NCBI GenBank assembly: GCA_038841535.1
Contig: JAWBTQ010000003.1
Span: forward strand, 1-64,000
Origin: Sulfolobales archaeon
GTDB taxonomy: Archaea > Thermoproteota > Thermoprotei_A > Sulfolobales > NBVN01
Direction: 5' to 3'
DNA length: 64,000 nt
In this document: in pieces, positions 1-64,000 of the stretch
Layout: each line of letters begins with the position of its first letter
How positions within the stretch are numbered: the stretch's first letter is position 1
Notes under the pieces: generated by a model
Databases searched by the model: none
Told to the model about the DNA's origin: nothing
The model's input: only the letters and a program-made list of their open reading frames with translations
Made by a program: the position numbers and the translations under genes

Positions 1-1
1 C

Positions 2-313
2 ACTATAAGCTACGAAGCTCTCGAGAGAAGACTGTTGGTTAGCTACGTTAACCCAATGAAGACATCATCAACATGTCCGAAATGTGGAAGCAGGTTAGAG
101 GATAGCGGTGGTAGAGTACTGAGATGCGGTAGATGTGGACTCACAGGAGATAGAGATGTGATCGCATGCATAAACCTGTTCTACAGGTACTCAAGATGTG
201 GGGGTCTAGGGGTGCCCCTGAACGCCCCCAAGCCCGATGAAAACCCGAGCGGAATGCGGGGGAAAAGAGATGAAGCAATGACATCAACTTACATAAACCT
301 ACATCAGAGCTGA
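2..313 (+). CDS. tnpB: TnpB (IS200/IS605/IS607 OrfB) RNA-guided nuclease, 3' part only
   Basis: Frame open from window edge: ...VNPMKTSSTCPKCG..RCGRCG..DRDVIACINL = zinc ribbon plus RuvC-III Asp. Confidence 0.9.
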   Translation, partial: TISYEALERRLLVSYVNPMKTSSTCPKCGSRLEDSGGRVLRCGRCGLTGDRDVIACINLFYRYSRCGGLGVPLNAPKPDENPSGMRGKRDEAMTSTYINLHQS

Positions 314-318
314 ACCCC
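189..318 (+). ncRNA. Putative omega RNA scaffold / element right end overlapping tnpB 3' end
   Basis: Segment ACTCAAGATGTGGGG...GAGCTGAACCCC recurs in the mini-elements at 1.0, 7.4, 14.4 and 23.2 kb; contains GATGA..CCGA K-loop-like motif. Confidence 0.7.
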
Positions 319-480
319 TGAGCAGTTTGCTAGAGAGAAGGTTCCAACCTCTAAATAGTTTCGATATGAGACTTTAGTACAGGCCTAGACAAGTACCTCG
401 CACACTCCCTATCCTTGTACATCCTTTATACCTTCATAGTTAAACTTATATATCTTCGTAGTAAAGCCTTAGGGGTGCGT

Positions 481-825
481 ATGTCTAACCCTGAGGTTAG
501 TGAAGAGGAGAGGATCTGGGGCTTTATAGCGTGGCTAATACCGCTGATCGGTGGGGTGCTTGTCTTAGTCCTAAAGCCTGGGTATAGGTTTGCGAAACAC
601 TGGGCCCACCTCTCTATATCCTTCTTTATAGCGATAGTGCTCTTGGGGGTAGTCTCAGCTGTTATAGGGTTGATACCCTTCATAGGGTGGGTCATCTCTA
701 CACTACTGTGGATTGCTGTAGTAATAGTGTGGATCATGGGCATAGTGAAGTCTCTCGGCAGAGAGCTATGGAAACCCCCCGTAATATACGACCTAGCTAA
801 GGTCCTAGGCATAGAGAGGATCTGA
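481..825 (+). CDS. DUF4870/Tic20-like small membrane protein
   Basis: 3 hydrophobic helices; ATG at 481 behind GGGGTG SD. Confidence 0.7.
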   Translation: MSNPEVSEEERIWGFIAWLIPLIGGVLVLVLKPGYRFAKHWAHLSISFFIAIVLLGVVSAVIGLIPFIGWVISTLLWIAVVIVWIMGIVKSLGRELWKPPVIYDLAKVLGIERI

Positions 826-849
826 ACAGGAATACCGCAAGAAGTTTTT

Positions 850-1650
850 CTCCTCAACAATCTCCAGACTTGTTTATACGTGAAACTATGGCTACTTATT
901 GAAGAGGTTGAACAGGTCTCAGAGTGCCATAGATGTAGCCGACACCAAGGACTTTACCGTACTCGCGTTAGCGAACAGCCTCCCAGTCGACGTGCCTTGA
1001 GCAGCTGTTTCGGGTTTCACATCTCTTCATATTTGTTTATGTGGATGGGGGCGCTTGTAAGTACTCTATGTGTAGTGGTGTGTGGAGATAGTTCGATGAG
1101 GGGTCGAGAGCTCCCTAGGGGCTCTCCCCGAGTTACTCAAGATGTGGGGTGCCCGTGGTCACCCCGAACGCCCCCGAGCCTGATGAGAACCCGAGAAGAA
1201 TGCGGGGGAACAGAGATGAGGCAATGAAACCAACCTATGTGAACTTACATCAGAGCTGAACCCCCGTCTATGTCCCCGGCATCGGAAGACCGCAATCTGT
1301 CTATTGTTAGCGGTAGCGACGAACAACATATAGATGTGCTTCGCCTTCATTATGGCAGCATAGCTGAAGACTTGTCCCAGCACCACTGTCAAGCTATACT
1401 TCCAGAAGCTATGTACGATGGGCCTGCTGGTGGGCGTGATAAGGGGGCCCGGCAGAGGGCCTGCTTGGAGTTCGCCGAGACCAGCTAGAAGAGCATCTCT
1501 GCTAATTAGCCCATATCCTCCAAGCCCTCCTCAACGCTTCTAAAGCCTTGGGGTACAATCTGTCAGCCGTCTTCAGCAGGTTCCCTTACCTGGCCTCCGA
1601 TATCATCTTCAGGTCTAGGCTCTCGAACCACACCAGCTATTATCAGAACT
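850..1650 (-). pseudogene. Decayed gene resembling a restriction-enzyme (HsdR_N-like) N-terminus, interrupted by a mini-element; limits approximate
   Basis: Fragments VLGQVFSYA..FVATANNRQIAVF and HVDWEAVR*REYGKV with stops and frameshifts. Confidence 0.3.
1012..1264 (+). mobile_element. tnpB-derived non-autonomous mini-element (type 1)
   Basis: Follows CTGTTTC; ends GGGTTTCACATCT...AGAGCTGAACCCC (imperfect TIR, 10/13); 3' half homologous to 189-318. Confidence 0.85.
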
Positions 1651-1741
1651 GAAAGAGTTACTGCTCTACATAAAAATGCTTCACGAATGCGAGAGGGGAC
1701 TGTGAAACGGTGAGTTTATAAGTAATCAGATCCCTTGGGAG

Positions 1742-1820
1742 TGGTGCGGCGGCCGGGATTTGAACCCGGGATCTCCGGCGTGGAAGGCCGGCGTCCTAGA
1801 CCAGGCTAGACGACCGCCGC
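1742..1820 (-). tRNA. tRNA-Gly(TCC)
   Basis: Cloverleaf GCGGCGG..CCGGC CTTCCAC GCCGG..GGTTCAAATCC..ACCA. Confidence 0.97.
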
Positions 1821-1928
1821 CAAAATGTTTGGACTCTGAGGCATAAAAACGTTGCTTTAAGTAGTAAGGCTAGTGCTATTGTAGAGCGGGCTCAGTCTAA
1901 GTTAACTGCTAATTTGAGCTCTTGGGCA

Positions 1929-2582
1929 ATGTCTTCTGGTGGTAGCTTGAGTGGCTTAAGTGTTGAGGTCCTTAGAGAGCGTTTAGCTAATCTTGAGGTA
2001 GCCCGAGCCAATCTTATTGATATTGGAAAAGAGGTCACCCATTTGTCAAAGAGAGCTATCTCAAGCACTCTAAAGAAAGACCGAGTTAGTGCTGACGGTA
2101 TTCTGAGTGAACTAAGTAGAGTATTCCGATCGCTATTAGAGAACGTTTCTCCCTATCCAGAGCTTTACTACTCTAACCACTTTTACTCAGTAGCAGCAGA
2201 GTACGTTGAAGCCATTCAGTTTTACTCAATAGTCTTTGATGAGAGGCTTAAGGATCTCGAGGAGATAGGTGTCCATCCGATACCTTACATCATGGGGAGT
2301 ATCGACCTAATAGGAGAGCTGAAGAGAGGGTCACTAGAGCTCCTTAGAAAGGAAGAGTACGCAGAGAGCTTCAGGTATTTCGAGATTGCGGAAGAAATAT
2401 ACGAAGAACTATCGGATATAGACTTCGCTGACACGATAATCCCCGGCTTTAGAAGGAAGCTAGACATATACCGAAAGGTTATCGACGACTGGAGACTTCT
2501 ATTAATCGATATTGAGTCGAGAATTAAACTCGAGAAAGCGTGTAGAGAAGCAGAGAAGCGCTTCGGGTCGTATGCTTTATAA
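1929..2582 (+). CDS. Translin/TRAX (C3PO)-family protein
   Basis: Helical protein with EYVEA and YIMGSIDLIGELKR motifs. Confidence 0.8.
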   Translation: MSSGGSLSGLSVEVLRERLANLEVARANLIDIGKEVTHLSKRAISSTLKKDRVSADGILSELSRVFRSLLENVSPYPELYYSNHFYSVAAEYVEAIQFYSIVFDERLKDLEEIGVHPIPYIMGSIDLIGELKRGSLELLRKEEYAESFRYFEIAEEIYEELSDIDFADTIIPGFRRKLDIYRKVIDDWRLLLIDIESRIKLEKACREAEKRFGSYAL

Positions 2583-2617
2583 TGAAAGGACTTAGTCTAA
2601 AGATGAGGGGGTAGTGA

Positions 2618-3895
2618 GTGTCTGAGTTCGTAATAGAGTACGTGAGAGCTCTGCAGGTGTTAGACTCTAGGGGGGACCCTACTGTTGAAGTAAGTGTAGT
2701 AACAAGGGGTGGAGGCTATGGTAGAGGAATAGCTCCAGCTGGAGCGTCGAGGGGGCTCAGGGAGGCCGTAGAGGCTAGAGACGGTGGTAGTAAGTACTTG
2801 GGTAGAGGTGTTGAAAGAGCTGTAGAAGCTGTAAACAAGTACATAGCACCAGCGATAACAGGGATGAGCTCTTATAAATTCCGCGAGGTAGATAGGAAGA
2901 TCCTAGAGATTGATGGAACACAAAATAAGTCAAGGCTAGGCGGTAACGCTACAACAGCTACCTCTCTAGCCGTAATAAACGCAGCAGCAGATACGGCTGG
3001 AGTACCGCTATTTGAGTTCCTGGGGGGGAGAAGAGCGAGAGTTCTGCCGACCCCACTAATGAATATCATTAACGGTGGAGCGCACGCAGGTAACGAGCTC
3101 TCGTTTCAAGAGTTTATGATCGTGCCTGTAGGAGCCTCAACTTTTTCCGAAGCTATTAGAGTAGTGGTAGAGATATACAAAACCCTTAAGAACTACTTAA
3201 AGAGGACCTACGGACCAGCTGCTATTAACGTAGGTGATGAAGGTGGATTCGCTCCGCCCATGAGGAAAGTGAGGGAGGCGTTAGAGTCTATAGTAAAAGC
3301 TACTTCAGAAGCTGGCTACAGAGCTGGTGAGGACGTGCTTCTCGCCGTCGATGTAGCAGCGTCACAGATCTATAGAGATGGACTATACTCCGTTGACGGT
3401 AACTCTATAGACGGTATTAGGCTATTAGAACTCTACACTAACCTCATCGACGAGTTTCCTATAGCTAGCATAGAAGACCCCTTTGCCGAGGACCACCCCC
3501 AGTACTTCCAAGAACTCAAACTAGGTCTTAAGGGCAGAGCACTAATTATAGGAGACGACTTAACGGTTACCAACGCAAGCCTAATATCTAGGTATCTCTT
3601 TGAGAACGCGGTAGATGGTGCCGTAATCAAGGTCAACCAAGTCGGAACATTTACGGAAGCTGAGGAGGCCATAGAGCTCCTCAAGCAATATAATGGCAAA
3701 GCCATAGTTAGTCACAGGAGCGGTGAAACAGAGGACACTACGATAGCTCATGTAGCGGTAGCCTACGGGACTGGTCTAATAAAGACTGGTGCTCCCGCTA
3801 GAGGTGAGAGAACATCTAAATACAACGAGCTGCTCAGAATAGAGGATTACCTCTCTGGAGAGGCTGTATACGCCGGTAAGAGAGCGCTTAAGTAG
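2618..3895 (+). CDS. eno: Enolase
   Basis: DSRGDPTVE, GDEGGFAP, SHRSGETED, IKTGAPARGER. Confidence 0.98.
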   Translation: MSEFVIEYVRALQVLDSRGDPTVEVSVVTRGGGYGRGIAPAGASRGLREAVEARDGGSKYLGRGVERAVEAVNKYIAPAITGMSSYKFREVDRKILEIDGTQNKSRLGGNATTATSLAVINAAADTAGVPLFEFLGGRRARVLPTPLMNIINGGAHAGNELSFQEFMIVPVGASTFSEAIRVVVEIYKTLKNYLKRTYGPAAINVGDEGGFAPPMRKVREALESIVKATSEAGYRAGEDVLLAVDVAASQIYRDGLYSVDGNSIDGIRLLELYTNLIDEFPIASIEDPFAEDHPQYFQELKLGLKGRALIIGDDLTVTNASLISRYLFENAVDGAVIKVNQVGTFTEAEEAIELLKQYNGKAIVSHRSGETEDTTIAHVAVAYGTGLIKTGAPARGERTSKYNELLRIEDYLSGEAVYAGKRALK

Positions 3896-4072
3896 TAACA
3901 GTCAAATCAGTAAATAGATAAAAAAGTTACTTAAATACATGAATACTCTTTCTATGGATAGAAATAGCTTGACCGATTTAGGAGAAGCCTTAGAGCATTG
4001 AGAGCTACGAGGCCCATTAGGCCGCAGCTTTATAAGTAAGCAGGAGACGAGCACTAAGACCGGGGGTAGTAA

Positions 4073-4330
4073 GTGGGTATCGAAACTGTAGTAGAGACCT
4101 TTAAGAGTATTGTTGGACCGTTCACAAAACTATTTGAGGGTGTTAGTCCAGCTAGTACTGCTGCTGCAGTCGGCCTGATAATCCTGCTTTTCATGGCCGG
4201 ATTTTACGCTATCTATGGACTAGTAAAGCTGGGGAAGCTTGTATGGAACCTTAGGGTAAAGAGCGTTACGGTAGGGTTGACTCTACTAGGAATAACCCTC
4301 ATAGCACTAGCTATATTACTGCCCTACTAG
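4073..4330 (+). CDS. Small 2-TM membrane protein, unknown function
   Basis: TATA (TTTATAAG) and GGGGGT SD upstream; hydrophobic ORF. Confidence 0.7.
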   Translation: MGIETVVETFKSIVGPFTKLFEGVSPASTAAAVGLIILLFMAGFYAIYGLVKLGKLVWNLRVKSVTVGLTLLGITLIALAILLPY

Positions 4331-4453
4331 AAATCTAAAAACTCGTGGTGTCACGATCTTCAGGAGCCTCTAAAGTTAAGCTAGATCTTTAGTGGCAAGT
4401 AGTGAGCTAGGTAGCTATATAGGTTTCCCACTAAAGTAACTTGGGTTGGTATA

Positions 4454-5707
4454 ATGGAAAAAACTACTTACGTCTATGACGAGCTTCATGGGTACATAAA
4501 GCTGACTGGAGTTTTTAGGGACATCGTATCCACCAAGGTCTTTCAGAGGTTAAGAAGGATCAGGCAACTACCTTTCGCTTGGTACGTCTATCCTGGGGCA
4601 ACACACACCAGATTTTCGCATGCTCTCGGGTCTATGCATATAGCAGACACCGTTTCTCAAAGATTGTTCGAGAGTGGTTTCATCACCAAAGACGACGTGT
4701 CCTTAGTTAAAGTAAGTGCCTTACTTCACGATATAGGTCACGCACCTTATTCCCACTCCCTAGAGCCTCTGCTTATGGAGCTATGGAGTGTTGAGCCAGG
4801 CTATCTAGTAGAAACAGTTGTGTCTCAGGATCCCGAACTAAACGAAGTCATGGATAAGCACGGAATTAGCTCTAACGAAGTTGTTTCAGTCTTGAGAGGA
4901 AGGAGTAGCTCTAACATATTAAATGAAATGATCTCTAGCGACGTGGATGTTGATAGACTTGACTACCTACCTCGGGACGCATACCACACTGGAGTAGCTT
5001 ATGGAAAGATAGATCTACACAGGTTAGTACTGTTCTTAACTCCCGGTCCTTCGGGGATCGTTATACCACTTAAAGCACTCAATGCTCTTGAGAGCTTCTA
5101 CGTAGCTCGCTTACACATGTATAAGGCCGTGTACTACCATAAGACCATCACCGGATATCAGATACTACTTAGGAACGTATACTCCGAGCTCTGGAGGTAT
5201 AGGGAGCTTAGGGAGGTACTGGAGTCTTACATGAGTCCGCATGGCATACTAAAAGCCGTTAGAGAAGGTACTTACTATCTATGGGATGATTCACTAGTAT
5301 CTGGGTTACTAAATTATGCTCTCGTTAAAAGAGTGCTCTCGCCGGAAGCCGAAGACCTAGTGTTCAAGTTACTTAGTAGGAAGGGGTATAAGGCAGTCGT
5401 AAACGATGTCAGAATGTGCTGGAGCTATAGAGATGTAGCTACGAAAGCCGATGAGCTTAGAGCGTTTGTAGAGTCTGAGACCTCTCTAGCCCCACCCAAG
5501 GTGGCTCTCTTTGTCGAAGCAGTGCCAGTATATACTATTGAGAAGCCGGCTAGAGTTCTAGTAGATGGGAGGGAGTTTGGTATAGTGGACATAGAGGAAA
5601 GCATAATGCGTTTCCTGCCTCCCCTTACCTGCTTCATCAGGTTATACACGCTACCAGAATACGAAATGGATGTGAAGTCAGCCTTAACTAAGTTCCTTAA
5701 GCATTAA
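4454..5707 (+). CDS. HD-domain phosphohydrolase (dNTP triphosphohydrolase-like)
   Basis: FQRLRRIRQL, HTRFSHALG, LLHDIGH, DVDRLDYL. Confidence 0.92.
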   Translation: MEKTTYVYDELHGYIKLTGVFRDIVSTKVFQRLRRIRQLPFAWYVYPGATHTRFSHALGSMHIADTVSQRLFESGFITKDDVSLVKVSALLHDIGHAPYSHSLEPLLMELWSVEPGYLVETVVSQDPELNEVMDKHGISSNEVVSVLRGRSSSNILNEMISSDVDVDRLDYLPRDAYHTGVAYGKIDLHRLVLFLTPGPSGIVIPLKALNALESFYVARLHMYKAVYYHKTITGYQILLRNVYSELWRYRELREVLESYMSPHGILKAVREGTYYLWDDSLVSGLLNYALVKRVLSPEAEDLVFKLLSRKGYKAVVNDVRMCWSYRDVATKADELRAFVESETSLAPPKVALFVEAVPVYTIEKPARVLVDGREFGIVDIEESIMRFLPPLTCFIRLYTLPEYEMDVKSALTKFLKH

Positions 5708-6130
5708 GTAAGCGTCCTCACCGTTTGGGTAGTAACTAGGTAAGATATCGATTACTTTATAATTCAGCTTTTTATAAAGAGATATAGCTATCTTATTCTT
5801 GACTGAAACCTCGAGAACAACCCTCGAGATCCCGAGAGACTTAACTCTAGCTTCAAATTCTTTAATGAGGGCTTTACCTAAACCTTTACCTCGGTGGGCA
5901 CTACTAACGGCTATGGATACGAGGTGACCCCTCTCATTTCTTTCTATGGTTCCTACAGAATAACCTACAACCCTACTATCGCACTCGACCACGAGAAATA
6001 GCTGTGGAAACAGATTGTAGAACACGAGGAATAGTTGGCAGGGATATGGGTACGAAAATGATTCAAGCTCGATTTCACATACTCTCGCTAGATCCTCTCG
6101 CTTAAATTCTCTTACCAAACATCGAGACAC
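5684..6130 (-). CDS. rimI: RimI/Ard1-family N-acetyltransferase
   Basis: GHLVSIAV..RGKGLG, LEVSVKN, YYPNGEDAYLM. Confidence 0.9.
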   Translation of the reverse strand: MSRCLVREFKREDLARVCEIELESFSYPYPCQLFLVFYNLFPQLFLVVECDSRVVGYSVGTIERNERGHLVSIAVSSAHRGKGLGKALIKEFEARVKSLGISRVVLEVSVKNKIAISLYKKLNYKVIDILPSYYPNGEDAYLMLKELS

Positions 6131-6195
6131 CGTGTTCTACCGCTTAAATAAGTACGGCTTAACCTAAAGCTTAAGAGTTTCTCTAGGATCCCTAA

Positions 6196-7335
6196 TTGGT
6201 GGGGGAGATTAAGTACTGGGAGCTTCTAAGGCCAGACTCCTTGACCGTGTGGAGAAATAGAGTAGTTAAAGAAAAGCTCTCTTGGTACTACAACGTCATG
6301 GTGAACAAGGCTCCAGCTAAATTTGTTTTAGCTAGGTATGTGGGTACGAGAGATGACTTGAGTAAGGCAACCCTCGAGGAGCTTTGGGAGCTTCACGACA
6401 GCTTATCGAAGGATTTCGATAGGCTCCTTCTCCAAGTAAAGAGCTCGAAGATCTCTCTCGCTGAAGTTGCTAAACTCGACAAACCTAAGGTAAGCTATCT
6501 CGATGTAAAAATAGAGATCGCTAAGAGGATTTTGGAAGAATGCCGTTTTTGCGAGTGGAGATGCGGCGCTAACAGATTACAGGGCTTTAGAGGTTTTTGC
6601 CGTCTTGCTAATGAAACTTACGTCTCGTCGTATTTTCTGCACGTTGGAGAGGAGCCTCCTCTTGTCCCAAGTGGGACCATATTCTATGGCTCATGCAACT
6701 TCAGGTGTGTTTTCTGCCAGAACCACGACATCTCTCAGGAACACCCCTTTAGCGGTATTAAAGTTACCGCAGAGGATCTAGCGTCAATTCAAGACTACTT
6801 GAGGCTTGAGGGAGCGAGAAACATAAACCATGTAGGAGGAGAACCCACACCTAATATGTACACTATATTGAGCTCCTTAAAGTACGTGAAGAGTAACGTG
6901 CCTCAGCTATGGAACAGCAACATGTATCTCTCAGAAGAGTCTATGAGGTTACTCCTAGATGTGGTTGATATATGGCTTCCAGACTTTAAGTATGGTAACG
7001 ATTCCTGCGCTGCACGCCTCTCTTTAGTCAAAAACTACTTGAGTGTTGTCGCGAGAAACCTTAAATTTGTTTGCGATAGAGGTGACCCCATAATAATAAG
7101 GCACTTAGTAATGCCTAACCACTTAAATTGCTGCACTCAACCCATCTTAGAGTGGATTTCAAGAAACTGCTCTATAGCGCTCGTTAATGTCATGGGGCAG
7201 TACAGACCAGAGTACCTGGTTCTGAGATACCAAGAAAAGTATCCAGACATAGCGCGCAGATTAACTACGGACGAATTGCGTAGAGCGTACGATATAGCAA
7301 AGAATCTAGAATTAGATTTTGAAGATGTGAGCTGA
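6196..7335 (+). CDS. Radical SAM protein (PflX-like)
   Basis: CNFRCVFCQN, GGEPTP, DFKYGND. Confidence 0.9.
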   Translation: MVGEIKYWELLRPDSLTVWRNRVVKEKLSWYYNVMVNKAPAKFVLARYVGTRDDLSKATLEELWELHDSLSKDFDRLLLQVKSSKISLAEVAKLDKPKVSYLDVKIEIAKRILEECRFCEWRCGANRLQGFRGFCRLANETYVSSYFLHVGEEPPLVPSGTIFYGSCNFRCVFCQNHDISQEHPFSGIKVTAEDLASIQDYLRLEGARNINHVGGEPTPNMYTILSSLKYVKSNVPQLWNSNMYLSEESMRLLLDVVDIWLPDFKYGNDSCAARLSLVKNYLSVVARNLKFVCDRGDPIIIRHLVMPNHLNCCTQPILEWISRNCSIALVNVMGQYRPEYLVLRYQEKYPDIARRLTTDELRRAYDIAKNLELDFEDVS

Positions 7336-7387
7336 GCGTCCACGCATTAGTCGTGATAACAGCTCTAAAGTCCTGTAGAGTTGTTTC

Positions 7388-7672
7388 TGGTTTTGTATTG
7401 GTTTGTAGTGATTGATGCTACTCTCGGTAATGCGTTAGAGACACCTATAAACGTCTCAACAAAGAATAAAGCCTCTCGATGGGAGTGCGGGAGCTCGCGG
7501 GGGAGCTTAAAGTCGGCTCACCAGAGGGAGGCCACTGAAGTCAGTTACACAAGATGTAAAGTACCGTAGCCGCCCTGAATGCCCCAAGCCCTGTGAAATC
7601 CCGAGCGAAGTGCGGGGAAAGAGGTGGGGCAATAACATCACTCAGTATAAGCCAATACCAGAGCTGAACCCC
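7388..7672 (+). mobile_element. Degenerate type-1 mini-element
   Basis: Follows TTGTTTC; ends CCAGAGCTGAACCCC; diverged omega-like block 7548-7672. Confidence 0.7.
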
Positions 7673-7979
7673 GTAGCTTATCGGTGATGCATGTGAGTGT
7701 TCCCGTAGAGCTACTCAAGGTCTTAGGAAACAGGTTCGTGGCCGCAAAGAGGACGATAATCAGGGAGTACGTGAGGTACAAGATGTACCTCCAGGAGCAG
7801 TACAACGAGATATGGGGAGATAAAGAGGCAGGGGAAGCGGTGGACCTATTCATAATAGTGAGAGGATAGTCGTTTCCGGTAGACGCAAGATGATGGTCGT
7901 AAACAGTAAGTCAGTGTGATTTCCAAGTCTCACAGTGTCCCAGAACTTAGATGAAACTTCGATTAAGGGCTTTGGGAGT

Positions 7980-8024
7980 CTTCCACGCCGGAGATCCCGG
8001 GTTCAAACCCCGGTTGCCGCGCCA
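7980..8024 (+). repeat. 3' half of tRNA-Gly(TCC), att-like remnant
   Basis: 41/45 identical to the 3' part of the tRNA at 1742-1820, starting at the anticodon loop; inverted orientation. Confidence 0.8.
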
Positions 8025-8526
8025 GCTCTTAGCAAGTTAGCAATTTTAAACCAATTGTTTCGCAGACTTTTCTTACACTCATATAATGTATCTGCGTGAA
8101 GCAGTACCTCTATTGAGCCGCCGAGCTCGATAATCGCTTTTACCTCCCCCTACCCTAAAGTGCTGGTTTTGTTTACGAAAGTTGTGAGTAGACGATCTAC
8201 AGACTCAGGAAGACCTTTCCCATTCTCTCACTGTGCTTATAGGCTAACTCCCGCAAAAGGCTGTCTTGCTAAGAGGGGCGATCTAGATACATCAAGTACA
8301 AGCTTGGACAAAATGTTGGTAGTACACGAAGCATTACCCACGAAGTAAATGTGTGCCTCACGTCTTAAGGCTCAAGAGGCGTCAAAGCCCTAGGGAGAGT
8401 AGTTTATAGCAACAGCAGACTGTGGGAGAAAGCAATAGATTAGGAAAACTTACAACAACCAGGTGGAGCTGGAGACTCCGCTAGTAATTAAGTTACCTAA
8501 GCTATAATACTCTAGGGTATAGTATA

Positions 8527-8991
8527 GTGCTAAATACAGCAACTAGCACATACGATAGAAAATTACGTAAGTTTACTTCTCTTATCTCAAGAGTAGCTAG
8601 AGAATACGTAGAAGTACTGGAGGCAGTGCTCGTGGCTATACTGATATTACTCACTTTGATCGCCTTTGGAATACTCGTTAGAGACATAACATCTCTGAAG
8701 CTAGACTCTCCTCTCTCTGAGCTGCAAGTAGTTGTTTCCGATATTCTGGTTCTAGTCATATTAATAGAGCTGACACGAAGTTTCATTATATCTAGTCTTG
8801 GAGGTGAGAGGTACCTAGAGGGGTTCATTGAGATGGGGGTAATCATTTTAGTCAGAGAGGTCGCTGTAGCCGCGATGACTGCAAACGTACCTAATGCCTT
8901 GATGGCTAGTCTAGGGGTAACTCTGCTAATCGTGGCTCTCTGGGTAGCAAGAGAAAAAATCACGACTCCGCGACGAGAGAGGCAAGGTTAG
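8527..8991 (+). CDS. PsiE-family membrane protein
   Basis: 4 TM helices, LVILIEL..EMGVIILVREV pattern. Confidence 0.7.
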   Translation: MLNTATSTYDRKLRKFTSLISRVAREYVEVLEAVLVAILILLTLIAFGILVRDITSLKLDSPLSELQVVVSDILVLVILIELTRSFIISSLGGERYLEGFIEMGVIILVREVAVAAMTANVPNALMASLGVTLLIVALWVAREKITTPRRERQG

Positions 8992-9009
8992 ACAAGAAAA
9001 CCGGAAGTT

Positions 9010-9264
9010 TCGTTGAGCTCTCACACGACTATTCGTGAACCTCAGAAACTGTTTCACAACAAACGGCTATTCATAATCCCTCATCCTCGTTGATATCCGA
9101 CCTCCCAGCTGCATCTCAGTATTATCTCCGAAGCCCCCCATCGCGGTAGCTCAAACCTTGTCACTAGAGCTTTAAAGCCCTATGGCTCTCGGAATCCCGA
9201 AGACACTAGCACGTATACAAACATGCAAACTCGAAGGCCTACAAATACTGTGAGGGTCGGAACC
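9010..9264 (-). mobile_element. Highly degenerate mini-element (type-1-like)
   Basis: Minus strand TGTTTC|GGTTCCGACCCTCAC..., omega-like GATGGGGGGC and GAGGATGAGG, end GAGAGCTCAAC. Confidence 0.4.
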
Positions 9265-9361
9265 GAAACACCTAGAGAGTTGTAGACCGTGAGCAATTAG
9301 AGCATACAAACAAACCCGGAGATTTTTAAGAAGAAAACAACCCAGGGTCTCGAGCTGTTTC

Positions 9362-9614
9362 GTTGATAAGATTTACTAAGGTTTCTGTGGGAGTTTCGTG
9401 CTGGTGGAGAGGTTAACATCGTTGTGTGACTCTGTGTGGTGAGGGCATTTCTTCGAGCCGTCCAAAAAGTGAGATCTTAGGCCTAGGCGTGAACTCCGTG
9501 TGATTGGGCTCGAAGAGTGTCCATGACCCCCGCGCTTCACCGTGACTACCAGCCAAACCGCGCTGAGTCAAGGCATAACCCGCCCTAGAGAAACCAGCAG
9601 AGACCTAAGACAGG
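9362..9614 (+). mobile_element. Degenerate type-2 mini-element
   Basis: Follows CTGTTTC; CTAAGGTTTCTGTGG and GAAACCAGCAGAGACCTAAGACAGG resemble the ends of 63545-63715. Confidence 0.45.
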
Positions 9615-9820
9615 TAGTGGTTAACGGTAATTACTGATGCAGTAACCTGCGAACTCTCTGATCACGCGTAGCAACTAAAGCACTAAGAACAGTAGATAAA
9701 TCAACGCACCTTGCTGAGCAGCAATGTTTATTACTGTGACCTATTAGGTTCGTTGAAGCCTGAGCCGACGTCTTAATGGCTGCTATCAGTACTGAAGCTA
9801 TATAGTGTAACATCGTATTA

Positions 9821-11188
9821 GTGGTGGGGATGAAGGAACCGTATAGAGTTGGTTGGAAGGATATTGCCGCTCTAATTGAGGCAGTATTAAAAGCAGAGTC
9901 TGTTAAGCCCGTTCAACAAGCTAGGAGAGACGCCTTTAAGGCTTTAGGGATACTAGGGACCAGGAGGGACCCCCCGTTAACTGCTATATTCTATGGAATC
10001 ATGCTTAGACTTGGGATAGTCGATAAAGTAGTGGAGGACCTAACCGGCTCTAGAAGTCCTCTTCTTTTAGATCCGAGACTTAGAGCTGCTCTAAGAGTCT
10101 TCATCTACCTAGAGCTATTCGCTAAAGATAGAATAATCTACAGTAGGAAGCTAGAGTGCTTAAAGAGAACGGCGTCGTGGCTTTCCTCTCGAGCCCACCC
10201 GTACGTAGGGATGTGGTTCGTAGACGCTGTTAAAAGCTTATCCACGTATACGCTTACCCCCAAAACACCTAGCGAGGAGCTCATGTTTAAGTACTTACTT
10301 CCAGCCTGGTACGTAAGAAAAGTCTTTGAGTTGATAGGTGAGAGCGAAGGTGATAAGTTACTGAAGTCATTCATGGAGAAGCCTAAGATATCCATTCGAG
10401 TAAACATTCTCAAGTCCAGTGTCGAAGAAGTACTCATGAGTTTAAAAACCAAGGGAAAACCTGAGATCTCAAAGGCAGTACCCACGGTGCTAAAATTCGA
10501 CGGTCCATACAACTTCGATAAGTCGGAGCTCTTTAGGAGCGGTAAAATAGTAATACAGGAAGAGCCAGCAGCACTAGCAACCTTAATTCTCAACCCGAGA
10601 CCTAGCGACGTAGTCGTAGACCTAGCAGCAGCACCAGGTGGTAAAACAGAGCATATGGGTGAGCTAATGAGAAACCGGGGTGTAATACACGCCTTCGACA
10701 TCGATGAAGCTAGAATGAAGAAACTAGAGGATTTAGTCAGAAGAGCTGGGATAACTATAGTTAAGACCTATATTAAAGACGGTCGCGAAGCACCTAGAGT
10801 ACTTGGAGAGGAGATCGCGGATAGAGTCTTAGTTGACGCACCATGTACTTCTGATGGAACTCTAGCTAAAAACCCAGACCTCAGGTGGAGGTTGATGGAG
10901 GATGAAGTAGCTAAGCTTAGCCAGCTTCAGTACGAGCTCTTGAAAGCTGCACTAAAGCTAGTCAAGCCAGGTGGATACATCCTCTACACAACGTGCACTC
11001 TACTTAGAGAAGAGAACGAAGAAGTAGTCAAGAGATTTCTAGAGAAAGAGGGTAAAAAAGTGAGATTACTTTCACTCGAGGGTCCTTACGATAAGGGTTT
11101 CTTACCCGGTACTATGAGGGTTTGGCCCCACATCCATAAAACGATAGGCTTCTTTTACGCACTATTACAAAAGGTAGATAGAAGCTAG
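9821..11188 (+). CDS. RsmB/NOL1/NOP2/Sun RNA m5C methyltransferase
   Basis: DLAAAPGGKT, DAPCTSDG, YTTCTL..ENE. Confidence 0.95.
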   Translation: MVGMKEPYRVGWKDIAALIEAVLKAESVKPVQQARRDAFKALGILGTRRDPPLTAIFYGIMLRLGIVDKVVEDLTGSRSPLLLDPRLRAALRVFIYLELFAKDRIIYSRKLECLKRTASWLSSRAHPYVGMWFVDAVKSLSTYTLTPKTPSEELMFKYLLPAWYVRKVFELIGESEGDKLLKSFMEKPKISIRVNILKSSVEEVLMSLKTKGKPEISKAVPTVLKFDGPYNFDKSELFRSGKIVIQEEPAALATLILNPRPSDVVVDLAAAPGGKTEHMGELMRNRGVIHAFDIDEARMKKLEDLVRRAGITIVKTYIKDGREAPRVLGEEIADRVLVDAPCTSDGTLAKNPDLRWRLMEDEVAKLSQLQYELLKAALKLVKPGGYILYTTCTLLREENEEVVKRFLEKEGKKVRLLSLEGPYDKGFLPGTMRVWPHIHKTIGFFYALLQKVDRS

Positions 11189-11212
11189 ACACTGAGCAGA
11201 ATAACCTATAAG

Positions 11213-11416
11213 CTAGCTACTAGGTGCGGCTTTTCTAGGCACCGATGAGGGAGGTACTACGGCCGGTACCGGCAGACCCGACTCTTTTCTCTTCCTAACC
11301 CAGTATTCTCTCCTGTTCCTCTGCCTTGGAGGTAGGTTCCTTCTAGGTTTTGCGGGTATTTTTGGTGTTGCGTTTCTCACCTTACCAGCTTTCGTCATGG
11401 ACCCGTGTGTAGGCGT
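11213..11416 (-). CDS. rps30e: 30S ribosomal protein eS30 (probable ACG start)
   Basis: (M)[18 protein letters not shown]; conserved N-terminus begins at ACG 7 nt after GGTGA. Confidence 0.9.
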
Positions 11417-11478
11417 TTTGCTTTCACCTGGTTCTATCTATACCAACAAGCTTATAAAGCTAACAAACTTCTCATTGG

Positions 11479-11676
11479 CTATAGGTTAGCCCGCTTTGCG
11501 CTTTCGACACCTTCGGGCTTGTGCTCTCCCCTAGCAATTACTCTGTACTTAACATACTTGTCAATAGGTGAGAACCTGGGTGGACTGGCAACTACCGTCG
11601 TACTTCCGCATTTAGGACACTGTTCTTTCAGAGTGTAGTTTCCGCACTTGATGCACTTTCTTATAAGAAACCTAAC
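11479..11676 (-). CDS. nop10: H/ACA RNP protein Nop10 (no canonical start; GTT inferred); absent from the ORF track
   Basis: RFLIRKCIKCGNYTLKEQCPKCG..PPRFSPIDKYVKYR, immediately downstream of aIF2alpha as in the conserved operon. Confidence 0.92.
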   Translation of the reverse strand, partial: VRFLIRKCIKCGNYTLKEQCPKCGSTTVVASPPRFSPIDKYVKYRVIARGEHKPEGVESAKRANL

Positions 11677-12469
11677 TGAGCTTCACCCTCTCGAAGCTGA
11701 AGCTTACGTTAAACTTTTTACTCAAGTTCTCAGCTCTCTTTACGAGCTCTGCTAGCTTACTCTCGAGAACCTTGTAATCTGTTCCTACTAGCTCGATTCT
11801 GTATCTTGGGGCACCCTCAGAGTACACTCTAACTCTAACATCGTCTCCAACATCTTCATCTAGCAACTTTAGTAACTCCTTAATTCTGTAGATGCCGTCC
11901 GACTCGTAGGTAGTTAAAACGAGTCTACAATCGATCCTGACGTGCTTGGGTTTAATATGCTTAGGTATTTCCTCCATTAACCCCGAGACCCATTCGTCCG
12001 GGACTCCAGCACTCCTAAGAACGCTGTCTCCCATAACTGAGGCGTCTTCAAACGCGGATAGAACGTCTCCGTAGAACTCCTCTAGCTTCCACCAAACTCT
12101 GGAGTATGCCTCTTCGAGACTCTTGCCGAGCTTCTTAGCGACTATCTCTAAGATCTTCTCGGCTCTGTTAACGCGCTTCCACTCTCTCAGCTTCCTCCTA
12201 CGCTCTACCTCAGCCACTCTCTTTAAAGATACGTCTACTTGGTTCTTCTTTCTATCTACTCTTATGACTTTTACTACAACCTTCTGGCCCTCCCTAATAA
12301 CCTCACGTATGTTCTTAACCCACTTACTGCTAACTTCGTTCCATGGGAGGTAGGCCTCGAGGTTACCGTATTCGTCTAGCTTAACGTACGCTCCTAAGTC
12401 AAATACTTTGTCTACTGTTGCTACGCAGAGCTCGTTGATAGATGGTAGAATCTCCTTTCTTTTAACCAA
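11672..12469 (-). CDS. eif2a: Translation initiation factor aIF2 alpha
   Basis: N-terminal S1 domain GAYVKLDEY..VDVSLKRV; GAPRYRI; synteny. Confidence 0.96.
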   Translation of the reverse strand: MVKRKEILPSINELCVATVDKVFDLGAYVKLDEYGNLEAYLPWNEVSSKWVKNIREVIREGQKVVVKVIRVDRKKNQVDVSLKRVAEVERRRKLREWKRVNRAEKILEIVAKKLGKSLEEAYSRVWWKLEEFYGDVLSAFEDASVMGDSVLRSAGVPDEWVSGLMEEIPKHIKPKHVRIDCRLVLTTYESDGIYRIKELLKLLDEDVGDDVRVRVYSEGAPRYRIELVGTDYKVLESKLAELVKRAENLSKKFNVSFSFERVKLS

Positions 12470-12475
12470 AGCCTT

Positions 12476-12673
12476 CTACCCCAGAACTCTTACAACCTCA
12501 CCAAGGACTTTAGCTTTACCACCTGTAGGTACTGCCAGCAGGGAACTACAAACAAAGCACTTAACTGGAAAGGTAGCATGATCAAAAACTATCTGCTCAT
12601 TACCGCAAGATGGACACTTAATCCTTAAGAACCTACTCTTCGGTATTGGGATCAGGATCTTTCTCTTCTTCAT
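12476..12673 (-). CDS. rps27e: 30S ribosomal protein eS27
   Basis: [26 protein letters not shown]. Confidence 0.97.
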
Positions 12674-12957
12674 CTAACCACCTCGACTAGGTCTACTTTC
12701 TTAAGCCTTATACCTCTTCTGTGCTGCATATAGCCGCACTTATTGCATTTCAACTTCAACACTATCTTCTTCGTTACCTTAGCGAACCTCTTTTGCTCCG
12801 GCTTACGCTTGCTTCCATAGCCTTCCTGCTTGCGCCTATATCTACGCTCACCCTCAGCTAGAGACCTCCTTCTGCCGTGTTTATATATCGACACACTGTG
12901 CTCTGTATGTGTCCCGCATTTCCGGCAGTACGTCCTAATTACCTTAGGTACTCTCAA
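12670..12957 (-). CDS. rpl44e: 50S ribosomal protein eL42 (L44e)
   Basis: [30 protein letters not shown]. Confidence 0.97.
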
Positions 12958-13173
12958 CGCCCACTCCTCTAACTATTAGCTAAAGCGATTTAAAAGCTAT
13001 ATCGGGCTACACCACACTAATTAATGCCCAGCTCCTCCCACTCTATATAAAGAGAAATAATTGGACACAAAAACGAAACTCGACCTCTTTGAGAGTGCTC
13101 GAGTACTATAAATAGACATTAAAAAGAGTACGAGTTCAAAGCTTTTAAGCTGCAACACTGATAAAATAGGATA

Positions 13174-13263
13174 GGGCCCGTAGCTCAGCCAGGTGGAGCG
13201 GCGGACCAAGGGCCGAGGCTCTTAACCCGTAGGTCCCGGGTTCAAATCCCGGCGGGCCCGCCA
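13174..13263 (+). tRNA. tRNA-Lys(CTT) with 13-nt intron at position 30/31 (13205-13217)
   Basis: Removing ACCAAGGGCCGAG restores GCGGG CTCTTAA CCCGT; BHB motif present. Confidence 0.93.
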
Positions 13264-13503
13264 CAACAATAATTAAAGTGGCAACCCCCGACTAGGTCTA
13301 GTTACCTATCACCAAAACACCTACTTTAGAAACTTTACGAGAACCCTAACTTCCATGACAGCATTCAGATAGAACAAAATCTCTTGAACTAGAGAAATCG
13401 AGCCTAGTAGCAGGTGAGGACGCGAGATCTAGTTAATTTTGTTTATTAGGGAATGCCGCAGCACATCGAAGAGCTCCTCGCACCATTAAACTTCATGTGT
13501 GAC

Positions 13504-14439
13504 CTATAATGTAGCTCTACTCTGACTAGGGAGCAATAACCACTCTATCTTTGATTCGTCGAGGTTTACTATAGAATTACCTGAGGTATTCGTAGCAATA
13601 GCTCCCTCTATACTCAGTAGTGTCCCCACCGGTAGCTCTACAAACCTCAGTCGGTGTGTGAGCAAGTGTAAGTCCTTATTGACTAGAGTTGAAGCTCTAA
13701 CTACATCAGCTCTTAGAATCGCCGGAGTTCTATAGTCGCTCTCAGTTATTTTAACAACTAGTTCAGCTCTTCTAAAGTCTACGTAAGGACCAAGAAACCC
13801 CCTTACTCTACTACAATCTACTATCCTTATGGTTACCTTTCTTCTCTTATATACACCCTGAAGATATCTTTTCGTGATCAGCTCGGCGTGTTTCTTTAAT
13901 TCGAGAGACTCGGATACTTCCATTGCCTCGCGGATTGCCTCATTGAAGTCTAAGTGTTTAAGCACTCCTAGGGAATACAAAGAGGATATCCTACTATAAG
14001 CGTCTGGACTATTTAAGCAATGTATATCTACGTCTGACTCAGCACTACTGTAACCACCTAAGTGTGACCCAGCTATTCCACAACTTAACCCCAGCAAGTC
14101 GAATGTTTGGATAATCTGTCGCAGGAAAGCGTTACCGCAACTCCGACCATCAATTGACCACCTGCGTACCTCAAGCACATCTCCTACTGGGACTATGGGG
14201 ACATCTCTACCTATCTCTGGAAGATTCCTAATGTAGTGAAGGTAATACCTTTTAATCATCTCCTCCACCTCCATAAGTCGTTTGAGCTTTTTACCATCTA
14301 CAACTCTAGGTATAGCGACGAAACCCTCATGAGGATGTACGCAACCTTTTACTACCCACACACTTCCGTCTCTGTGTCTCACTATATCGCCTTCAGTTAG
14401 TTGCTTTATGTAACTGTTTCGGTTTTCATATCTGCTCAT
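13504..14439 (-). CDS. Predicted nucleotidyltransferase (archaeal uncharacterised family); start now inside a mini-element
   Basis: EGD..VKGCVHP; GIAGS..SDVDI Pol-beta-like motif. Confidence 0.75.
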   Translation of the reverse strand: MSRYENRNSYIKQLTEGDIVRHRDGSVWVVKGCVHPHEGFVAIPRVVDGKKLKRLMEVEEMIKRYYLHYIRNLPEIGRDVPIVPVGDVLEVRRWSIDGRSCGNAFLRQIIQTFDLLGLSCGIAGSHLGGYSSAESDVDIHCLNSPDAYSRISSLYSLGVLKHLDFNEAIREAMEVSESLELKKHAELITKRYLQGVYKRRKVTIRIVDCSRVRGFLGPYVDFRRAELVVKITESDYRTPAILRADVVRASTLVNKDLHLLTHRLRFVELPVGTLLSIEGAIATNTSGNSIVNLDESKIEWLLLPSQSRATL

Positions 14440-14683
14440 GTCTGTCGATATTGATCGAAACATTTATAAGCACCTCATGGTGATATGCGTGGATGTACAT
14501 AGATGAGGGGTCGAGAGCCACTCGATGATCTAGATGACGGCTCTCCCCGAGATACTCAAGATGTGGGGTGCTAGGGGTCGCCCCGAACGCCCCCGAGCCC
14601 GATGAGGCCCCGAGCGGAATGCGGGAGAAAGAGGGTGAGGCAATGAAGTCAACCGATATAAACCTATACAAGAGCTTAACCCC
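14421..14683 (+). mobile_element. Type-1 tnpB-derived mini-element
   Basis: Follows CTGTTTC; GGTTTTCATATCT...AGAGCTTAACCCC; omega block close to 189-318. Confidence 0.85.
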
Positions 14684-14724
14684 CTACCATGGCTTCATAA
14701 CCTAAATGGCGGTGTCATGGGTGT

Positions 14725-14778
14725 TCAGCCAAGGATAGCCGGCTCACTTTCATCGCTTCGGCTCTTCTTCATCATCAT
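14725..14778 (-). ncRNA. C/D-box sRNA candidate targeting the 23S peptidyl-transferase region
   Basis: ATGATGA...CTGA with TATA upstream; guides GAAGAGCCGA and TATCCTTGG are antisense to this window's 23S. Confidence 0.7.
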
Positions 14779-14832
14779 AAAGCTATCGTGTTTAAAGGTT
14801 AAAAATTGGTGCTACCAGGAGGCTGTTAAGTA

Positions 14833-16044
14833 TTATACACCTAGAGACTCTACAAACTCTTTAATTCTCTCCGCGCCTTCCTCGATTAGCTTAGCGTCTA
14901 CCGCAAAACTGAGCCTGATGAAGTCCTTGCCAGCCTTGTCTGGGAACGCTGTTCCAGGTAAAGTGACTACGTACTTAGCATAGAGTAGCTTCTCAACGAA
15001 CTCTTCGACAGCAAGTCCAGCTGAGTCGAGGACCTTTCTAATTCTTGGGAAGATGTAAAACGCTCCAGTGCTTGGCCATACTTCAAGACCTTTTATTTCA
15101 CTTAGCTTCCTAGCGATGACGTCTCTACGGTACTGGAAGAGCCTAATCATCTCTTTAACGGGTTCCCACGGTCCTCTCAGTGCCGCTATTGCTGCTCTCT
15201 GAGCAAACGATACGGGGCAAGACCAAATGTTTACAGCTAACCTAGTTAGTTTTGTTGCTACTTCCTCTCTAATGACTAGATAGCCCAACCTCCACCCAGT
15301 CATCGAGAACGTCTTAGAGAAGCCATTTATGTAAAGTAGGTGGTCCCTCCAGTCACCGAAAGTTAGAAACGACCTAAACGGCTGGTTATCGTAGATAAAG
15401 TTATCGTATATCTCGTCTACCAGTAGCATTATATTGTGCTCTCTAGCTATCTCAAATATTCTCTCAACCTGCGAAGGAGTGAAGAGCGCGCCCGTCGGAT
15501 TATGCGGGTTGTTGACTACGATGACCTTAGTTTTAGAAGTTATTGCTGTCTCTATGGCTTCAACGTCTAGAGCGAAGCCTCCAGTAGGTCCTAGCCACTT
15601 AAGCGGGATGAACACGGGTTTAGCCCCTATAAATCTGGCGACCTCGGGATATGCCGGATAGGAGGGCTCAGGTACTATTACTTCATCTCCAGGATTTAAG
15701 TACGCTGAGAGTGCGAGAAATATAGCACCCTTAGCACCCGGTGTTACTATCACCTCCGATGATTTGACGTCAGCTCTATATCTTTCGTTTAGATACCCAG
15801 TTATAACCTCTCTAAGCTCCCTAATTCCAGGAGTTTCGGTATACCCTGTAAACTTAGCATCAAGAGATTTCTTAGCTTCATCGATGATGTGTTGAAATGT
15901 GGGAATGTCTGGCTGTCCAACACCAAAGCTTATCACCTTATGACCCGCCCTCTCGAGTTCACGAGCTTTAGCTATGTACACGAAAGCTACCTCACCTAAA
16001 AGCTCGGCGATTATTGGCTTCATATTGAGAGTAGGTGCCTTCAT
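14833..16044 (-). CDS. aspC: Aspartate aminotransferase (class I PLP)
   Basis: NNPHNPTG, DEIYD, GFSKTFSMTGWRLG. Confidence 0.92.
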   Translation of the reverse strand: MKAPTLNMKPIIAELLGEVAFVYIAKARELERAGHKVISFGVGQPDIPTFQHIIDEAKKSLDAKFTGYTETPGIRELREVITGYLNERYRADVKSSEVIVTPGAKGAIFLALSAYLNPGDEVIVPEPSYPAYPEVARFIGAKPVFIPLKWLGPTGGFALDVEAIETAITSKTKVIVVNNPHNPTGALFTPSQVERIFEIAREHNIMLLVDEIYDNFIYDNQPFRSFLTFGDWRDHLLYINGFSKTFSMTGWRLGYLVIREEVATKLTRLAVNIWSCPVSFAQRAAIAALRGPWEPVKEMIRLFQYRRDVIARKLSEIKGLEVWPSTGAFYIFPRIRKVLDSAGLAVEEFVEKLLYAKYVVTLPGTAFPDKAGKDFIRLSFAVDAKLIEEGAERIKEFVESLGV

Positions 16045-16145
16045 AGACTACTCCCATAATAGATTACCTATGCTATAAAAATCCATGTCTAGTACATATT
16101 TAGAGTAAGGAACTGTTTAGCCATCTAAATGCTTATTTCTCAGAC

Positions 16146-17180
16146 ATGAGTATCTACTTGGAGGACCTAATGAAGCCCAAAGTCTTTATAACTAGGGAGC
16201 TATTCGATGATATAATCGAAAGAATATCGCAGTATTACGATGTTAACGTATGGGATAGATATCAGCAACCGCCTTATGAAGTACTCCTCCGCCAAGTCCG
16301 AGAAGTAGACGCATTAGTATCCTTACTTACTGACAGAATTGACTGCAGTCTCCTTCAGAACGCACCTAAACTTCGTATAGTTGCTCAATACGCTGTGGGC
16401 TTCGATAATATCGACGTAGAATGCGCTACTAAGCTTGGAATATACATAACTAACACACCAGGAGTTTTAACAGAGTCAACAGCGGAACTCGCTTGGGCTC
16501 TAATACTTGCTGTTAGTAGGAGAATAGTGGAGTCTGACGTATTCGTGAGATGGGGTGAGTGGTATAGAATTAAAACAGCGTGGCATCCTAAGATGATGCT
16601 GGGAGTAGAGCTAAAAGGCAAGATTTTGGGAGTTATAGGACTTGGTAGAATAGGTAGGCGTGTTGCTGAAATAGGATCTCGAGGTTTTGGGATGAAAGTC
16701 ATCTACTATGATGTCATTAGAAACTACGAAGTCGAGAGAGAGCTTGGGATAGAGTTCAGGGAGCTGCCTGAGTTACTTAAGGAAGCCGATGTCGTATCTA
16801 TACATGTACCCCTCACCCAAGAAACCAGACACTTGATAGACGAGAAAACACTCAAACTTATGAAGAGATCGGCCATTCTAGTAAACACCTCAAGAGGTGC
16901 TGTAGTAGACACAGAAGCTCTCGTAAAGGCTCTGAGAGATGGTTGGATAGCGGGTGCTGGGTTAGACGTTTTCGAGGAGGAACCATTAAACCCGAATCAC
17001 CCTCTAACAGCTCTAAAGAACGTAGTGATAGTGCCTCACATAGGAAGTGCTACGTATGAGGCAAGACACGCTATGGCAGAAGCAGTCGCCGATAACTTGA
17101 TATCCTTCTACAAGGGGCAGGTCCCACCCAACCTAGTTAACGCAAAAGTAGTTAATCAGCGAGCACCCGGTTTTAAGTAG
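16146..17180 (+). CDS. gyaR: Glyoxylate reductase / D-2-hydroxyacid dehydrogenase
   Basis: GLGRIG, NTSRGAVVD, LDVFEEEP, PHIGSAT. Confidence 0.92.
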   Translation: MSIYLEDLMKPKVFITRELFDDIIERISQYYDVNVWDRYQQPPYEVLLRQVREVDALVSLLTDRIDCSLLQNAPKLRIVAQYAVGFDNIDVECATKLGIYITNTPGVLTESTAELAWALILAVSRRIVESDVFVRWGEWYRIKTAWHPKMMLGVELKGKILGVIGLGRIGRRVAEIGSRGFGMKVIYYDVIRNYEVERELGIEFRELPELLKEADVVSIHVPLTQETRHLIDEKTLKLMKRSAILVNTSRGAVVDTEALVKALRDGWIAGAGLDVFEEEPLNPNHPLTALKNVVIVPHIGSATYEARHAMAEAVADNLISFYKGQVPPNLVNAKVVNQRAPGFK

Positions 17181-17586
17181 GCATTAACTTCACGGTCAAT
17201 TCCTCTAGCTCTTCTTTTTCTTTGAGAATCCACGCTCTCACTGAGCACTCTATCTCATCTATGATTATCCAAGGAATTGGCCATAATCTCATGCCCTCCA
17301 AGTCTAGCAAGCTCGGTAAAGTTCCTTGTTTGTGGGTATGCACTAAAGCGACAACTTCATATCCTCCGAGCTCAGAATACTTAAAAGCCTCAATTATAGC
17401 TGCTGGGTCTAGATGAAACTTGTTGCTCTCTTTAGACAAATTCTCGCCTATGATGATGTCTTCAACAATTACTCGCCCGCCCTCATTAAAGCCTACGCCT
17501 AAACCAACAACCTCCTTTCCGTAGTGTTCTGCTAAACTACACGCAATATCTACAAGGTGTTTAGGTAGTACTATCAGAAAGGTAAT
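17173..17586 (-). CDS. JAMM/MPN+ metalloprotease; true start upstream of the ORF-track TTG and non-canonical
   Basis: GKEVVG (catalytic Glu) ... HTHKQGTLPSLLD; ATT 17586 or CTG 17577 candidate starts. Confidence 0.75.
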   Translation of the reverse strand: MTFLIVLPKHLVDIACSLAEHYGKEVVGLGVGFNEGGRVIVEDIIIGENLSKESNKFHLDPAAIIEAFKYSELGGYEVVALVHTHKQGTLPSLLDLEGMRLWPIPWIIIDEIECSVRAWILKEKEELEELTVKLMPT

Positions 17587-17590
17587 GACC

Positions 17591-17845
17591 CTACCCCACT
17601 CTAGAGAGAGCTCTTCTAATGTCGAGAGGTAGATCTTTATACTCCACTACAACTTCTTTTACGTCCTTAAATGACGAATGCTCCAGCAGATCCCACTCCT
17701 CTTCTTTGTCTCCTACTGAGTACCTACCTCTAAGCGAGCTGTGCACAATTACAAACCTTCCACGAGGGGTAGATACGACCTCGCAAACTCCTTCCTTTCC
17801 TCCTTTTCTGAACCTGTAAACAGCTTCTCTACTGGTTTTGAGCAT
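17591..17845 (-). CDS. Hypothetical protein
   Basis: ATG with GGAGGGG SD and TATA upstream. Confidence 0.65.
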   Translation of the reverse strand: MLKTSREAVYRFRKGGKEGVCEVVSTPRGRFVIVHSSLRGRYSVGDKEEEWDLLEHSSFKDVKEVVVEYKDLPLDIRRALSRVG

Positions 17846-17909
17846 ACTGACCCCCTCCTACGTTAGTGCTTAAAATAAAAGCGTTGAGATAGAGACTAGC
17901 GTGAAGCCG

Positions 17910-17960
17910 ATGATGTGTACCCGGCAAGTAGGTAGCGATGCCTTATCAGTGTTACTCTGA
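17910..17960 (+). ncRNA. C/D-box sRNA candidate
   Basis: ATGATGT...GCGATGC...CTGA; guide TACCCGGCAAG (11 nt) antisense to 23S near 26348-26358. Confidence 0.5.
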
Positions 17961-18308
17961 GGTCGAAGCAGTGCTGTGTTCGTGTTCTCTGCAATACTCT
18001 CTGATGAAAGCTGAGATCTCCTCGTATAGCTCCTCCGGGTTCACCGAGCACTCTATTTCCCTGACTAAGTAAGAAATAGATCTAAGCACTCCAAGAACTT
18101 CTGCGCCCTCTATAACCACTTTTTTCCCGGAAGGCAAAGCTAATTCCCCAGAATAGCACACTCTACCTTCGCCTACTGTAACACTTTTATCGCAACTAAA
18201 GCAGTACGGTAAGCCGGGAATGTCTCCTACAGCGTGCGGCTCTTCAGAGCAGACTACAACTACTTTAAGGAAGTCTCGCACTACGTGTTCCCTAAAGTGC
18301 GCACCCAC
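17952..18308 (-). CDS. Hypothetical protein downstream of stomatin
   Basis: ORF co-oriented with the nfeD-stomatin pair. Confidence 0.55.
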   Translation of the reverse strand: MGAHFREHVVRDFLKVVVVCSEEPHAVGDIPGLPYCFSCDKSVTVGEGRVCYSGELALPSGKKVVIEGAEVLGVLRSISYLVREIECSVNPEELYEEISAFIREYCREHEHSTASTSE

Positions 18309-18326
18309 CCTAGGAGCACCGGCCCC

Positions 18327-19229
18327 CTACTCTGAAGACTGCCTCTCGCTGGAGCTCCTGCTCGCACTAATTGAGCGAACTATGGTAGTTAAACCTGTTA
18401 CAAGCTCCATTGGTAGTACTATCTTCGTTGCTGGACTTTCAGCTATCTTAGATACAGCCTCTAGGTACTGGAGGAATAGCGTGTTAGAGCTAACTCTCGA
18501 TGCTGCCTCGTTTACTAACTCTAGAGACCTCGATATACCTTCAGCTCTCAAGATAGCTGCTTGCTTATCTCCTTCGGCCTTCTTTATTTGGGACTCTCTA
18601 TATCCTTCCGCTTCGAGTATAGCTGACTGCTTCTTGCCATCGGCTTCTAATATCATAGCTCTTCTATTTCTTTCCGCAGCCATCTGCTTTATCATTGCTT
18701 CCTGGACGTCCCTTGGAGGCCTTATCTCCTTTATCTCAACTGAAGTGACTTTTATTCCCCACCTATCAGTAATCTCGTCTAGCTTCGCTCTCAGAGTGCT
18801 ATTAATGTATTCTCTCCTAGCTAAGACATCGTCGAGAAGAAGGTCCCCAACTACTGCTCTAAGAGTAGTCATAGCTATGCCGGTCGATGCCGTGATGTAG
18901 TTGCTAACCGAGGTTACCACGAGAGCCGGATCGAATACCTTGATGTAGACGAGTAAGTCTATATCTACTGGTGCGTTATCTTTTGTTATACACGTTTGTG
19001 GTGGGATGTCTATTACAAACTCCCTTAGGTCTACCTTGATCGCGCTGTCTATTATAGGGACGAGAACCACTAGCCCGGGGCCCTTGACACCTATCATTCT
19101 ACCGAGCCTGAAAACTACTAATCTCTCGTACTCAGGTACTATCCTGACGCTTCTGGCAATAATCGATACTATAAATATCACTACTATAGCTAAGGCTATC
19201 AAGGTAAATAGATCCAAACACTCACCCAA
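18327..19229 (-). CDS. SPFH/stomatin (band 7) protein
   Basis: VPEYERLVVFRLG, ITKDN, WGIKVTSVEI, QMAAER. Confidence 0.95.
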   Translation of the reverse strand: MGECLDLFTLIALAIVVIFIVSIIARSVRIVPEYERLVVFRLGRMIGVKGPGLVVLVPIIDSAIKVDLREFVIDIPPQTCITKDNAPVDIDLLVYIKVFDPALVVTSVSNYITASTGIAMTTLRAVVGDLLLDDVLARREYINSTLRAKLDEITDRWGIKVTSVEIKEIRPPRDVQEAMIKQMAAERNRRAMILEADGKKQSAILEAEGYRESQIKKAEGDKQAAILRAEGISRSLELVNEAASRVSSNTLFLQYLEAVSKIAESPATKIVLPMELVTGLTTIVRSISASRSSSERQSSE

Positions 19230-19389
19230 GTAATATATAGGTGTGAAATCTAAATAAATAATACCTGATAAGGCAAATACCTGCTACAGACAGAAAGACC
19301 GACGGTATCGAATGCCTCAATAGCTACCTGAAGGTAGGCTACTCACCCTCCCTTGTAGGGCGTCTATGTGTGCTTCCCGCTGAGTGTAA

Positions 19390-20646
19390 TCAGTGTTCAC
19401 GCTTTTCTGAAACACTCTCTACATACAGAAAAAGCCCTTTTACGTCTTTCACAACGACTCGGCTACCCGCGGGGATAGTGTTGCTGACAGAAAAGGCCGA
19501 CCATTCCTCCCCCTTAACGTGAACTACTCCGGGAGTTGCTGGCCCTATATCCGTTTTAGCTACCCCTATAGAGCCTACGAGAACCTCCTTGAGTTTAGGC
19601 TTTCTGAGTCTAGTGGTTTGAGCTACTTTAAAAACTATGAAGCCTAGGAAAGCCCCTAGAAATCCGAGCGTTATGGCGACTCCGACTACTGAGGGCTCTA
19701 TCGTAGGGACAGGCCTCCCTCTTAGGCTCATGTACAATCCTAGTGTGAGCAATATGAGGCCCACTATCCCGAAGCCTTGGAGTCCTGGATTCATGAATTC
19801 TACAAGTACTAATACGGCACCGGAAAGCATTAGGGTTAGTACGAGAAGGTCTGGTGGTATTATGTTCATACCGTAGAGAGCTGCCGCTATTAGTAGTACA
19901 CCAGCTATGGCGTATCCCTGAAATCCTGTTACTAGTACTTCAGCTATAATTAGAAAGACCCCAAGGCTGAAAGCGATTGAGTAAATCAGAGGGTCAGATA
20001 TCACAGAGAGAATTCTATCCCAGAGGTCCTTTCTAAATATCTTACTGGGCTCTGGAGCTCCTAAATCTCTTACTATATCATCTACTGAGAGAGCTTTCTT
20101 AGCTAGTCCAAGTGCTATGGCTTCTTCATCTGTTAGAGTTAGTGCTTCAGTAACGAATCTCACTACTATATCCACCTTTGTTTCGTTTCCGTAAGCTCTC
20201 CAAGCTAGAGCCCTAAAGCGGGAAGCTACGTAGTTTACTGACTTAGGGTCGTCAGGGTAGGGTCTGGCAGCACCTATTACGGAGCTAGGTGCCATGTAGA
20301 TCCTACCACACGCTACTGCTATGAGTGCTGCGGCTGAGGCGGCTTTCCCACCAGGTGGTACGTAAGCAACACACTCTATACCACGAGTAACTAAGAGCTC
20401 TGCTATGCTATCAGCAGAATATACGTACCCTCCGTAGCTGTCTAAATAGAGAACTAGAAGTCCATTCGAAGGTAGCCTCTCGACGGCTCTTTGAACTAGA
20501 GATACAGTCCCACCATCAACTATATCAGTGACCTCAACTACCATAGTCTCAGTATACGCGTTGAGCGATAAAGCCATGAGCATTAATAGCAGAAACACTA
20601 GGTATGATCTCACGCTCCACCCCGAATTTATTCTCGAGACAACCAT
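19390..20646 (-). CDS. nfeD: NfeD / stomatin operon partner membrane protease
   Basis: DSYGG, AASAA ClpP-like domain, TM region, GEEWSA OB-fold. Confidence 0.92.
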   Translation of the reverse strand: MVVSRINSGWSVRSYLVFLLLMLMALSLNAYTETMVVEVTDIVDGGTVSLVQRAVERLPSNGLLVLYLDSYGGYVYSADSIAELLVTRGIECVAYVPPGGKAASAAALIAVACGRIYMAPSSVIGAARPYPDDPKSVNYVASRFRALAWRAYGNETKVDIVVRFVTEALTLTDEEAIALGLAKKALSVDDIVRDLGAPEPSKIFRKDLWDRILSVISDPLIYSIAFSLGVFLIIAEVLVTGFQGYAIAGVLLIAAALYGMNIIPPDLLVLTLMLSGAVLVLVEFMNPGLQGFGIVGLILLTLGLYMSLRGRPVPTIEPSVVGVAITLGFLGAFLGFIVFKVAQTTRLRKPKLKEVLVGSIGVAKTDIGPATPGVVHVKGEEWSAFSVSNTIPAGSRVVVKDVKGLFLYVESVSEKREH

Positions 20647-20916
20647 ATATTTTTGACAAAGTGCTCTTGAGCCTCGTCATGAGGATAAAGCCCCCTTTTC
20701 AGAGGACTTAAGTCTCAGCATAGAGCCCGTTTCGAGGTTCGAGTTTTTAAGGAAAGCTTAATGGCATAGTACCAGAGTTCCGTCTAAGTAAGCTTCTGCG
20801 ATTAGGGAAATACCGAGAAGCAGCCACTTCCTCAGGAAAGGTTATACACTATCTAGAAGACTGACTAAGATATGGAAACGCTTAAAGTAAAACTCGGGGG
20901 GATAGTACGCAGCGGT

Positions 20917-20994
20917 AGGTCGGTAGCTCAGCCCGGTGGAGCGCCAGGCCTCGTAAGCCGGTGGCTGCGGGTTCAAATCCCGCTGACAGCTCCA
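20917..20994 (+). pseudogene. Degenerate tRNA-Thr(CGT)
   Basis: D and T arms and CTCGTAA loop intact; acceptor stem mispaired, extra A in anticodon stem. Confidence 0.75.
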
Positions 20995-21794
20995 GCTCCC
21001 GAAGGGAGTTAGTGACCCGTAGACCACTGCTTCACCGCCCCCACATTAGTAAAAAAGCTCTCGTGTTAAGGAGCGACTCTCCGAGGACTGGTGGCGGCTG
21101 ACGCAGCACGAGAATTAGACCTAGGAGGTGTTTCAGGAGTAAATAAGGATGAAAATACTGCGGTAGGATTAGGTAAACCAAGAGTAGGTAGGACTAGGGG
21201 ATCTTCGGGGACACTCTTTAGAGACTGAAAAGAAGCACTCTACAGCGAATGTAAAATGGTTCGAAGCTTCGAGGACTCTCCGTGGCTCAGAAGAGCTTAC
21301 GCTATTTCTCGGCACTGGGAATATTGCTTCGAGCCGGTTACCACGCGTATCACAGGTCTTACTAATCTTGTTGGGGAGCTGAAACCAGTCGTTCGGTACG
21401 GAGACTCCCAGCTTGATTCACTATGCAACTTTGTCTACCAGACCCTCATCGCTTACGAATCGCTTGTTGGAGTAGGACGAGTCAGCATCGACTTGCCTGC
21501 TAGAGTTAGCGAAGCTGCGAGAAAAATGCGAAGATCTTACGCCACCCTGTTAGTGGATCTTGCCTTGCTAGTGCTAGCCGGGGCAGTTCCTCAAGAGAGC
21601 AATAGAGACTACGGTTCTAGAACCGCGCAGTGACACGAGATGTCTCGAGGACTGCAGTGGCCTCGGTGACGGAGTTGGTGGTGGTTTGCTGGTACCCCCG
21701 AGAGCACCTGAGTGCAACCCCGATCCATCACTCAACCTTGAGTGCTCTTAATAAAGGTTAAAGCTTTAATTTTCTATAACATTACCATCGCAAG

Positions 21795-23123
21795 GTGGTG
21801 TAGGTTTTGTTGGACGACTTAAAGGATTTGGCTTCTTATCTCTGGTGTTACTCCTCGTTACCTAACCAATACTGAGACCTTTAGCCGAGGTATCATCGGC
21901 ATGGACTATAGTGAGCAACCCAGGACCTGGGTTCGACGTATCAATCGGAGTCTGCGTGTGGGAGAACATGGTGTTCGTTGCGGGCTAAGAGGGAGTTTCA
22001 AATGGCTCTAGCACCCGTTATGTAGCCCGAGTCGAGGCCCGCGACCTTCGTGGCAGCTCGCTTAAATCTCTCCGAAGGTCAACCTAGGAGATAGTGAAAC
22101 GATCTTTGTATCTTGTAGGGTCGGCGACGGCAATCTATTCATTGTGGAATCGTCTTGGTATCTTGATGGACTCGGTAGGCTTTACGTGCTTTCTCTATAG
22201 CTAGACGATCTCTCAGTGATATTTGCGGTTTACTCGGAGCCTAGAACTACGGGTACGGCTCTAACCATCCTCGGAAGTTACGTCTACGTCATTGGTACCA
22301 TGCTCACCGAAGAGGGAGACCTCCTGTGGCTTGCGGAGAAGAGGAGGGTCTCAGACCTCGGACTAGTGAGGAGATACACATACGATCCGTCCCCAGTAAA
22401 AGCCGTTCCCCAGGGGTCACTGTGTTGCATAGATTTCCACTACCTGACCAACACCCTCTGGGTGGTGGGTTACAGCGATACTAAAGTCTCATGAACCGTT
22501 TTAATGCTAGACGATGAGCTTGAGCTCGTTAGAGAAGTAAACTCCCCACGGGATACGGCGTCGGCTCTATGTGCTTCGACTCGAGGGGGTTAGCCTACTT
22601 GTCGGAATGAGGGGTTGGCGTCTCTAGACTTTAATGGGAGGTTTGTTAGAAAGCTTGAGACAGTCGCTGAGGTGAGGAACGTAGGGATAGCCTGCGGAGA
22701 TGGAATCTTGTACGTTGTCTCTTTAGTCTGGAGCTAACAGAAGAACCTCTGGAATTTCGCACTACATACTTACTATGCGGACTTTACTGCCCTGGGAGCA
22801 GTCTCCCTTAATATAACCACTAAAATATACTATTCGTTCTATACATAAAGTCGGTGGAATACCTCATAGTCGTGCCAGTGCATCAAACTGTAAGACCTGT
22901 GGGAATATGGCAGGACTACCCAGACAATAGTTGGGTAGTGGCAGTCCTAAAGATATCGAAACCTAGGGTATCTAAGTTACCGCCGGAAACCCGCACACCC
23001 TCGGAGCTTGCGGTTCCTCCTGCTGTGGAGACGCCTACTTGGATAACATTCGTAGCCGGAGCTGGGACCGCGGCCATCCTCTTAGCAATCGCGCTAACTT
23101 TACTCAAGCCTAAGCGCCGGTAG
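21795..23123 (+). pseudogene. Decayed secreted beta-propeller-like surface protein with C-terminal TM anchor; 5' limit approximate
   Basis: Fragments VSNPGPGFD.., YVYVIG..WLAEKR, TM plus KPKRR tail; several stops and frameshifts. Confidence 0.55.
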
Positions 23124-23179
23124 GAAAGGTTCGCGGTTTCACATCCACAGTAAGTGAAGAAGCCTAACGCAACTGTTTC

Positions 23180-23456
23180 GGGTTTCACATCTTTCCATAT
23201 TTGTTTATGTGGATGGGGACGCTTGTAAGTACTCTATGTGTAGTGGTATGTGGAAGTAGTTCGATGAGGGGTCGAGAGCCGTTGCGACGCCCTAGATGAC
23301 GGCTCTCACTGAGTTACTCAAGATTTGGGACGCCCGGGAATGCCCCGAACGCCCTTAAGGGTGACGCAGACCCAAGACCGATGCGGGGAAGCGGAGATGA
23401 GGCAATGAAGTCAAACAATACAAACCAACTTCAAGATCTTGAGCGGGGTTCAGCTC
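23180..23456 (+). mobile_element. Type-1 mini-element with inverted right terminus
   Basis: Follows CTGTTTC; first ~100 nt near-identical to the 1012 copy; terminus present as GGGGTTCAGCTC. Confidence 0.8.
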
Positions 23457-23786
23457 CTGTGACTCCTAAGAAAGTTAAGGGCACGCACGCATGAAATATC
23501 ATACAACCGCCCTAGCGTGATGGTCATTCCTGTCACCTGGCGTAAACTCTTCAAAACTTAAACCTCCGTTTCGGCTACTTCTACTACATAGCTTCTGTAA
23601 CGTGTGCGGCTCGATCACCATGAGTATTAGCAGCAACGAGACGACTAAATACGGCTTCACTTTCTCCCCCAAGTATGCTACTACGTAGCCACATACCAAC
23701 ACCCCCAAGTAAGACCCCGGAGATACTGTTTCAGCATAGTTTTACGTGTAGACTCTGACGCGCTGGAGTACTCTGAGGAGACTACG

Positions 23787-23863
<77 letters not shown>

Positions 23864-24055
23864 GCCGTCGTGTGCAGTTTTCCTCTTATGGTTTAAATCT
23901 TTTCACCTTTGCTCGCTCGTGTCTTAAGCTACAGCCTCCGGCCTAAGTGGGGTTTGCGTAAGCTTATAACCAAGGATTACCCGGTGATAGAGGCTCAGAC
24001 CGCTGAACGATGAAAATCTCCGGTAGGATGGCGTAAGTCACGCGAAGTCTAAACC

Positions 24056-24742
24056 TCATGCCATGCTGTCAGCGACTAAGGCTATCTGTTTTACGAGCTC
24101 AGGGAAAAGACTCTTCCTCTCTCCTTCGTCCGCCTTTCTGTATCTTCTCAGCAGTTCGAGTATTCCACCGACCTCTAGCCCGATGCGCAGTACTCTTCTT
24201 AGTAGCCACGAGGTCAATCTGCAGACGTTCCCAGGGCGCTCAGACATCGTAGCACTCTCGTAGTCGATGATCTTGACCTTGCCGTCCACCGTTATCAGTA
24301 CGTGCCTATCCGCTCTACTTAGCTCTCTGTGCTCTACCCACCGGATGTCCAGTCCTCTCCCCGCTGAGATTACTTTGAGCACTAGTGCGGCGATCCTCTC
24401 GGCTTTGAGTACTGCCTCCGCTACCGATACTCCCTCTACTAACTCCATCAGTATATAGTGCTCCCCGCACTCTATGACCCTTGGAGCTAGTGGGTAGGCT
24501 CTCTCCGCCAACCTGCATTCTGTTAGTAGCTCCGCCCTCTTGGAGTCCGTCCTCAAGACTTTCAGCGCTGCTCGAGCTCCATTATATAGGAGTGCCTCGA
24601 GGACTGTGGAAGAGTGTCCTTTTCCGATCAGCCTACTCACACCTACTATCCCCAGGCTACTGAGCTTGGCTAATCTCTTCTCGACGCACTCTCTGCTGTA
24701 ACTCGGGTAGCATAAATACCGAAGAACTTCAGACTTCCACAT
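24056..24742 (-). CDS. Atypical Ser/Thr protein kinase (RIO/Bud32-like fold)
   Basis: IGKGHSS, ALKV, ILMELVEG, HREL, IIDYESA. Confidence 0.85.
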   Translation of the reverse strand: MWKSEVLRYLCYPSYSRECVEKRLAKLSSLGIVGVSRLIGKGHSSTVLEALLYNGARAALKVLRTDSKRAELLTECRLAERAYPLAPRVIECGEHYILMELVEGVSVAEAVLKAERIAALVLKVISAGRGLDIRWVEHRELSRADRHVLITVDGKVKIIDYESATMSERPGNVCRLTSWLLRRVLRIGLEVGGILELLRRYRKADEGERKSLFPELVKQIALVADSMA

Positions 24743-25331
24743 TTGCGTGAAGCTCCCTCAGGTCTTCCTCATCGATTCCGAGCTTCTCCATGAGCTCTGA
24801 GATTACTGAGTCTAGTACTACTTGAGCAACGAGCTCGAACTGAGTTCCCAGAGGTGCTAGTGGCTCGTGTAGACCGAGAAGCTGCCTGACCTCCCACCTG
24901 TCTTCGTGACTCACCTTCGTCCTCCCGGGAATTGAAATGGTCATGTCGGCTATCTTTGATAGTGGTGAGTCGGGGTATGATGTAAGTGCCACTACCTTTA
25001 CACCTAAGCTCTTAGCTACTTCAGCAGCAGCTACAACAGCAGCCGACCGCCCAGAACCCGATATAGCTATTAGCAAGTCGCCAACTCTAGCGGCTGGAGT
25101 TACTGTCTCACCGACTACGTAGGCAGAGAAGCCTAAGTGCATCAACCTCATAGCGAAAGCTCTACCAACTAGACCCGACCTACCTACACCGACAACAAAC
25201 ACTCTCTTACTATCTCTATACACCTGCTCAAGGATTCTAACTAGAGACTCTACTTCGTCATCCGATATAAAGCTAGCGGCCGCTTCTAAGTACTTAACTA
25301 GAGCTAAATACGCTCTTCTAAATACCTTCAA
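24729..25331 (-). CDS. hxlB: 6-phospho-3-hexuloisomerase
   Basis: GVGRSGLVGRAFAMRLMHLG, APLGTQFE, HANVE. Confidence 0.95.
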   Translation of the reverse strand: MKVFRRAYLALVKYLEAAASFISDDEVESLVRILEQVYRDSKRVFVVGVGRSGLVGRAFAMRLMHLGFSAYVVGETVTPAARVGDLLIAISGSGRSAAVVAAAEVAKSLGVKVVALTSYPDSPLSKIADMTISIPGRTKVSHEDRWEVRQLLGLHEPLAPLGTQFELVAQVVLDSVISELMEKLGIDEEDLRELHANVEV

Positions 25332-25412
25332 CTCTCCCTAAGAAGGATTAAGAAAAGCTAATTTAAGCTTAGCACCGCACACAGGCCCTAAAACGCAGCA
25401 CCACCCACTCAA

Positions 25413-28471
<3,059 letters not shown>

Positions 28472-28609
28472 TCCTGAGTAAGTGGTGCTGTATCGTCGGG
28501 CCTGTGTGCGGCGCTCACTAAGTTCGCGCCATCCACCCAGGAGAGCACTCCCGGGCTTCACCATGGGCTACCCAGACACTCACGCAGACCGACCGCACAC
28601 TCTATGATT

Positions 28610-30107
<1,498 letters not shown>

Positions 30108-30337
30108 CGCGGCCGCAAGGCCGCGGAGTGTGCGGTCAGTCTATCACGCGGTCTGGGTAGCCCCTGTCGGACCCGAATATCTCGGGGTTAGTTCCCCCGG
30201 TTTATTCGGGTCCCCATAGAGTTATTTTGATTGCGTGTCGCCGCAACCGGAGGCGTTCCTTCATCCATGGGGCTCTGCCCCCTGTCCGGTCCAGCCGCCG
30301 CCAGGAGGTTGCGGCCGTATATTTCCTTAGTTAGCGG

Positions 30338-30347
30338 ATTTATAAGC
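30338..30347 (-). promoter_or_regulatory. rRNA operon TATA box
   Basis: GCTTATAAA about 25 nt upstream of the GC-rich leader. Confidence 0.6.
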
Positions 30348-30491
30348 TATACGCTGAGAGGCGTCAAGTATGCCTCTTAACTTTTTGTATTATTTGTGGA
30401 CGCCTTTTTGTATAACTTAACCCCTCTTGATAAGCTACTAATATAGCTTTACCAAGCTCATAGCGGGGCGGGTAGACTGAAGTGCCTCAAG

Positions 30492-31016
30492 ATGCCCGAG
30501 AATCTTAGGGAATCCCTCGCGCGCGGGTTTCTCGGCATAAGGATTTGTGGTAGTGAGGAGTATGTTACTAGGCACTTACTGAAATTACTGAAGAGCTGCC
30601 CTGAAGCAATCGTCGTTGGAGACTTTGCTTGTCTAAAGCTATTGAATTCTGGTTACATACCTAGAGTGTGCGTGATTGATGGAGTAACAAGAAGAACTCA
30701 AGCTCAGTCAATTGCGCTTAGATACTTTAGTAAGGTAGTTAGGGCCCTCAACCCACGGTCTCATGTATGTCAAGGTGCTGTTGAGAAGATACTGGAGGCA
30801 ATACAAGAAGCTAAGCAAAAGGAGAACGTATTGATACTAGTCGATGGTGAAGAAGACCTCCTGGCTCTTCCAGCCATAGCCGAAGCCCCAATTGGTTGGT
30901 GCGTTATCTACGGACTACCCGGGTGCGGAATTGAGTTAATTGTTGTAGACCAATATACCGCAGAGTCCGCAAGAAAGATACTCGACCTTTTCGAAGAAGT
31001 AGAACTGCAACTATAA
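30492..31016 (+). CDS. GTP-dependent dephospho-CoA kinase (DUF359)
   Basis: VGD, IDGVTRR, NP, VDGEEDLLALP, YGLPG. Confidence 0.88.
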   Translation: MPENLRESLARGFLGIRICGSEEYVTRHLLKLLKSCPEAIVVGDFACLKLLNSGYIPRVCVIDGVTRRTQAQSIALRYFSKVVRALNPRSHVCQGAVEKILEAIQEAKQKENVLILVDGEEDLLALPAIAEAPIGWCVIYGLPGCGIELIVVDQYTAESARKILDLFEEVELQL

Positions 31017-32763
31017 GGAAGACCGCGGCAGCTACTGGAGCAAGCAGCAAGTGCCACGCATAAGTCCGGGAACCTTCTGCTTCACCCACTAGGAGATAGC
31101 GAAGAACGAAGCCTAAAACAGAGGCTTTTAAGTAGAAACTCAAGCAGTTAGCTGGATCTTCAAAAGAATCAACACAGCTATCACCAAGCTCCACTAAAGC
31201 GTAAATAGCTGGATCACCTGTGGAGATAGCGAGTGCTGCGGCCCTAGCTCGTGAAATCTCAGTGATGTACTGAAGATCTGCATACTGACTATAGTAAGTG
31301 TTTAGCAAGAGCTCGAGCAGAGTTTTGAGAACATACACCAGAGACATAACTGGGTTGGAAGCCAGCAGATTAGCCCCCACTTGAAGATACTGCCTTAGTA
31401 CGCCAAGAGACCGATTGCACCACAAATTAGGCACCACCACCTCACCGAAACTGTCTACCATAGCAGAGGCGTAGTCTAAAAGTAGCTGAACCCTCCTAAG
31501 ATCTACTTCCAAGCGACCTACCCTACCCGCAAGTTCGCTGCTCAGTAAGTCAAGAGCTACAATAACAGAGTCAGCTACACGCGCGCTCTTAACTAACCCG
31601 TAAACTCTTCTCTCAAGACTAAGAGAAGAGACCGAAGAGTTGAATTCCTCCCAAGAATCTAGTAGGAACCAGCATACTGTGGATAAAGATATAGTGCTTC
31701 TAAACGACATGCCGCTAGCTCTAGAGTAGAAGTAACAAAAGCTTTCAGCAGACTTTAACCTCTCCAAAGCTCTACTAGCAAGGGCGTCTAGAGCACTGTG
31801 CTCTCTCCTTACGCTACAGTTCCACACTGCTGTCTCTACCCTCAATAGCACTGAGATTAGTTGCCCCAGAATGTAAGCTAAACTCTTTACTGGCTGCTTC
31901 CCCAAGACCTCACTACTTATGTGCTCAAACTCCAATGCTAGCTTGCCGGCAATATCCTCACCACACGTTATAGCGACACTAGTTAGCCCTTTCCTAGTAG
32001 CTTCACTTAGGTAGTCTATTAATCCTGCCATCACTCTATTAGTAGCTGATAGCTCCTCTACATACCGCTTAACGAGTAGAGAACCGGCACTGAGGTGCTT
32101 CAAGACCTCATCAATACCGCGTACTTCTACGACTTCGAGACCGAGAGCTCTACCGAAATCCACTAAGCTTACTGCTGTTCCATTTATCACTACAGAGACC
32201 AAGTTACCAGCGGGAACGAAGACCTTCTTAACTAGAGACGATAACGCTATAATTTTCTCAGCCAGATACCCAACAGGACCTATGCTTCCATCCGGCATTA
32301 AAATGCCTGTAACTGCGATAGGCTCTCTTACGTTGACCCCTAGGATCGCTAGTGCGAAACCTACTCCAAGCGCTGCACTAAGCGATGGACCTTGCGCTCT
32401 AGCAGCAAGCGATCTGACTTGCACGAAGTAGTTGTATTTGCTGAACTCAGTTCCGACTATAGCAGATGCTACTATGGCAGCAACTTTAGCGAAGAGAATG
32501 AAGGTTTCGTCAACTAAAGGCTCTGCGTAGATAAAGACGGCTCCACTCCCGCGCGTTACTGCTAGAAGTACTTCAGCGGGGTACCCTGAGACCCTTCCAT
32601 CTGTTATAGCAATGCCAGCAGAATATACTGAAACATCAACACACCCCTCCATATCTCCTAGGTATTGGCAGAGCCCGCTACTGAAGCTAGAGAACACTCT
32701 GAGGCAGTTAAATACAGAAGAAGCTAGCAACAACACCGCAAAGAAGGCAGTAAGGCGCTTCAA
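30904..32763 (-). CDS. Secreted, membrane-anchored Lon-C (S16) protease
   Basis: Signal-like N-terminus, GPSL (Ser) and TG..PDGSIGPVG..EK (Lys) dyad, C-terminal TM. Confidence 0.8.
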   Translation of the reverse strand: MKRLTAFFAVLLLASSVFNCLRVFSSFSSGLCQYLGDMEGCVDVSVYSAGIAITDGRVSGYPAEVLLAVTRGSGAVFIYAEPLVDETFILFAKVAAIVASAIVGTEFSKYNYFVQVRSLAARAQGPSLSAALGVGFALAILGVNVREPIAVTGILMPDGSIGPVGYLAEKIIALSSLVKKVFVPAGNLVSVVINGTAVSLVDFGRALGLEVVEVRGIDEVLKHLSAGSLLVKRYVEELSATNRVMAGLIDYLSEATRKGLTSVAITCGEDIAGKLALEFEHISSEVLGKQPVKSLAYILGQLISVLLRVETAVWNCSVRREHSALDALASRALERLKSAESFCYFYSRASGMSFRSTISLSTVCWFLLDSWEEFNSSVSSLSLERRVYGLVKSARVADSVIVALDLLSSELAGRVGRLEVDLRRVQLLLDYASAMVDSFGEVVVPNLWCNRSLGVLRQYLQVGANLLASNPVMSLVYVLKTLLELLLNTYYSQYADLQYITEISRARAAALAISTGDPAIYALVELGDSCVDSFEDPANCLSFYLKASVLGFVLRYLLVGEAEGSRTYAWHLLLAPVAAAVFLIVAVLLLRKGRVSFLRTLRYIGLQQLTQFRTRVVRR

Positions 32764-32814
32764 TACTTTACCCAACCAGTAGATTTTAAGAAGTAATATA
32801 TCCTTTGGGAGAAG

Positions 32815-33432
32815 TTGAAGGTAGTAGTAGAACACCTAGAAGAATGCCTATCTCCGTGGTTAATGTGTGAGTACAGTTACGTAGTGAAGTTGTTCAAGAA
32901 TAGCGTTCTCTTCACTAACGTAAAGTCTTTGCGAGCACAGAGAGCTCTCAAGGAACTAGGAGCGGACGTAGTTGAGGTTAGTGTAGTCGACTTAGTAGCT
33001 AGTAGTAGTTTAAGGCATCCTATAATCTTAGACCCCAAAGCTCGTGAGACCTTAAGCCTCAGTGATCTAGTGAGCGCCGACTCAGTAATTATCGGGGGAA
33101 TAATGGGAGAACACCCACCAAAAGGGCGAACATTCCGTGAAATAACCTCTAGACTTACCTCAAGAGCTAAAGTGAGAAACCTCGGCAAATTTCAGCTGAC
33201 TATCGCTGGTGCCGCCTACGTACTGAAGAGAGTGATGGAAGGCGCTAGGCTGGAATCTCTAGACATAAGGTTCGGACTTGAGTTTACTGTCCCAGTAGGA
33301 AAATACGAGGTAACTATAGAGTTACCATACGCCTTTCCCTACGAGGAAGGGAGGCCGGTACTACCCGAAAATTACTTAGAGACCATAGCAAAGAGGTCAC
33401 TAGCCTACGAGTTAAAACCAAGGTGCTTTTGA
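32815..33432 (+). CDS. SPOUT methyltransferase, SFM1-like
   Basis: VEHLE..W..EY, ILDP, IGGIMGEHPPKGRT, ELPY. Confidence 0.85.
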   Translation: MKVVVEHLEECLSPWLMCEYSYVVKLFKNSVLFTNVKSLRAQRALKELGADVVEVSVVDLVASSSLRHPIILDPKARETLSLSDLVSADSVIIGGIMGEHPPKGRTFREITSRLTSRAKVRNLGKFQLTIAGAAYVLKRVMEGARLESLDIRFGLEFTVPVGKYEVTIELPYAFPYEEGRPVLPENYLETIAKRSLAYELKPRCF

Positions 33433-33489
33433 CCTACCCTAAAGAGCGCTACTTCAAATACTCAGAAGCTACTACTGAATCGACGCAGA

Positions 33490-34422
33490 CTACTGCTTTA
33501 TAAATTTAACTGCTCGAGTCTCCTTAATTGACTTATACCAGTCTCTAGCGGAAGTATCTACCTCTAAGAACGCTCCTACAGTGTTATAGTAGGGTGGACC
33601 AGTTCGGCTGAAGAGAGTGATCACTTTCCCATTGTGGTTAAGCTTATAGCCTTTAGCACACGGTTCATGACCTCTAATTACTAGCTTTACGTTAAACGTC
33701 TTTACCACCCACTCGGTAATAGGTCGCCCGAAGAGCATTCCAGCACCTCTAGGAGACTCTTGAGCTTCATCGCTGGACTCTATGGGATCGTTCCATAGCA
33801 CCTCAACTACCACGTCACGCGATAGTCCAGCTATAGAGCCTAACAAATACTCCCTCACATTTTGAGTCTTCTTGTACGTCACCGTAGGTAAGCCCCCGTG
33901 AAGTGCTAAGAAGAAGTTCCTAAAGTAAGCTGCTAAGTGGAGCCTCGTAAATATATCATTAACGAAAAACTCGTATATTTTCAACCCCTCACTAATTAAA
34001 TAACGCGATATGAGCTCGTCCGGGAAATCATGTGGTGAAGGCTCGACTATGTCTACTCCTTCGTGGTTTCCTTTGAGCAGAAAGATCGAGTCTGGGTACT
34101 CTCTCTTAAGCTCTAACAAAGTGATAAGCACCTCCAGCTGGCTCTCGCCGCGATCTATATAATCACCTAAAAAGACGATCTTAGTGTTACCACTCTTTAA
34201 GTGCTCCTCATCGTAATTACTCAAAATCGCCTTGAGATCCTCAAGGTTTCCGTGAATATCTCCCACGAAGACGTAGCGTACTTCGTCCTTAAAGGTTACT
34301 ATATCTCCGTATCTCGCCATAGAGTTAGTTAAAACTTCCCGATAATCCTCTAGTCTCGATCTTAGAGACTCTGAGGTTGAAATAATACTGAGAGCTCTAT
34401 CGATGTACTTACTTAGGTCCAT
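33490..34422 (-). CDS. PPP-family Ser/Thr protein phosphatase
   Basis: GDIHG, GDYIDRG, GNHE, HGG, LWNDP, RGHE. Confidence 0.95.
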   Translation of the reverse strand: MDLSKYIDRALSIISTSESLRSRLEDYREVLTNSMARYGDIVTFKDEVRYVFVGDIHGNLEDLKAILSNYDEEHLKSGNTKIVFLGDYIDRGESQLEVLITLLELKREYPDSIFLLKGNHEGVDIVEPSPHDFPDELISRYLISEGLKIYEFFVNDIFTRLHLAAYFRNFFLALHGGLPTVTYKKTQNVREYLLGSIAGLSRDVVVEVLWNDPIESSDEAQESPRGAGMLFGRPITEWVVKTFNVKLVIRGHEPCAKGYKLNHNGKVITLFSRTGPPYYNTVGAFLEVDTSARDWYKSIKETRAVKFIKQ

Positions 34423-35860
34423 ATTCTGATAACCTCCTTCTGATTATCTCATTAACGAGCTTGGGGTCGGCCCTACCCCTAGTCTTCCTCATAACTTGAC
34501 CTACAAGGAAATTTATGGCTTTGGGGTCTTTAATAGCGTCTGCTACAGCCTTAGGGTTCTCCTTAAATACTTCATCTACTACTCTCTCTATTTCTTCCTC
34601 TTCTCCGATTGTGGTCAACCCACGTGAAACAAGCTCCTCGGGGTTAATATCTTCAAGCACTGCTAGCCTTACGTAGTCCTTCAGTAGCTTAATGCTTATT
34701 AGTCCATTACTGAAATAGTGAACAAGCTTGCACAGCCTTTCAGTATTTAGTCTACTAATGCCTACAGCTAGCGGTATTCCTGCTTCATCTACCCATCTAA
34801 GGAGGTCATTAACTAAGAGCGACGATATGAGCTTCGGGTTTCCACACACTTTAGAAGAATACTCAAAATGGTCACACAGCTTCTTGTGAAGAACAAGCAC
34901 TGAAGCAACGTAATCACCAACCTCGTACTCCTTCGCAATTCTTCTAGCTCTAGAGTCAGGTAACTCTGGGAGAGACTTTGAAACGAACTCGATAAGATCC
35001 TTACTTATGGGTATAGGAGGTAAGTCAGGGTCGGGGAAGTACCTGTACTCACCCTCAAGTTCTTTAACTCTAGACGTTACGGTTACTCCCTTTTCCTTTA
35101 TCCAATGTCTGGTTTCTCTCTCTATAGTTCCACCAGACTTAATTATGTTGAGCTGGCGAGCGACCTCGTAGTTGAGGGCTTTTTCTAAGTCCTTCGGTGA
35201 GCCGATGTTCTTGATCTCTATCCTAGAACCACCATCTACAGAAACATTCGCATCTGCTCTCATAGCTCCCTCTAGTGACGTATCAGTTATTTCGAGGTGT
35301 TCTAGTATTGAACCCAGCTTCTCTAGAAACACTCTGGCCTCTCTAGGTGAGCGAAAATCCGGTTCTGTGACTATCTCTAGTAGAGCTACCCCAGCTCTAT
35401 TATAGTCTATTAATGAGTATTTACTTCCAAGAACGGACCTCTCTGGGTACACTATTCTACCAGTATCCTCCTCTATATTAACTCTTCTAATTCTGATAGT
35501 CCTAATTTCATTGTCGATCTCTATAGTTACTTCCCCGTTTACTGCTATGGGTGTAAGGCCGTATCTGTCGTATTGAGATATCTGGTAGTTCTTGGGTAAG
35601 TCCGGATAGAAATAGTGCTTTCTTACAAAGAGCAGTTTGTCGTATATCTTACAGTTAAGTGCTAACGATAGTGCGATAGCCTTCTCAAGAGCCGCTTTAT
35701 TGAGAACAGGTAGACTCCCGGGTAAGCCGAGGCACACCGGACACACGTTCGTATTAGGTGGGTTATCTCTGTAGTTACTTGAGCATCTACAAAACAGCTT
35801 AGTCCTTAAGTAAGTTATCTGCGCATGGACCTCGAGTCCTATTACGACACCACTACGCAT
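34409..35860 (-). CDS. gatB: Asp/Glu-tRNA amidotransferase subunit B
   Basis: IGLEVH, YFYPDLPKNYQISQ, DYNRAG. Confidence 0.97.
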   Translation of the reverse strand: MRSGVVIGLEVHAQITYLRTKLFCRCSSNYRDNPPNTNVCPVCLGLPGSLPVLNKAALEKAIALSLALNCKIYDKLLFVRKHYFYPDLPKNYQISQYDRYGLTPIAVNGEVTIEIDNEIRTIRIRRVNIEEDTGRIVYPERSVLGSKYSLIDYNRAGVALLEIVTEPDFRSPREARVFLEKLGSILEHLEITDTSLEGAMRADANVSVDGGSRIEIKNIGSPKDLEKALNYEVARQLNIIKSGGTIERETRHWIKEKGVTVTSRVKELEGEYRYFPDPDLPPIPISKDLIEFVSKSLPELPDSRARRIAKEYEVGDYVASVLVLHKKLCDHFEYSSKVCGNPKLISSLLVNDLLRWVDEAGIPLAVGISRLNTERLCKLVHYFSNGLISIKLLKDYVRLAVLEDINPEELVSRGLTTIGEEEEIERVVDEVFKENPKAVADAIKDPKAINFLVGQVMRKTRGRADPKLVNEIIRRRLSEYGPK

Positions 35861-37304
35861 CTCTTAACACCTCAATGACTCTGGCTAGGTTTAGTATGAA
35901 ACCCTCTGAAAGAGGTGGACCAAATACTTGTATACCAACAGGTAAACCTTCTGAAAAACCTCCTGGAACACTTAGGGCTGGAAGTCCAGCAAGGTTTATT
36001 GGAACAGTGTTTATGTCCAAGCTATAGAGCTTTATGGGATCCGAGATAACCTCACCCACTCGTGGCGGCAGTATGGGAGAAGTCGGAGAGATAGCTAGAT
36101 CGTATACTCCAAACAACTTCATTAACTCTTCATAGAGAAGTCTTCTAACCTTGGCGGCCTTAAGGTAGTATCCTTCATATAGGCCTTCGCTTAAGACATA
36201 TGTTCCGATCAAAATCCTTCTTTTAACTTCGTCGCCAAAACCAAGCATTCTAACTCTCCTATAGACATCTGTCCATAGCTTACCCTCGACCTCGAGTCTG
36301 ACACCGTACTTCAAACCATCGTACCTAGCTAAATTAGAACTGGCTTCCGCCATGGCAATAATGTAGTAGGTTGGTAGCGAGTATTGTAATAGCGGCATCT
36401 TCTTGAACTCTACGCTTAAGCCCCTACTCTCAAGTTTTTCTAGTATCTTGTTAAATACTTTCATAATGCCTTTGTCTACTCCCTCACCAACCATCTCCTC
36501 GATCACTACTATCCTATAGTTTTTCAGAAGGTGATCTACGGCATAGTCCCTGAAACTACCAGTCCTTGCCTTTAAGCTAGTAGAATCACGGGGGTCATGC
36601 CCTGAAATGACGTCAAGCACTACCGCAACATCCTCAACGTATCTAGCCATAGGACCTATTTGGTCTAAACTGCTACCATAAGCTACGAGTCCGTACCTAC
36701 TAACTAACCCATAAGTAGGCTTTATACCGACAGTGCCTGTGTATGCGGCTGGGAGCCTTATTGAACCGCCTGTGTCCGAGCCTAAAGCTACGGTAGCCTC
36801 GCATGCTGCCACAGCTACAGCACTGCCTCCCGAAGAACCTCCCGGCACCCTACTGTAATCCCAAGGATTTAACGTTGGATAAAACGCGCTGTTCTCAGTT
36901 GTAGATCCCATAGCAAACTCATCCATGTTAGTTTTACCTATTACTATGCCTCCAGACTCCTTTATCTTTAATACGACAGTAGCGTCGTAGGGTGGAACAT
37001 AACTTTCAAGCATCTTAGAGCCGCATGTTGTTCTGATACCCTTAGTACTTATGTTGTCTTTTAATGCTACGAGAGCCCCTCCCAAGGGTCCGATTTCTTT
37101 AGACTTTAGCAATCTTTCAGCTTCATTTACTACTTCACTCTTTGGTCTCAAGGTTATGTAAGCTCTGAGTCTATGCTCGTGTCTTTCAATAACTCTGTAA
37201 ACTTCATCAATGTACTTAAAAAGGAAATCCGGGTCTTCAACTACCCTCTCCCTTAAAGTCTTGATCGATATAGATGATACTTGAGTGCATTGAGGCGAGA
37301 ACAT
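35853..37304 (-). CDS. gatA: Amidotransferase subunit A
   Basis: Amidase signature GGSSGGS, SDTGGSIR. Confidence 0.97.
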   Translation of the reverse strand: MFSPQCTQVSSISIKTLRERVVEDPDFLFKYIDEVYRVIERHEHRLRAYITLRPKSEVVNEAERLLKSKEIGPLGGALVALKDNISTKGIRTTCGSKMLESYVPPYDATVVLKIKESGGIVIGKTNMDEFAMGSTTENSAFYPTLNPWDYSRVPGGSSGGSAVAVAACEATVALGSDTGGSIRLPAAYTGTVGIKPTYGLVSRYGLVAYGSSLDQIGPMARYVEDVAVVLDVISGHDPRDSTSLKARTGSFRDYAVDHLLKNYRIVVIEEMVGEGVDKGIMKVFNKILEKLESRGLSVEFKKMPLLQYSLPTYYIIAMAEASSNLARYDGLKYGVRLEVEGKLWTDVYRRVRMLGFGDEVKRRILIGTYVLSEGLYEGYYLKAAKVRRLLYEELMKLFGVYDLAISPTSPILPPRVGEVISDPIKLYSLDINTVPINLAGLPALSVPGGFSEGLPVGIQVFGPPLSEGFILNLARVIEVLRDA

Positions 37305-37308
37305 GCTC

Positions 37309-37602
37309 TCACAGGGTCCTAGGAGATTTTAAGTACCTGTCTTCAAGCCTCTCTCCGACTGGATCTAGTTCTCCGATCCCCATAGACTCAGACTCTAAGT
37401 CGTCCCTCAGGTTGACATCACCGAAAAACGTAGTGTAGAGAGGCTCAACTTCGTCAGGTACACCAAGCTCATTGATCTTGTTGAACATCTCTATTATTCT
37501 CTCTAAGTCACGTGAGAGAGACTCTGCTCTCACCCAGTCTATCTCTATAAGAGCTAGGGCGCTCAGGTGCTTTATCACTTTCTCCCAACTCACCCTACTC
37601 AT
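37309..37602 (-). CDS. gatC: Amidotransferase subunit C
   Basis: Position before gatA; LRDD..PRT pattern. Confidence 0.85.
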   Translation of the reverse strand: MSRVSWEKVIKHLSALALIEIDWVRAESLSRDLERIIEMFNKINELGVPDEVEPLYTTFFGDVNLRDDLESESMGIGELDPVGERLEDRYLKSPRTL

Positions 37603-37932
37603 CCATAATCTATGGTCTTTTCAAGTATTAAGCAAGCATTACGACCGCACTAAGCATGCTAACCAGACCGAACTCGGAAATTCAAACTAGTCGACCCTCA
37701 GCAACATACATAAAATGTTCTTGTCCAAGACAGTGTGGTTCCGAAGTTTATTGAGCTTGAAGCGCCCGCTTTTTGAACTTATTTAGGGAATAAAGGTGGA
37801 GAACTGTATCAAGGCTGATAAGTCTAAGGTCTCAAAACCACCGATACCGCATCAATCTAATTACAATAATCACAGCCTAGAGTATCCGCGTATGCTTATA
37901 ATCTGGGTCGTCGATGTAGTACTGGGAGATGC

Positions 37933-38685
37933 GTGTTTGACGTAGATGAAATGTTTGAGGTGTCTCTCTCACCCGACGACATAGAGTCTATAGCAGAAGC
38001 TCTGAAAGAAATGAAAAACCCGGTCACTCTCTATGTATTTGTAGAGAAAGACAGAAAAAAGTGTAGGTACTGTGATAATACGATCAGGCTAGTCGAGGCT
38101 TTAGCAAGCGCTAGCACTCGCGTCTCAAACCCACCTCTACTTAGTTACGTAATTGCTGAGAGGGGAGTAAACAACGACCTATTTGAAAAATTCGGAGTCT
38201 CGAGAATTCCGTCTATAGCTATGATTGAAGGACATATAAGATACACTGGAATGCCCGCGGGTGAGGAACTGAGGGGGCTTATCGAGACGATCATCAGGTT
38301 AAGCACGGGAGACTCAGGTCTTTCGGAGAGATCAGTGAAGAGGATCTCTGAACTTAAAGCACCTGTGTATGTTGAAGTTATCGTAACACCAACATGTCCT
38401 TACTGCCCCTACGTGGCTTTAATGGCTAATATGATAGCCTACGAAGCTTACAAAGCTGGTAACAAGGCAGTAATATCTGATATAGTGGAAGCTTATGAAA
38501 ACCCCGATATAGCTGACTCATACAACATCATGAGTGTTCCAGCAGTAGCTATAAATAAGCAGATGGCGTTCGTAGGACTACCCTACGAAGAGCAGCTTGT
38601 AGACTTAGTCTACGAGGTATCAATAAAATCTTGGGTAAGAGAGCAGAGGAAGAGGCTTCTAGAGAAAATGCTCAAGGAAGAGTAA
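37933..38685 (+). CDS. Protein disulfide oxidoreductase (two thioredoxin folds)
   Basis: CRYC and CPYC, GMPAGEE. Confidence 0.92.
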   Translation: MFDVDEMFEVSLSPDDIESIAEALKEMKNPVTLYVFVEKDRKKCRYCDNTIRLVEALASASTRVSNPPLLSYVIAERGVNNDLFEKFGVSRIPSIAMIEGHIRYTGMPAGEELRGLIETIIRLSTGDSGLSERSVKRISELKAPVYVEVIVTPTCPYCPYVALMANMIAYEAYKAGNKAVISDIVEAYENPDIADSYNIMSVPAVAINKQMAFVGLPYEEQLVDLVYEVSIKSWVREQRKRLLEKMLKEE

Positions 38686-38809
38686 ATGAATTAAACCACA
38701 CATCGTCTGAGATAGAACAGCGAGAGTGGGGGTTCCTCAATATCATTAACCGGTCTTAAAATTTACTCTTTAAATCCGCACACTTCAGTTAACCGCTACC
38801 ACAGCTCCT

Positions 38810-41317
38810 CTAGTACTCACAGGTAGTACAGCCTCCGGTTTCTCCCTCCTTAAGTATGTAAGCTGCTGCTCTAAACTTATCGGGTCTTGCCTCAGCTCTC
38901 TCATCTTTTAGTGTCTCTCTTCTCTCACCAGCAGCTTTTTCCGAAATCTTAACTCCGAAATAGATTACCTGCTTTGACTTAGATTTGTCCCTATATACAG
39001 TAATACCCTTGCAGCCCAACCTCCAAGCTAGTATATACGTCTCCATGACATCTGCCGGAGTAGCCTCGTAGACCATGTTTACAGTTTTACTTACACCAGC
39101 ATCAACCCACTGCTGCCATACTGCTTGGTGATATACGTGGTAATTGGGTGATACGTCGTGAGCTGTTCTAAATAGCTCTCTAAGCTTTCTTGGGAAATAG
39201 GGGTTATGAGCTATAGTTCCAGACTCAGCTACTAACTTCACTAGCTCTTGCTCATCTAGCTCGTACTTCCGTAAAGCATCGAGAAACAGTCTATTCATCT
39301 CGATAAAGGTTCCTACGGTTACTACTCTAGTAAATGCTAGAGCAAATATCGGCTCTATAGAGCTAGACGTCCCAGCTATTATTGATAGTGTACCTGTAGG
39401 TGCTATGGAGAGCAGAGTAGCATTACGCAAGCCGTGAGTGAGCATCATGCTTTCAACTAGACTCCAATCGATGGAGGGCCTACTACGCACTAGCTCCTTT
39501 GCTCGTTCAGATACCTCGCTGAGGTCTAAACCGGCTTTAGCGAACCAGTCATCTATCTTCAACGCTGTCTGCCAGAGAGGCTTGTAGAGCCTCGAATCCC
39601 ATGCCGAAAAAGACCCTTTCTCTTTAGCGAGCTCAATGCTAGCCATGTAAGCACAATAAGCAATGAACTCCGCTATGTGGTACGCTAAGTATATAGCATC
39701 TGGAGAGTCGTATTTTAGCCCCAACTTTATTAGCATGTGGGCCCAGCCCATAACTCCCAGTCCAACCTTTCTCGTTTTCTCAACTGCTAACTGCAACTGC
39801 TTCAGTGGATACTTTGCTACCGATATAACGTTGTCTAAGAACCTAACAGCCGTGTTAACGTCTTCGGCTAGAGACTTCCAGTCAATTACTGGTTTACCTC
39901 TAGAATTCTCTACAACGTACTTCTCTAGGTTTATACTCCCGAGGTTGCAGGACTCCCACTCAAGCAGAGGCTGCTCGCCGCATGGATTCGTGGAGTTAAT
40001 CTTTCCTAGATACCATGTTGGGTGGCGTCTATTTATGGAATCTATGAAGAGAAGACCGGGGTCTCCAGAATCCCATGCCGACTTCACTATAGAATCAAAT
40101 AGTTCTCCGGCATCTACCCACCTAACTATAGCTCCCTCAGCCTCAGCTATCAGAATAGCTTCATCAACAGTTATTAATATGGACTTCTCCAGAGGTACCG
40201 ACCACCCCCACTCTTCAAGCTCCTTCAGTATTATCTCTTGAACCCACTCTTCATTCATGTAGTATCTAGCTTTAACTATAGCGTAGTACCTAGAGTCGTT
40301 TAGTTTCGTCAGGCTAGTCTTCCTTGGGTTTATAAGAGGGACCTTCTGTCCCTTTATAACCGACTCCATAAAGTAGTCATATATTCCCACACTTATATTG
40401 AAGTTCTGTAGGTTTACGTCTTTGAGCTTACCAGACTTTGATAGTATGAATTTCTCGATATCTGGATGCCATACGTGGAGAACGCCCATGTTAGCTCCTC
40501 TTCTTCTGCCTCCCTGCTTTATTATCTCGGTATTGACATCAAACACCTTAATAAAAGAGAGAGGACCGCTCGCCACACCCGCAGTTGAAGCTACCACATC
40601 TCCTTCCGGCCTTAGTTCGCTAAAGTCGAAGCCGCAACCACCACCTTGCTGAAAAATTAGTGATTGAGCTCTGAGAGCATCATAAATACCGTCTCCTTCT
40701 TCAGTTGATATTGCATCACGTACTGGAATAACGAAGCACGCTGAAAGTATCCCGAGCCTGCTGCCTGCGTTCATTAGTGTCGGAGAATTGGGTAAGAACC
40801 TTAGTGATGACATAACCTCATAGAACTTTTTAGCCCAGTGGTCCCTCTGATCCAATCCTTCGACACTTGCTACATAGTTTGCTACCCTCCAGAAAAGCTG
40901 AGACGGTGTTTCTCGCAGTCTTAGAGTAGCAGGATCCTTAACAAGATACCTAGAAACCAGCGTCCTTAAGGAAGCATAGGTTAGAGCTAGGTCTTCGGGA
41001 TTAAGCTCTCTCCATGCGTTTTTGCCATATACATGATTATAGACCCTGGCTAGTAAGTATCTTCTAGCAGCCAGTTCGAATCTTTCATCAACTACTACTC
41101 TCTCTATGAGAGCTTTCTCCACTCTATCCGCTATCTCCTGTGAAGTAATAACTTCTCTTTTCTCGTGTACACCAGATAAAACATCTTTCACTACATCATC
41201 TACGTGCTTTTCGAGCCCTACGGCTTTTAAAGCCTTCTCGATAGACGCTTTAAGCTTCTCTAGACTAAAGGGCTCCACTCTTCCATCAAACTTTGAAACT
41301 GAGACGCCCAGCTCCAC
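38810..41317 (-). CDS. nrdJ: Class II (B12-dependent) ribonucleotide reductase with ATP cone
   Basis: [25 protein letters not shown]-terminal CTTC. Confidence 0.95.
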
Positions 41318-41354
41318 GATCCCACTGTTGCTTGTTACACTACCTATAAAATTG

Positions 41355-42497
41355 CTACAAGGCTTTATACTTCTCGTACCACATCTCGTAGACTTTTATC
41401 ATCTCTCTATTAACGCTGGGCTTTCGATGCTTAACTACCTCAGCAAAATCCTCCATTCTTATTGACCTAGGCTCTCCCTTACCTCCAACTCCGTCAAAAA
41501 GTTCTCGAACAGTCCTCATGTGGGCTGCTGCTACTATTTCCACGATGTCGCTTGAAGTATACCCATCGAGTATCTCAGAGAGCCTCTCTAAGTCTACAGA
41601 CGGATCTAGCTTAAGGCTCTTGGAGTACATCTTAAGCATGGCTAACCTAGCTTCCTTAGGTGGGAGGGGAACGTAAATTCTCTTCTGAAACCTCCTTATG
41701 AAAGCCTCATCCAGCCTCCATGGCTTATTGGTTGCTGCTACAACGAAAACTAGCTGTTTTGGGTCTATCTTACTATCAAGACCGTCCATCTCCTTTAGAA
41801 ACTGGTTTCTAACTCTAACTTCTCCACCTATTTCCGTTTCGAAAATTCCGAATAGAGAGTCGACTTCGTCGATAAATATTATTACAGGCTTTCCATTCTT
41901 AGCAAGCTCTCTTGCTTTAGTGAAAAGTTTAGAGACTCTCTTCTCTGCTTCACCAAGCCACTTAGACATTATGCTAGCAGCATCTACGCTAATGAAGTAA
42001 CCCTCAATTTCTCCAGCTACTGCCGCCGCTACGTATGTTTTACCGCAGCCCGGAGGGCCGAAGAGGAGTATCCCCTTAGGCCACCCTAGGGGAAAGAGGT
42101 CTGGCCTCTTAGATGGGAATACTATAGACTCCCTGACAGCCTCCTTCACGCTTACCATATCGGCTACGTCACTGAAGGTTACACCAGTTTTCTCGACAAC
42201 TTTAAAGAATCCGTCTAGGTCTTCTGAAGCCTCCGGCCCTCCCCCTGCGGAAATCCTCACTTTACCCAGTAGGCTGTCAAGCTCTGATATCCTTCTTCTA
42301 TACTCTCCAATCCACTGCTTGTATATACTATTAAGACTGTGATCCGGATAAAGCTGTAGGATCTTCTCCAGAACCTCTATAGCTCTCTTGTAGTAGTTAA
42401 TGGCATCAGCATAATTTCCCTCCCTATCACTCATGACTGCTCTTACAGCATAGTTACGTGCTAACCCCTCTAAGTATGTTAGAGATGTTGAACTCAC
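41355..42497 (-). CDS. cdvC: CdvC (Vps4 AAA ATPase)
   Basis: MIT domain, [20 protein letters not shown]. Confidence 0.95.
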
Positions 42498-42517
42498 AGT
42501 GTTTCACCTAACTCTGG

Positions 42518-43387
42518 TTAAGGTCTTTGGTAAGATATCGAGATCTTACCTTGCTTTTCTAGATCTAGTAAAGTTTGAATCACGTCGTCCTTACTCACTC
42601 CCAGTTTCTCGGCTACATATCCTACCTCTATGAAGCCTCCGCGCTCTCGCACTACATTCAGAACGAAGTCTGCTATCTGCTCTCGCGAGGCTCCGGCCTT
42701 TTTAGCTTTTGGCTTAGCTAGTGGAACGGCTTCACCTTCAATAGTATTTTTACTCTTGAGAGTTTCCTCAATGACGCTCACATTTCTATCCCTGCCTATG
42801 AGGAGTTCTGGAGGTATTTCTGGGAGTTGTGATAGCTTCTCTTCAACAGATTTTTCGACTTTTGTTAATAACTCTCTAGCTTCTGGAGATATGATGAGGG
42901 CATCTTCTACCTTAACCGGGATAGTATCTGACGTGCCCGCCACTATCTCCCTTGTTTTACTTATAGTAAGCTCAAGGCCTATCGCTAAGTTAGGAGCGAT
43001 ATCACTTACGTAGTCTTTTGCTATGTGAAGTAGTGACGATATGCTGGCCAGGGCTTTAGTTATGTCAGCTACTTCACCAAGGGTTTCTAACCTGAGCTTA
43101 ACTTGCTCAACTATCATCTCAGTGATCATAGCTTTCTTTATGTATCTAGACACTTGAGAAGCTTCATTAGCATAAACTAATGCTCTCTCGTTTTTCTTTT
43201 CGGACTTAGCTACTAGGGCTTCTCTAACTAAGTCCTTATACCTGTTTATCAGTCTCTCGGTGACGTCCCTCACCTCCTTTAGTATCATGTCAAGCCTTAC
43301 TACAAGTTCTGAGAGCTCTACCTGCTTCCCCTTTTTATCACCTGACAACCTCTTCATCAAGAAGCTCATGAAATTAAAAACACTCAA
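42518..43387 (-). CDS. cdvB: CdvB (ESCRT-III, Snf7 plus C-terminal winged helix)
   Basis: YANE..EQVKLRLETL; operon position. Confidence 0.92.
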   Translation of the reverse strand: MSVFNFMSFLMKRLSGDKKGKQVELSELVVRLDMILKEVRDVTERLINRYKDLVREALVAKSEKKNERALVYANEASQVSRYIKKAMITEMIVEQVKLRLETLGEVADITKALASISSLLHIAKDYVSDIAPNLAIGLELTISKTREIVAGTSDTIPVKVEDALIISPEARELLTKVEKSVEEKLSQLPEIPPELLIGRDRNVSVIEETLKSKNTIEGEAVPLAKPKAKKAGASREQIADFVLNVVRERGGFIEVGYVAEKLGVSKDDVIQTLLDLEKQGKISISYQRP

Positions 43388-43403
43388 CTTAAGGCACCTC
43401 AGA

Positions 43404-44111
43404 CTAATGCTGAGATTCTTCCACGATCACTACGGGTATAGGTACTTGAGACTGTGCTGGAACCTGTGCTTGAGGTGGTGTAGCCTTTATCTGCGGCTCC
43501 ACTGGTTCTGCTTCTAGCTTTGACAGCAACTCTAGGTGCTTCTCAACGTCTTTCCTCTCATCTAAACACTTGTTCTTAGCGTTTCTCATGAAGTCCATTG
43601 ATGCTTTGTATGACTGCTCACTAATCTCGTTGCTCATATACAGTACGTAAACGTTAGCTATGGCTCTCTCATACCTAATAACTTGGTCATCAAGCTCGTT
43701 TATCTTACCCTTAAGTACTTCCCTCAGCTTACCTGATTCGTCCTTTATCTTCTTGAACTCCGCTTCAAGCCTCTTTCTCATTTCTTCATACGCGTGCGTG
43801 GGTATCATGCCCTTCCTATTTAGCTCCTCAAGGGACCTTATTCTCTTTTTAACTCTATCTAACCTGTTTTCAACGTCTATAGCGACAACCTTCCACTCAG
43901 GAAGTACTATCAGTGCGTCTGGGGCCCTCATTATCCTATTCGCTTCAACTTTGACGAGCTCGTAGTCGTTGATAGCTATCTCTACCGCCTCAACATTCCC
44001 AGATACATCAGCAAATACGGCAATCAACTTACCCAAGCTTCTACCGTACTCATCCCTAACTACTTGACCTAGGAACTTCTCTACTTGATCTAGGGTGACC
44101 ATTCCCAGCAC
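43404..44111 (-). CDS. cdvA: CdvA cell-division protein
   Basis: GQVVRDEYGR..LPEWK, coiled coil, PIPVVI tail. Confidence 0.92.
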   Translation of the reverse strand: MLGMVTLDQVEKFLGQVVRDEYGRSLGKLIAVFADVSGNVEAVEIAINDYELVKVEANRIMRAPDALIVLPEWKVVAIDVENRLDRVKKRIRSLEELNRKGMIPTHAYEEMRKRLEAEFKKIKDESGKLREVLKGKINELDDQVIRYERAIANVYVLYMSNEISEQSYKASMDFMRNAKNKCLDERKDVEKHLELLSKLEAEPVEPQIKATPPQAQVPAQSQVPIPVVIVEESQH

Positions 44112-44181
44112 CGCAAAGCTATTCTCAAAGGCTACGTTATTTAAAAAACCGAGGCTTCTTTATGTCTATCTACTGCTGGTG

Positions 44182-45360
44182 CTATAAAGCCTGAGGCTCT
44201 GGAATCTCTTTAAGTTGGTTGAGAACGTAGTTCCGAATCTCGGATGGGGTGGGGTAGTCCCTGACTAACACTCCGTTTTCTAGCCACTTCAGTAGAATGT
44301 CTTCTAAGCACCTTGAAGGTCTTTCATCCCATAGAGTGACCTCGTAGTCTAAAACTCCACATCTATAAACCTTCTTAGCACCTGGCATTTTGCCTCTCTT
44401 AGCTATTGGTCTCCAAGCGCCATCGCGATAAACTTCAACTATGTCCATGCTAATATCAACCGGTTGTGGGAAAGCAATAGAGGTGCCGACACCAAATATG
44501 TCCACCGTATCTCTTAGTTCAACTATAGATCTCTCGTTTACACCACCACTAACAACTATTTTTATGCTAGGATGCCCTAAAGCCTTGAGAGTCCATCTGA
44601 TCTCCTCCACTATTTCCCTCATATCTCCGCGCCTACTTCTCGGAGTATCAAGCCTGACACCATATAAACGGTTGCCTAAGGCCTCAATAGCTTGAAGAGT
44701 TTCGACCCTTTCATCATTGAACGTGTCGACGAGCATTATCCTCGGTACTTCTGGTTCAATAACTTCATCGAAGGCCTTCCAAGACGCAACGTTATCTCCA
44801 AAAACTACTACGAGGGCGTGCGGCATCGTCCCAACAGGGTTCACCCCTAGGTACTCACGACTAAAGTCCCCAGATACGGCGTCAGCCCCACCTACGAATA
44901 CAGCTCTATCTACAGCGGGAGCTATTGCTGGGTGAAGAGCTCTTAAACCAAAGAAAACGACTCTTTTATCTGAAGCTAGTTTTTTCACCCTGGCTGCTTT
45001 AGTGGCTATGGAAGTGGTGTGCCTTAAAACCCCAAGAACGGCTGTTTCATACAGACACATATCAGCGTAAGAACCCTCTATGAGCATTACCGGGGTGTTT
45101 GATCTAACTAGAGTTCCTTCGGGAATAGAGTAAACGTTTAAGGGCTTACCCTGCAATATCTTCAGAGCCTCCTCTAGGCCTGAGTAAACAGCCCACTCGT
45201 AGCCTCTAGGAAGATCAGAGACGTGAACCTCCATTCTGACCCTAACCTTATCTAACCCCTTAGCCTCCAAGATCCTCTTAGTCCTAGTGAAGTATACGTC
45301 CGTAATCTTACCGCTGATGATCTCGTCTTCGCTAGCTACATATAGCCTCGGTCTATTCAT
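44182..45360 (-). CDS. pncB: Nicotinate phosphoribosyltransferase
   Basis: TDVYF, GTMPH, RLDTP, SGG, AKRGK. Confidence 0.93.
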   Translation of the reverse strand: MNRPRLYVASEDEIISGKITDVYFTRTKRILEAKGLDKVRVRMEVHVSDLPRGYEWAVYSGLEEALKILQGKPLNVYSIPEGTLVRSNTPVMLIEGSYADMCLYETAVLGVLRHTTSIATKAARVKKLASDKRVVFFGLRALHPAIAPAVDRAVFVGGADAVSGDFSREYLGVNPVGTMPHALVVVFGDNVASWKAFDEVIEPEVPRIMLVDTFNDERVETLQAIEALGNRLYGVRLDTPRSRRGDMREIVEEIRWTLKALGHPSIKIVVSGGVNERSIVELRDTVDIFGVGTSIAFPQPVDISMDIVEVYRDGAWRPIAKRGKMPGAKKVYRCGVLDYEVTLWDERPSRCLEDILLKWLENGVLVRDYPTPSEIRNYVLNQLKEIPEPQAL

Positions 45361-45457
45361 ACGTCTGCCGCCATTAACTAGAGGAAACGATTGTTTATAA
45401 CCTAAAATCGTTAGTTGTTGACGCTAATTCTCGAGCATCGACAACGAATTTAGAGCT

Positions 45458-46372
45458 TTAACGTTCATGTGCTACCCCAACTAAATCTTGTAGAGATCGT
45501 CCCCCTATATTTCTTAGCCATACATTAAGTCCTCTTACAATGTTTCTTACCGCATCCGGTCCCCGATACACTAACGCAGTACCCACTTGGATAGCTCGTG
45601 AGCCAGCGAGTATTAGTTCTGCCGCATCTTTCCACGTAAATACCCCACCAACACCTATGATATCAGCTAGAGTCTCCTTGTAAACCGAGTAAACCGCCCA
45701 GACGGCAATTGGGTGAATAGATTTGCCGGAGAGCCCTCCGTATACGTTCGTTAGAAGAGGTTTAAAAGAGTGTACATCAATAGCCATCCCCCTGACCGTA
45801 TTTATAAGCGTGAGAGCTCTAGCTCCTGCTTCAAGAGCCTTGACTGACGCATCTACGATTCTATCGGACAGCCCTAGCTTTACTATAACTGGGATTCTGA
45901 TCGCCGAGGATACTTCTCTAACTGTATTGAACACTGCTACAGGGTCTCTACCTAGCTCCAAACCACCTCCCTTGAAGTGGGGACAGCTCATGTTTAGCTC
46001 AACAGCACTAGAACCTACCTCTTCAGCTGTAATAGCTACGTCAATGAAATCGTTGACACTAACACCACCAACACTCACAATTACTGGAACCCCGTGCTTC
46101 TTAGCTGACTCAACAAAAGGCCTTAAACCAGCTCTACCCGGGTTAGATAGACCTACAGCGTTGAGAAGGCTTCCACAGCGCAACCTAACTATTATAGGAG
46201 GGTTATAGCCCTCTCTAGGCTCTCTAGTGAAAGTCTTCGAAACAATAGCGGACACCCCCCAAGATGCCATGAGATCCGCGTGCTCAGGTAAGTACCCTAG
46301 TATACCGCTAGCATTCATTACCGGGTGTACTAGCTGTAAGCCAGCTACTCTCGTCTCTAACTTTTCAATCAA
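45458..46372 (-). CDS. pyrD: Dihydroorotate dehydrogenase family 1B
   Basis: NASG, NAVGLSNPG, ELNMSCPH, GGLSG. Confidence 0.95.
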   Translation of the reverse strand: MIEKLETRVAGLQLVHPVMNASGILGYLPEHADLMASWGVSAIVSKTFTREPREGYNPPIIVRLRCGSLLNAVGLSNPGRAGLRPFVESAKKHGVPVIVSVGGVSVNDFIDVAITAEEVGSSAVELNMSCPHFKGGGLELGRDPVAVFNTVREVSSAIRIPVIVKLGLSDRIVDASVKALEAGARALTLINTVRGMAIDVHSFKPLLTNVYGGLSGKSIHPIAVWAVYSVYKETLADIIGVGGVFTWKDAAELILAGSRAIQVGTALVYRGPDAVRNIVRGLNVWLRNIGGRSLQDLVGVAHER

Positions 46373-47085
46373 AATGCTTCACACCCTACGACAGGACCGT
46401 CTCTACAGAGCAGAAGCCCGCCGATCACGCAACTGCCGCAAACCCCTAAACCACACTTCACTAGTGTTTCAGCTATAACGAGCCCCGACCTAACGCTGCG
46501 ACCTTTTAACCAACTACACACTCTTTTAACCATCTCCGTAGGTCCGGATACGAGAACTAACTCGTTGCTGTTTAAGTTCAACTTGTCTAAGTAGTCTGTG
46601 AGCTTACCGCAGAAACCGAAAGTGCAGTCCTCACTAGCAACTGCTAAAACCTTTAGCTTTGGAAACCTCGTGATTAGAGCCTCAGCTAGCTCTCCATGCT
46701 TAACACCCCATATTCCACTAAAACTCTCGAGGTATTTAGTATAGTAGAGCACTGGTGCTATGCCTGAGCCACCCACTAAGAACGCAGGCTTCTCGATCTC
46801 TATAAAGCTCTGCCCTACAGGCTCTGAAATAGCAATAACATCTCCCGGCTTCCTGAGAGATAGGCTCTTAGTGCCCTCACCAACAACCTTGTAGAAGAAC
46901 TTAACTAATCCGTTCTCGTAGTAGGCATAGCTCAGTGGTATCAAGTCTACTCCTGGAACCCAAACCATCGAGAACTGCGGCGGTAGTGGCGTCTTTCTGA
47001 GCTTGCGAAGAGTTTTGACAACCAGAATATAATAATTTCCATAAACTTGCTCGTTGGATACCACTTTCGACGGTACGTAGCTCAA
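46369..47085 (-). CDS. pyrK: Dihydroorotate dehydrogenase electron-transfer subunit
   Basis: GGSGIAP, CGLGVCGSC..CRDGPV. Confidence 0.92.
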   Translation of the reverse strand: MSYVPSKVVSNEQVYGNYYILVVKTLRKLRKTPLPPQFSMVWVPGVDLIPLSYAYYENGLVKFFYKVVGEGTKSLSLRKPGDVIAISEPVGQSFIEIEKPAFLVGGSGIAPVLYYTKYLESFSGIWGVKHGELAEALITRFPKLKVLAVASEDCTFGFCGKLTDYLDKLNLNSNELVLVSGPTEMVKRVCSWLKGRSVRSGLVIAETLVKCGLGVCGSCVIGGLLLCRDGPVVGCEAF

Positions 47086-47669
47086 TCTTCAACTACCTGA
47101 GACATTATTAAGTCGTATTGCTCTTTAATGATTAAATTCCTCTTTAGTGCCTCACTAGCTAAACTAGCTATATCACAAAGAGATACCAGCTTTAACCCTA
47201 AGTTTTTCACGAGCTTTCCACCGCCCTGTTGCCTATTAAAGGCTACAGCAGCTAGCACCGGGATGGCTCCAGAGCTTGTGAGGGCTTCATACGCTCTCCT
47301 TATAGTGCCTCCAGTAGTTAAGACATCGTCAACTATAGCGACTCTCAAATTTCTTACATCTCCCTCAACCTCTCTCCCTAAACCATGGTTTTTCGGCTCA
47401 CTTCTAACGAAAGTTACCGGCATATCGAATAGGGCTCCCACGTACGAGGCTATTAGTGCTCCAGCTACAGCAACTCCAACGAGTGCGTCAACGTTTTCTT
47501 TTCGCACCATTAACCCTATTTCGTATGCTGCTCTCTTAATGTAGCTTGGTACCATAGTGGCTTCCTTAAAGTTTATGTAGTAATAGGACTCTATACCCGA
47601 CGACAACTTGAACTTACCGAACTTCACTAACCCTAATTTCACAGCCTCTAGACAGAGCTCGTGCGGCAA
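47082..47669 (-). CDS. pyrE: Orotate phosphoribosyltransferase
   Basis: FKLSSG, IVDDVLTTGG. Confidence 0.95.
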   Translation of the reverse strand: MPHELCLEAVKLGLVKFGKFKLSSGIESYYYINFKEATMVPSYIKRAAYEIGLMVRKENVDALVGVAVAGALIASYVGALFDMPVTFVRSEPKNHGLGREVEGDVRNLRVAIVDDVLTTGGTIRRAYEALTSSGAIPVLAAVAFNRQQGGGKLVKNLGLKLVSLCDIASLASEALKRNLIIKEQYDLIMSQVVED

Positions 47670-48334
47670 GATCTCACCTCTTTCTCTACTTCGCTTATAA
47701 CTTCTCTGGCAACTCTGAGTGGATCGGGAGCTCTAACTACAGACCTACCAACTATTTCGTAGTTTGCCCCATGACATATGGCGGTCCCGTATTTAGCTCC
47801 TTGAGCACCGACACCAGGTGAAAGAATCTTAGTAGAGCTTCCGAGTGCGGCTCTTGCTTCACTTACGAGGCGCGGTCTAGTTGCTGGAACGACGACGCCC
47901 CAAACATTGAGCTCTCTAGCTATCTTCAGGAACTCACTAAAGTGTTTATCGTAAAACTCCTTAGATCCTTCGTGGCTCATCGAAATTAGGAGAGCTACGT
48001 TAACACCCAGCTTCGACGCCTTATCTACTAAGGCTTCTAAACCACCTCGAACACCTACAAATGCGTGAACTATAGCTATACTATAACCTAGTTCCGCTAT
48101 TGCTTCAATGGAGCTGCTCATAACATCCCCAATATCAGCAAGCTTAAAGTCGGCAACTCCCAGAACGTCGGCTCTCCGAGCTAGCTTAGCTATGTCTCTT
48201 AGTAGCTCTGTTCCTTTCTTGAGAAGTAAGGGTAGACCTACTTTAACTCCATCAAACATCGAAATTAGTCTACCTAAACACTCTAGTTCTCTACATGCGT
48301 CAGGTAGACCATCTAGGGCTAGTACTACTCCCGT
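47648..48334 (-). CDS. pyrF: OMP decarboxylase; N-terminus extends upstream of the ORF-track ATG (ACG 48334 or GTT 48343)
   Basis: VVLALD upstream in frame, DFKLADIG, SPGVGAQG, IVGR. Confidence 0.9.
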   Translation of the reverse strand, partial: TGVVLALDGLPDACRELECLGRLISMFDGVKVGLPLLLKKGTELLRDIAKLARRADVLGVADFKLADIGDVMSSSIEAIAELGYSIAIVHAFVGVRGGLEALVDKASKLGVNVALLISMSHEGSKEFYDKHFSEFLKIARELNVWGVVVPATRPRLVSEARAALGSSTKILSPGVGAQGAKYGTAICHGANYEIVGRSVVRAPDPLRVAREVISEVEKEVRSCRTSSV

Positions 48335-48584
48335 ATGCCCAACCCATTTATACTGTTGAGCTTAAAAGCACGTAGAACTTAAAACCATATCGAGTTGAAC
48401 CTCGCTGAGCAATAGAGACTTCCTACAACCACTGTTTAATGCTTTAATACTCATAGTGTATTAAGGGCACTAGCTAGAGTCTGTCCATGCGATACATTAG
48501 TAGACCCCTTCGCTAAATAGCATAATAATTCTGATACTGTGGACCTTACTAAGCAATTTAAATCTATCCACAACAGTATTAGGG

Positions 48585-48661
<77 letters not shown>

Positions 48662-48857
48662 CTTTTCTAGCCCGAATATGACACCTAGAGCTAAAACTGG
48701 GTAGCGTTACGAGAAAATATCGTGATGAACTAAGGTTAGCATACTTAACTACTCAACCTAGAAAGCTCTTAACTCCTCCCTAAAGTAGCGTCTAGGGCTA
48801 CCGTCTCTCAGCCCCACATAGAGTTGTGGTTTTAATACTTTACGTAGTGAGTATTAC

Positions 48858-50495
48858 TTGATGTATATATCTGAAGTGATAACTGCGGTCGCTATAGTGG
48901 TTCTAAACATAGTTATTGGAGTATCCTTTAGTGCCCCTGGTTTAATCACGACCCACTACTTACCTCTGGTACCGTTTATAGTCGCAGTGTGCGGTTTTCT
49001 TGCTAGTAAGTTGAGGAACGCTCTGATAGTCCTCATCGAGGCTTTACTCATTGTAGTAGTCGTAGCGATGTACTCTCGCTTTGAGCTCCTTGTATCGTAC
49101 CTGTTTTCGTATGTTCTCGGCTTCGCTATAGGCTTATTAAGAAGAAAGAGTCCTCTAGATTTCAGGTTGTGGACTCCAGCTAACTATTACCACACCGTGT
49201 TCTCGCTAGGGTTCTCTCTAGTAGGTGCCGGTATTGTCGGACTATCAGGGATCCCTCTCGAAACTCCTGCAGGCGCCCTCATCAGGAGGGGGGCATCAGC
49301 CGAGACCCTAGTTTTTACTATCGCAGTCTACGTAGTTCAAGCTTACGTATCCTCAGCAGCACCTAGTGCTAGCTTGATGGTGTTGGCTTTACTATCGCTG
49401 CTTTCACCATATACTCTTCCGATATTAGCCGTTCTCCCTTATTTAGGTGGTGCTACCCGAGTATATCTCAAAAACCGCTTCTTGAAGGTGGGTAAGGTAG
49501 TTGAAGTCGTCAAGGGAGTTAGAGCTAGAGAGCTTCTAATCCCATTTGAGAGAGGACTTAATAGGAATATTGTTATCGTTGGTGCTACTGGCACAGGCAA
49601 ATCCACTCTAGCGAAGCATTTAGTTAACCAGGTTAGGGCTCTGGGTATACCTGTCGTCGTCTTCGACGTGCACGGCGAGCACTGCAGTGAATGTGAAGAA
49701 TGTGAGTGTGTTGATGCTACTGAGCTATCTGTAGACATATTCCGAATATACGAAGAGGATCCTAAGACTCGGGCAGAGTTTGTAGCTGACGCTATATCGG
49801 AAATATACTCTCTTGGAAACCTTCAGAGGATAGCTCTCTCTAAGGCTTTATCGCATGTGTATGGAATCGCTCATGGAGGTTTAGGATTCGACTACCTTCT
49901 CGAATACCTTTGGAGGGCTTCTTACGGAGAGGTAGACCTCGGAGTCCCTCAAACCGTTGTTCGCTCTCTCATACCCTATTTAGAGAAATTGAAGAGCGTC
50001 TTTAAAACCAGTGGTAAAAGCATAGTAGAATTCGTGAATACTGTAACAATAGTCGACTACTCAAAATTGAGTAGCGGAGTAGCTACGATAATATCTGAGA
50101 TAGCTACCGACGAACTCTACCATACATTCAAAGACCTTAATAGAGAGTTCGTTCTAGTTGTGGATGAGGCACACAGATTCTTGAGAAAGGGAAGGGCTCT
50201 ATCGAGGTTATTCAGAGAAGGTAGAAAGTACGGTATATCATCGATCCTGATAACACAGGATGTTATCAGCATCCCGAGAGAACTACTCCTAAATACTGCG
50301 GCACTAATCTCGTTTTCTGTACCTGAGGTCTCTACAGCACGATACATAGCAAAAATAATCTCTCCTGGTGACACAAATCTTTACGAAAAAATCCTCAGCA
50401 AGCTTACATCCCTACCTCAATTCTACGCTCTTACATCAATACCCGGTATGGGGTCTTACATCATTGAGACTCAAAAACCGTACTTTACGCAATAG
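48858..50495 (+). CDS. Membrane-anchored HerA/VirB4/FtsK-like ATPase (DUF87)
   Basis: Multi-TM N-terminus, GATGTGKS, FDVHGE, VDEAHRF, REGRKYG, ITQ. Confidence 0.85.
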   Translation: MMYISEVITAVAIVVLNIVIGVSFSAPGLITTHYLPLVPFIVAVCGFLASKLRNALIVLIEALLIVVVVAMYSRFELLVSYLFSYVLGFAIGLLRRKSPLDFRLWTPANYYHTVFSLGFSLVGAGIVGLSGIPLETPAGALIRRGASAETLVFTIAVYVVQAYVSSAAPSASLMVLALLSLLSPYTLPILAVLPYLGGATRVYLKNRFLKVGKVVEVVKGVRARELLIPFERGLNRNIVIVGATGTGKSTLAKHLVNQVRALGIPVVVFDVHGEHCSECEECECVDATELSVDIFRIYEEDPKTRAEFVADAISEIYSLGNLQRIALSKALSHVYGIAHGGLGFDYLLEYLWRASYGEVDLGVPQTVVRSLIPYLEKLKSVFKTSGKSIVEFVNTVTIVDYSKLSSGVATIISEIATDELYHTFKDLNREFVLVVDEAHRFLRKGRALSRLFREGRKYGISSILITQDVISIPRELLLNTAALISFSVPEVSTARYIAKIISPGDTNLYEKILSKLTSLPQFYALTSIPGMGSYIIETQKPYFTQ

Positions 50496-50522
50496 AGAAA
50501 ATAATAGCACTCCTCTCGTTTC

Positions 50523-50781
50523 CAGTTTTGACCCTTACTTCTAGAGCCCAAGATGCTGAGGTAAGCTAGAATACGGCAACAAAACACCTCACCGCCTAAG
50601 ATGAAGGTCTGTAGGACATAGTGACAGGTATAAACTCCTCTTAAAGAGTACAGGATGTGGGGTCTCAGGGTACCTTAGAACACCTACGAGGACGACGTCG
50701 ACCCAAGTTCGATGTAAGAGGAGGGATGAGGCGATAACCGATAACGTTAAGTAATATAAGTCATCATGAGAGTGGACTCCC
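50523..50781 (+). mobile_element. Degenerate mini-element / omega-RNA-like remnant
   Basis: Follows CGTTTC; GATGTGGGGTCTCAGGG..GACCCAAG..GATGAGGC aligns with the 23.3-kb copy. Confidence 0.55.
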
Positions 50782-50854
50782 GCGAACTAGAGCCGCTAAC
50801 GTAGGAGCACCTAATGCTTTTAAATCTCTGTGCTATCTTGTTGTGGTGCGTCTC

Positions 50855-51142
50855 TTGCCAAAAAAGCGTGAAAGTAGAGGTAGAAGGAAGGGTAGTAAGG
50901 GATCTGTTGAGACTGTACAGTGTGACCAGTGCGGTAGGCTCATACCAGAGGATAAAGCCATATGTGTAACTAAGTGGTACTCTCCAGTAGATCCTCAACT
51001 AGCTGATGAACTAGAGAAGAAGGGATCGATCATAGCTAAGTACCCGGTTACGAGGTGCTACTGTGTTAGCTGCGCAGTGTTCATGGGGATAGTTAAGGTT
51101 AGACCTGAGGAGGAAAGAAAGAGGAGAGATATCCTCAAGTAG
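50855..51142 (+). CDS. rps26e: 30S ribosomal protein eS26
   Basis: PKKRESRGRRKG..CDQCGR..PEDKA..YCVSCA. Confidence 0.97.
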   Translation: MPKKRESRGRRKGSKGSVETVQCDQCGRLIPEDKAICVTKWYSPVDPQLADELEKKGSIIAKYPVTRCYCVSCAVFMGIVKVRPEEERKRRDILK

Positions 51143-51171
51143 TAATAAAACCAGGACACGTCATAATTTAA

Positions 51172-51220
51172 GTGATGAAAGCTGGTATTTCTGATGTGTG
51201 ATGTGTGATACCAGAACTGA
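51172..51220 (+). ncRNA. Double-guide C/D-box sRNA targeting 16S helix 18
   Basis: GTGATGA-12nt-CTGA-GTGATGT-12nt-CTGA; guides GCTGGTATT and TGATACCAGA antisense to adjacent 16S sites (29614-29643). Confidence 0.85.
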
Positions 51221-51239
51221 TTTGTGAAGTACTCTACCT

Positions 51240-52345
51240 ATCGTGGTCAATATCGAGAACCTCATTAACGCAGAACTTGTTTACTGCAGTCCGCTTGCCT
51301 TCACCAAAGAGCATCTATCTTTCACGATAGTAGCACGAGAGATGCGTAAGGGGAGGTACTACAAAGCGTTGAAGCTAAAGTAGGGGTTGTTGGCGAGAAC
51401 CATAGCCAGCTACTATAAGATTTAATACTGATTAGACGCGCTCTCTAAAAGTCTTTTGACTCTCTGCAGGAGCTCGATAAATTACCGAAGAAAAGACGGC
51501 CCCGCCAGCTACTCTACCCAGATCTCAAGAAGTGCGGCTTCAGAGCACGTGTAGCTAGAAACGTGTGCGATACAGACCTTCGTTAGTGAAGTTAGCAAAG
51601 AGAAACACAGCTCAAAGCCTATTATCGAGAGGACGCACACTCCGATGGGTGTGCTAGCACTAGACATCAACCTCAAGCAAATAACGGTATTGATGGGTGT
51701 GATGTGAGAAGGTAAATGACGAGGTTCATGAACGTGCTCAGCAAGAAGGCTAGAGCAAAAGAAATAGAAGGAAGTACATGGAGAGATGGAGATGCAACAA
51801 GAGGGTTCTGAGCAGAGTTAGGGCTCCACATAGAAAAGCAAGAAACATCATACCAGGCTTGTCTGAGAAATTCACTAAGGAGTTAGTACTAAAGGCAAGA
51901 AAACGTAGATACGCAATCGCAGTAGAGGACTTAACCTATTGAGGAACATTATCAACACGAGTTAATCTCGTTGCCTGAAAGCTACCGTTATTCGCATACA
52001 GGAAAACAATTGAAACAATTGTTTGCAAAGCAGCAGAGTATAACATACCGGTAGTGCCCTGGACCCGAGGAATGCACCACCCACTTGCTCTAATAGCAGG
52101 TTACTCTGAAATACGCTAGCAGGTTATCTACCTGAAAATGCGGCTTCGTAGGGGATAGGAATGTTGTTGGAGTCGTGAACGTGTGGCTAAGGGCTCTCTA
52201 CGAGTATGTAGGGGGCTGGGGTCTCTTACGAGAGCTCCGCTGTGAAAAATGAAACAAGACAGAGTGAGGAAACCACACATGAAGAGATTACCGTAACCGC
52301 AGTTATTCAGAAGTAATAAAAGTGTCAACATGACCTAAACCCTAG
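51240..52345 (+). pseudogene. tnpB: Decayed tnpB element; limits approximate
   Basis: Fragments VLALDINL, YAIAVEDL, KAAEYNIPV, DPRN, KCGFVGDRNVVGVVN in shifting frames. Confidence 0.8.
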
Positions 52346-52397
52346 AGTAAAAGCTAGAGTTACAGCTGAGTGCTTTGCCCTCTAAAGAGACGGGAGA

Positions 52398-52688
52398 TCA
52401 GCCCGACTTCTTTTTCTTTCTTACCGCTTTCCTTTCTTTAACAACTTTTCTTTCTCTCTTTTTTCTCTCTTTTGCTGTCGATGTACTACTTAGCTTACCC
52501 ATCTCCTCGATGTATCTAGCTGGCTCACTAGAGCGGGATGCTTCGTAGAGTAGGTCGCTAATCTTAATCATAATCTCAAGTCCTCCAACATCGACGACGA
52601 AATCGGGTGGTGCTTCTTCTAGTGCCTCTGGCGCCTCTTCCACTTCCTCCGCTCTTTCCTCTATATCCGCTTTTTCCTCCTCACTCAC
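52398..52688 (-). CDS. RNA polymerase subunit Rpo13-like protein
   Basis: Acidic N-terminus, short helical core, Lys/Arg tail. Confidence 0.55.
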   Translation of the reverse strand: MSEEEKADIEERAEEVEEAPEALEEAPPDFVVDVGGLEIMIKISDLLYEASRSSEPARYIEEMGKLSSTSTAKERKKRERKVVKERKAVRKKKKSG

Positions 52689-52824
52689 ACTGATGCCCCT
52701 AATCTTTTAGAAAGGAGTTTAAGAATTTAAAGGATAGCGTGCGTGGAGTGACTGATGGTTTTACTGTGCAATAGCTAATAAATTCTTGAAGAAGCTACTT
52801 CGTGGAGTAAGCAAGGTATGAAAT

Positions 52825-53355
52825 ATGAGTATTAAGCTGTTTGTTTTAAGGTGTGGGTCCGATGACCCTCGGAAGTCTACAGCCCTTAAGCTAGTTAGAA
52901 AAGGAATTGCCCAAAAAGCTCAGATCAGTGAGCTACCGAAATGCTGTGTGTTGCTTACGGTATATTCAAGTAAGGTGCTCTCACCGCAAGATAGAGAGCT
53001 AGTAAGGAAATGTGGCATAGCCGTCATAGACTCCTCTTGGAGAAGCGATATGGGCATTATCGAAAACATCAGCAAGAACTGGGCGGGACCTAAGAGAGTT
53101 CTACCCGCACTCGTCGCTGGCAACCCCATAAATTACGGACACGTCTCATTACTCAGCTCGGCAGAAGCTCTCGCCGCAGCTCTATACATAACCGGGTTTC
53201 TAGAAGAGTCATTAAACGTGCTCTCTCAGTTTAAGTGGGGTCAGACATTCTTGTACCTAAACCGAGAGTTACTAGAGTCGTACAGAAAAGCTTCTACCGT
53301 CGAAGAGCTCCTGGACGTGCAAGCAGAGTTTCTAAAATCAAGAAACTTAGTATAA
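52825..53355 (+). CDS. tsr3: 16S rRNA aminocarboxypropyltransferase
   Basis: DDPRKSTALKL, DSSW, LPALVAGNPINYG, LSSAEA, FKWG. Confidence 0.95.
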   Translation: MSIKLFVLRCGSDDPRKSTALKLVRKGIAQKAQISELPKCCVLLTVYSSKVLSPQDRELVRKCGIAVIDSSWRSDMGIIENISKNWAGPKRVLPALVAGNPINYGHVSLLSSAEALAAALYITGFLEESLNVLSQFKWGQTFLYLNRELLESYRKASTVEELLDVQAEFLKSRNLV

Positions 53356-53512
53356 AATACCTGCCACATTAAACTCCACCTTTCCACGAATGCAAATACT
53401 CTCACTAATATCTAAGCTCAACCAGGGGACGGCATTGAGATATTCGATTCTAGAGCCAGATCGGTGCATTATTAAACAAATTTGTTTAATAGTAGACAGA
53501 TGTTGTCTACCA

Positions 53513-54295
53513 CTAGATTAACCTGAGGAAGACTATGTAACCTGTGTGTGCTATGTATAGCGTCCTGGGCCTCAAGGCTTTCGCTGTAGGCTCGAACTCC
53601 CTCATTAGAGTCTCGAAAACTCTCACGTCAACGCAAAAGCTCGAAGACTCCACATATTCCAGTAGCCTAATCACTTGGTTAACTGTAGGGAGGAAATTTA
53701 TTATGGGAGCCGATGGACGCACGGCGTTTCTAAGATGCTGGTAAACGTTCCATGGGTCCGGGATGTCTATAAAAACAGCGTCAAACTCTCTATCACCAGC
53801 TTTCTCGATTCCCAAGCGCGCATCAGCTACTTTTATGATGACGTTTTTGTCTAGACCAAGATTTGATAGGTTTCTCAAAGCAGCTTTTGCGTACTCCGGT
53901 CTCATTTCGTAACCTACAACTATGCCTCCAGGTCTAACTACGTTAGCTATGAAGGAGGTTAAGTAACCCGTTCCAACACCTATCTCAAGTACGTAGCTAC
54001 CGGGACCTATACCCGAGAGGAGTATCATGAGTCCCGCATCTTTCGGGTATATGACTTGCGTAACTCTTCTAAATTTTGATACAAGATCGAAATGTAGGGG
54101 TTTGAGAATGTAGGCCTTAATTCCGGTACTTAATGGAACCTGAGACCCGTAGCGAAGACCTATGACATTCCCCATGTCTAGACAACCTTTATCACTCTCA
54201 AACCTGGTTTCTCGAGAAACCTTAACGACTTTATGTCTCCTACTATCTACATAGACTAGTACATAGTCTCCTTCACTGATAACATCAGAGCTCAC
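53513..54295 (-). CDS. trmI: tRNA m1A58 methyltransferase
   Basis: TQVIYPKD, EIGVGTG, DIPDPW, HTGY. Confidence 0.95.
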   Translation of the reverse strand: MSSDVISEGDYVLVYVDSRRHKVVKVSRETRFESDKGCLDMGNVIGLRYGSQVPLSTGIKAYILKPLHFDLVSKFRRVTQVIYPKDAGLMILLSGIGPGSYVLEIGVGTGYLTSFIANVVRPGGIVVGYEMRPEYAKAALRNLSNLGLDKNVIIKVADARLGIEKAGDREFDAVFIDIPDPWNVYQHLRNAVRPSAPIINFLPTVNQVIRLLEYVESSSFCVDVRVFETLMREFEPTAKALRPRTLYIAHTGYIVFLRLI

Positions 54296-54484
54296 CTCTG
54301 ACACCAGCGACAGAACCGTATGATACAATAAATGCATGTTCGTAGATCTCTTACATCTACCCTAGGGATAGGGATTGAGCAGGAACACTGCTGTTACCAC
54401 ATAACTCTTGGTCGCATCGGTGTGGAGGAAGTATTGTAAATAATTTCGAATTCCTCCTTACTTTATGCCCCCACCATTCACATC

Positions 54485-55153
54485 TTAAGTTATCGGTGGT
54501 ACTTTCTCTAGCTTATACCAAGTGATCTCGTCACGCTTCAGTAGGGACTCTAAGTAACTTGAGTCTATATCTCCCTCAATTAGTAGGTAGTAAAAGCCGT
54601 CTACTACCGAGCTTTCAGCGATTTTGATAACTTCATACTTTTCAGTTATCGCCTTAATTATTTCTGACGCTAGATCTTTGAAGTAAGTAGTGAAGTACAC
54701 TGCTAGCTTAGGGGTGTTCTTCGGCACCATATAGACCCACCTAACTACCTCTTTTAGGGCTTTAAATTCGTTGGAAAACACTTTCTCGATCTCGTCACCA
54801 CTTAGTCCTCTAGATATCTCCCCCATGTTTTCGTAGACCCACGGACACATTAGGGATGTTGATACCTCAAGTGATGTTAGATTTACAAGCATCGGGAACA
54901 TCCTACATGAAAGAGGTTTCTCCCTTTGTATTCGACACGCTCTGCCAGGGATATCGTAGAAAGGGCAGTAACCGTCTATGATAAACCGATAAAACCCTTG
55001 ACCCAGGTTTTTAATGCTTAGCTTAAGATTCGTGAGCTCGCCTATCTTAACTAAGTACAGAACTTCGTGCCATAAGAGTATGGGGTTCTCTCTTTCTTCA
55101 GTAAAGAAGCAGCAGTGTATACACCTGTAACACTTAAATTCTATCGTCAACAC
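54485..55153 (-). CDS. YkgJ-family cysteine-cluster protein
   Basis: CYRCIHCC, CPF, C..KPLSCRMFP. Confidence 0.85.
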   Translation of the reverse strand: MLTIEFKCYRCIHCCFFTEERENPILLWHEVLYLVKIGELTNLKLSIKNLGQGFYRFIIDGYCPFYDIPGRACRIQREKPLSCRMFPMLVNLTSLEVSTSLMCPWVYENMGEISRGLSGDEIEKVFSNEFKALKEVVRWVYMVPKNTPKLAVYFTTYFKDLASEIIKAITEKYEVIKIAESSVVDGFYYLLIEGDIDSSYLESLLKRDEITWYKLEKVPPIT

Positions 55154-55542
55154 CTCAGATCTACGTATACGTAGTCACCGTCTTCAAGACCTAAGAGCCC
55201 CCTGAGGTACTTTGAGGATACGACTTCGAGAACGTTTGAACCGTGCCTAGATAGGTTCGGTCTTAACACAAGCACGTCGATAGAGCCTGTAGTGTCTGTA
55301 CTTATTTTACCTAGCCAATACTTAAACCCTCCGAATATGTTACTACCCGATATAACGCTCTTTATATATTGGGGTAAACAGTAAGTCTCTATCTCTGCAA
55401 CCGAGAGACTAGTTTCAATGTTTAACGTCCCTGGGTATGGCTCTTCACCTAGTATTTCTGTTAAAACTATATAGTACACGTGTTTGTTAACAAATATCCG
55501 CCCAAGACCTAACCCACTCATCACCTTACCTCTTAGCCGCAG
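55147..55542 (-). CDS. ribK: CTP-dependent riboflavin kinase (probable CTG start)
   Basis: LRLRGKVMSGLGLG..PYPGTLN..LEVVS..LR..L.DGD. Confidence 0.85.
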   Translation of the reverse strand: MRLRGKVMSGLGLGRIFVNKHVYYIVLTEILGEEPYPGTLNIETSLSVAEIETYCLPQYIKSVISGSNIFGGFKYWLGKISTDTTGSIDVLVLRPNLSRHGSNVLEVVSSKYLRGLLGLEDGDYVYVDLRC

Positions 55543-56167
55543 AAGCCCTCACCTCTTTAGATATTTTATCTGCTAAATATGTCGGTTCCGGTAGTTCATG
55601 GTGTTTAAAAAGAGTTTTAGAAAGAACACGCAAGCTGTTTAAGTCCACTCTGTGGCCAATACTGATGTAAAGCTCCTTTTTACCTTTACTCAACACTAAA
55701 CCTCCTGCGAAGTCCCCAACGAATACGAGCTTTTCATTACCTAAGCTCTCTACCCTCCCATAGAGTAAGCTCTTAGCTACTCCCACGGAGGGCTTATCTA
55801 AGACGACGCCTACATGTGATGCTATTCCAAACCTCCTCGGGTGAGTAATGCCGTGTCCGTCTACAACGAGTAAATCTGGTTCTTGGTCTAGGAGCTCGCA
55901 GGCCTTGATCAGTAAGGGAGCCTCTCTAAATGCCAGCAAGCCGGGTATGTAAGGTACTCTAACTTCTCCCCCAACTACTACGTATTCTACGAGATCGAGG
56001 TGAGGGTAGTTTAGTAGGGCTGCTACAGCTATTCCCTTATCCCTAGAGTAGCTTACATCAAGACCAGCTACATACTTAACTCTAGACAGATCTATCTCGG
56101 ATATGACTAAGTTTAAAGATAGCTTTTGTTGGAGCCTCTTCGCTACTTCAGTATCAAACCTCATCAA
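55526..56167 (-). CDS. nfi: Endonuclease V
   Basis: GLDVSY, PYIPGLLAFRE, DGHGITHPR, GVAK. Confidence 0.96.
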   Translation of the reverse strand: MMRFDTEVAKRLQQKLSLNLVISEIDLSRVKYVAGLDVSYSRDKGIAVAALLNYPHLDLVEYVVVGGEVRVPYIPGLLAFREAPLLIKACELLDQEPDLLVVDGHGITHPRRFGIASHVGVVLDKPSVGVAKSLLYGRVESLGNEKLVFVGDFAGGLVLSKGKKELYISIGHRVDLNSLRVLSKTLFKHHELPEPTYLADKISKEVRASAAKR

Positions 56168-56773
56168 TTAGGCTACCGGGTAGAATTTCTCATACGACTT
56201 ATCGCGAGCTACGACGGCAACGTCAACTCCATCTCCTGAGACAGCGTCTCTACTTATTGCCGCTCTTACGGCGTTAAAGACCAGCTTTTCTGCTTCACTA
56301 ACCTCTAGGTCTTCCCTGTAGCCTCCCTCTATTATACCTATAGCTATTGGTGCACCAGTTCCTATAGCTGCATAGCTATCTTCTATTAAAGACCCTAAAG
56401 GATCCATGACGAATAAATGCGGACCTGTTTCATCTATTCCACCGAATATTATCTCCGAAAGGAATGGGTAGTACTTGTACTGATATAGCAATGTTGAAAG
56501 AAGCTTTGCTGCCCCTTTAACACTTATTGGATAGCCCAGCTGGATCTCGTACGACCTAATCTCAACTGCTAACCACCTACTGATGGTCTGTATATCAGCA
56601 AAAAGTCCTGCTAATGCCATCCCAAACCTGTCTGCTAGCAAGTAAACCTTCTTACCAACCTTACTGACTACGAAACCACCATACGAAACTCTCTTCTCAG
56701 CAGCAAGAACAACAGCATCTCGCAGTTTCAAACCTACCGCCGTCGCTCCAGTACCTAACCTATCGTAACCCAT
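56168..56773 (-). CDS. psmB: Proteasome beta subunit (GATAVG, probably the non-catalytic paralog)
   Basis: AVGL..VVLAAEKR, DPLGS, GTG, RDAVSGDG. Confidence 0.93.
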   Translation of the reverse strand: MGYDRLGTGATAVGLKLRDAVVLAAEKRVSYGGFVVSKVGKKVYLLADRFGMALAGLFADIQTISRWLAVEIRSYEIQLGYPISVKGAAKLLSTLLYQYKYYPFLSEIIFGGIDETGPHLFVMDPLGSLIEDSYAAIGTGAPIAIGIIEGGYREDLEVSEAEKLVFNAVRAAISRDAVSGDGVDVAVVARDKSYEKFYPVA

Positions 56774-56822
56774 GCACTTCCCCAACGAATAGAGGGTCGA
56801 GCATTATAAGTAGAACAAGCAG

Positions 56823-56912
56823 TGGGCCCGCGGGGATTTGAACCCCGGACCACCCGGTCTCCCATCACGCTTAATATGAGCCGGGCGCTCTGCCTGGCTG
56901 AGCTACGGGCCC
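56823..56912 (-). tRNA. tRNA-Ile2(CAT) with canonical 16-nt intron (56859-56874)
   Basis: GGGCCCG acceptor is Ile-type; CTCATA|intron|A; CCA not encoded. Confidence 0.85.
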
Positions 56913-56987
56913 CAAAATCATTTTTATCTCGGTTTTTAAGCGTTAGCTAAATAAAGCTTATTTCACCCTCCACACAGTACTACTTCG

Positions 56988-57064
<77 letters not shown>

Positions 57065-57725
57065 ACGTTTCCACAGCCCGCACGTTATAGCCCTGCAGAA
57101 CTGTTGCACTTAATATTCTGGGTACTACGGAACCTCTAGTCGCTTTCTACTTCCATAGCTACACTTGGGAGAGTCTCTACTTTGTGTATCTCAGTGAACT
57201 CCTTTCTCACGGCAGGGTAGCCCATGTTAAACCAGTTGAGGTATGGTTACGGGTCTACGCTGATTAGTTTAACTACTTATTCTGCTGTTTTCGTTGCGTC
57301 TTTTACTTGTGTGGGGTGCTTTAAATCTACACCTAATCAAACATACTCGATGAGGGGTATATCCAGTGTATCCTACTACTAATAGATTGTGCCAATAATT
57401 AGGTTATTTTCTCAGCAACAAGCCTTAAGCTAGTTTAGCCATTAAGTACACTTGCAGTTCTCCTCGATAACGAACCAATAACCACTGGAGATGGAAGAAT
57501 GTGCGTAGCTTTCCCAGGCAGGCTTGGTGGTGCTGCCCTTGTGACCTCAGCAACTCAGTGAGTAGATGTTTAGGGAAAGCTCGTCTCAGCAAAACAACAA
57601 TAATCTAGAATATCTAAAGTGACTAAACCGATGGATACAGACAAATACCGTAGCAACATAAATTCAACTTAGTAGCTGTTTTATGGTGTAAAACTTTATA
57701 AGAGTTTTATTACATAAAACTGGGG

Positions 57726-58763
57726 GTGAATATAGGAGATAGCTCCGCTAGAGATCTACTGCTAGTGTTACTACTTATTACAGTCATTTTACTATCGTGT
57801 CAACCTAATCATGCTTACAGTAGTTCGGTGGTTGTAGCTGTAGCGCATCCATCTCTAGAGGCTGTAGTTAGTGCCATTGGTGGAGAAAGAGTACGCACTT
57901 TGTTACTAGTTCCACTCGGTGTAGATCCTCATCACTACGAACCACCCGCTCTAGAGTTAGTAACGCTCCTTCGAGATGCGAGGGTGGTTCTAATGACGGG
58001 TCCTTCGCATTTACCTATAGAGGAGAGGATCGAGGAGATCTATAAATATGGGGCATTCGATTGGACCCTACTAACTTACCGTAACTACATAGAGAATGGG
58101 CTACAGATGTTAACTAACCCAGCTACGGGTCAGGTTAATCCTCATGGGTACTTTCTATCAATTAATGGACTTAAATCCATAGCATTATCGCTATATAAAG
58201 CTCTAGTAGAAGTGGACCCAGAAGGCAAGGACTATTATGAGTCCCGACTTAATGTCTATCTCAACTACCTTGAAAGACTTAATAGCACTCTAAAGTACTT
58301 AATCAAACATGTGAAGACGGTTAGAGTGGGGTTAGTTACTCCCGCTCTTCAGTACGCGTGTGCCGATGCCGGACTTGAAGTAACGTACCTACTATTGCGC
58401 GAGCACGATGTTCCCCTAGAAGCTAAAGACCTTCTCGATGCAGTTAATAAATATGGGAAGATATACGATGTTTTAGTTATGTCTGACTTGGACTTCACCT
58501 TGTACTCTGAGATGGTTAAAGAGTTAGTCAAGCGGGGAGTCCACTTAGTCGTGGTACCCTTATCTAATTTCTTAACTGTTGCTCCAGAGCTTACGCCTCT
58601 TACCATAGCTGTCGAAATAGGGTCTCCTTCGATAACAATAGAGCGTTGGAATGAGGCTATGGGCCCGTACATAGTAATAGCTATTACATTACCTCTAGTA
58701 ACTACAATCGTACTAATCATTTACGTGCTTAGAGTGAGGATCTATGGAGCTTCTAGAAAGTAG
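57726..58763 (+). CDS. Zn/Mn ABC transporter substrate-binding protein
   Basis: DPHHYEP, NPHG, signal peptide and C-terminal TM. Confidence 0.9.
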   Translation: MNIGDSSARDLLLVLLLITVILLSCQPNHAYSSSVVVAVAHPSLEAVVSAIGGERVRTLLLVPLGVDPHHYEPPALELVTLLRDARVVLMTGPSHLPIEERIEEIYKYGAFDWTLLTYRNYIENGLQMLTNPATGQVNPHGYFLSINGLKSIALSLYKALVEVDPEGKDYYESRLNVYLNYLERLNSTLKYLIKHVKTVRVGLVTPALQYACADAGLEVTYLLLREHDVPLEAKDLLDAVNKYGKIYDVLVMSDLDFTLYSEMVKELVKRGVHLVVVPLSNFLTVAPELTPLTIAVEIGSPSITIERWNEAMGPYIVIAITLPLVTTIVLIIYVLRVRIYGASRK

Positions 58764-59529
58764 CATTGAAGTTCTCGACGTTTATGCTAAATACGACAGT
58801 TTTTACGCTATAGAGGCCGTAACAATTCACCTTAACTCACCTTTCTACACTCTTCTACTGGGACCTAATGGTGCTGGGAAGACTACCTTAATCAAGGTGT
58901 TAGTAGGTCTTCTAAAGCCAGTGCGGGGTCGAGTAAGAATATATGGATTCGACCCCTTTAAGGACAGAGCAAATCTCTCAAAGCTGGTTGGGTACTTACC
59001 TCAACCGGGATCGACTAGACCAGCTCCCTTTATGAGAGTTAGAGACCTTGTCGCTGTGGGTTATCTCTCACATAGGCGACCGCCGAGATATGTCGATAAA
59101 GAAGTTGAGCATGCTATTGCCGCCTCCCTTAGAGTTATTGGGATAGAGAACCTAGCAGATAAGTATCTGACTGACCTAAGTGGTGGGGAGCTTCAGAGAG
59201 CCTCAATTGCAAGTGTTATCGTTAGAAAGCCTAAGCTGTTAGTGCTTGACGAACCTTTAGCGTCTTTAGATATGAAAGCCAAATGTGAACTAATTGAACT
59301 ACTGCTGGAACTCCATAGAAGTTTTGGGATGGATATTATCATGAGTACGCATGAGCTTACACCGTGTACGTACTTTGAGCCAACTGTAGTATTAATAAAC
59401 AGGACGGTACTGTCTTACGGACCTGCCCGAAAGGTGTTGACTTCAGAGAACCTTAAGATGGCTTACCCAAGTATGGTTGAAGTAGCTGGGTTAACTATCC
59501 TTACCGAGGATCACGCTGTAAGAGGGTGA
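58744..59529 (+). CDS. Zn/Mn ABC transporter ATPase
   Basis: GPNGAGKT, LSGGELQR, LDEP. Confidence 0.93.
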   Translation: MELLESSIEVLDVYAKYDSFYAIEAVTIHLNSPFYTLLLGPNGAGKTTLIKVLVGLLKPVRGRVRIYGFDPFKDRANLSKLVGYLPQPGSTRPAPFMRVRDLVAVGYLSHRRPPRYVDKEVEHAIAASLRVIGIENLADKYLTDLSGGELQRASIASVIVRKPKLLVLDEPLASLDMKAKCELIELLLELHRSFGMDIIMSTHELTPCTYFEPTVVLINRTVLSYGPARKVLTSENLKMAYPSMVEVAGLTILTEDHAVRG

Positions 59530-59536
59530 TTGTTCA

Positions 59537-60355
59537 ATGCCATTACTTGATGCCATCACTCTCGGGGGTTTAGTCGCAGTTGCGCTAGGAGGCCTGGCTT
59601 TCAGCTCTATCGGGTACGCACTCACGATTTCTCAGATGTTAGTGCTCGCACATGAGTTACTACACTCACTGCTTGCTGCCTCCCTTCTAGGGACACTTAT
59701 CGAGAGCGTTACTGGATTCATACCTATGCAACTAACTATATTCCTTTACTCAATGGCCATGTCAGCCTTGGTTGCTGAGTTAGTTAAGCTAAAGATACCT
59801 AGAGACATCGTAGTTGCGGTTGTCCCTTCAGTGTCTGCTATTATCGCTATAGGGTCACTTTGGGGACTCGTGCACGCATCTCCTTTGGGAGTTTCCAGGG
59901 CTCTAAGCATTCTCTGGGGTTCTATACTACTAATTACACCAACAGACCTAGTTTACTTAGCAATAGCAGCAGTTGTAGTAGTGTCCATAGTCTATCTCTT
60001 CGACCTAGAGCTTAAGTACATAAGCTACGACCCCGATCTAGCCTATGTCTCGGGTCTTAACGTTAGAGCTTACTACTATTTGATTTATGCTTCAACGTCA
60101 TTATCTTTATCTGCGACTATTAAAGTCTTTGGTACAGTGATAGCAACCACGCTAATAGTATTACCCAGCGTGTTTTCTCTGCGTGTGGCTAGACGTGTTA
60201 ACCTGAAGGTCTTTCTCGTCTTAGGGTTGTTGATATCTATCCCAGGCTATCTGATGTCGTTACTACTCAATCTTCAGACCTCTTTCTCTATAGGAATTAT
60301 AAGCTTAACCGTAACGCTTTTAGGGGGAATCCTGAGGTGGTCGCTTGACCGATAA
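59537..60355 (+). CDS. Zn/Mn ABC transporter permease
   Basis: Multi-TM, LWGSIL, SYDPDLA..G. Confidence 0.9.
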   Translation: MPLLDAITLGGLVAVALGGLAFSSIGYALTISQMLVLAHELLHSLLAASLLGTLIESVTGFIPMQLTIFLYSMAMSALVAELVKLKIPRDIVVAVVPSVSAIIAIGSLWGLVHASPLGVSRALSILWGSILLITPTDLVYLAIAAVVVVSIVYLFDLELKYISYDPDLAYVSGLNVRAYYYLIYASTSLSLSATIKVFGTVIATTLIVLPSVFSLRVARRVNLKVFLVLGLLISIPGYLMSLLLNLQTSFSIGIISLTVTLLGGILRWSLDR

Positions 60356-60782
60356 TCTAACACCAGAGTTAGTAGACTACTTACTCGCTGTAGTACACCT
60401 AACTGCAAAACGAGGAGGTCAGTGCTGTATTAAGCTTATCGAGGTCTCGAAAATTCTGGGTGTTGCGAAGCCGACAACTTCCCTAATGTTGAAAAAGTTG
60501 TTGCGTATGGGGTTAATAACGAAGAGCACTCAAGGAATAGCTATTAGTGAGCTCGGTCTTGAGGTATCTAAAACCATTACAAAGAAGCATGAAGTACTAG
60601 AAAACATGTTAATACAACACGGCCTAGACCACGATAGAGCCTGCGAGGTAGCTAGGGTACTTGAGTTAGTCGTTGATGACTCAGACGTAACAAAAATATC
60701 GAGAACCCTTAAAGATTCACAAAGTGAGTGCGATAAACTACAGTGCCGGCTTAACTCAGCAGTAAGATCTCGAAAAAGGTAA
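60345..60782 (+). CDS. DtxR/MntR-family metal-dependent repressor
   Basis: DYL, LGVAKPT HTH, KHEVLE. Confidence 0.85.
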   Translation: MTDNLTPELVDYLLAVVHLTAKRGGQCCIKLIEVSKILGVAKPTTSLMLKKLLRMGLITKSTQGIAISELGLEVSKTITKKHEVLENMLIQHGLDHDRACEVARVLELVVDDSDVTKISRTLKDSQSECDKLQCRLNSAVRSRKR

Positions 60783-61012
60783 GTAAATACTCTAGCTTAA
60801 TACCTCAATTATTACCGCTCATACTTCTTAGTGTTCATTGTTGTCGATTAATGATGTTTGCGTTCAGAGGGTACTGGAGTACTGCCTTCTACAAGTTCAA
60901 ACTCGACTACCTCGAAGGCACACTAGCTAGAGAAACGGAAACAGTCAATGAGTGGCGCGAAATAGCTACTAAATCTATAACGTTTTAAAGTGTTAGACTC
61001 TTAAGAAATTTG

Positions 61013-61086
61013 GGGGCCGTAGTTTAGCTTGGTAGAATGCGGGGCTTGGGCCCCCGTGGTCCGGGGTTCAAATCCCCGCGGCCCCA
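61013..61086 (+). tRNA. tRNA-Pro(TGG)
   Basis: GGGGCCG..CGGGG CTTGGGC CCCCG..CGGCCCCA. Confidence 0.96.
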
Positions 61087-61141
61087 CTGTTAATTGGGGT
61101 TACAGTAGAAGGGTTCGCTAACTTGAGTCACTATCGTGGAT

Positions 61142-61750
61142 ATGGGTGGAAGGAAGGTGTTATAAGAGCAAGTGAAATCTTCATAAGAAGACACCTCACG
61201 CTGAGTCATGAGTACGCGTACTCATGACTCAGCGGCATTAAGAGGCTATTAGAGGCCACTATAAGGCTGGTAGTACCGAAGTGCATTGAGTCATAAATTC
61301 ACAGTAGTGGGAGAGCTATAGCTAACGCTAGGGTAGTCGGTGCCAATTATAATAAGGTTTACTAGCCCATAGATGAGGATGCTAAACTCGATGGATTTAG
61401 CGGTATCGACGAGATTATCAACGCACTTACAAGAGTGTGTGGAAACATAGGCGGTGACAGTGGTGTGCCGATAATTAAACTAGTGATAGACTAAAAGTTG
61501 ATGACTTGGGAAACTGCGGCCCCCATTGAGATCTTGACCCACCAGACATAGCTAGAACCGGGTTAAGATGTCTGAAGAACGGGCTTAGTAATGAGGAGAA
61601 AAGAGTGCTGGAATTATCGAGCAGAGGTCTATCGATAAACAGAACTGCTGTTAAACATTCCGGTTTTCTAGATAGGAGACTGAGAATCAGGAGGATCGTT
61701 AGAAGAGTTCTATGAGAGCTTAGAGGTAGGGGCATAATCTGGGTCTTAGA
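61142..61750 (+). pseudogene. ASCH-domain protein pseudogene; limits approximate
   Basis: RRHLTLSHEYA..LSGIK..ATIRL..IHSSGRAIA..DEDAKLDGF..DIAR..IRRIVRRVL with in-frame stops. Confidence 0.7.
61199..61234. repeat. 36-bp perfect palindrome
   Basis: CGCTGAGTCATGAGTACG|CGTACTCATGACTCAGCG. Confidence 0.95.
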
Positions 61751-61896
61751 AAACCTTGAGGAGCGGATAGCGGTGAGCAACTCTCCATAGGCTCTCTACT
61801 ACTAGCACCTAGGCACAGAGTTTCTGAACTCAAATTCAGGTCGTAGTGGCTGTTTATGCTTATTTTCCTATTTTTCACTCTTCACTCGGTGTGACG

Positions 61897-62268
61897 GTGC
61901 AGAGGCTACCACCTGAAGTAGAGAAAACGCTAGCAAAGTACCAAGAAGTTGAGGCACAACTAGCTTCGGTTATGACCCAAAAGGGTACGGTGATATCCTA
62001 TATAAAGGAGATAGAGAGGGCTTTAGGGATACTCAAGGACTTACCTAGCGACGCAGTTGTTTATAGAAGTACGGGTCACGTACTCGTTAAGGTAAGTAAA
62101 GACGATGCTGTAAAGGATTTAGAGGGAAAGAAGGAAGAGCTAGAGATAAGACTAACTAGCCTCGAGAGAATGGAGAGTATCTTGAAGAAACAGCTTGAAG
62201 AGTTGAGGAGCGCTCTCAGTAAGTACATGAAGACGGCAACAGAGCCTCGTAAAGAGGAGGAAGAATGA
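61897..62268 (+). CDS. pfdB: Prefoldin beta subunit
   Basis: RLPPE..VYRSTGHVLVK coiled coil. Confidence 0.93.
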   Translation: MQRLPPEVEKTLAKYQEVEAQLASVMTQKGTVISYIKEIERALGILKDLPSDAVVYRSTGHVLVKVSKDDAVKDLEGKKEELEIRLTSLERMESILKKQLEELRSALSKYMKTATEPRKEEEE

Positions 62269-62378
62269 CCGATAGAGCGATAGCGGGAGCGTATAGATTA
62301 ATGTCTATCTCTAGATTCTGCTTGCCATCTACTAAAACCCCTAAGTTGTCTGTGTGCCCTAAATGAGTGTAGAAACTG

Positions 62379-63221
62379 GTGTGTTTTTCTGTGTGGAAGG
62401 GCTTTAGTAACACAAAATATTTTCACCTAGTAGTACTACTAAGTGCTCTCGGTGGTTTCTTTAAGATCGTTAGTGGGGTGTTCTTTGGATCAAAAGCCGC
62501 TTTAGTTGACGCACTAACGAGTATAGTAAACGTTGTTGCTGCGTTTTTAGTCGCTAGGTATGAAGACCTGAGTTTACGACCTCCTGACACGGACCACCAT
62601 TACGGGCATAAGAGAATGTCTGTGGGCGGTAGCATGTTTTCCATCAGTCTCTACTCTATGGTTGGAGGAGCTATGCTAGTAGACATTGTTCATAGCGGTA
62701 CCGGAAGGTACGAAGTCCACATACTCGCAACTTTGTTCGCGACTTTGGGAGCGTTACCGTACTTGACAGCTATACTCATTTCCAAGAAAATGGGGGGGTC
62801 TTATGGAACGTACGCTAAATTCACTGTAGTTGAGGTTATCGAGTGCGTAGTAGTCATAACTTCATCACTTGGAGGTGCTTTAGTTAACTACCTAGTAGAT
62901 CTTACTGGAGCCGCCATCCTCCTCCTTTATCTATACATCGAGATCGTTAGAGAAGTGCGGGGATTACTGCACGTAATAAGCGATAAGGCACCTGTCTTCC
63001 TAACTGAGAGGATTAGAAAGATATCGGAAGACCTCAATGTGGAGATCAGGAGTATAAGAATCAGGGAGGTGGTCCCAGGAAAGTACCATGGAGATATGGT
63101 TATAGCTTTACCGGCAGAGACAACGATAAAGAAAGCCCATGAAGTCGCTCATACAATAGAACAGTCCCTTAAGGCCCTTGGAATAGACGTAGACTTAATA
63201 GTCCACGTCGAACCCGCTTGA
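62379..63221 (+). CDS. Cation diffusion facilitator transporter
   Basis: SKAALVDA, PPDTDHHYGH, AHEVA, HVEP. Confidence 0.92.
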   Translation: MCFSVWKGFSNTKYFHLVVLLSALGGFFKIVSGVFFGSKAALVDALTSIVNVVAAFLVARYEDLSLRPPDTDHHYGHKRMSVGGSMFSISLYSMVGGAMLVDIVHSGTGRYEVHILATLFATLGALPYLTAILISKKMGGSYGTYAKFTVVEVIECVVVITSSLGGALVNYLVDLTGAAILLLYLYIEIVREVRGLLHVISDKAPVFLTERIRKISEDLNVEIRSIRIREVVPGKYHGDMVIALPAETTIKKAHEVAHTIEQSLKALGIDVDLIVHVEPA

Positions 63222-63345
63222 CGTAGCTGTATTCGGTTCTGCCGTTTCCAGTATTCTAGTCGCTCTGTGACTAAGTCCGCAGTTACGATGACAGCTAGGT
63301 TAGGTACCGTTACGCTTAAAACTTCTCGAAGTTTAGAGTTTTGGA

Positions 63346-63471
63346 GGGCCCGTAGCTCAGCCAGGCAGAGCGGCGGACCAAGGGCCGAGGCTCCAGTCCG
63401 GGTCTTAGGACCGTATGGGATGACTTGGAGAGACCCGTAGGTCGGGGGTTCAAGTCCCCCCGGGCCCACCA
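63346..63471 (+). tRNA. tRNA-Trp(CCA) with two introns (63377-63389 at 30/31; 63397-63432 at 37/38)
   Basis: Removing both gives GCGGG CTCCAGA CCCGT. Confidence 0.92.
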
Positions 63472-63544
63472 CACGAGTGAGACCGGGGCTCCTAAAACAA
63501 CATTACCAATGCTATAACCTGCGGAAAGAATTCGGAGCTGTTTC

Positions 63545-63715
63545 CCCGTTCTAGGTTTCTGTAGGTTTCTCCGGATCACCTTATAATGATTATAGGTATC
63601 TTATGCTTGTAAATAGTCGGTGGCTCCGGGTTTCCGAGACCCGCTACTAACCGTGGGGAAGAAACTCAGAGAAGCCGTAGTGAACCACTCAGGAAAACTA
63701 AAAACCTAGAACGGG
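63545..63715 (+). mobile_element. Type-2 mini-element with perfect 14-bp TIR
   Basis: CTGTTTC|CCCGTTCTAGGTTT...AAACCTAGAACGGG; no target duplication. Confidence 0.75.
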
Positions 63716-64000
63716 AAAAGGTTTGAGTCTAGTCGATATTTGTGGTTACCTCTAGATACCTGCTGGCATCTTCATCCTTCATAGTAGAGACGTTTGGTGA
63801 GAACCTGTGTCTCCCCACATGCGCATACAGAGCTCTAAACTACGTGTCTACTGCTCTAACAGTACTTCTACTAACTATGTAGCTATAGCTTGGAGATTTA
63901 GCTAACTTGTTAGCTTACTGTAGATTGCTATAGCGTCTTCGGCACTTGAGGAGACGTATTTGTCTATCAATATTTTAAATGAATCTAATGAATTCATGAA

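Follow-up and report, generated by a model that had tools for sequence, protein, structure and literature searches.

The target, TAM and core logic of IS607 elements have been set out for the Clostridium botulinum IStron (Zedaveinyte et al., 10.1101/2023.11.20.567912), which, in the parts of that account drawn on here, has no ends defined by terminal inverted repeats (TIRs), makes no target duplication, leaves a short target once in the empty site, carries the same dinucleotide at its left junction and right terminus, and has an omega RNA that ends at the right end (RE), with the flank as guide. According to the relevant part of a 2026 review (PMC13565253), the IS607 family integrates at GG and most of its members end in GG. 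Gene-less derivatives of IS200/IS605 elements, the PATE-like elements, are described as encoding omega RNAs and as consisting of a left end (LE), an RE and the omega RNA; they are mobilised by a Y1 transposase, carry subterminal palindromes and have AT-rich TAMs (Meers et al., 10.1101/2023.03.14.532601). For Staphylothermus marinus, Anderson et al. (2009, PMC2678158) described MITEs of ~260 nt with a relationship to the upstream region of that organism's one-ORF IS607 elements, and gene-less IS607-derived mini-elements are therefore already a known type; the 2009 paper predates omega RNA, and the sections of it drawn on here give no target or TAM.

We analysed a stretch of 64,000 nt (the window) from a 1.56-Mb archaeal genome (G000), the repeats of which are probably non-autonomous members of an archaeal IS607-family lineage, mobilised and guided in trans. 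As in the IStron portions cited, the ends are not defined by TIRs, the target is not duplicated and stands once in a scarless empty site, the same dinucleotide occurs at both ends, the omega RNA is predicted to stop at the RE with the flank as guide, and the tnpA of the lineage encodes an HTH and a resolvase domain; the RE-terminal 4-mer and the target differ at -3 and -4 (CCCC/WGCC here, TCGG/TGGG in the IStron). Unlike IS607 and the IStron as described there, the family has a CC core and a WGCC target rather than a GG core and a G-rich target, and thus departs from the GG ends and GG integration given for IS607; moreover, the window copies lack tnpA, most lack tnpB, and there is no intron. 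The S. marinus MITEs, as far as the 2009 description extends, belong to the same archaeal order as the present genome, judging from how its relatives are named, are of about the same length, derive from IS607 elements with the second ORF only, and are likewise multicopy with inverted repeats (14 copies there, 34 near full-length copies here, likened by description). What is unusual here is the CC core with the predicted WGCC TAM. Like the PATE-like elements described, the repeats are gene-less units of LE, RE and putative omega RNA that would need TnpB and TnpA in trans; unlike them, they have no such subterminal hairpins, and their ends recur in serine-recombinase elements.

The repeat family is not a product of chance, since a blastn census of the genome gave 51 distinct RE blocks and a profile search (profile built from 54 copies, 24 from G000 and 30 from its relative G002) gave 67 matches, 34 of them near full-length; the family proposed in the sequence-only reading of the window, for which a genome-wide BLASTN had been suggested, is thus real. 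Six matches lie in the window, and the TATA-like box, hairpin, ~130-nt 3' block and ~10-nt periodic right-end repeats that had been described are all visible in the 54-row alignment. The copy at 994-1264 (plus strand; profile 1-282, E 4e-81; body 997-1264) contains TGTTTC at 1006-1011, a hairpin at 1106-1126 and the scaffold and RE at ~1131-1264, located from the sequence and its inverted repeats. A second copy occupies 14403-14683 (plus strand; profile 2-282 at 14404-14683, E 3e-89), with a BRE/TATA-like box at about 14456-14472. The copy at 23162-23456 (plus strand) follows AGCC at 23161-23164 and matches profile 1-270 at 23162-23433; its final ~12 nt are inverted, with GGGGTTCAGCTC at 23445-23456 and a minus-strand match to profile 267-281 at 23460-23446. 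A diverged mini-element at 7370-7672 (plus strand; profile 5-282 at 7374-7672, E 1e-31), itself a row of the 54-row alignment, represents a subfamily whose insert ahead of the scaffold is ~30 nt longer. The degenerate scaffold/RE block at 50651-50780 (plus strand; profile 157-281, E 2e-10) has an unrecognisable left part. Accordingly, the copies earlier placed at 1012, 14421, 23180 and 7388 stand, that at 50523 stands for its right part only, and that at 9264 on the minus strand gave no profile match at E<=50 with filters off. By eye, TGTTTCGG and GAGCTCAAC can be seen there ~255 nt apart, which is a resemblance only.

Left-end conservation reaches 18 nt to the left of GGGTTTC, a stretch that includes TGTTTC, with information rising from ~0.1 to ~1.75 bits at -18 among 24 copies, and the variable positions in these 18 nt track subfamilies. 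Since the real left boundary is thus 15-18 nt further out, TGTTTC is internal: the earlier statement that copies follow this motif holds for the letters (each of the six agrees in 21-24 of 24 copies) and not for the boundary. The logo of 86 distinct left junctions reads, position by position, A (62) or T (18), then G (76), C (79), C (77) and T (77), and the CCCC that ends the RE has C in 99, 95, 93 and 84 of 102 right junctions. The quoted TIRs match at 10 of 13 positions and are subterminal rather than terminal because the left arm begins 16 nt inside the element; with imperfect inverted repeats and no target-site duplication, the elements are MITE-like in a loose sense only. For the copy at 994-1264, the target and predicted TAM is TGCC at 993-996 (plus strand), read from its left junction and the logo of 86 sites, and the CC of this tetramer is identical to the CC closing its RE; no empty site was found for this copy, and WGCC is based on the junction logo and on the empty sites of other copies.

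The latter were sought in congeneric genomes. At seven polymorphic sites the empty allele is (A/T)GCC once, without TGTTTC. The 14403 copy is missing from the orthologous site of two congeners (G002:C5 between 2270 and 2306; G007:C1 between 57595 and 57637). When the 30 G002 insertions were compared with G000, five had adjacent flanks separated by GCC, GCT or GACC alone (flanks 94-96% identical in the best pair of the five), one was a filled orthologue, and 24 gave no resolvable empty site. In the window, the empty site of a G002 mini-element locus (L072) lies at 48809-48814 on the minus strand, its flanks mapping to C3:49413-48814 and 48809-48209 with only GGCT between them. A G003 copy lies within an IS605-type tnpB, the open frame of which is restored by deleting all but GGC. 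No empty site was found in G002 or G007 for the copies at 994 and 23162, each of which has just one flank conserved in those genomes; the insertions of G007, G003 and G004 compared with G000 have flanks 72-86% identical that do not reach the junctions. One orthologous site, L174 against C8, is filled. Between congeners, insertion polymorphism runs in both directions. Four hot-spring metagenome contig sets, searched over window positions 600-15600, contained no excision product, circle joint or empty allele; contigs break at the repeats (ends at 1032/1235, 7406/7429 and 14438/14636), and all of the joints listed link different family copies or tRNA-like stretches, none skipping one element precisely.

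Junctions and empty sites together show insertion at 5'-(A/T)GCC-3', with WGCC present once in the empty site, and no target is duplicated, as had been reported, save for the CC present at both element junctions. TGTTTC as the target or TAM, the central proposal of the sequence-only reading, is ruled out by left-end conservation, empty sites and junction logos alike: relatives' empty sites lack the motif, and the left 18 nt travel with the element. From the junctions, the TAM of the family's TnpB is predicted to be WGCC.

Junction structure alone cannot pick the enzyme, because Y1 elements also insert 3' of a 4-nt target without duplication and leave a scarless empty site. The repeats could on that basis be IS200/IS605-type PATE-like elements, moved by single-strand transfer by a Y1 (HUH) TnpA with WGCC as the left and CCCC as the right cleavage motif; among 20 genomes of the family six have Y1 genes, as does G003, and G016 has two RE blocks, three Y1 matches and no resolvase match. 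However, the Y1 transposase (PF01797) had no match in G000, G002, G007 or G004 (genomes 80-87% complete), nor was it found in G013, all of which carry the family, and G005 has three Y1 genes and zero family copies. An inverted-repeat scan of the 994-1264 copy found hairpins at 1106-1126 and 1146-1165, both internal, and nothing within ~20 nt of the ends. Neither the Y1 transposase nor the subterminal imperfect hairpins of IS200/IS605 elements characterise the family. The lone Y1 gene adjoining a copy (G003:C18) is part of a separate IS605, the tnpB of which is interrupted by the mini-element. The same end sequences, moreover, flank serine-transposase genes in four autonomous elements with IS607-type tnpA and tnpB: L179 and L181 (congener G003), L142 (G031) and L150 (G013). 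Their left ends read (T/C/A)GCC and, across the junction, T..GAAAC-TGYTT..GGTTTTCAT, and their right ends ..[AG]AACCCC (that of L150 falls outside the locus). We consider Y1 mobilisation unlikely, and an IS607-type serine recombinase is most likely the mobilising enzyme, judging from these shared ends and from the lack of any Y1 match in the two genomes richest in copies (G000 and G002); the earlier guess of an IS607-like mover finds support here.

The cognate enzyme was sought in the same genomes. G000 encodes an intact IS607 transposase (C18; NF033518, 212 bits against a cut-off of 110), within a GG-ended IS607 separate from the CC-ended family; HTH and resolvase domains are present both in C18 and in the CC-type elements, the four tnpA products of which are 44-46% identical to C18 TnpA. 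A CC-ended transposase was not found in G000 (84% complete) or G002 (87% complete), the sole serine transposases of which sit in GG-ended IS607 copies and are ~45% identical to the CC type, and neither transposase type was found in G007 or G004, which carry family copies. A tnpA would not fit in 13 of 51 full-length relatives, as their LE is situated about 200-265 nt upstream of where tnpB begins. Two further loci were set aside: a pseudo-resolvase beside a mini-element (C6:10978-11250) is a decayed GG-type IS607 invaded by the mini-element and not its transposase, and the decayed L131, with a C18-like tnpA fragment and a CC-type tnpB and RE, is read as a chimera and was left out of the evidence because its left end is of the AGGG type.

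The window opens within a full-length tnpB gene truncated by the start of the contig, of which the 3' portion remains (1-316, plus strand; ORF 2-313 open at its 5' end, stop at 314-316); this portion encodes the zinc-ribbon (TNB) domain and C-terminus (PF07282 match at 5-178). Its omega-RNA scaffold and RE, at 185-318 on the plus strand (profile 150-282, E 4e-39), overlap the last ~45 codons of tnpB, end in ...GAGCTGAACCCC at 318 and share 83% identity with the mini-element block. The guide of this full-length element would be the flank that starts at 319. The parent is a ~1.5-kb IS with tnpB alone (G000:C19:2772-1270; 401-423 aa), and comparison with it shows the ~270-nt mini-elements to be internal deletions. 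In full-length relatives, profile 1-50 and ~45-152 flank the tnpB start. Mini-elements retain ~50 nt of left end, including AAC-TGTTTC-G and the 10-nt phased repeats; the promoter and first ~20 codons of tnpB, which form a covarying hairpin; and the final ~133 nt, that is, the scaffold overlapping the tnpB 3' end and the RE ending in ...GAGCTGAACCCC. The 282-nt form, the ~190-nt form (four copies) and the gene-less G003 and G004 copies all keep the block from profile ~150 onwards. The existence of protein-free elements sharing the terminal 3' block of tnpB, as first noticed by inspection, was confirmed by blastn, profile search and the 54-row alignment.

The block itself has 23 pairs in three helices, with 94.4% of cells paired compared with 32-54% when partners were slid, and double changes occur in 40 cells, whereas shuffling gave 13.9 +/- 3.6 and 0 of 500 shuffles reached 40; the copies scored are related to one another, and the structure was taken from the very alignment on which it was scored. 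Many pairs are G-U, and G-U is tolerated on one strand only. In Rfam, nothing but rRNA and tRNA reached the gathering score and no family matches the scaffold; the 14403 copy gave just two chance-level matches at E<=10. A search for RNA runs covering window positions 400-2400 listed none. The covarying stems are those expected of an omega-RNA scaffold, as had been suggested, and the overlap with the tnpB 3' end, the stop at the RE and the conserved structure all identify the block as a putative scaffold of this kind.

Such stems also bear on whether the repeats could be inert fossils with decayed ends, neither mobile nor transcribed now and conserved by recent common descent only. Divergence of up to 30% among the G000 copies, the degenerate copies at 7370 and 50651, the rearranged end of the 23162 copy, the missing CC-type transposase of G000 and G002 and the four metagenome sets without empty alleles would all suit such a history, which nevertheless seems improbable to us given that insertions are polymorphic between congeners in both directions, that pairing is kept via double changes with strand-specific G-U tolerance, that several deletion forms all preserve the ~133-nt block, and that at least one tnpB ORF is intact in G000.

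The 53 flanks (putative guides) are ordinary intergenic DNA, different at every site, and none has an exact second match in the genome; at <=2 mismatches there were 92 matches compared with ~44 expected by chance (a uniform-base estimate), which is of the same order, and only one of the matches listed (at most five per guide) follows a WGCC motif. No trans-targets of the guides beyond chance were thus found in the genome. Domesticated guide-RNA genes, aiming a TnpB-like protein at host or viral DNA rather than at their own empty sites, are highly improbable in view of these flanks, even though each copy has its own promoter-like box and conserved scaffold and domesticated TnpB relatives are described, in the part of the report cited, as RNA-guided regulators (10.1101/2023.11.30.569447).

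Under the preferred IS607 reading, a serine-recombinase TnpA supplied in trans would excise and insert the mini-elements, with crossover presumably within the CC dinucleotide, as IS607 does in GG. Transcription of each copy would start at its own promoter and run past the right end into flanking DNA, yielding an omega RNA with the right flank as its guide. After excision, the vacated site (WGCC plus flank) would be cut by TnpB (predicted TAM WGCC) made from the few full-length copies, and the element would be regained when the break is repaired from an intact copy.

A wider proposal, which we hold tentatively and just short of probable, is that, within one small archaeal genome, a distinct CC-core IS607 lineage with a C-rich TnpB TAM of 5'-WGCC exists beside a GG-core IS607 lineage with an AGGG target, and that gene-less guide-RNA parasites borrow its TnpA and TnpB; these derivatives, each with its own promoter, would outnumber tnpB genes by >10:1. 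If true, a hyperthermophile would thereby supply two natural, mutually orthogonal sets of transposase, nuclease and omega RNA, as well as a counter-example to strict integration of IS607 at GG. The corrected TAM has a practical consequence, as a TnpB assay with TGTTTC would probably show nothing whereas the junctions predict WGCC, and the candidate thermophilic pair of TnpB and omega RNA, with a TAM neither G-rich nor AT-rich, may hold some interest for the development of tools. In the sections cited (10.1101/2023.03.14.532601), discussion of gene-less omega-RNA elements has so far concerned the Y1 branch; the present family would tie a large gene-less, omega-RNA-bearing population to the serine-recombinase (IS607) branch, and GG-core and CC-core IS607 in one genome would offer a natural case for joint change of TnpA target and TnpB TAM.

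The repeat family described in the sequence-only reading proved to be real: in the 1.56-Mb archaeal source genome G000 (40 contigs, 84% complete; the window is C3:1-64000), window 1012-1264 as blastn query returned 52 HSPs, the 134-nt 3' block was recovered at 51 distinct loci, almost every one with terminal GAGCTGAACCCC, and a profile from 54 copies gave 67 matches (34 near full-length), these counts being slightly inflated because two contig ends with the same mini-element and identical right flank (C1:46-314 and C10:43824-44030) are probably one locus divided by assembly. Contigs of this genome tend to end at the mini-element repeat. Within the window, profile matches confirmed mini-elements at 994-1264, 7374-7672, 14404-14683 and 23162-23433, the tnpB-linked 3' block at 185-318 and a degenerate block at 50651-50780, while the proposed reverse-strand copy at 9264 gave no family match at E<=50. 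The final ~12 nt of the 23162 copy are inverted (window 23433-23460, GGGGTTCAGCTC in place of GAGCTGAACCCC), which may reflect a local inversion or aberrant right-end recombination. The family is abundant in the congener G002 (40 matches scored) and also present in G007, G003, G004, G013 and G016; no copy was found in G005 or G001.

The sole complete full-length element in the assembly (contig C19, 2772-1270, minus strand) consists of a left end, a ~230-nt leader with TATA-like box, a tnpB of 401-423 aa and a right end. Its TnpB, whose nearest relatives are from hot-spring MAGs titled Ignisphaera sp., Desulfurococcaceae or Thermoproteota, matches PF07282, scores 89 bits against the TnpB family model NF040570 (under the 100-bit cut-off) and has the motifs IDVN, LEDL and GDRD at the presumed positions of the RuvC D-E-D residues. 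The 51 related loci in other genomes are likewise tnpB-only; in 13 a detected left end precedes the tnpB start by ~200-265 nt, and only two, both atypical, have serine-transposase similarity nearby. In mini-elements, ~50 nt from the left end are followed by ~100 nt with the promoter and first ~20 codons and then by the final ~133 nt; a shorter form of ~190 nt (4 copies) has the left end and 133-nt block only. The previously noted TATA-like box (consensus GAAACGTTTATAAAC) and hairpin recur in the alignment, as do the ~10-nt phased repeats close to the right end. The 5' hairpin GAGAGCC...GGCTCTC (window 1105-1127 of the 994 copy; columns 188-219 of alignment A1) covaries, with variable loop length, and falls within the first ~20 tnpB codons of full-length elements; it may belong to the RNA, act as a processing signal or serve as a left-end site.

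When 24 copies were aligned on GGGTTTC, conservation reached another 18 nt leftward, with the pattern (A)GCCT[TA][AG]nG[CT]AAC-TGTTTC, and ended sharply at -20. Variable positions in this stretch track subfamilies, and it is therefore inherited with the element. Distinct left junctions (n=86) read W (A 62, T 18), G 76, C 79, C 77, then T 77; at right junctions (n=102) the element terminates in CCCC, with a mild bias (T in 56) confined to the first base beyond it. Polymorphic sites settled the element boundary. The 14403 copy is absent from G002 and G007, where the empty sequence reads ...GTTAGTTG-TCC-CGTCATGG. Among 30 G002 insertions compared with G000, five had adjacent flanks, one had a filled orthologue and 24 gave no resolved outcome; the best pair, with flanks identical at 94-96%, shows ...ctaactaa-GCC-taagctgact when empty and ...ctaactaa-GCC-TCGTGAAACTGTTTA...GCTGAACCCC-taagctgact when filled. 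In locus L158 of the congener G003 (C18:1-2663), a reverse-orientation mini-element at 1022-1310 interrupts the tnpB gene of an independent IS605 of Y1 type, and removing all except GGC restores the uninterrupted IS605-type tnpB frame. A derivative of one TnpB transposon has here disrupted another. The polymorphic empty sites and the L158 frame thus establish WGCC as the insertion target, kept once. TGTTTC, which had been taken for both target and TAM, is missing from the empty sites and lies 10-15 nt inside the element, the result that the sequence-only reading had set as its own refutation, and the junctions point instead to 5'-WGCC as the predicted TAM; the earlier observation was largely right and mistaken on this motif as target and TAM.

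WGCC is too frequent for site choice to rest on it alone. Several copies and one empty site (window 994-1264, 14403-14683, 23162-23456 and 48809-48814) lie close to tRNA genes, including tRNA-Gly (1742-1820, ~480 nt from the 994-1264 copy), tRNA-Ala (23787-23863, ~330 nt from the 23162-23456 copy) and tRNA-Thr (48585-48661, ~150 nt from the empty site 48809-48814). Three further tRNA genes of 87-123 nt, all assigned by Rfam (13174-13263, for which ARAGORN gave no assignment, 56822-56912 and 63346-63468), presumably carry introns.

IS607 is described as having target TGGG, right terminus CGG, a GG crossover core and a TnpB TAM equal to the target (10.1101/2023.11.20.567912; PMC13565253). The present elements resemble it in the short target retained once without duplication, the same dinucleotide (here CC) at both junctions, and a right-terminal 4-mer (CCCC) differing from the target at -3 and -4. 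A Y1 element would leave a similar junction, so transposase genes were sought. No Y1 match occurred in G000, G002, G007, G004 or G013; G005 has three and no copy of the family, and G016 is the exception, combining right-end blocks with Y1 and giving no resolvase match. An IS607-type enzyme is favoured most directly by four autonomous elements that encode serine tnpA and tnpB between CC-type ends (L179 and L181 in G003, L142 in G031, L150 in G013), with left ends TGCC|TCCATGAAAC-TGCTTC-GGTTTTCATAT... and, in three of the four, right ends GAAACCC[AG]AACCCC (that of L150 falls outside the locus). Counting against the IS607-type reading, the assemblies of G000 and G002 contain no CC-type tnpA; it may lie in their absent 13-16%, a GG-type enzyme may cross-mobilise the copies, conceivably through the common AACTGYTTCG motif, or the copies may now be stranded. 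G000 has one intact IS607-type transposase (C18:2245-2649; HTH_17 and Resolvase; 212 bits against NF033518, cut-off 110), followed by a TnpB different from that of C19, and a decayed second copy on C6. Its element, likewise intact (C18:~1975-3960, outside the window; open frames of up to 225 aa for serine tnpA and 424 aa for tnpB) has ends AGGG-TGTGCAAC-TGTTTC-G and ...GAGCGGGAAACGG (left junction AGGG, right ...GGGAAACGG), and shares the mini-element end architecture but with a GG core. This GG-core lineage coexists with the CC-core family, the left-end motif AACTGTTTCG being common to both, and L131 (positions 300-1260) is a decayed chimera of an AGGG-type left end, an N-terminal C18-like serine tnpA fragment, fragments of a CC-type tnpB and its right end ...GAGCTTAACCCC.

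The kind of element is already known, since a ~260-nt MITE, present in 14 copies and related to the region upstream of the host's one-ORF IS607 elements, has been described in Staphylothermus marinus (Anderson et al. 2009, PMC2678158), and gene-less PATE-like elements have been described as encoding omega RNAs served in trans (Meers et al., 10.1101/2023.03.14.532601). The CC core and WGCC target differ from the GG at which, according to one review, the IS607 family integrates and in which most members end (PMC13565253). A CC-core, WGCC-target lineage was not met in the IS607 literature consulted, in a search not specific to CC-ended IS607 and with ISfinder outside its scope, and we do not claim it as unpublished.

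The 133-nt block overlaps the last ~45 tnpB codons and terminates at the right end. RNAalifold predicted three local helices from 54 mini-elements, in which 23 pairs were maintained in 94.4% of cells (slid partners 32-54%) and double-sided changes numbered 40 cells against 13.9 +/- 3.6 in shuffles (0/500 as high), the copies being kin and the structure derived from the same alignment. G-U is frequent among these pairs, consistent with an RNA in the tnpB sense orientation. In ten copies one stem carries GGT:ACC in place of CCG:CGG, and tnpB-coding copies include both forms although this entails amino-acid changes. No Rfam family matches the mini-element. The proposed class of mechanism, omega-RNA-bearing, served in trans and IS607-like, is supported. 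The mini-element transcript would run into the flank; the 53 candidate guides had no further genome match above chance, which fits self-serving homing rather than domestication.

Follow-up and report, generated by a model that had tools for sequence, protein, structure and literature searches.

In bacteria, each genome has a handful of genes with non-canonical start codons, and these genes often have regulatory roles. For example, infC and pcnB of E. coli start with AUU, and NCBI translation table 11 lists CTG, ATT, ATC and ATA as starts; ACG is absent from this list. Near-cognate initiation is also known in eukaryotes, in which AAG and AGG are poor starts. According to passages of PMC6237735, archaea and eukaryotes share the factors e/aIF1, 1A and 2. 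In passages of a ribosome profiling study of Haloferax volcanii (PMC7261190), about 30% of the putative alternative initiation sites are near-cognate, and these are put aside as possible false positives. Work on termination-reinitiation, as represented by parts of PMC10666635, covers ATG, GTG and TTG starts, and deems -5 nt stop/start overlaps impossible except with ATT-type starts, which permit them. We found no published report of near-cognate starts for core genes in archaea.

Our analysis suggests that a hot-spring archaeon and its relatives probably use near-cognate starts (CTG, ACG and ATT, ATC or ATA) behind a Shine-Dalgarno (SD) sequence for many core genes. This claim is based on sequence patterns, conservation and statistics, all of which are computational. 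The window, i.e., the whole stretch of 64,000 nucleotides that was analyzed, belongs to genome G000, a draft MAG of 40 contigs that is 83.8% complete. The genomes of relatives share kinship, and hence are not independent samples. The order to which they belong is GTDB-style, and holds MAGs labelled as Desulfurococcales and as Sulfolobales.

Among the reciprocal-best ORF pairs in the window (59, several of them RNA-derived), six cases were found. An initial annotation had pointed out these six sites, including a weak case at CTG 30477, and they are present as it described, with some corrections. It had stated that five of the genes lack an in-frame ATG, GTG or TTG at the N-terminus of the family. 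This holds for nop10, pyrF and the JAMM protease, which have no such codon before the conserved residues. In rps30e, ribK and the DUF359 kinase, the odd codon stands at the orthologous start, and a canonical codon lies a few codons downstream. Its placement of the odd codon 6-7 nt after GGTGA is correct for nop10 (6 nt), rps30e (7 nt) and ribK (6 nt), and this distance matches that of canonical starts behind GGTGA-type SDs. Two of the genes lie close together:

11479-11676, minus strand: nop10, frame counted from the candidate GTT at 11676-11674
11683-11687, minus strand: GGTGA SD inside the end of the aIF2alpha gene, 6 nt before the nop10 GTT, conserved in the genus
11213-11416, minus strand: rps30e (eS30), counted from ACG 11416-11414; Ribosomal_S30 matches residues 3-41 on profile positions 2-41
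11424-11428, minus strand: GGTGA SD, 7 nt before the rps30e ACG

The stop-to-stop frame of nop10 (11479-11682) has no ATG, GTG or TTG anywhere. Its GTT, which is two mismatches from AUG, overlaps the aIF2alpha stop codon (GTTAG). The Pfam profile Nop10p matches with 82.6 bits, and its positions 2-49 fall on residues 2-49. GTT is found here in 10/10 genus genomes, three of which have TTG one codon further 5′. Other genera instead show a TAATG overlap that supplies ATG. Variation in codons 2-4 is mostly synonymous within the genus (R/F/L in most rows, F/R at codon 4 and K/S elsewhere).

In rps30e, the alternative is an in-frame ATG at 11398, six codons 3′ of the ACG. A TATA-like TTTATAA lies 5′ of the gene (11458-11452), and three genomes have an in-frame TGA two codons 5′ of the ACG. 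The orthologous codon in the genus is ACG in four genomes, GTG in five and ATG in one; other genera have ATG or GTG. In the four genomes with ACG, all differences in the P-T-H-G-S codons are synonymous, and the spacer before the ACG is not conserved. Independent DNA contigs from three runs in three studies differ from the window at 0, 1 and 17 letters over 11000-11698 (the 17 over 11000-13244), with no differences at the odd codons among the matches listed. In contigs of runs X10 and X9, there is one base fewer at 11422, which gives a 6-nt spacer, and the ACG is unchanged among the matches listed. The RNA run X13, for which contigs only were used, leaves 11380-11727 uncovered, including the start codons.

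The remaining window cases are as follows:

47648-48343, minus strand: pyrF (OMP decarboxylase), counted from the candidate GTT at 48343, with ACG at 48334-48332; OMPdecase matches residues 6-214 on profile positions 3-220
17173-17586, minus strand: JAMM/Prok-JAB protease, counted from ATT 17586-17584; Prok-JAB matches residues 13-110
17591-17845, minus strand: 84-aa ORF ending in the stop TAG (17593-17591), 4 nt 5′ of the JAMM ATT, with JAMM in the +1 frame relative to it
55147-55542, minus strand: ribK (CTP-dependent riboflavin kinase), counted from CTG 55542-55540, with GGTGA at 55553-55549, 6 nt upstream
30477-31016, plus strand: DUF359 (archaeal dephospho-CoA kinase family), counted from CTG 30477

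pyrF has no canonical codon 5′ of its 'VVLALD' strand, and the first one is the ATG of 'SMFDG', 28 codons past the start of conservation. The 12-mer 'GTT GGG CAT ACG' is the same in all nine genus genomes (9/9), and in G004 an in-frame TGA adjoins the GTT on its 5′ side. The gene has no SD, and TTTTAA occurs at 48367-48362. The suggestion that the transcription start site might set the start codon finds no support here: the TATA-to-ACG distance is 33 nt, while that of canonical genes lacking an SD peaks at 35-39 nt. We place pyrF (ACG, GTT or GTA) and nop10 (GTT) in the same class of genes that have no canonical start, and regard their start codons as candidates.

The JAMM ATT is preceded at 6 nt by GGGGT (17597-17593). 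Its first canonical codon, TTG 17439, lies 49 codons downstream, past the domain's conserved E-x-x-G portion. Eight genus genomes have JAMM behind the 84-aa ORF, which matches no Pfam family. Six of them have ATT, ATA or ATC 6 nt after GGGGT or GGTGA, G005 has ATA 3 nt after GAGGT, and the last has GTC. G003 and G004 have canonical codons at JAMM.

In ribK, GTG 55524 and ATG 55521 are in frame 6-7 codons after the CTG, contrary to its earlier listing as a gene that lacks a canonical codon, and the Pfam domain starts at the GTG. At the position of the CTG, the G005 ortholog carries GTG, with GGTGA 6 nt upstream. In the DUF359 gene, ATG 30492, five codons after the CTG, could serve as the start equally well. 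In G005, GTG aligns with this CTG, and the intervening K-C-L-K codons are kept.

Other genes resemble these cases. The purQ start across 11 genomes of the order is ATT, CTG, ATA, ACG, GTG, TTG or ATG, and GGTGA or GGTGG lies 6 nt upstream of the near-cognates where displayed. AspRS starts with CTG in five and TTG in four genus genomes, and with ATG elsewhere. For MetRS and TFS, the codon is ACG in G000 and also in its sister G005. ATT or ATC starts also occur at purQ, JAMM, a TtuA-like gene and AhcY of G026. The odd codon corresponds to Pfam profile position 1-2 in Nop10, TFS, PurQ, S30 and MetRS.

For genome-wide statistics, we took homology-supported genes in which no canonical codon lies between the upstream stop and the alignment start +3, and scored the in-frame codon 5-7 nt after GGTGN, counting CTG, ACG, ATT, ATC and ATA as near-cognates. 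The pattern exceeds chance. Near-cognates occur in 13/37 genes of G000 (Fisher p = 1.1e-5), 22/38 of G005 (p = 1.6e-13), 4/8 of G000 against G026 (p = 3.8e-3) and 10/16 of G026, a complete genome of another family (p = 2.9e-7). The internal background share of the five codons is 0.089-0.094 (approximately 9%). At control spacings of 11-13 nt, the corresponding counts are 2/35, 3/37, 1/8 and 4/16, and at 14-16 nt they are 1/32, 2/31, 0/7 and 0/17; for G000, G005 and G026 these are near background (0-8%), with 4/16 in G026 as the sole exception. Enrichment is strongest for ACG and CTG. AAG, AGG and GTT are not enriched genome-wide at SD spacing (GTT: 3/37 in G000, 0/38 in G005 and 0/16 in G026). 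Therefore, the general rule leaves out nop10, whose GTT, perhaps a start, is a single unexplained case. Compared with canonical starts led by GGTG, the near-cognates number 13 against 282, 22 against 275 and 10 against 94 (about 4-10%). Separately, DNA similarity between close genomes inflates the raw tally of conservation 5′ of the first canonical codon; an example is ribosomal protein L3, whose true GTG start lies inside the aligned part.

The odd codons recur in up to 10 genus genomes and alternate with ATG, GTG and TTG at orthologous positions. From G005 to G000, the aligned codon is canonical in 11/21 and near-cognate in 5/21 genes (p = 1e-10 vs a codon share of 13.3%); from G000 to G005, the numbers are 4/16 and 5/16. 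About a quarter to half of the aligned codons (5/21 and 7/16) are neither, and the candidate lists therefore include false positives or misalignments. The pattern extends to the sister genome, the other-family genome and single genes of further families in the same order. Contrary to what the initial annotation suggested, the habit is not confined to this lineage: G026 has the same signal (10/16), and a third-family genome has ACG at purQ.

SD-anchored near-cognate initiation is the best reading, and it appears to be order-wide rather than genus-specific. The element that would place the ribosome is present in the window:

28610-28625, minus strand: 3′ end of 16S rRNA (...GGATCACCTCC), the anti-Shine-Dalgarno, which pairs with GGTGA/GGAGGTGA

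Translation would start mainly at CUG, ACG and AUU/AUC/AUA. A strong SD duplex (GGUGA-type, 5-7 nt upstream) could keep the near-cognate codon in the P site, and its strength may make the codon mismatch tolerable. The ordinary initiator tRNA(CAU) would presumably read this codon, so that the first residue is likely Met, if initiation indeed occurs there. In evolution, near-cognates interchange freely with ATG, GTG and TTG at a given position, and the SD remains fixed. The initial annotation had proposed initiation by SD geometry with weak codon checking. SD placement and relaxed codon choice are retained, but the restricted set (CTG, ACG and ATH, with AAG, AGG and GTT not enriched) indicates checking that is relaxed rather than weak. 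Loss of the fidelity machinery, also raised there, is not apparent: the initiator tRNA carries the normal anticodon CAU, A1:U72 and an anticodon stem with G:C pairs, and aIF1 was found.

It is unlikely that translation instead starts at the next downstream ATG, GTG or TTG, as in public annotation, with the upstream conservation reflecting promoter, UTR or feature overlap. Of 36 public predicted-protein matches, 17 are of 81-87 aa and lack PF02150, including most of the closest (at least 68% identical); five inspected short ones begin with MVPQK or MIPQK and a sixth with MLEPT. Moreover, canonical codons follow within 5-7 codons in rps30e, ribK and the DUF359 gene, the ribK domain begins at the later GTG, and close-genome similarity (e.g., at L3) swells the upstream-conservation count. 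However, nop10 has no canonical codon to offer, and truncated MetRS, AspRS, TFS, pyrF, purQ and JAMM products would lack catalytic or zinc-binding parts. Essential parts that would be lost include the HIGH region of MetRS, the TFS zinc ribbon's first CxxC and strand beta-1 of pyrF. Downstream starts also do not account for the purely synonymous changes in P-T-H-G-S next to an unconserved spacer, nor for near-cognates specifically 5-7 nt after an SD, exactly where sisters have ATG, GTG or TTG. If near-cognate starts are real, standard gene finders would truncate or miss such genes.

We consider it improbable that a +1 programmed frameshift or stop-codon shift fuses upstream and downstream proteins without any start codon. 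The sites would be AGT-TAG-G, read as AGT-(T)-AGG, between aIF2alpha and Nop10, and GGG-TAG-G between the 84-aa ORF and JAMM. In each pair, the second frame is +1 relative to the stop of the first, the codon after the skipped T is AGG, AAG, AGA or AGC, and a G-rich, SD-like stretch lies 5′ of the stop. Bacterial prfB has such a stretch before its stop. The arrangement is conserved in 10/10 (nop10) and 8/8 adjacent (JAMM) genus genomes, and G012, from another genus, shares it. However, the P-site codons AGT and GGT cannot re-pair in the +1 frame (GTT). TTG directly precedes the nop10 GTT in 3/10 genus genomes and other genera have ATG, which suggests that Nop10 is made separately there. Frameshifting does not require an ATH codon at SD spacing, yet JAMM has one in 7/8 genomes, 6 nt after the SD in 6/8. 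It is also inapplicable to rps30e, pyrF, MetRS and TFS: no ORF precedes these genes, and TATA-like boxes and in-frame stops lie close on their 5′ side.

RNA editing that restores a canonical start, by C-to-U (ACG to AUG, CUG to UUG) or A-to-I (AUA to AUI) changes, is very unlikely. ACG and CTG, the most enriched codons, would each become canonical by one C-to-U change, and plant organelles edit ACG to AUG routinely. However, ATT, ATC and GTT are beyond repair by either change, and we know of no such mRNA editing in archaea.

Sequencing or assembly errors and decaying pseudogenes, though conceivable in such a draft, are already contradicted by identical codons in up to 10 genus genomes and in contigs of three independent studies, by near-cognate starts in complete single-contig genomes of other families and by intact, conserved downstream frames, and base-call errors are excluded.

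The known systems resemble SD-anchored near-cognate initiation to different degrees. The Haloferax sites, as far as parts of PMC7261190 describe them, suggest that archaeal ribosomes are able to sit on near-cognate codons. However, they are alternative sites rather than orthologous starts of conserved genes, in a different phylum that is mostly leaderless. As in termination-reinitiation of overlapping pairs (PMC10666635), nop10, JAMM, ribK and purQ overlap or adjoin an upstream stop within a few nt, and the SD often contains this stop (GGTGA), but rps30e, pyrF, MetRS and TFS are uncoupled from any upstream gene. nop10 and JAMM share with prfB-type +1 frameshifting the frame relation, the stop at the junction and the G-rich stretch upstream. 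Unlike prfB, they have no slippery P-site codon and have ordinary starts in sister taxa, and the mechanism does not apply to most cases here. Bacterial non-canonical starts are alike in that a near-cognate behind an SD is read by the initiator tRNA, as is presumed here. They differ in number (about 4-10% of GGTG-led starts here, rather than a handful), in that the archaeal set includes ACG, and in the factors involved, which are aIF1, aIF1A and aIF2 here and IF3 in bacteria. Eukaryotic near-cognate initiation uses the same codon set (CUG, GUG, UUG, ACG, AUA and AUU), and AAG and AGG are likewise unenriched here. By contrast with eukaryotes, SD pairing, rather than scanning or Kozak context, would place the start, and the near-cognates would serve core genes as their main or sole starts, rather than N-terminal extensions or uORFs.

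All six odd-start sites named in the initial annotation are present in the sequence. They are the following, with canonical codons taken as ATG, GTG and TTG.

11479-11682 (-), nop10: stop-to-stop frame with no ATG, GTG or TTG in frame
11416, rps30e (eS30): ACG with GGTGA 7 nt ahead; in-frame ATG six codons later
17586, JAMM protease gene: ATT with GGGGT 6 nt ahead; first canonical codon 49 codons downstream
pyrF: no canonical codon ahead of the beta-1 'VVLALD' strand
55542, ribK: CTG with GGTGA 6 nt ahead; in-frame GTG 55524 and ATG 55521 downstream
30477, DUF359 kinase gene: CTG with ATG 30492 five codons later

The GTT of nop10 (11676-11674) falls at the family's Met1 in the alignment and has GGTGA 6 nt ahead. 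It forms a -5 overlap, GTTAG, with the stop of aIF2alpha, whose native end at this junction reads …GGGTGAAGCTCAGTTAGG…. The JAMM start lies 4 nt past the upstream stop, and the CTG of ribK is 11 nt ahead of the endonuclease V stop, so that these two genes overlap. For ribK, the CTG behind GGTGA stands as first described, but the supposed absence of an in-frame canonical codon does not, the downstream GTG and ATG having been missed. Together with rps30e and the DUF359 kinase gene, ribK has a canonical codon 5-7 codons downstream, and these three do not strictly lack a usable canonical start. By contrast, no usable canonical codon precedes the needed conserved residues in nop10, the JAMM gene or pyrF, nor in four genes from the genome-wide comparison, those for MetRS, AspRS, TFS and purQ.

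The 16S rRNA 3′ end, ...GGATCACCTCC, is complementary to these upstream motifs, making GGTGA/GGAGGTGA the expected Shine-Dalgarno (SD) sequence. The exception is pyrF, which has no SD. TATA-like hexamers of canonical genes without an SD occur 35-39 nt upstream, and the corresponding distance in pyrF is 33 nt for ACG and 24 nt for GTT. Promoter geometry therefore fails to single out the ACG.

The window is C3:1-64000, a part of one contig of a draft genome (1.56 Mb, 40 contigs, 83.8% complete). Near relatives are labelled as uncultured Sulfolobales, Desulfurococcales or Thermoproteota MAGs, and the sequencing runs containing the window stretch are hot-spring metagenomes. We compared the draft genome with the whole sister genome, G005 (1.64 Mb), and with 960 kb of G026, a complete genome from another family, using stop-to-stop ORFs of at least 50 codons and reciprocal best BLASTP matches. 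The test set consisted of genes in which no ATG, GTG or TTG occurs between the upstream stop and the third codon after the alignment start. Wherever GGTG occurred in this region, we scored the in-frame codon lying 5-7 nt after GGTGN, with CTG, ACG, ATT, ATC and ATA counted as near-cognate. The background, at the same spacing inside genes, is 8.9-9.4%.

Near-cognate codons behind GGTGN in genes without a canonical start (fraction at each spacing; Fisher p for 5-7 nt)
G000, the draft genome, against G005: 13/37 at 5-7 nt (p 1.1e-5); 2/35 at 11-13 nt; 1/32 at 14-16 nt
G005: 22/38 at 5-7 nt (p 1.6e-13); 3/37 at 11-13 nt; 2/31 at 14-16 nt
G000 against G026: 4/8 at 5-7 nt (p 3.8e-3); 1/8 at 11-13 nt; 0/7 at 14-16 nt
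G026: 10/16 at 5-7 nt (p 2.9e-7); 4/16 at 11-13 nt; 0/17 at 14-16 nt

Near-cognates thus exceed the background at the 5-7 nt spacing but generally not at the control spacings of 11-16 nt, the exception being G026 at 11-13 nt (4/16). AAG, AGG and GTT show no enrichment at 5-7 nt in the same test. For comparison, the 5′ regions contain 282 canonical codons at 5-7 nt in the draft genome (against the sister genome), 275 in the sister genome and 94 in G026, and canonical starts peak 4-7 nt after GGTG[AT]. The proposal that the odd codons share the SD spacing of canonical starts is borne out in this way, with pyrF excepted.

The genome-wide tabulation of codons at orthologous starts, which had been proposed as a check, gives a similar picture. 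Candidate near-cognate starts of the sister genome align in the draft genome with ATG, GTG or TTG in 11 of 21 cases and with another near-cognate in five. In the reverse direction, the figures are 4/16 and 5/16. Codon usage would lead one to expect 4.3% canonical and 9.0% near-cognate. Comparative statistics of this kind support the near-cognate pattern.

Two other measures were discarded. The raw count of conservation upstream of the first canonical codon (88/1360 with at least 12 residues, against the sister genome) was dropped because alignments between close genomes run on into UTRs and overlapping genes, e.g. at ribosomal protein L3, and because ORFs derived from rRNA and tRNA contaminate the list. 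An SD-anchored tally without homology support gave only a weak CTG/ACG excess at spacings of 4-6 and was too noisy, and the homology-filtered test was used instead.

The odd codons of nop10, rps30e, pyrF and the JAMM gene recur in related genomes, as the initial annotation had proposed to check. The N-terminal codon of Nop10 is GTT, within a GTTAG or GTTAA overlap, in all 10 genus genomes. A TTG lies one codon ahead of it in three of these and is not found in the other seven. In ten other genera, the aligned codon is ATG in seven (a TAATG overlap in five), TTG in two and ACG in one. Within the genus, rps30e has ACG at the start position in four genomes; five others have GTG there and one has ATG. 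Other genera have ATG or GTG. Three of the ACG genomes have an in-frame TGA two codons ahead of the ACG. The five codons after it vary synonymously only, and the spacer ahead of it is not conserved. The pyrF sequence GTT GGG CAT ACG is identical in all nine genus genomes having the gene, one of which has a TGA directly before the GTT. For the JAMM gene, the aligned codon is ATT, ATA or ATC in seven of the eight genomes where the gene follows an 84-aa ORF.

This ORF (17591-17845, -) has no Pfam family. It immediately precedes the JAMM gene in eight genomes of the genus as well as in G012, from another genus. Its product may act as a partner or substrate of the protease; its C-terminus is not Gly-Gly.

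Contigs from three DNA runs of three studies span 11000-11698 with 0, 1 and 17 differing letters (the 17 over 11000-13244), and among the differences listed, none is at an odd codon. These contigs and the sister genomes exclude sequencing or assembly errors as the source of the odd codons. One spacer base between GGTGA and the rps30e ACG (window 11422) is absent in the contigs of two DNA runs, X10 and X9, shortening the spacing from 7 to 6 nt. This strain polymorphism brings the TGA of the SD in frame with rps30e, as in sister genomes.

A neighbouring part of the window has the following features.

13174-13263 (+), intron-containing tRNA; its anticodon is not clear from ARAGORN
13504-14463, 319-aa ORF
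14464-14470, TATA-like TTTATAA
14495-14660 (+), GC-rich stretch of ~170 nt downstream of that TATA-like box, with several UGAUGA-like boxes

In runs X8 and X10, the DNA contigs jump from 13193 to 13225 and leave out 31 nt of the tRNA, so the same springs also contain alleles or relatives that lack that intron. A highly covered RNA-run contig matches rps27e/L44e (window 12198-13020) at ~94% identity, with 52 differences over 823 nt, and joins 13020 directly to 14545. The sample therefore includes some related strain or species that lacks the 1.5 kb in which the tRNA and the ORF lie. The GC-rich stretch has a summed contig depth of 182-353 in four hot-spring runs, versus ~15 nearby. A search of Rfam with it gave nothing at gathering score; the C/D-box family sR53 was the sole weaker match (E = 0.13). 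The stretch may encode a small RNA that has no name so far.

Putative near-cognate starts also occur in core genes beyond the six sites. In the draft and the sister genome alike, the MetRS and TFS genes carry ACG after AGGTG/GGTGA. AspRS has CTG in five genus genomes, TTG in four and ATG in other genera. Its SD, GGTGA or GGTGG, is 7 nt ahead in eight of nine genus genomes, and in G003 the TTG directly follows GGTGAC plus 5 nt. The purQ start is ATT in the draft genome, CTG in the sister genome, ATA in G026, ACG in G030 (a third family) and GTG, TTG or ATG in six other genomes; the upstream stop falls within the SD. An extension of the pattern to family f13, with genomes of 1.8-2.7 Mb, would be based on one gene in one genome (the purQ ACG of G030). 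The CTG codons of ribK and the DUF359 kinase gene each align with GTG in the sister genome, and aRF1 has 74 codons without a canonical one. Within G026 (loci L088-L127 and L219-L226), several genes have a near-cognate 6-7 nt behind GGTGA, including those for SAH hydrolase (ATT), ribosomal protein S13 (CTG), a GTP cyclohydrolase-like protein (ACG) and PurQ (ATA), e.g. at reverse-complement positions 453420, 397785 and 67014.

A +1 shift at the stop codon, of the prfB or antizyme type, fits the geometry of nop10 and the JAMM gene, where the downstream frame is +1 to the upstream stop. However, P-site re-pairing in the +1 frame is absent (AGT/GGT to GTT; GGG/GCG/ACG to GGT/CGT), sister taxa have ordinary nop10 starts (the TTG ahead of GTT, and ATG in other genera), and most cases are beyond the reach of such a shift. 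C-to-U RNA editing of the organelle type could create start codons, and would mend ACG and CTG, but it does not convert ATT, ATC, ATA or GTT to AUG, GUG or UUG. Contigs of RNA run X13 leave 11380-11727 and 17318-17785 uncovered, so the start codons there are not spanned by RNA.

Initiation at the next canonical codon downstream is unlikely to be the explanation: that codon lies past the HIGH region in MetRS, past the first CxxC of the zinc ribbon in TFS, past beta-1 in pyrF and 65 codons into AspRS. Public annotations carry such truncations. Among 36 public TFS matches, 17 are 81-87 aa long and lack PF02150, and most of the closest (at least 68% identical) are among these. The short proteins whose N-termini were read start with MVPQK, MIPQK or MLEPT, and most of the more distant ones (92-100 aa) start with MRFCPKCG and have the domain. 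Public TFS/RpoM proteins of the window's genus are truncated, missing the first CxxC. P0031, a public protein from a different genus (84 aa, ~62% identical to the TFS of the draft genome), is also annotated without it and starts with MLEPTK, so truncation by missed starts is not confined to this genus. The public Nop10 of the draft genome is called from an internal ATA, a start at odds with the largely synonymous changes seen in codons 2-4. According to the Prodigal paper, that program uses ATG, GTG and TTG starts only (PMC2848648). For many hot-spring MAGs, domain calls, completeness estimates and structure predictions will inherit the start errors.

The simplest reading, judged from sequence comparison, is that the codon is positioned in the P site, and kept there, by a strong SD duplex. 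A single mismatch with the anticodon of the initiator tRNA would thereby be tolerated, and start codons could then drift among ATG, GTG, TTG, CTG, ACG and ATH (ATT, ATC or ATA). Decoding of the near-cognate starts as Met, and its efficiency, are inferred. The GTT of nop10 differs from AUG at two positions, and GTT does not serve as a start more generally in this genome. Since nop10, the JAMM gene, ribK and purQ start close to or overlap the upstream stop, reinitiation may help there; rps30e, MetRS, TFS and pyrF have TATA-like boxes of their own and are uncoupled from an upstream stop.

Loss or change of the fidelity machinery, which had been considered earlier, is not seen in the two components inspected. 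The initiator tRNA (contig C6, 67808-67899, -, intron-containing) looks normal: it has the A1:U72 pair, the anticodon CAU and an anticodon stem with G:C pairs. aIF1 is present (SUI1/aIF1 match, 78.8 bits). This is the sole CAU-anticodon tRNA found in the genome, which is 84% complete. ARAGORN gave no elongator tRNA-Met or tRNA-Ile2; these may be unassembled or have unusual introns. A CTA-anticodon tRNA reported by ARAGORN is an artefact, its prediction running round the ends of a contig with a 2-kb 'intron'. There is no suppressor tRNA.

Non-canonical initiation is well known in bacteria and eukaryotes. Our search of openly accessible full-text literature found no description of CTG, ACG or ATH starts of core genes in Crenarchaeota/Thermoproteota. 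A 2020 initiation review gives AUG, GUG and UUG alone for archaea (PMC7531240). Haloferax ribosome profiling found ~30% of alternative sites to be near-cognate and set them aside (PMC7261190), and a 2023 paper on gene overlaps holds -5 overlaps to be impossible unless ATT-like starts exist (PMC10666635). Work on aIF1 fidelity is cited in PMC6237735.

A lineage with near-cognates as the only start of essential genes would be a natural system for testing how start selection is divided between aIF1/aIF1A/aIF2 and SD pairing. The order has complete single-contig genomes and may include relatives of Saccharolobus, for which a cell-free translation system exists. The pattern also bears on the question of whether the eukaryotic near-cognate hierarchy is ancestral. 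We give an even chance to a broad reading in which this order of hyperthermophilic archaea (Desulfurococcales- and Sulfolobales-labelled lineages were sampled) routinely uses eukaryote-like near-cognates, with no other start, in ~1% or more of its genes and in 4-10% of those led by an SD. Among them would be genes for aminoacyl-tRNA synthetases, a ribosomal protein and an RNA polymerase/TFS subunit, and nop10 would use GUU in the kind of -5 overlap held to be impossible. The eukaryote-like set would comprise CUG, ACG and AUH, with AAG and AGG outside it. On this reading, the near-cognate hierarchy would belong to the e/aIF1-1A-2 machinery and be older than eukaryotes, and starts would move between ATG/GTG/TTG and near-cognates at any site where a strong SD makes up for the loss.
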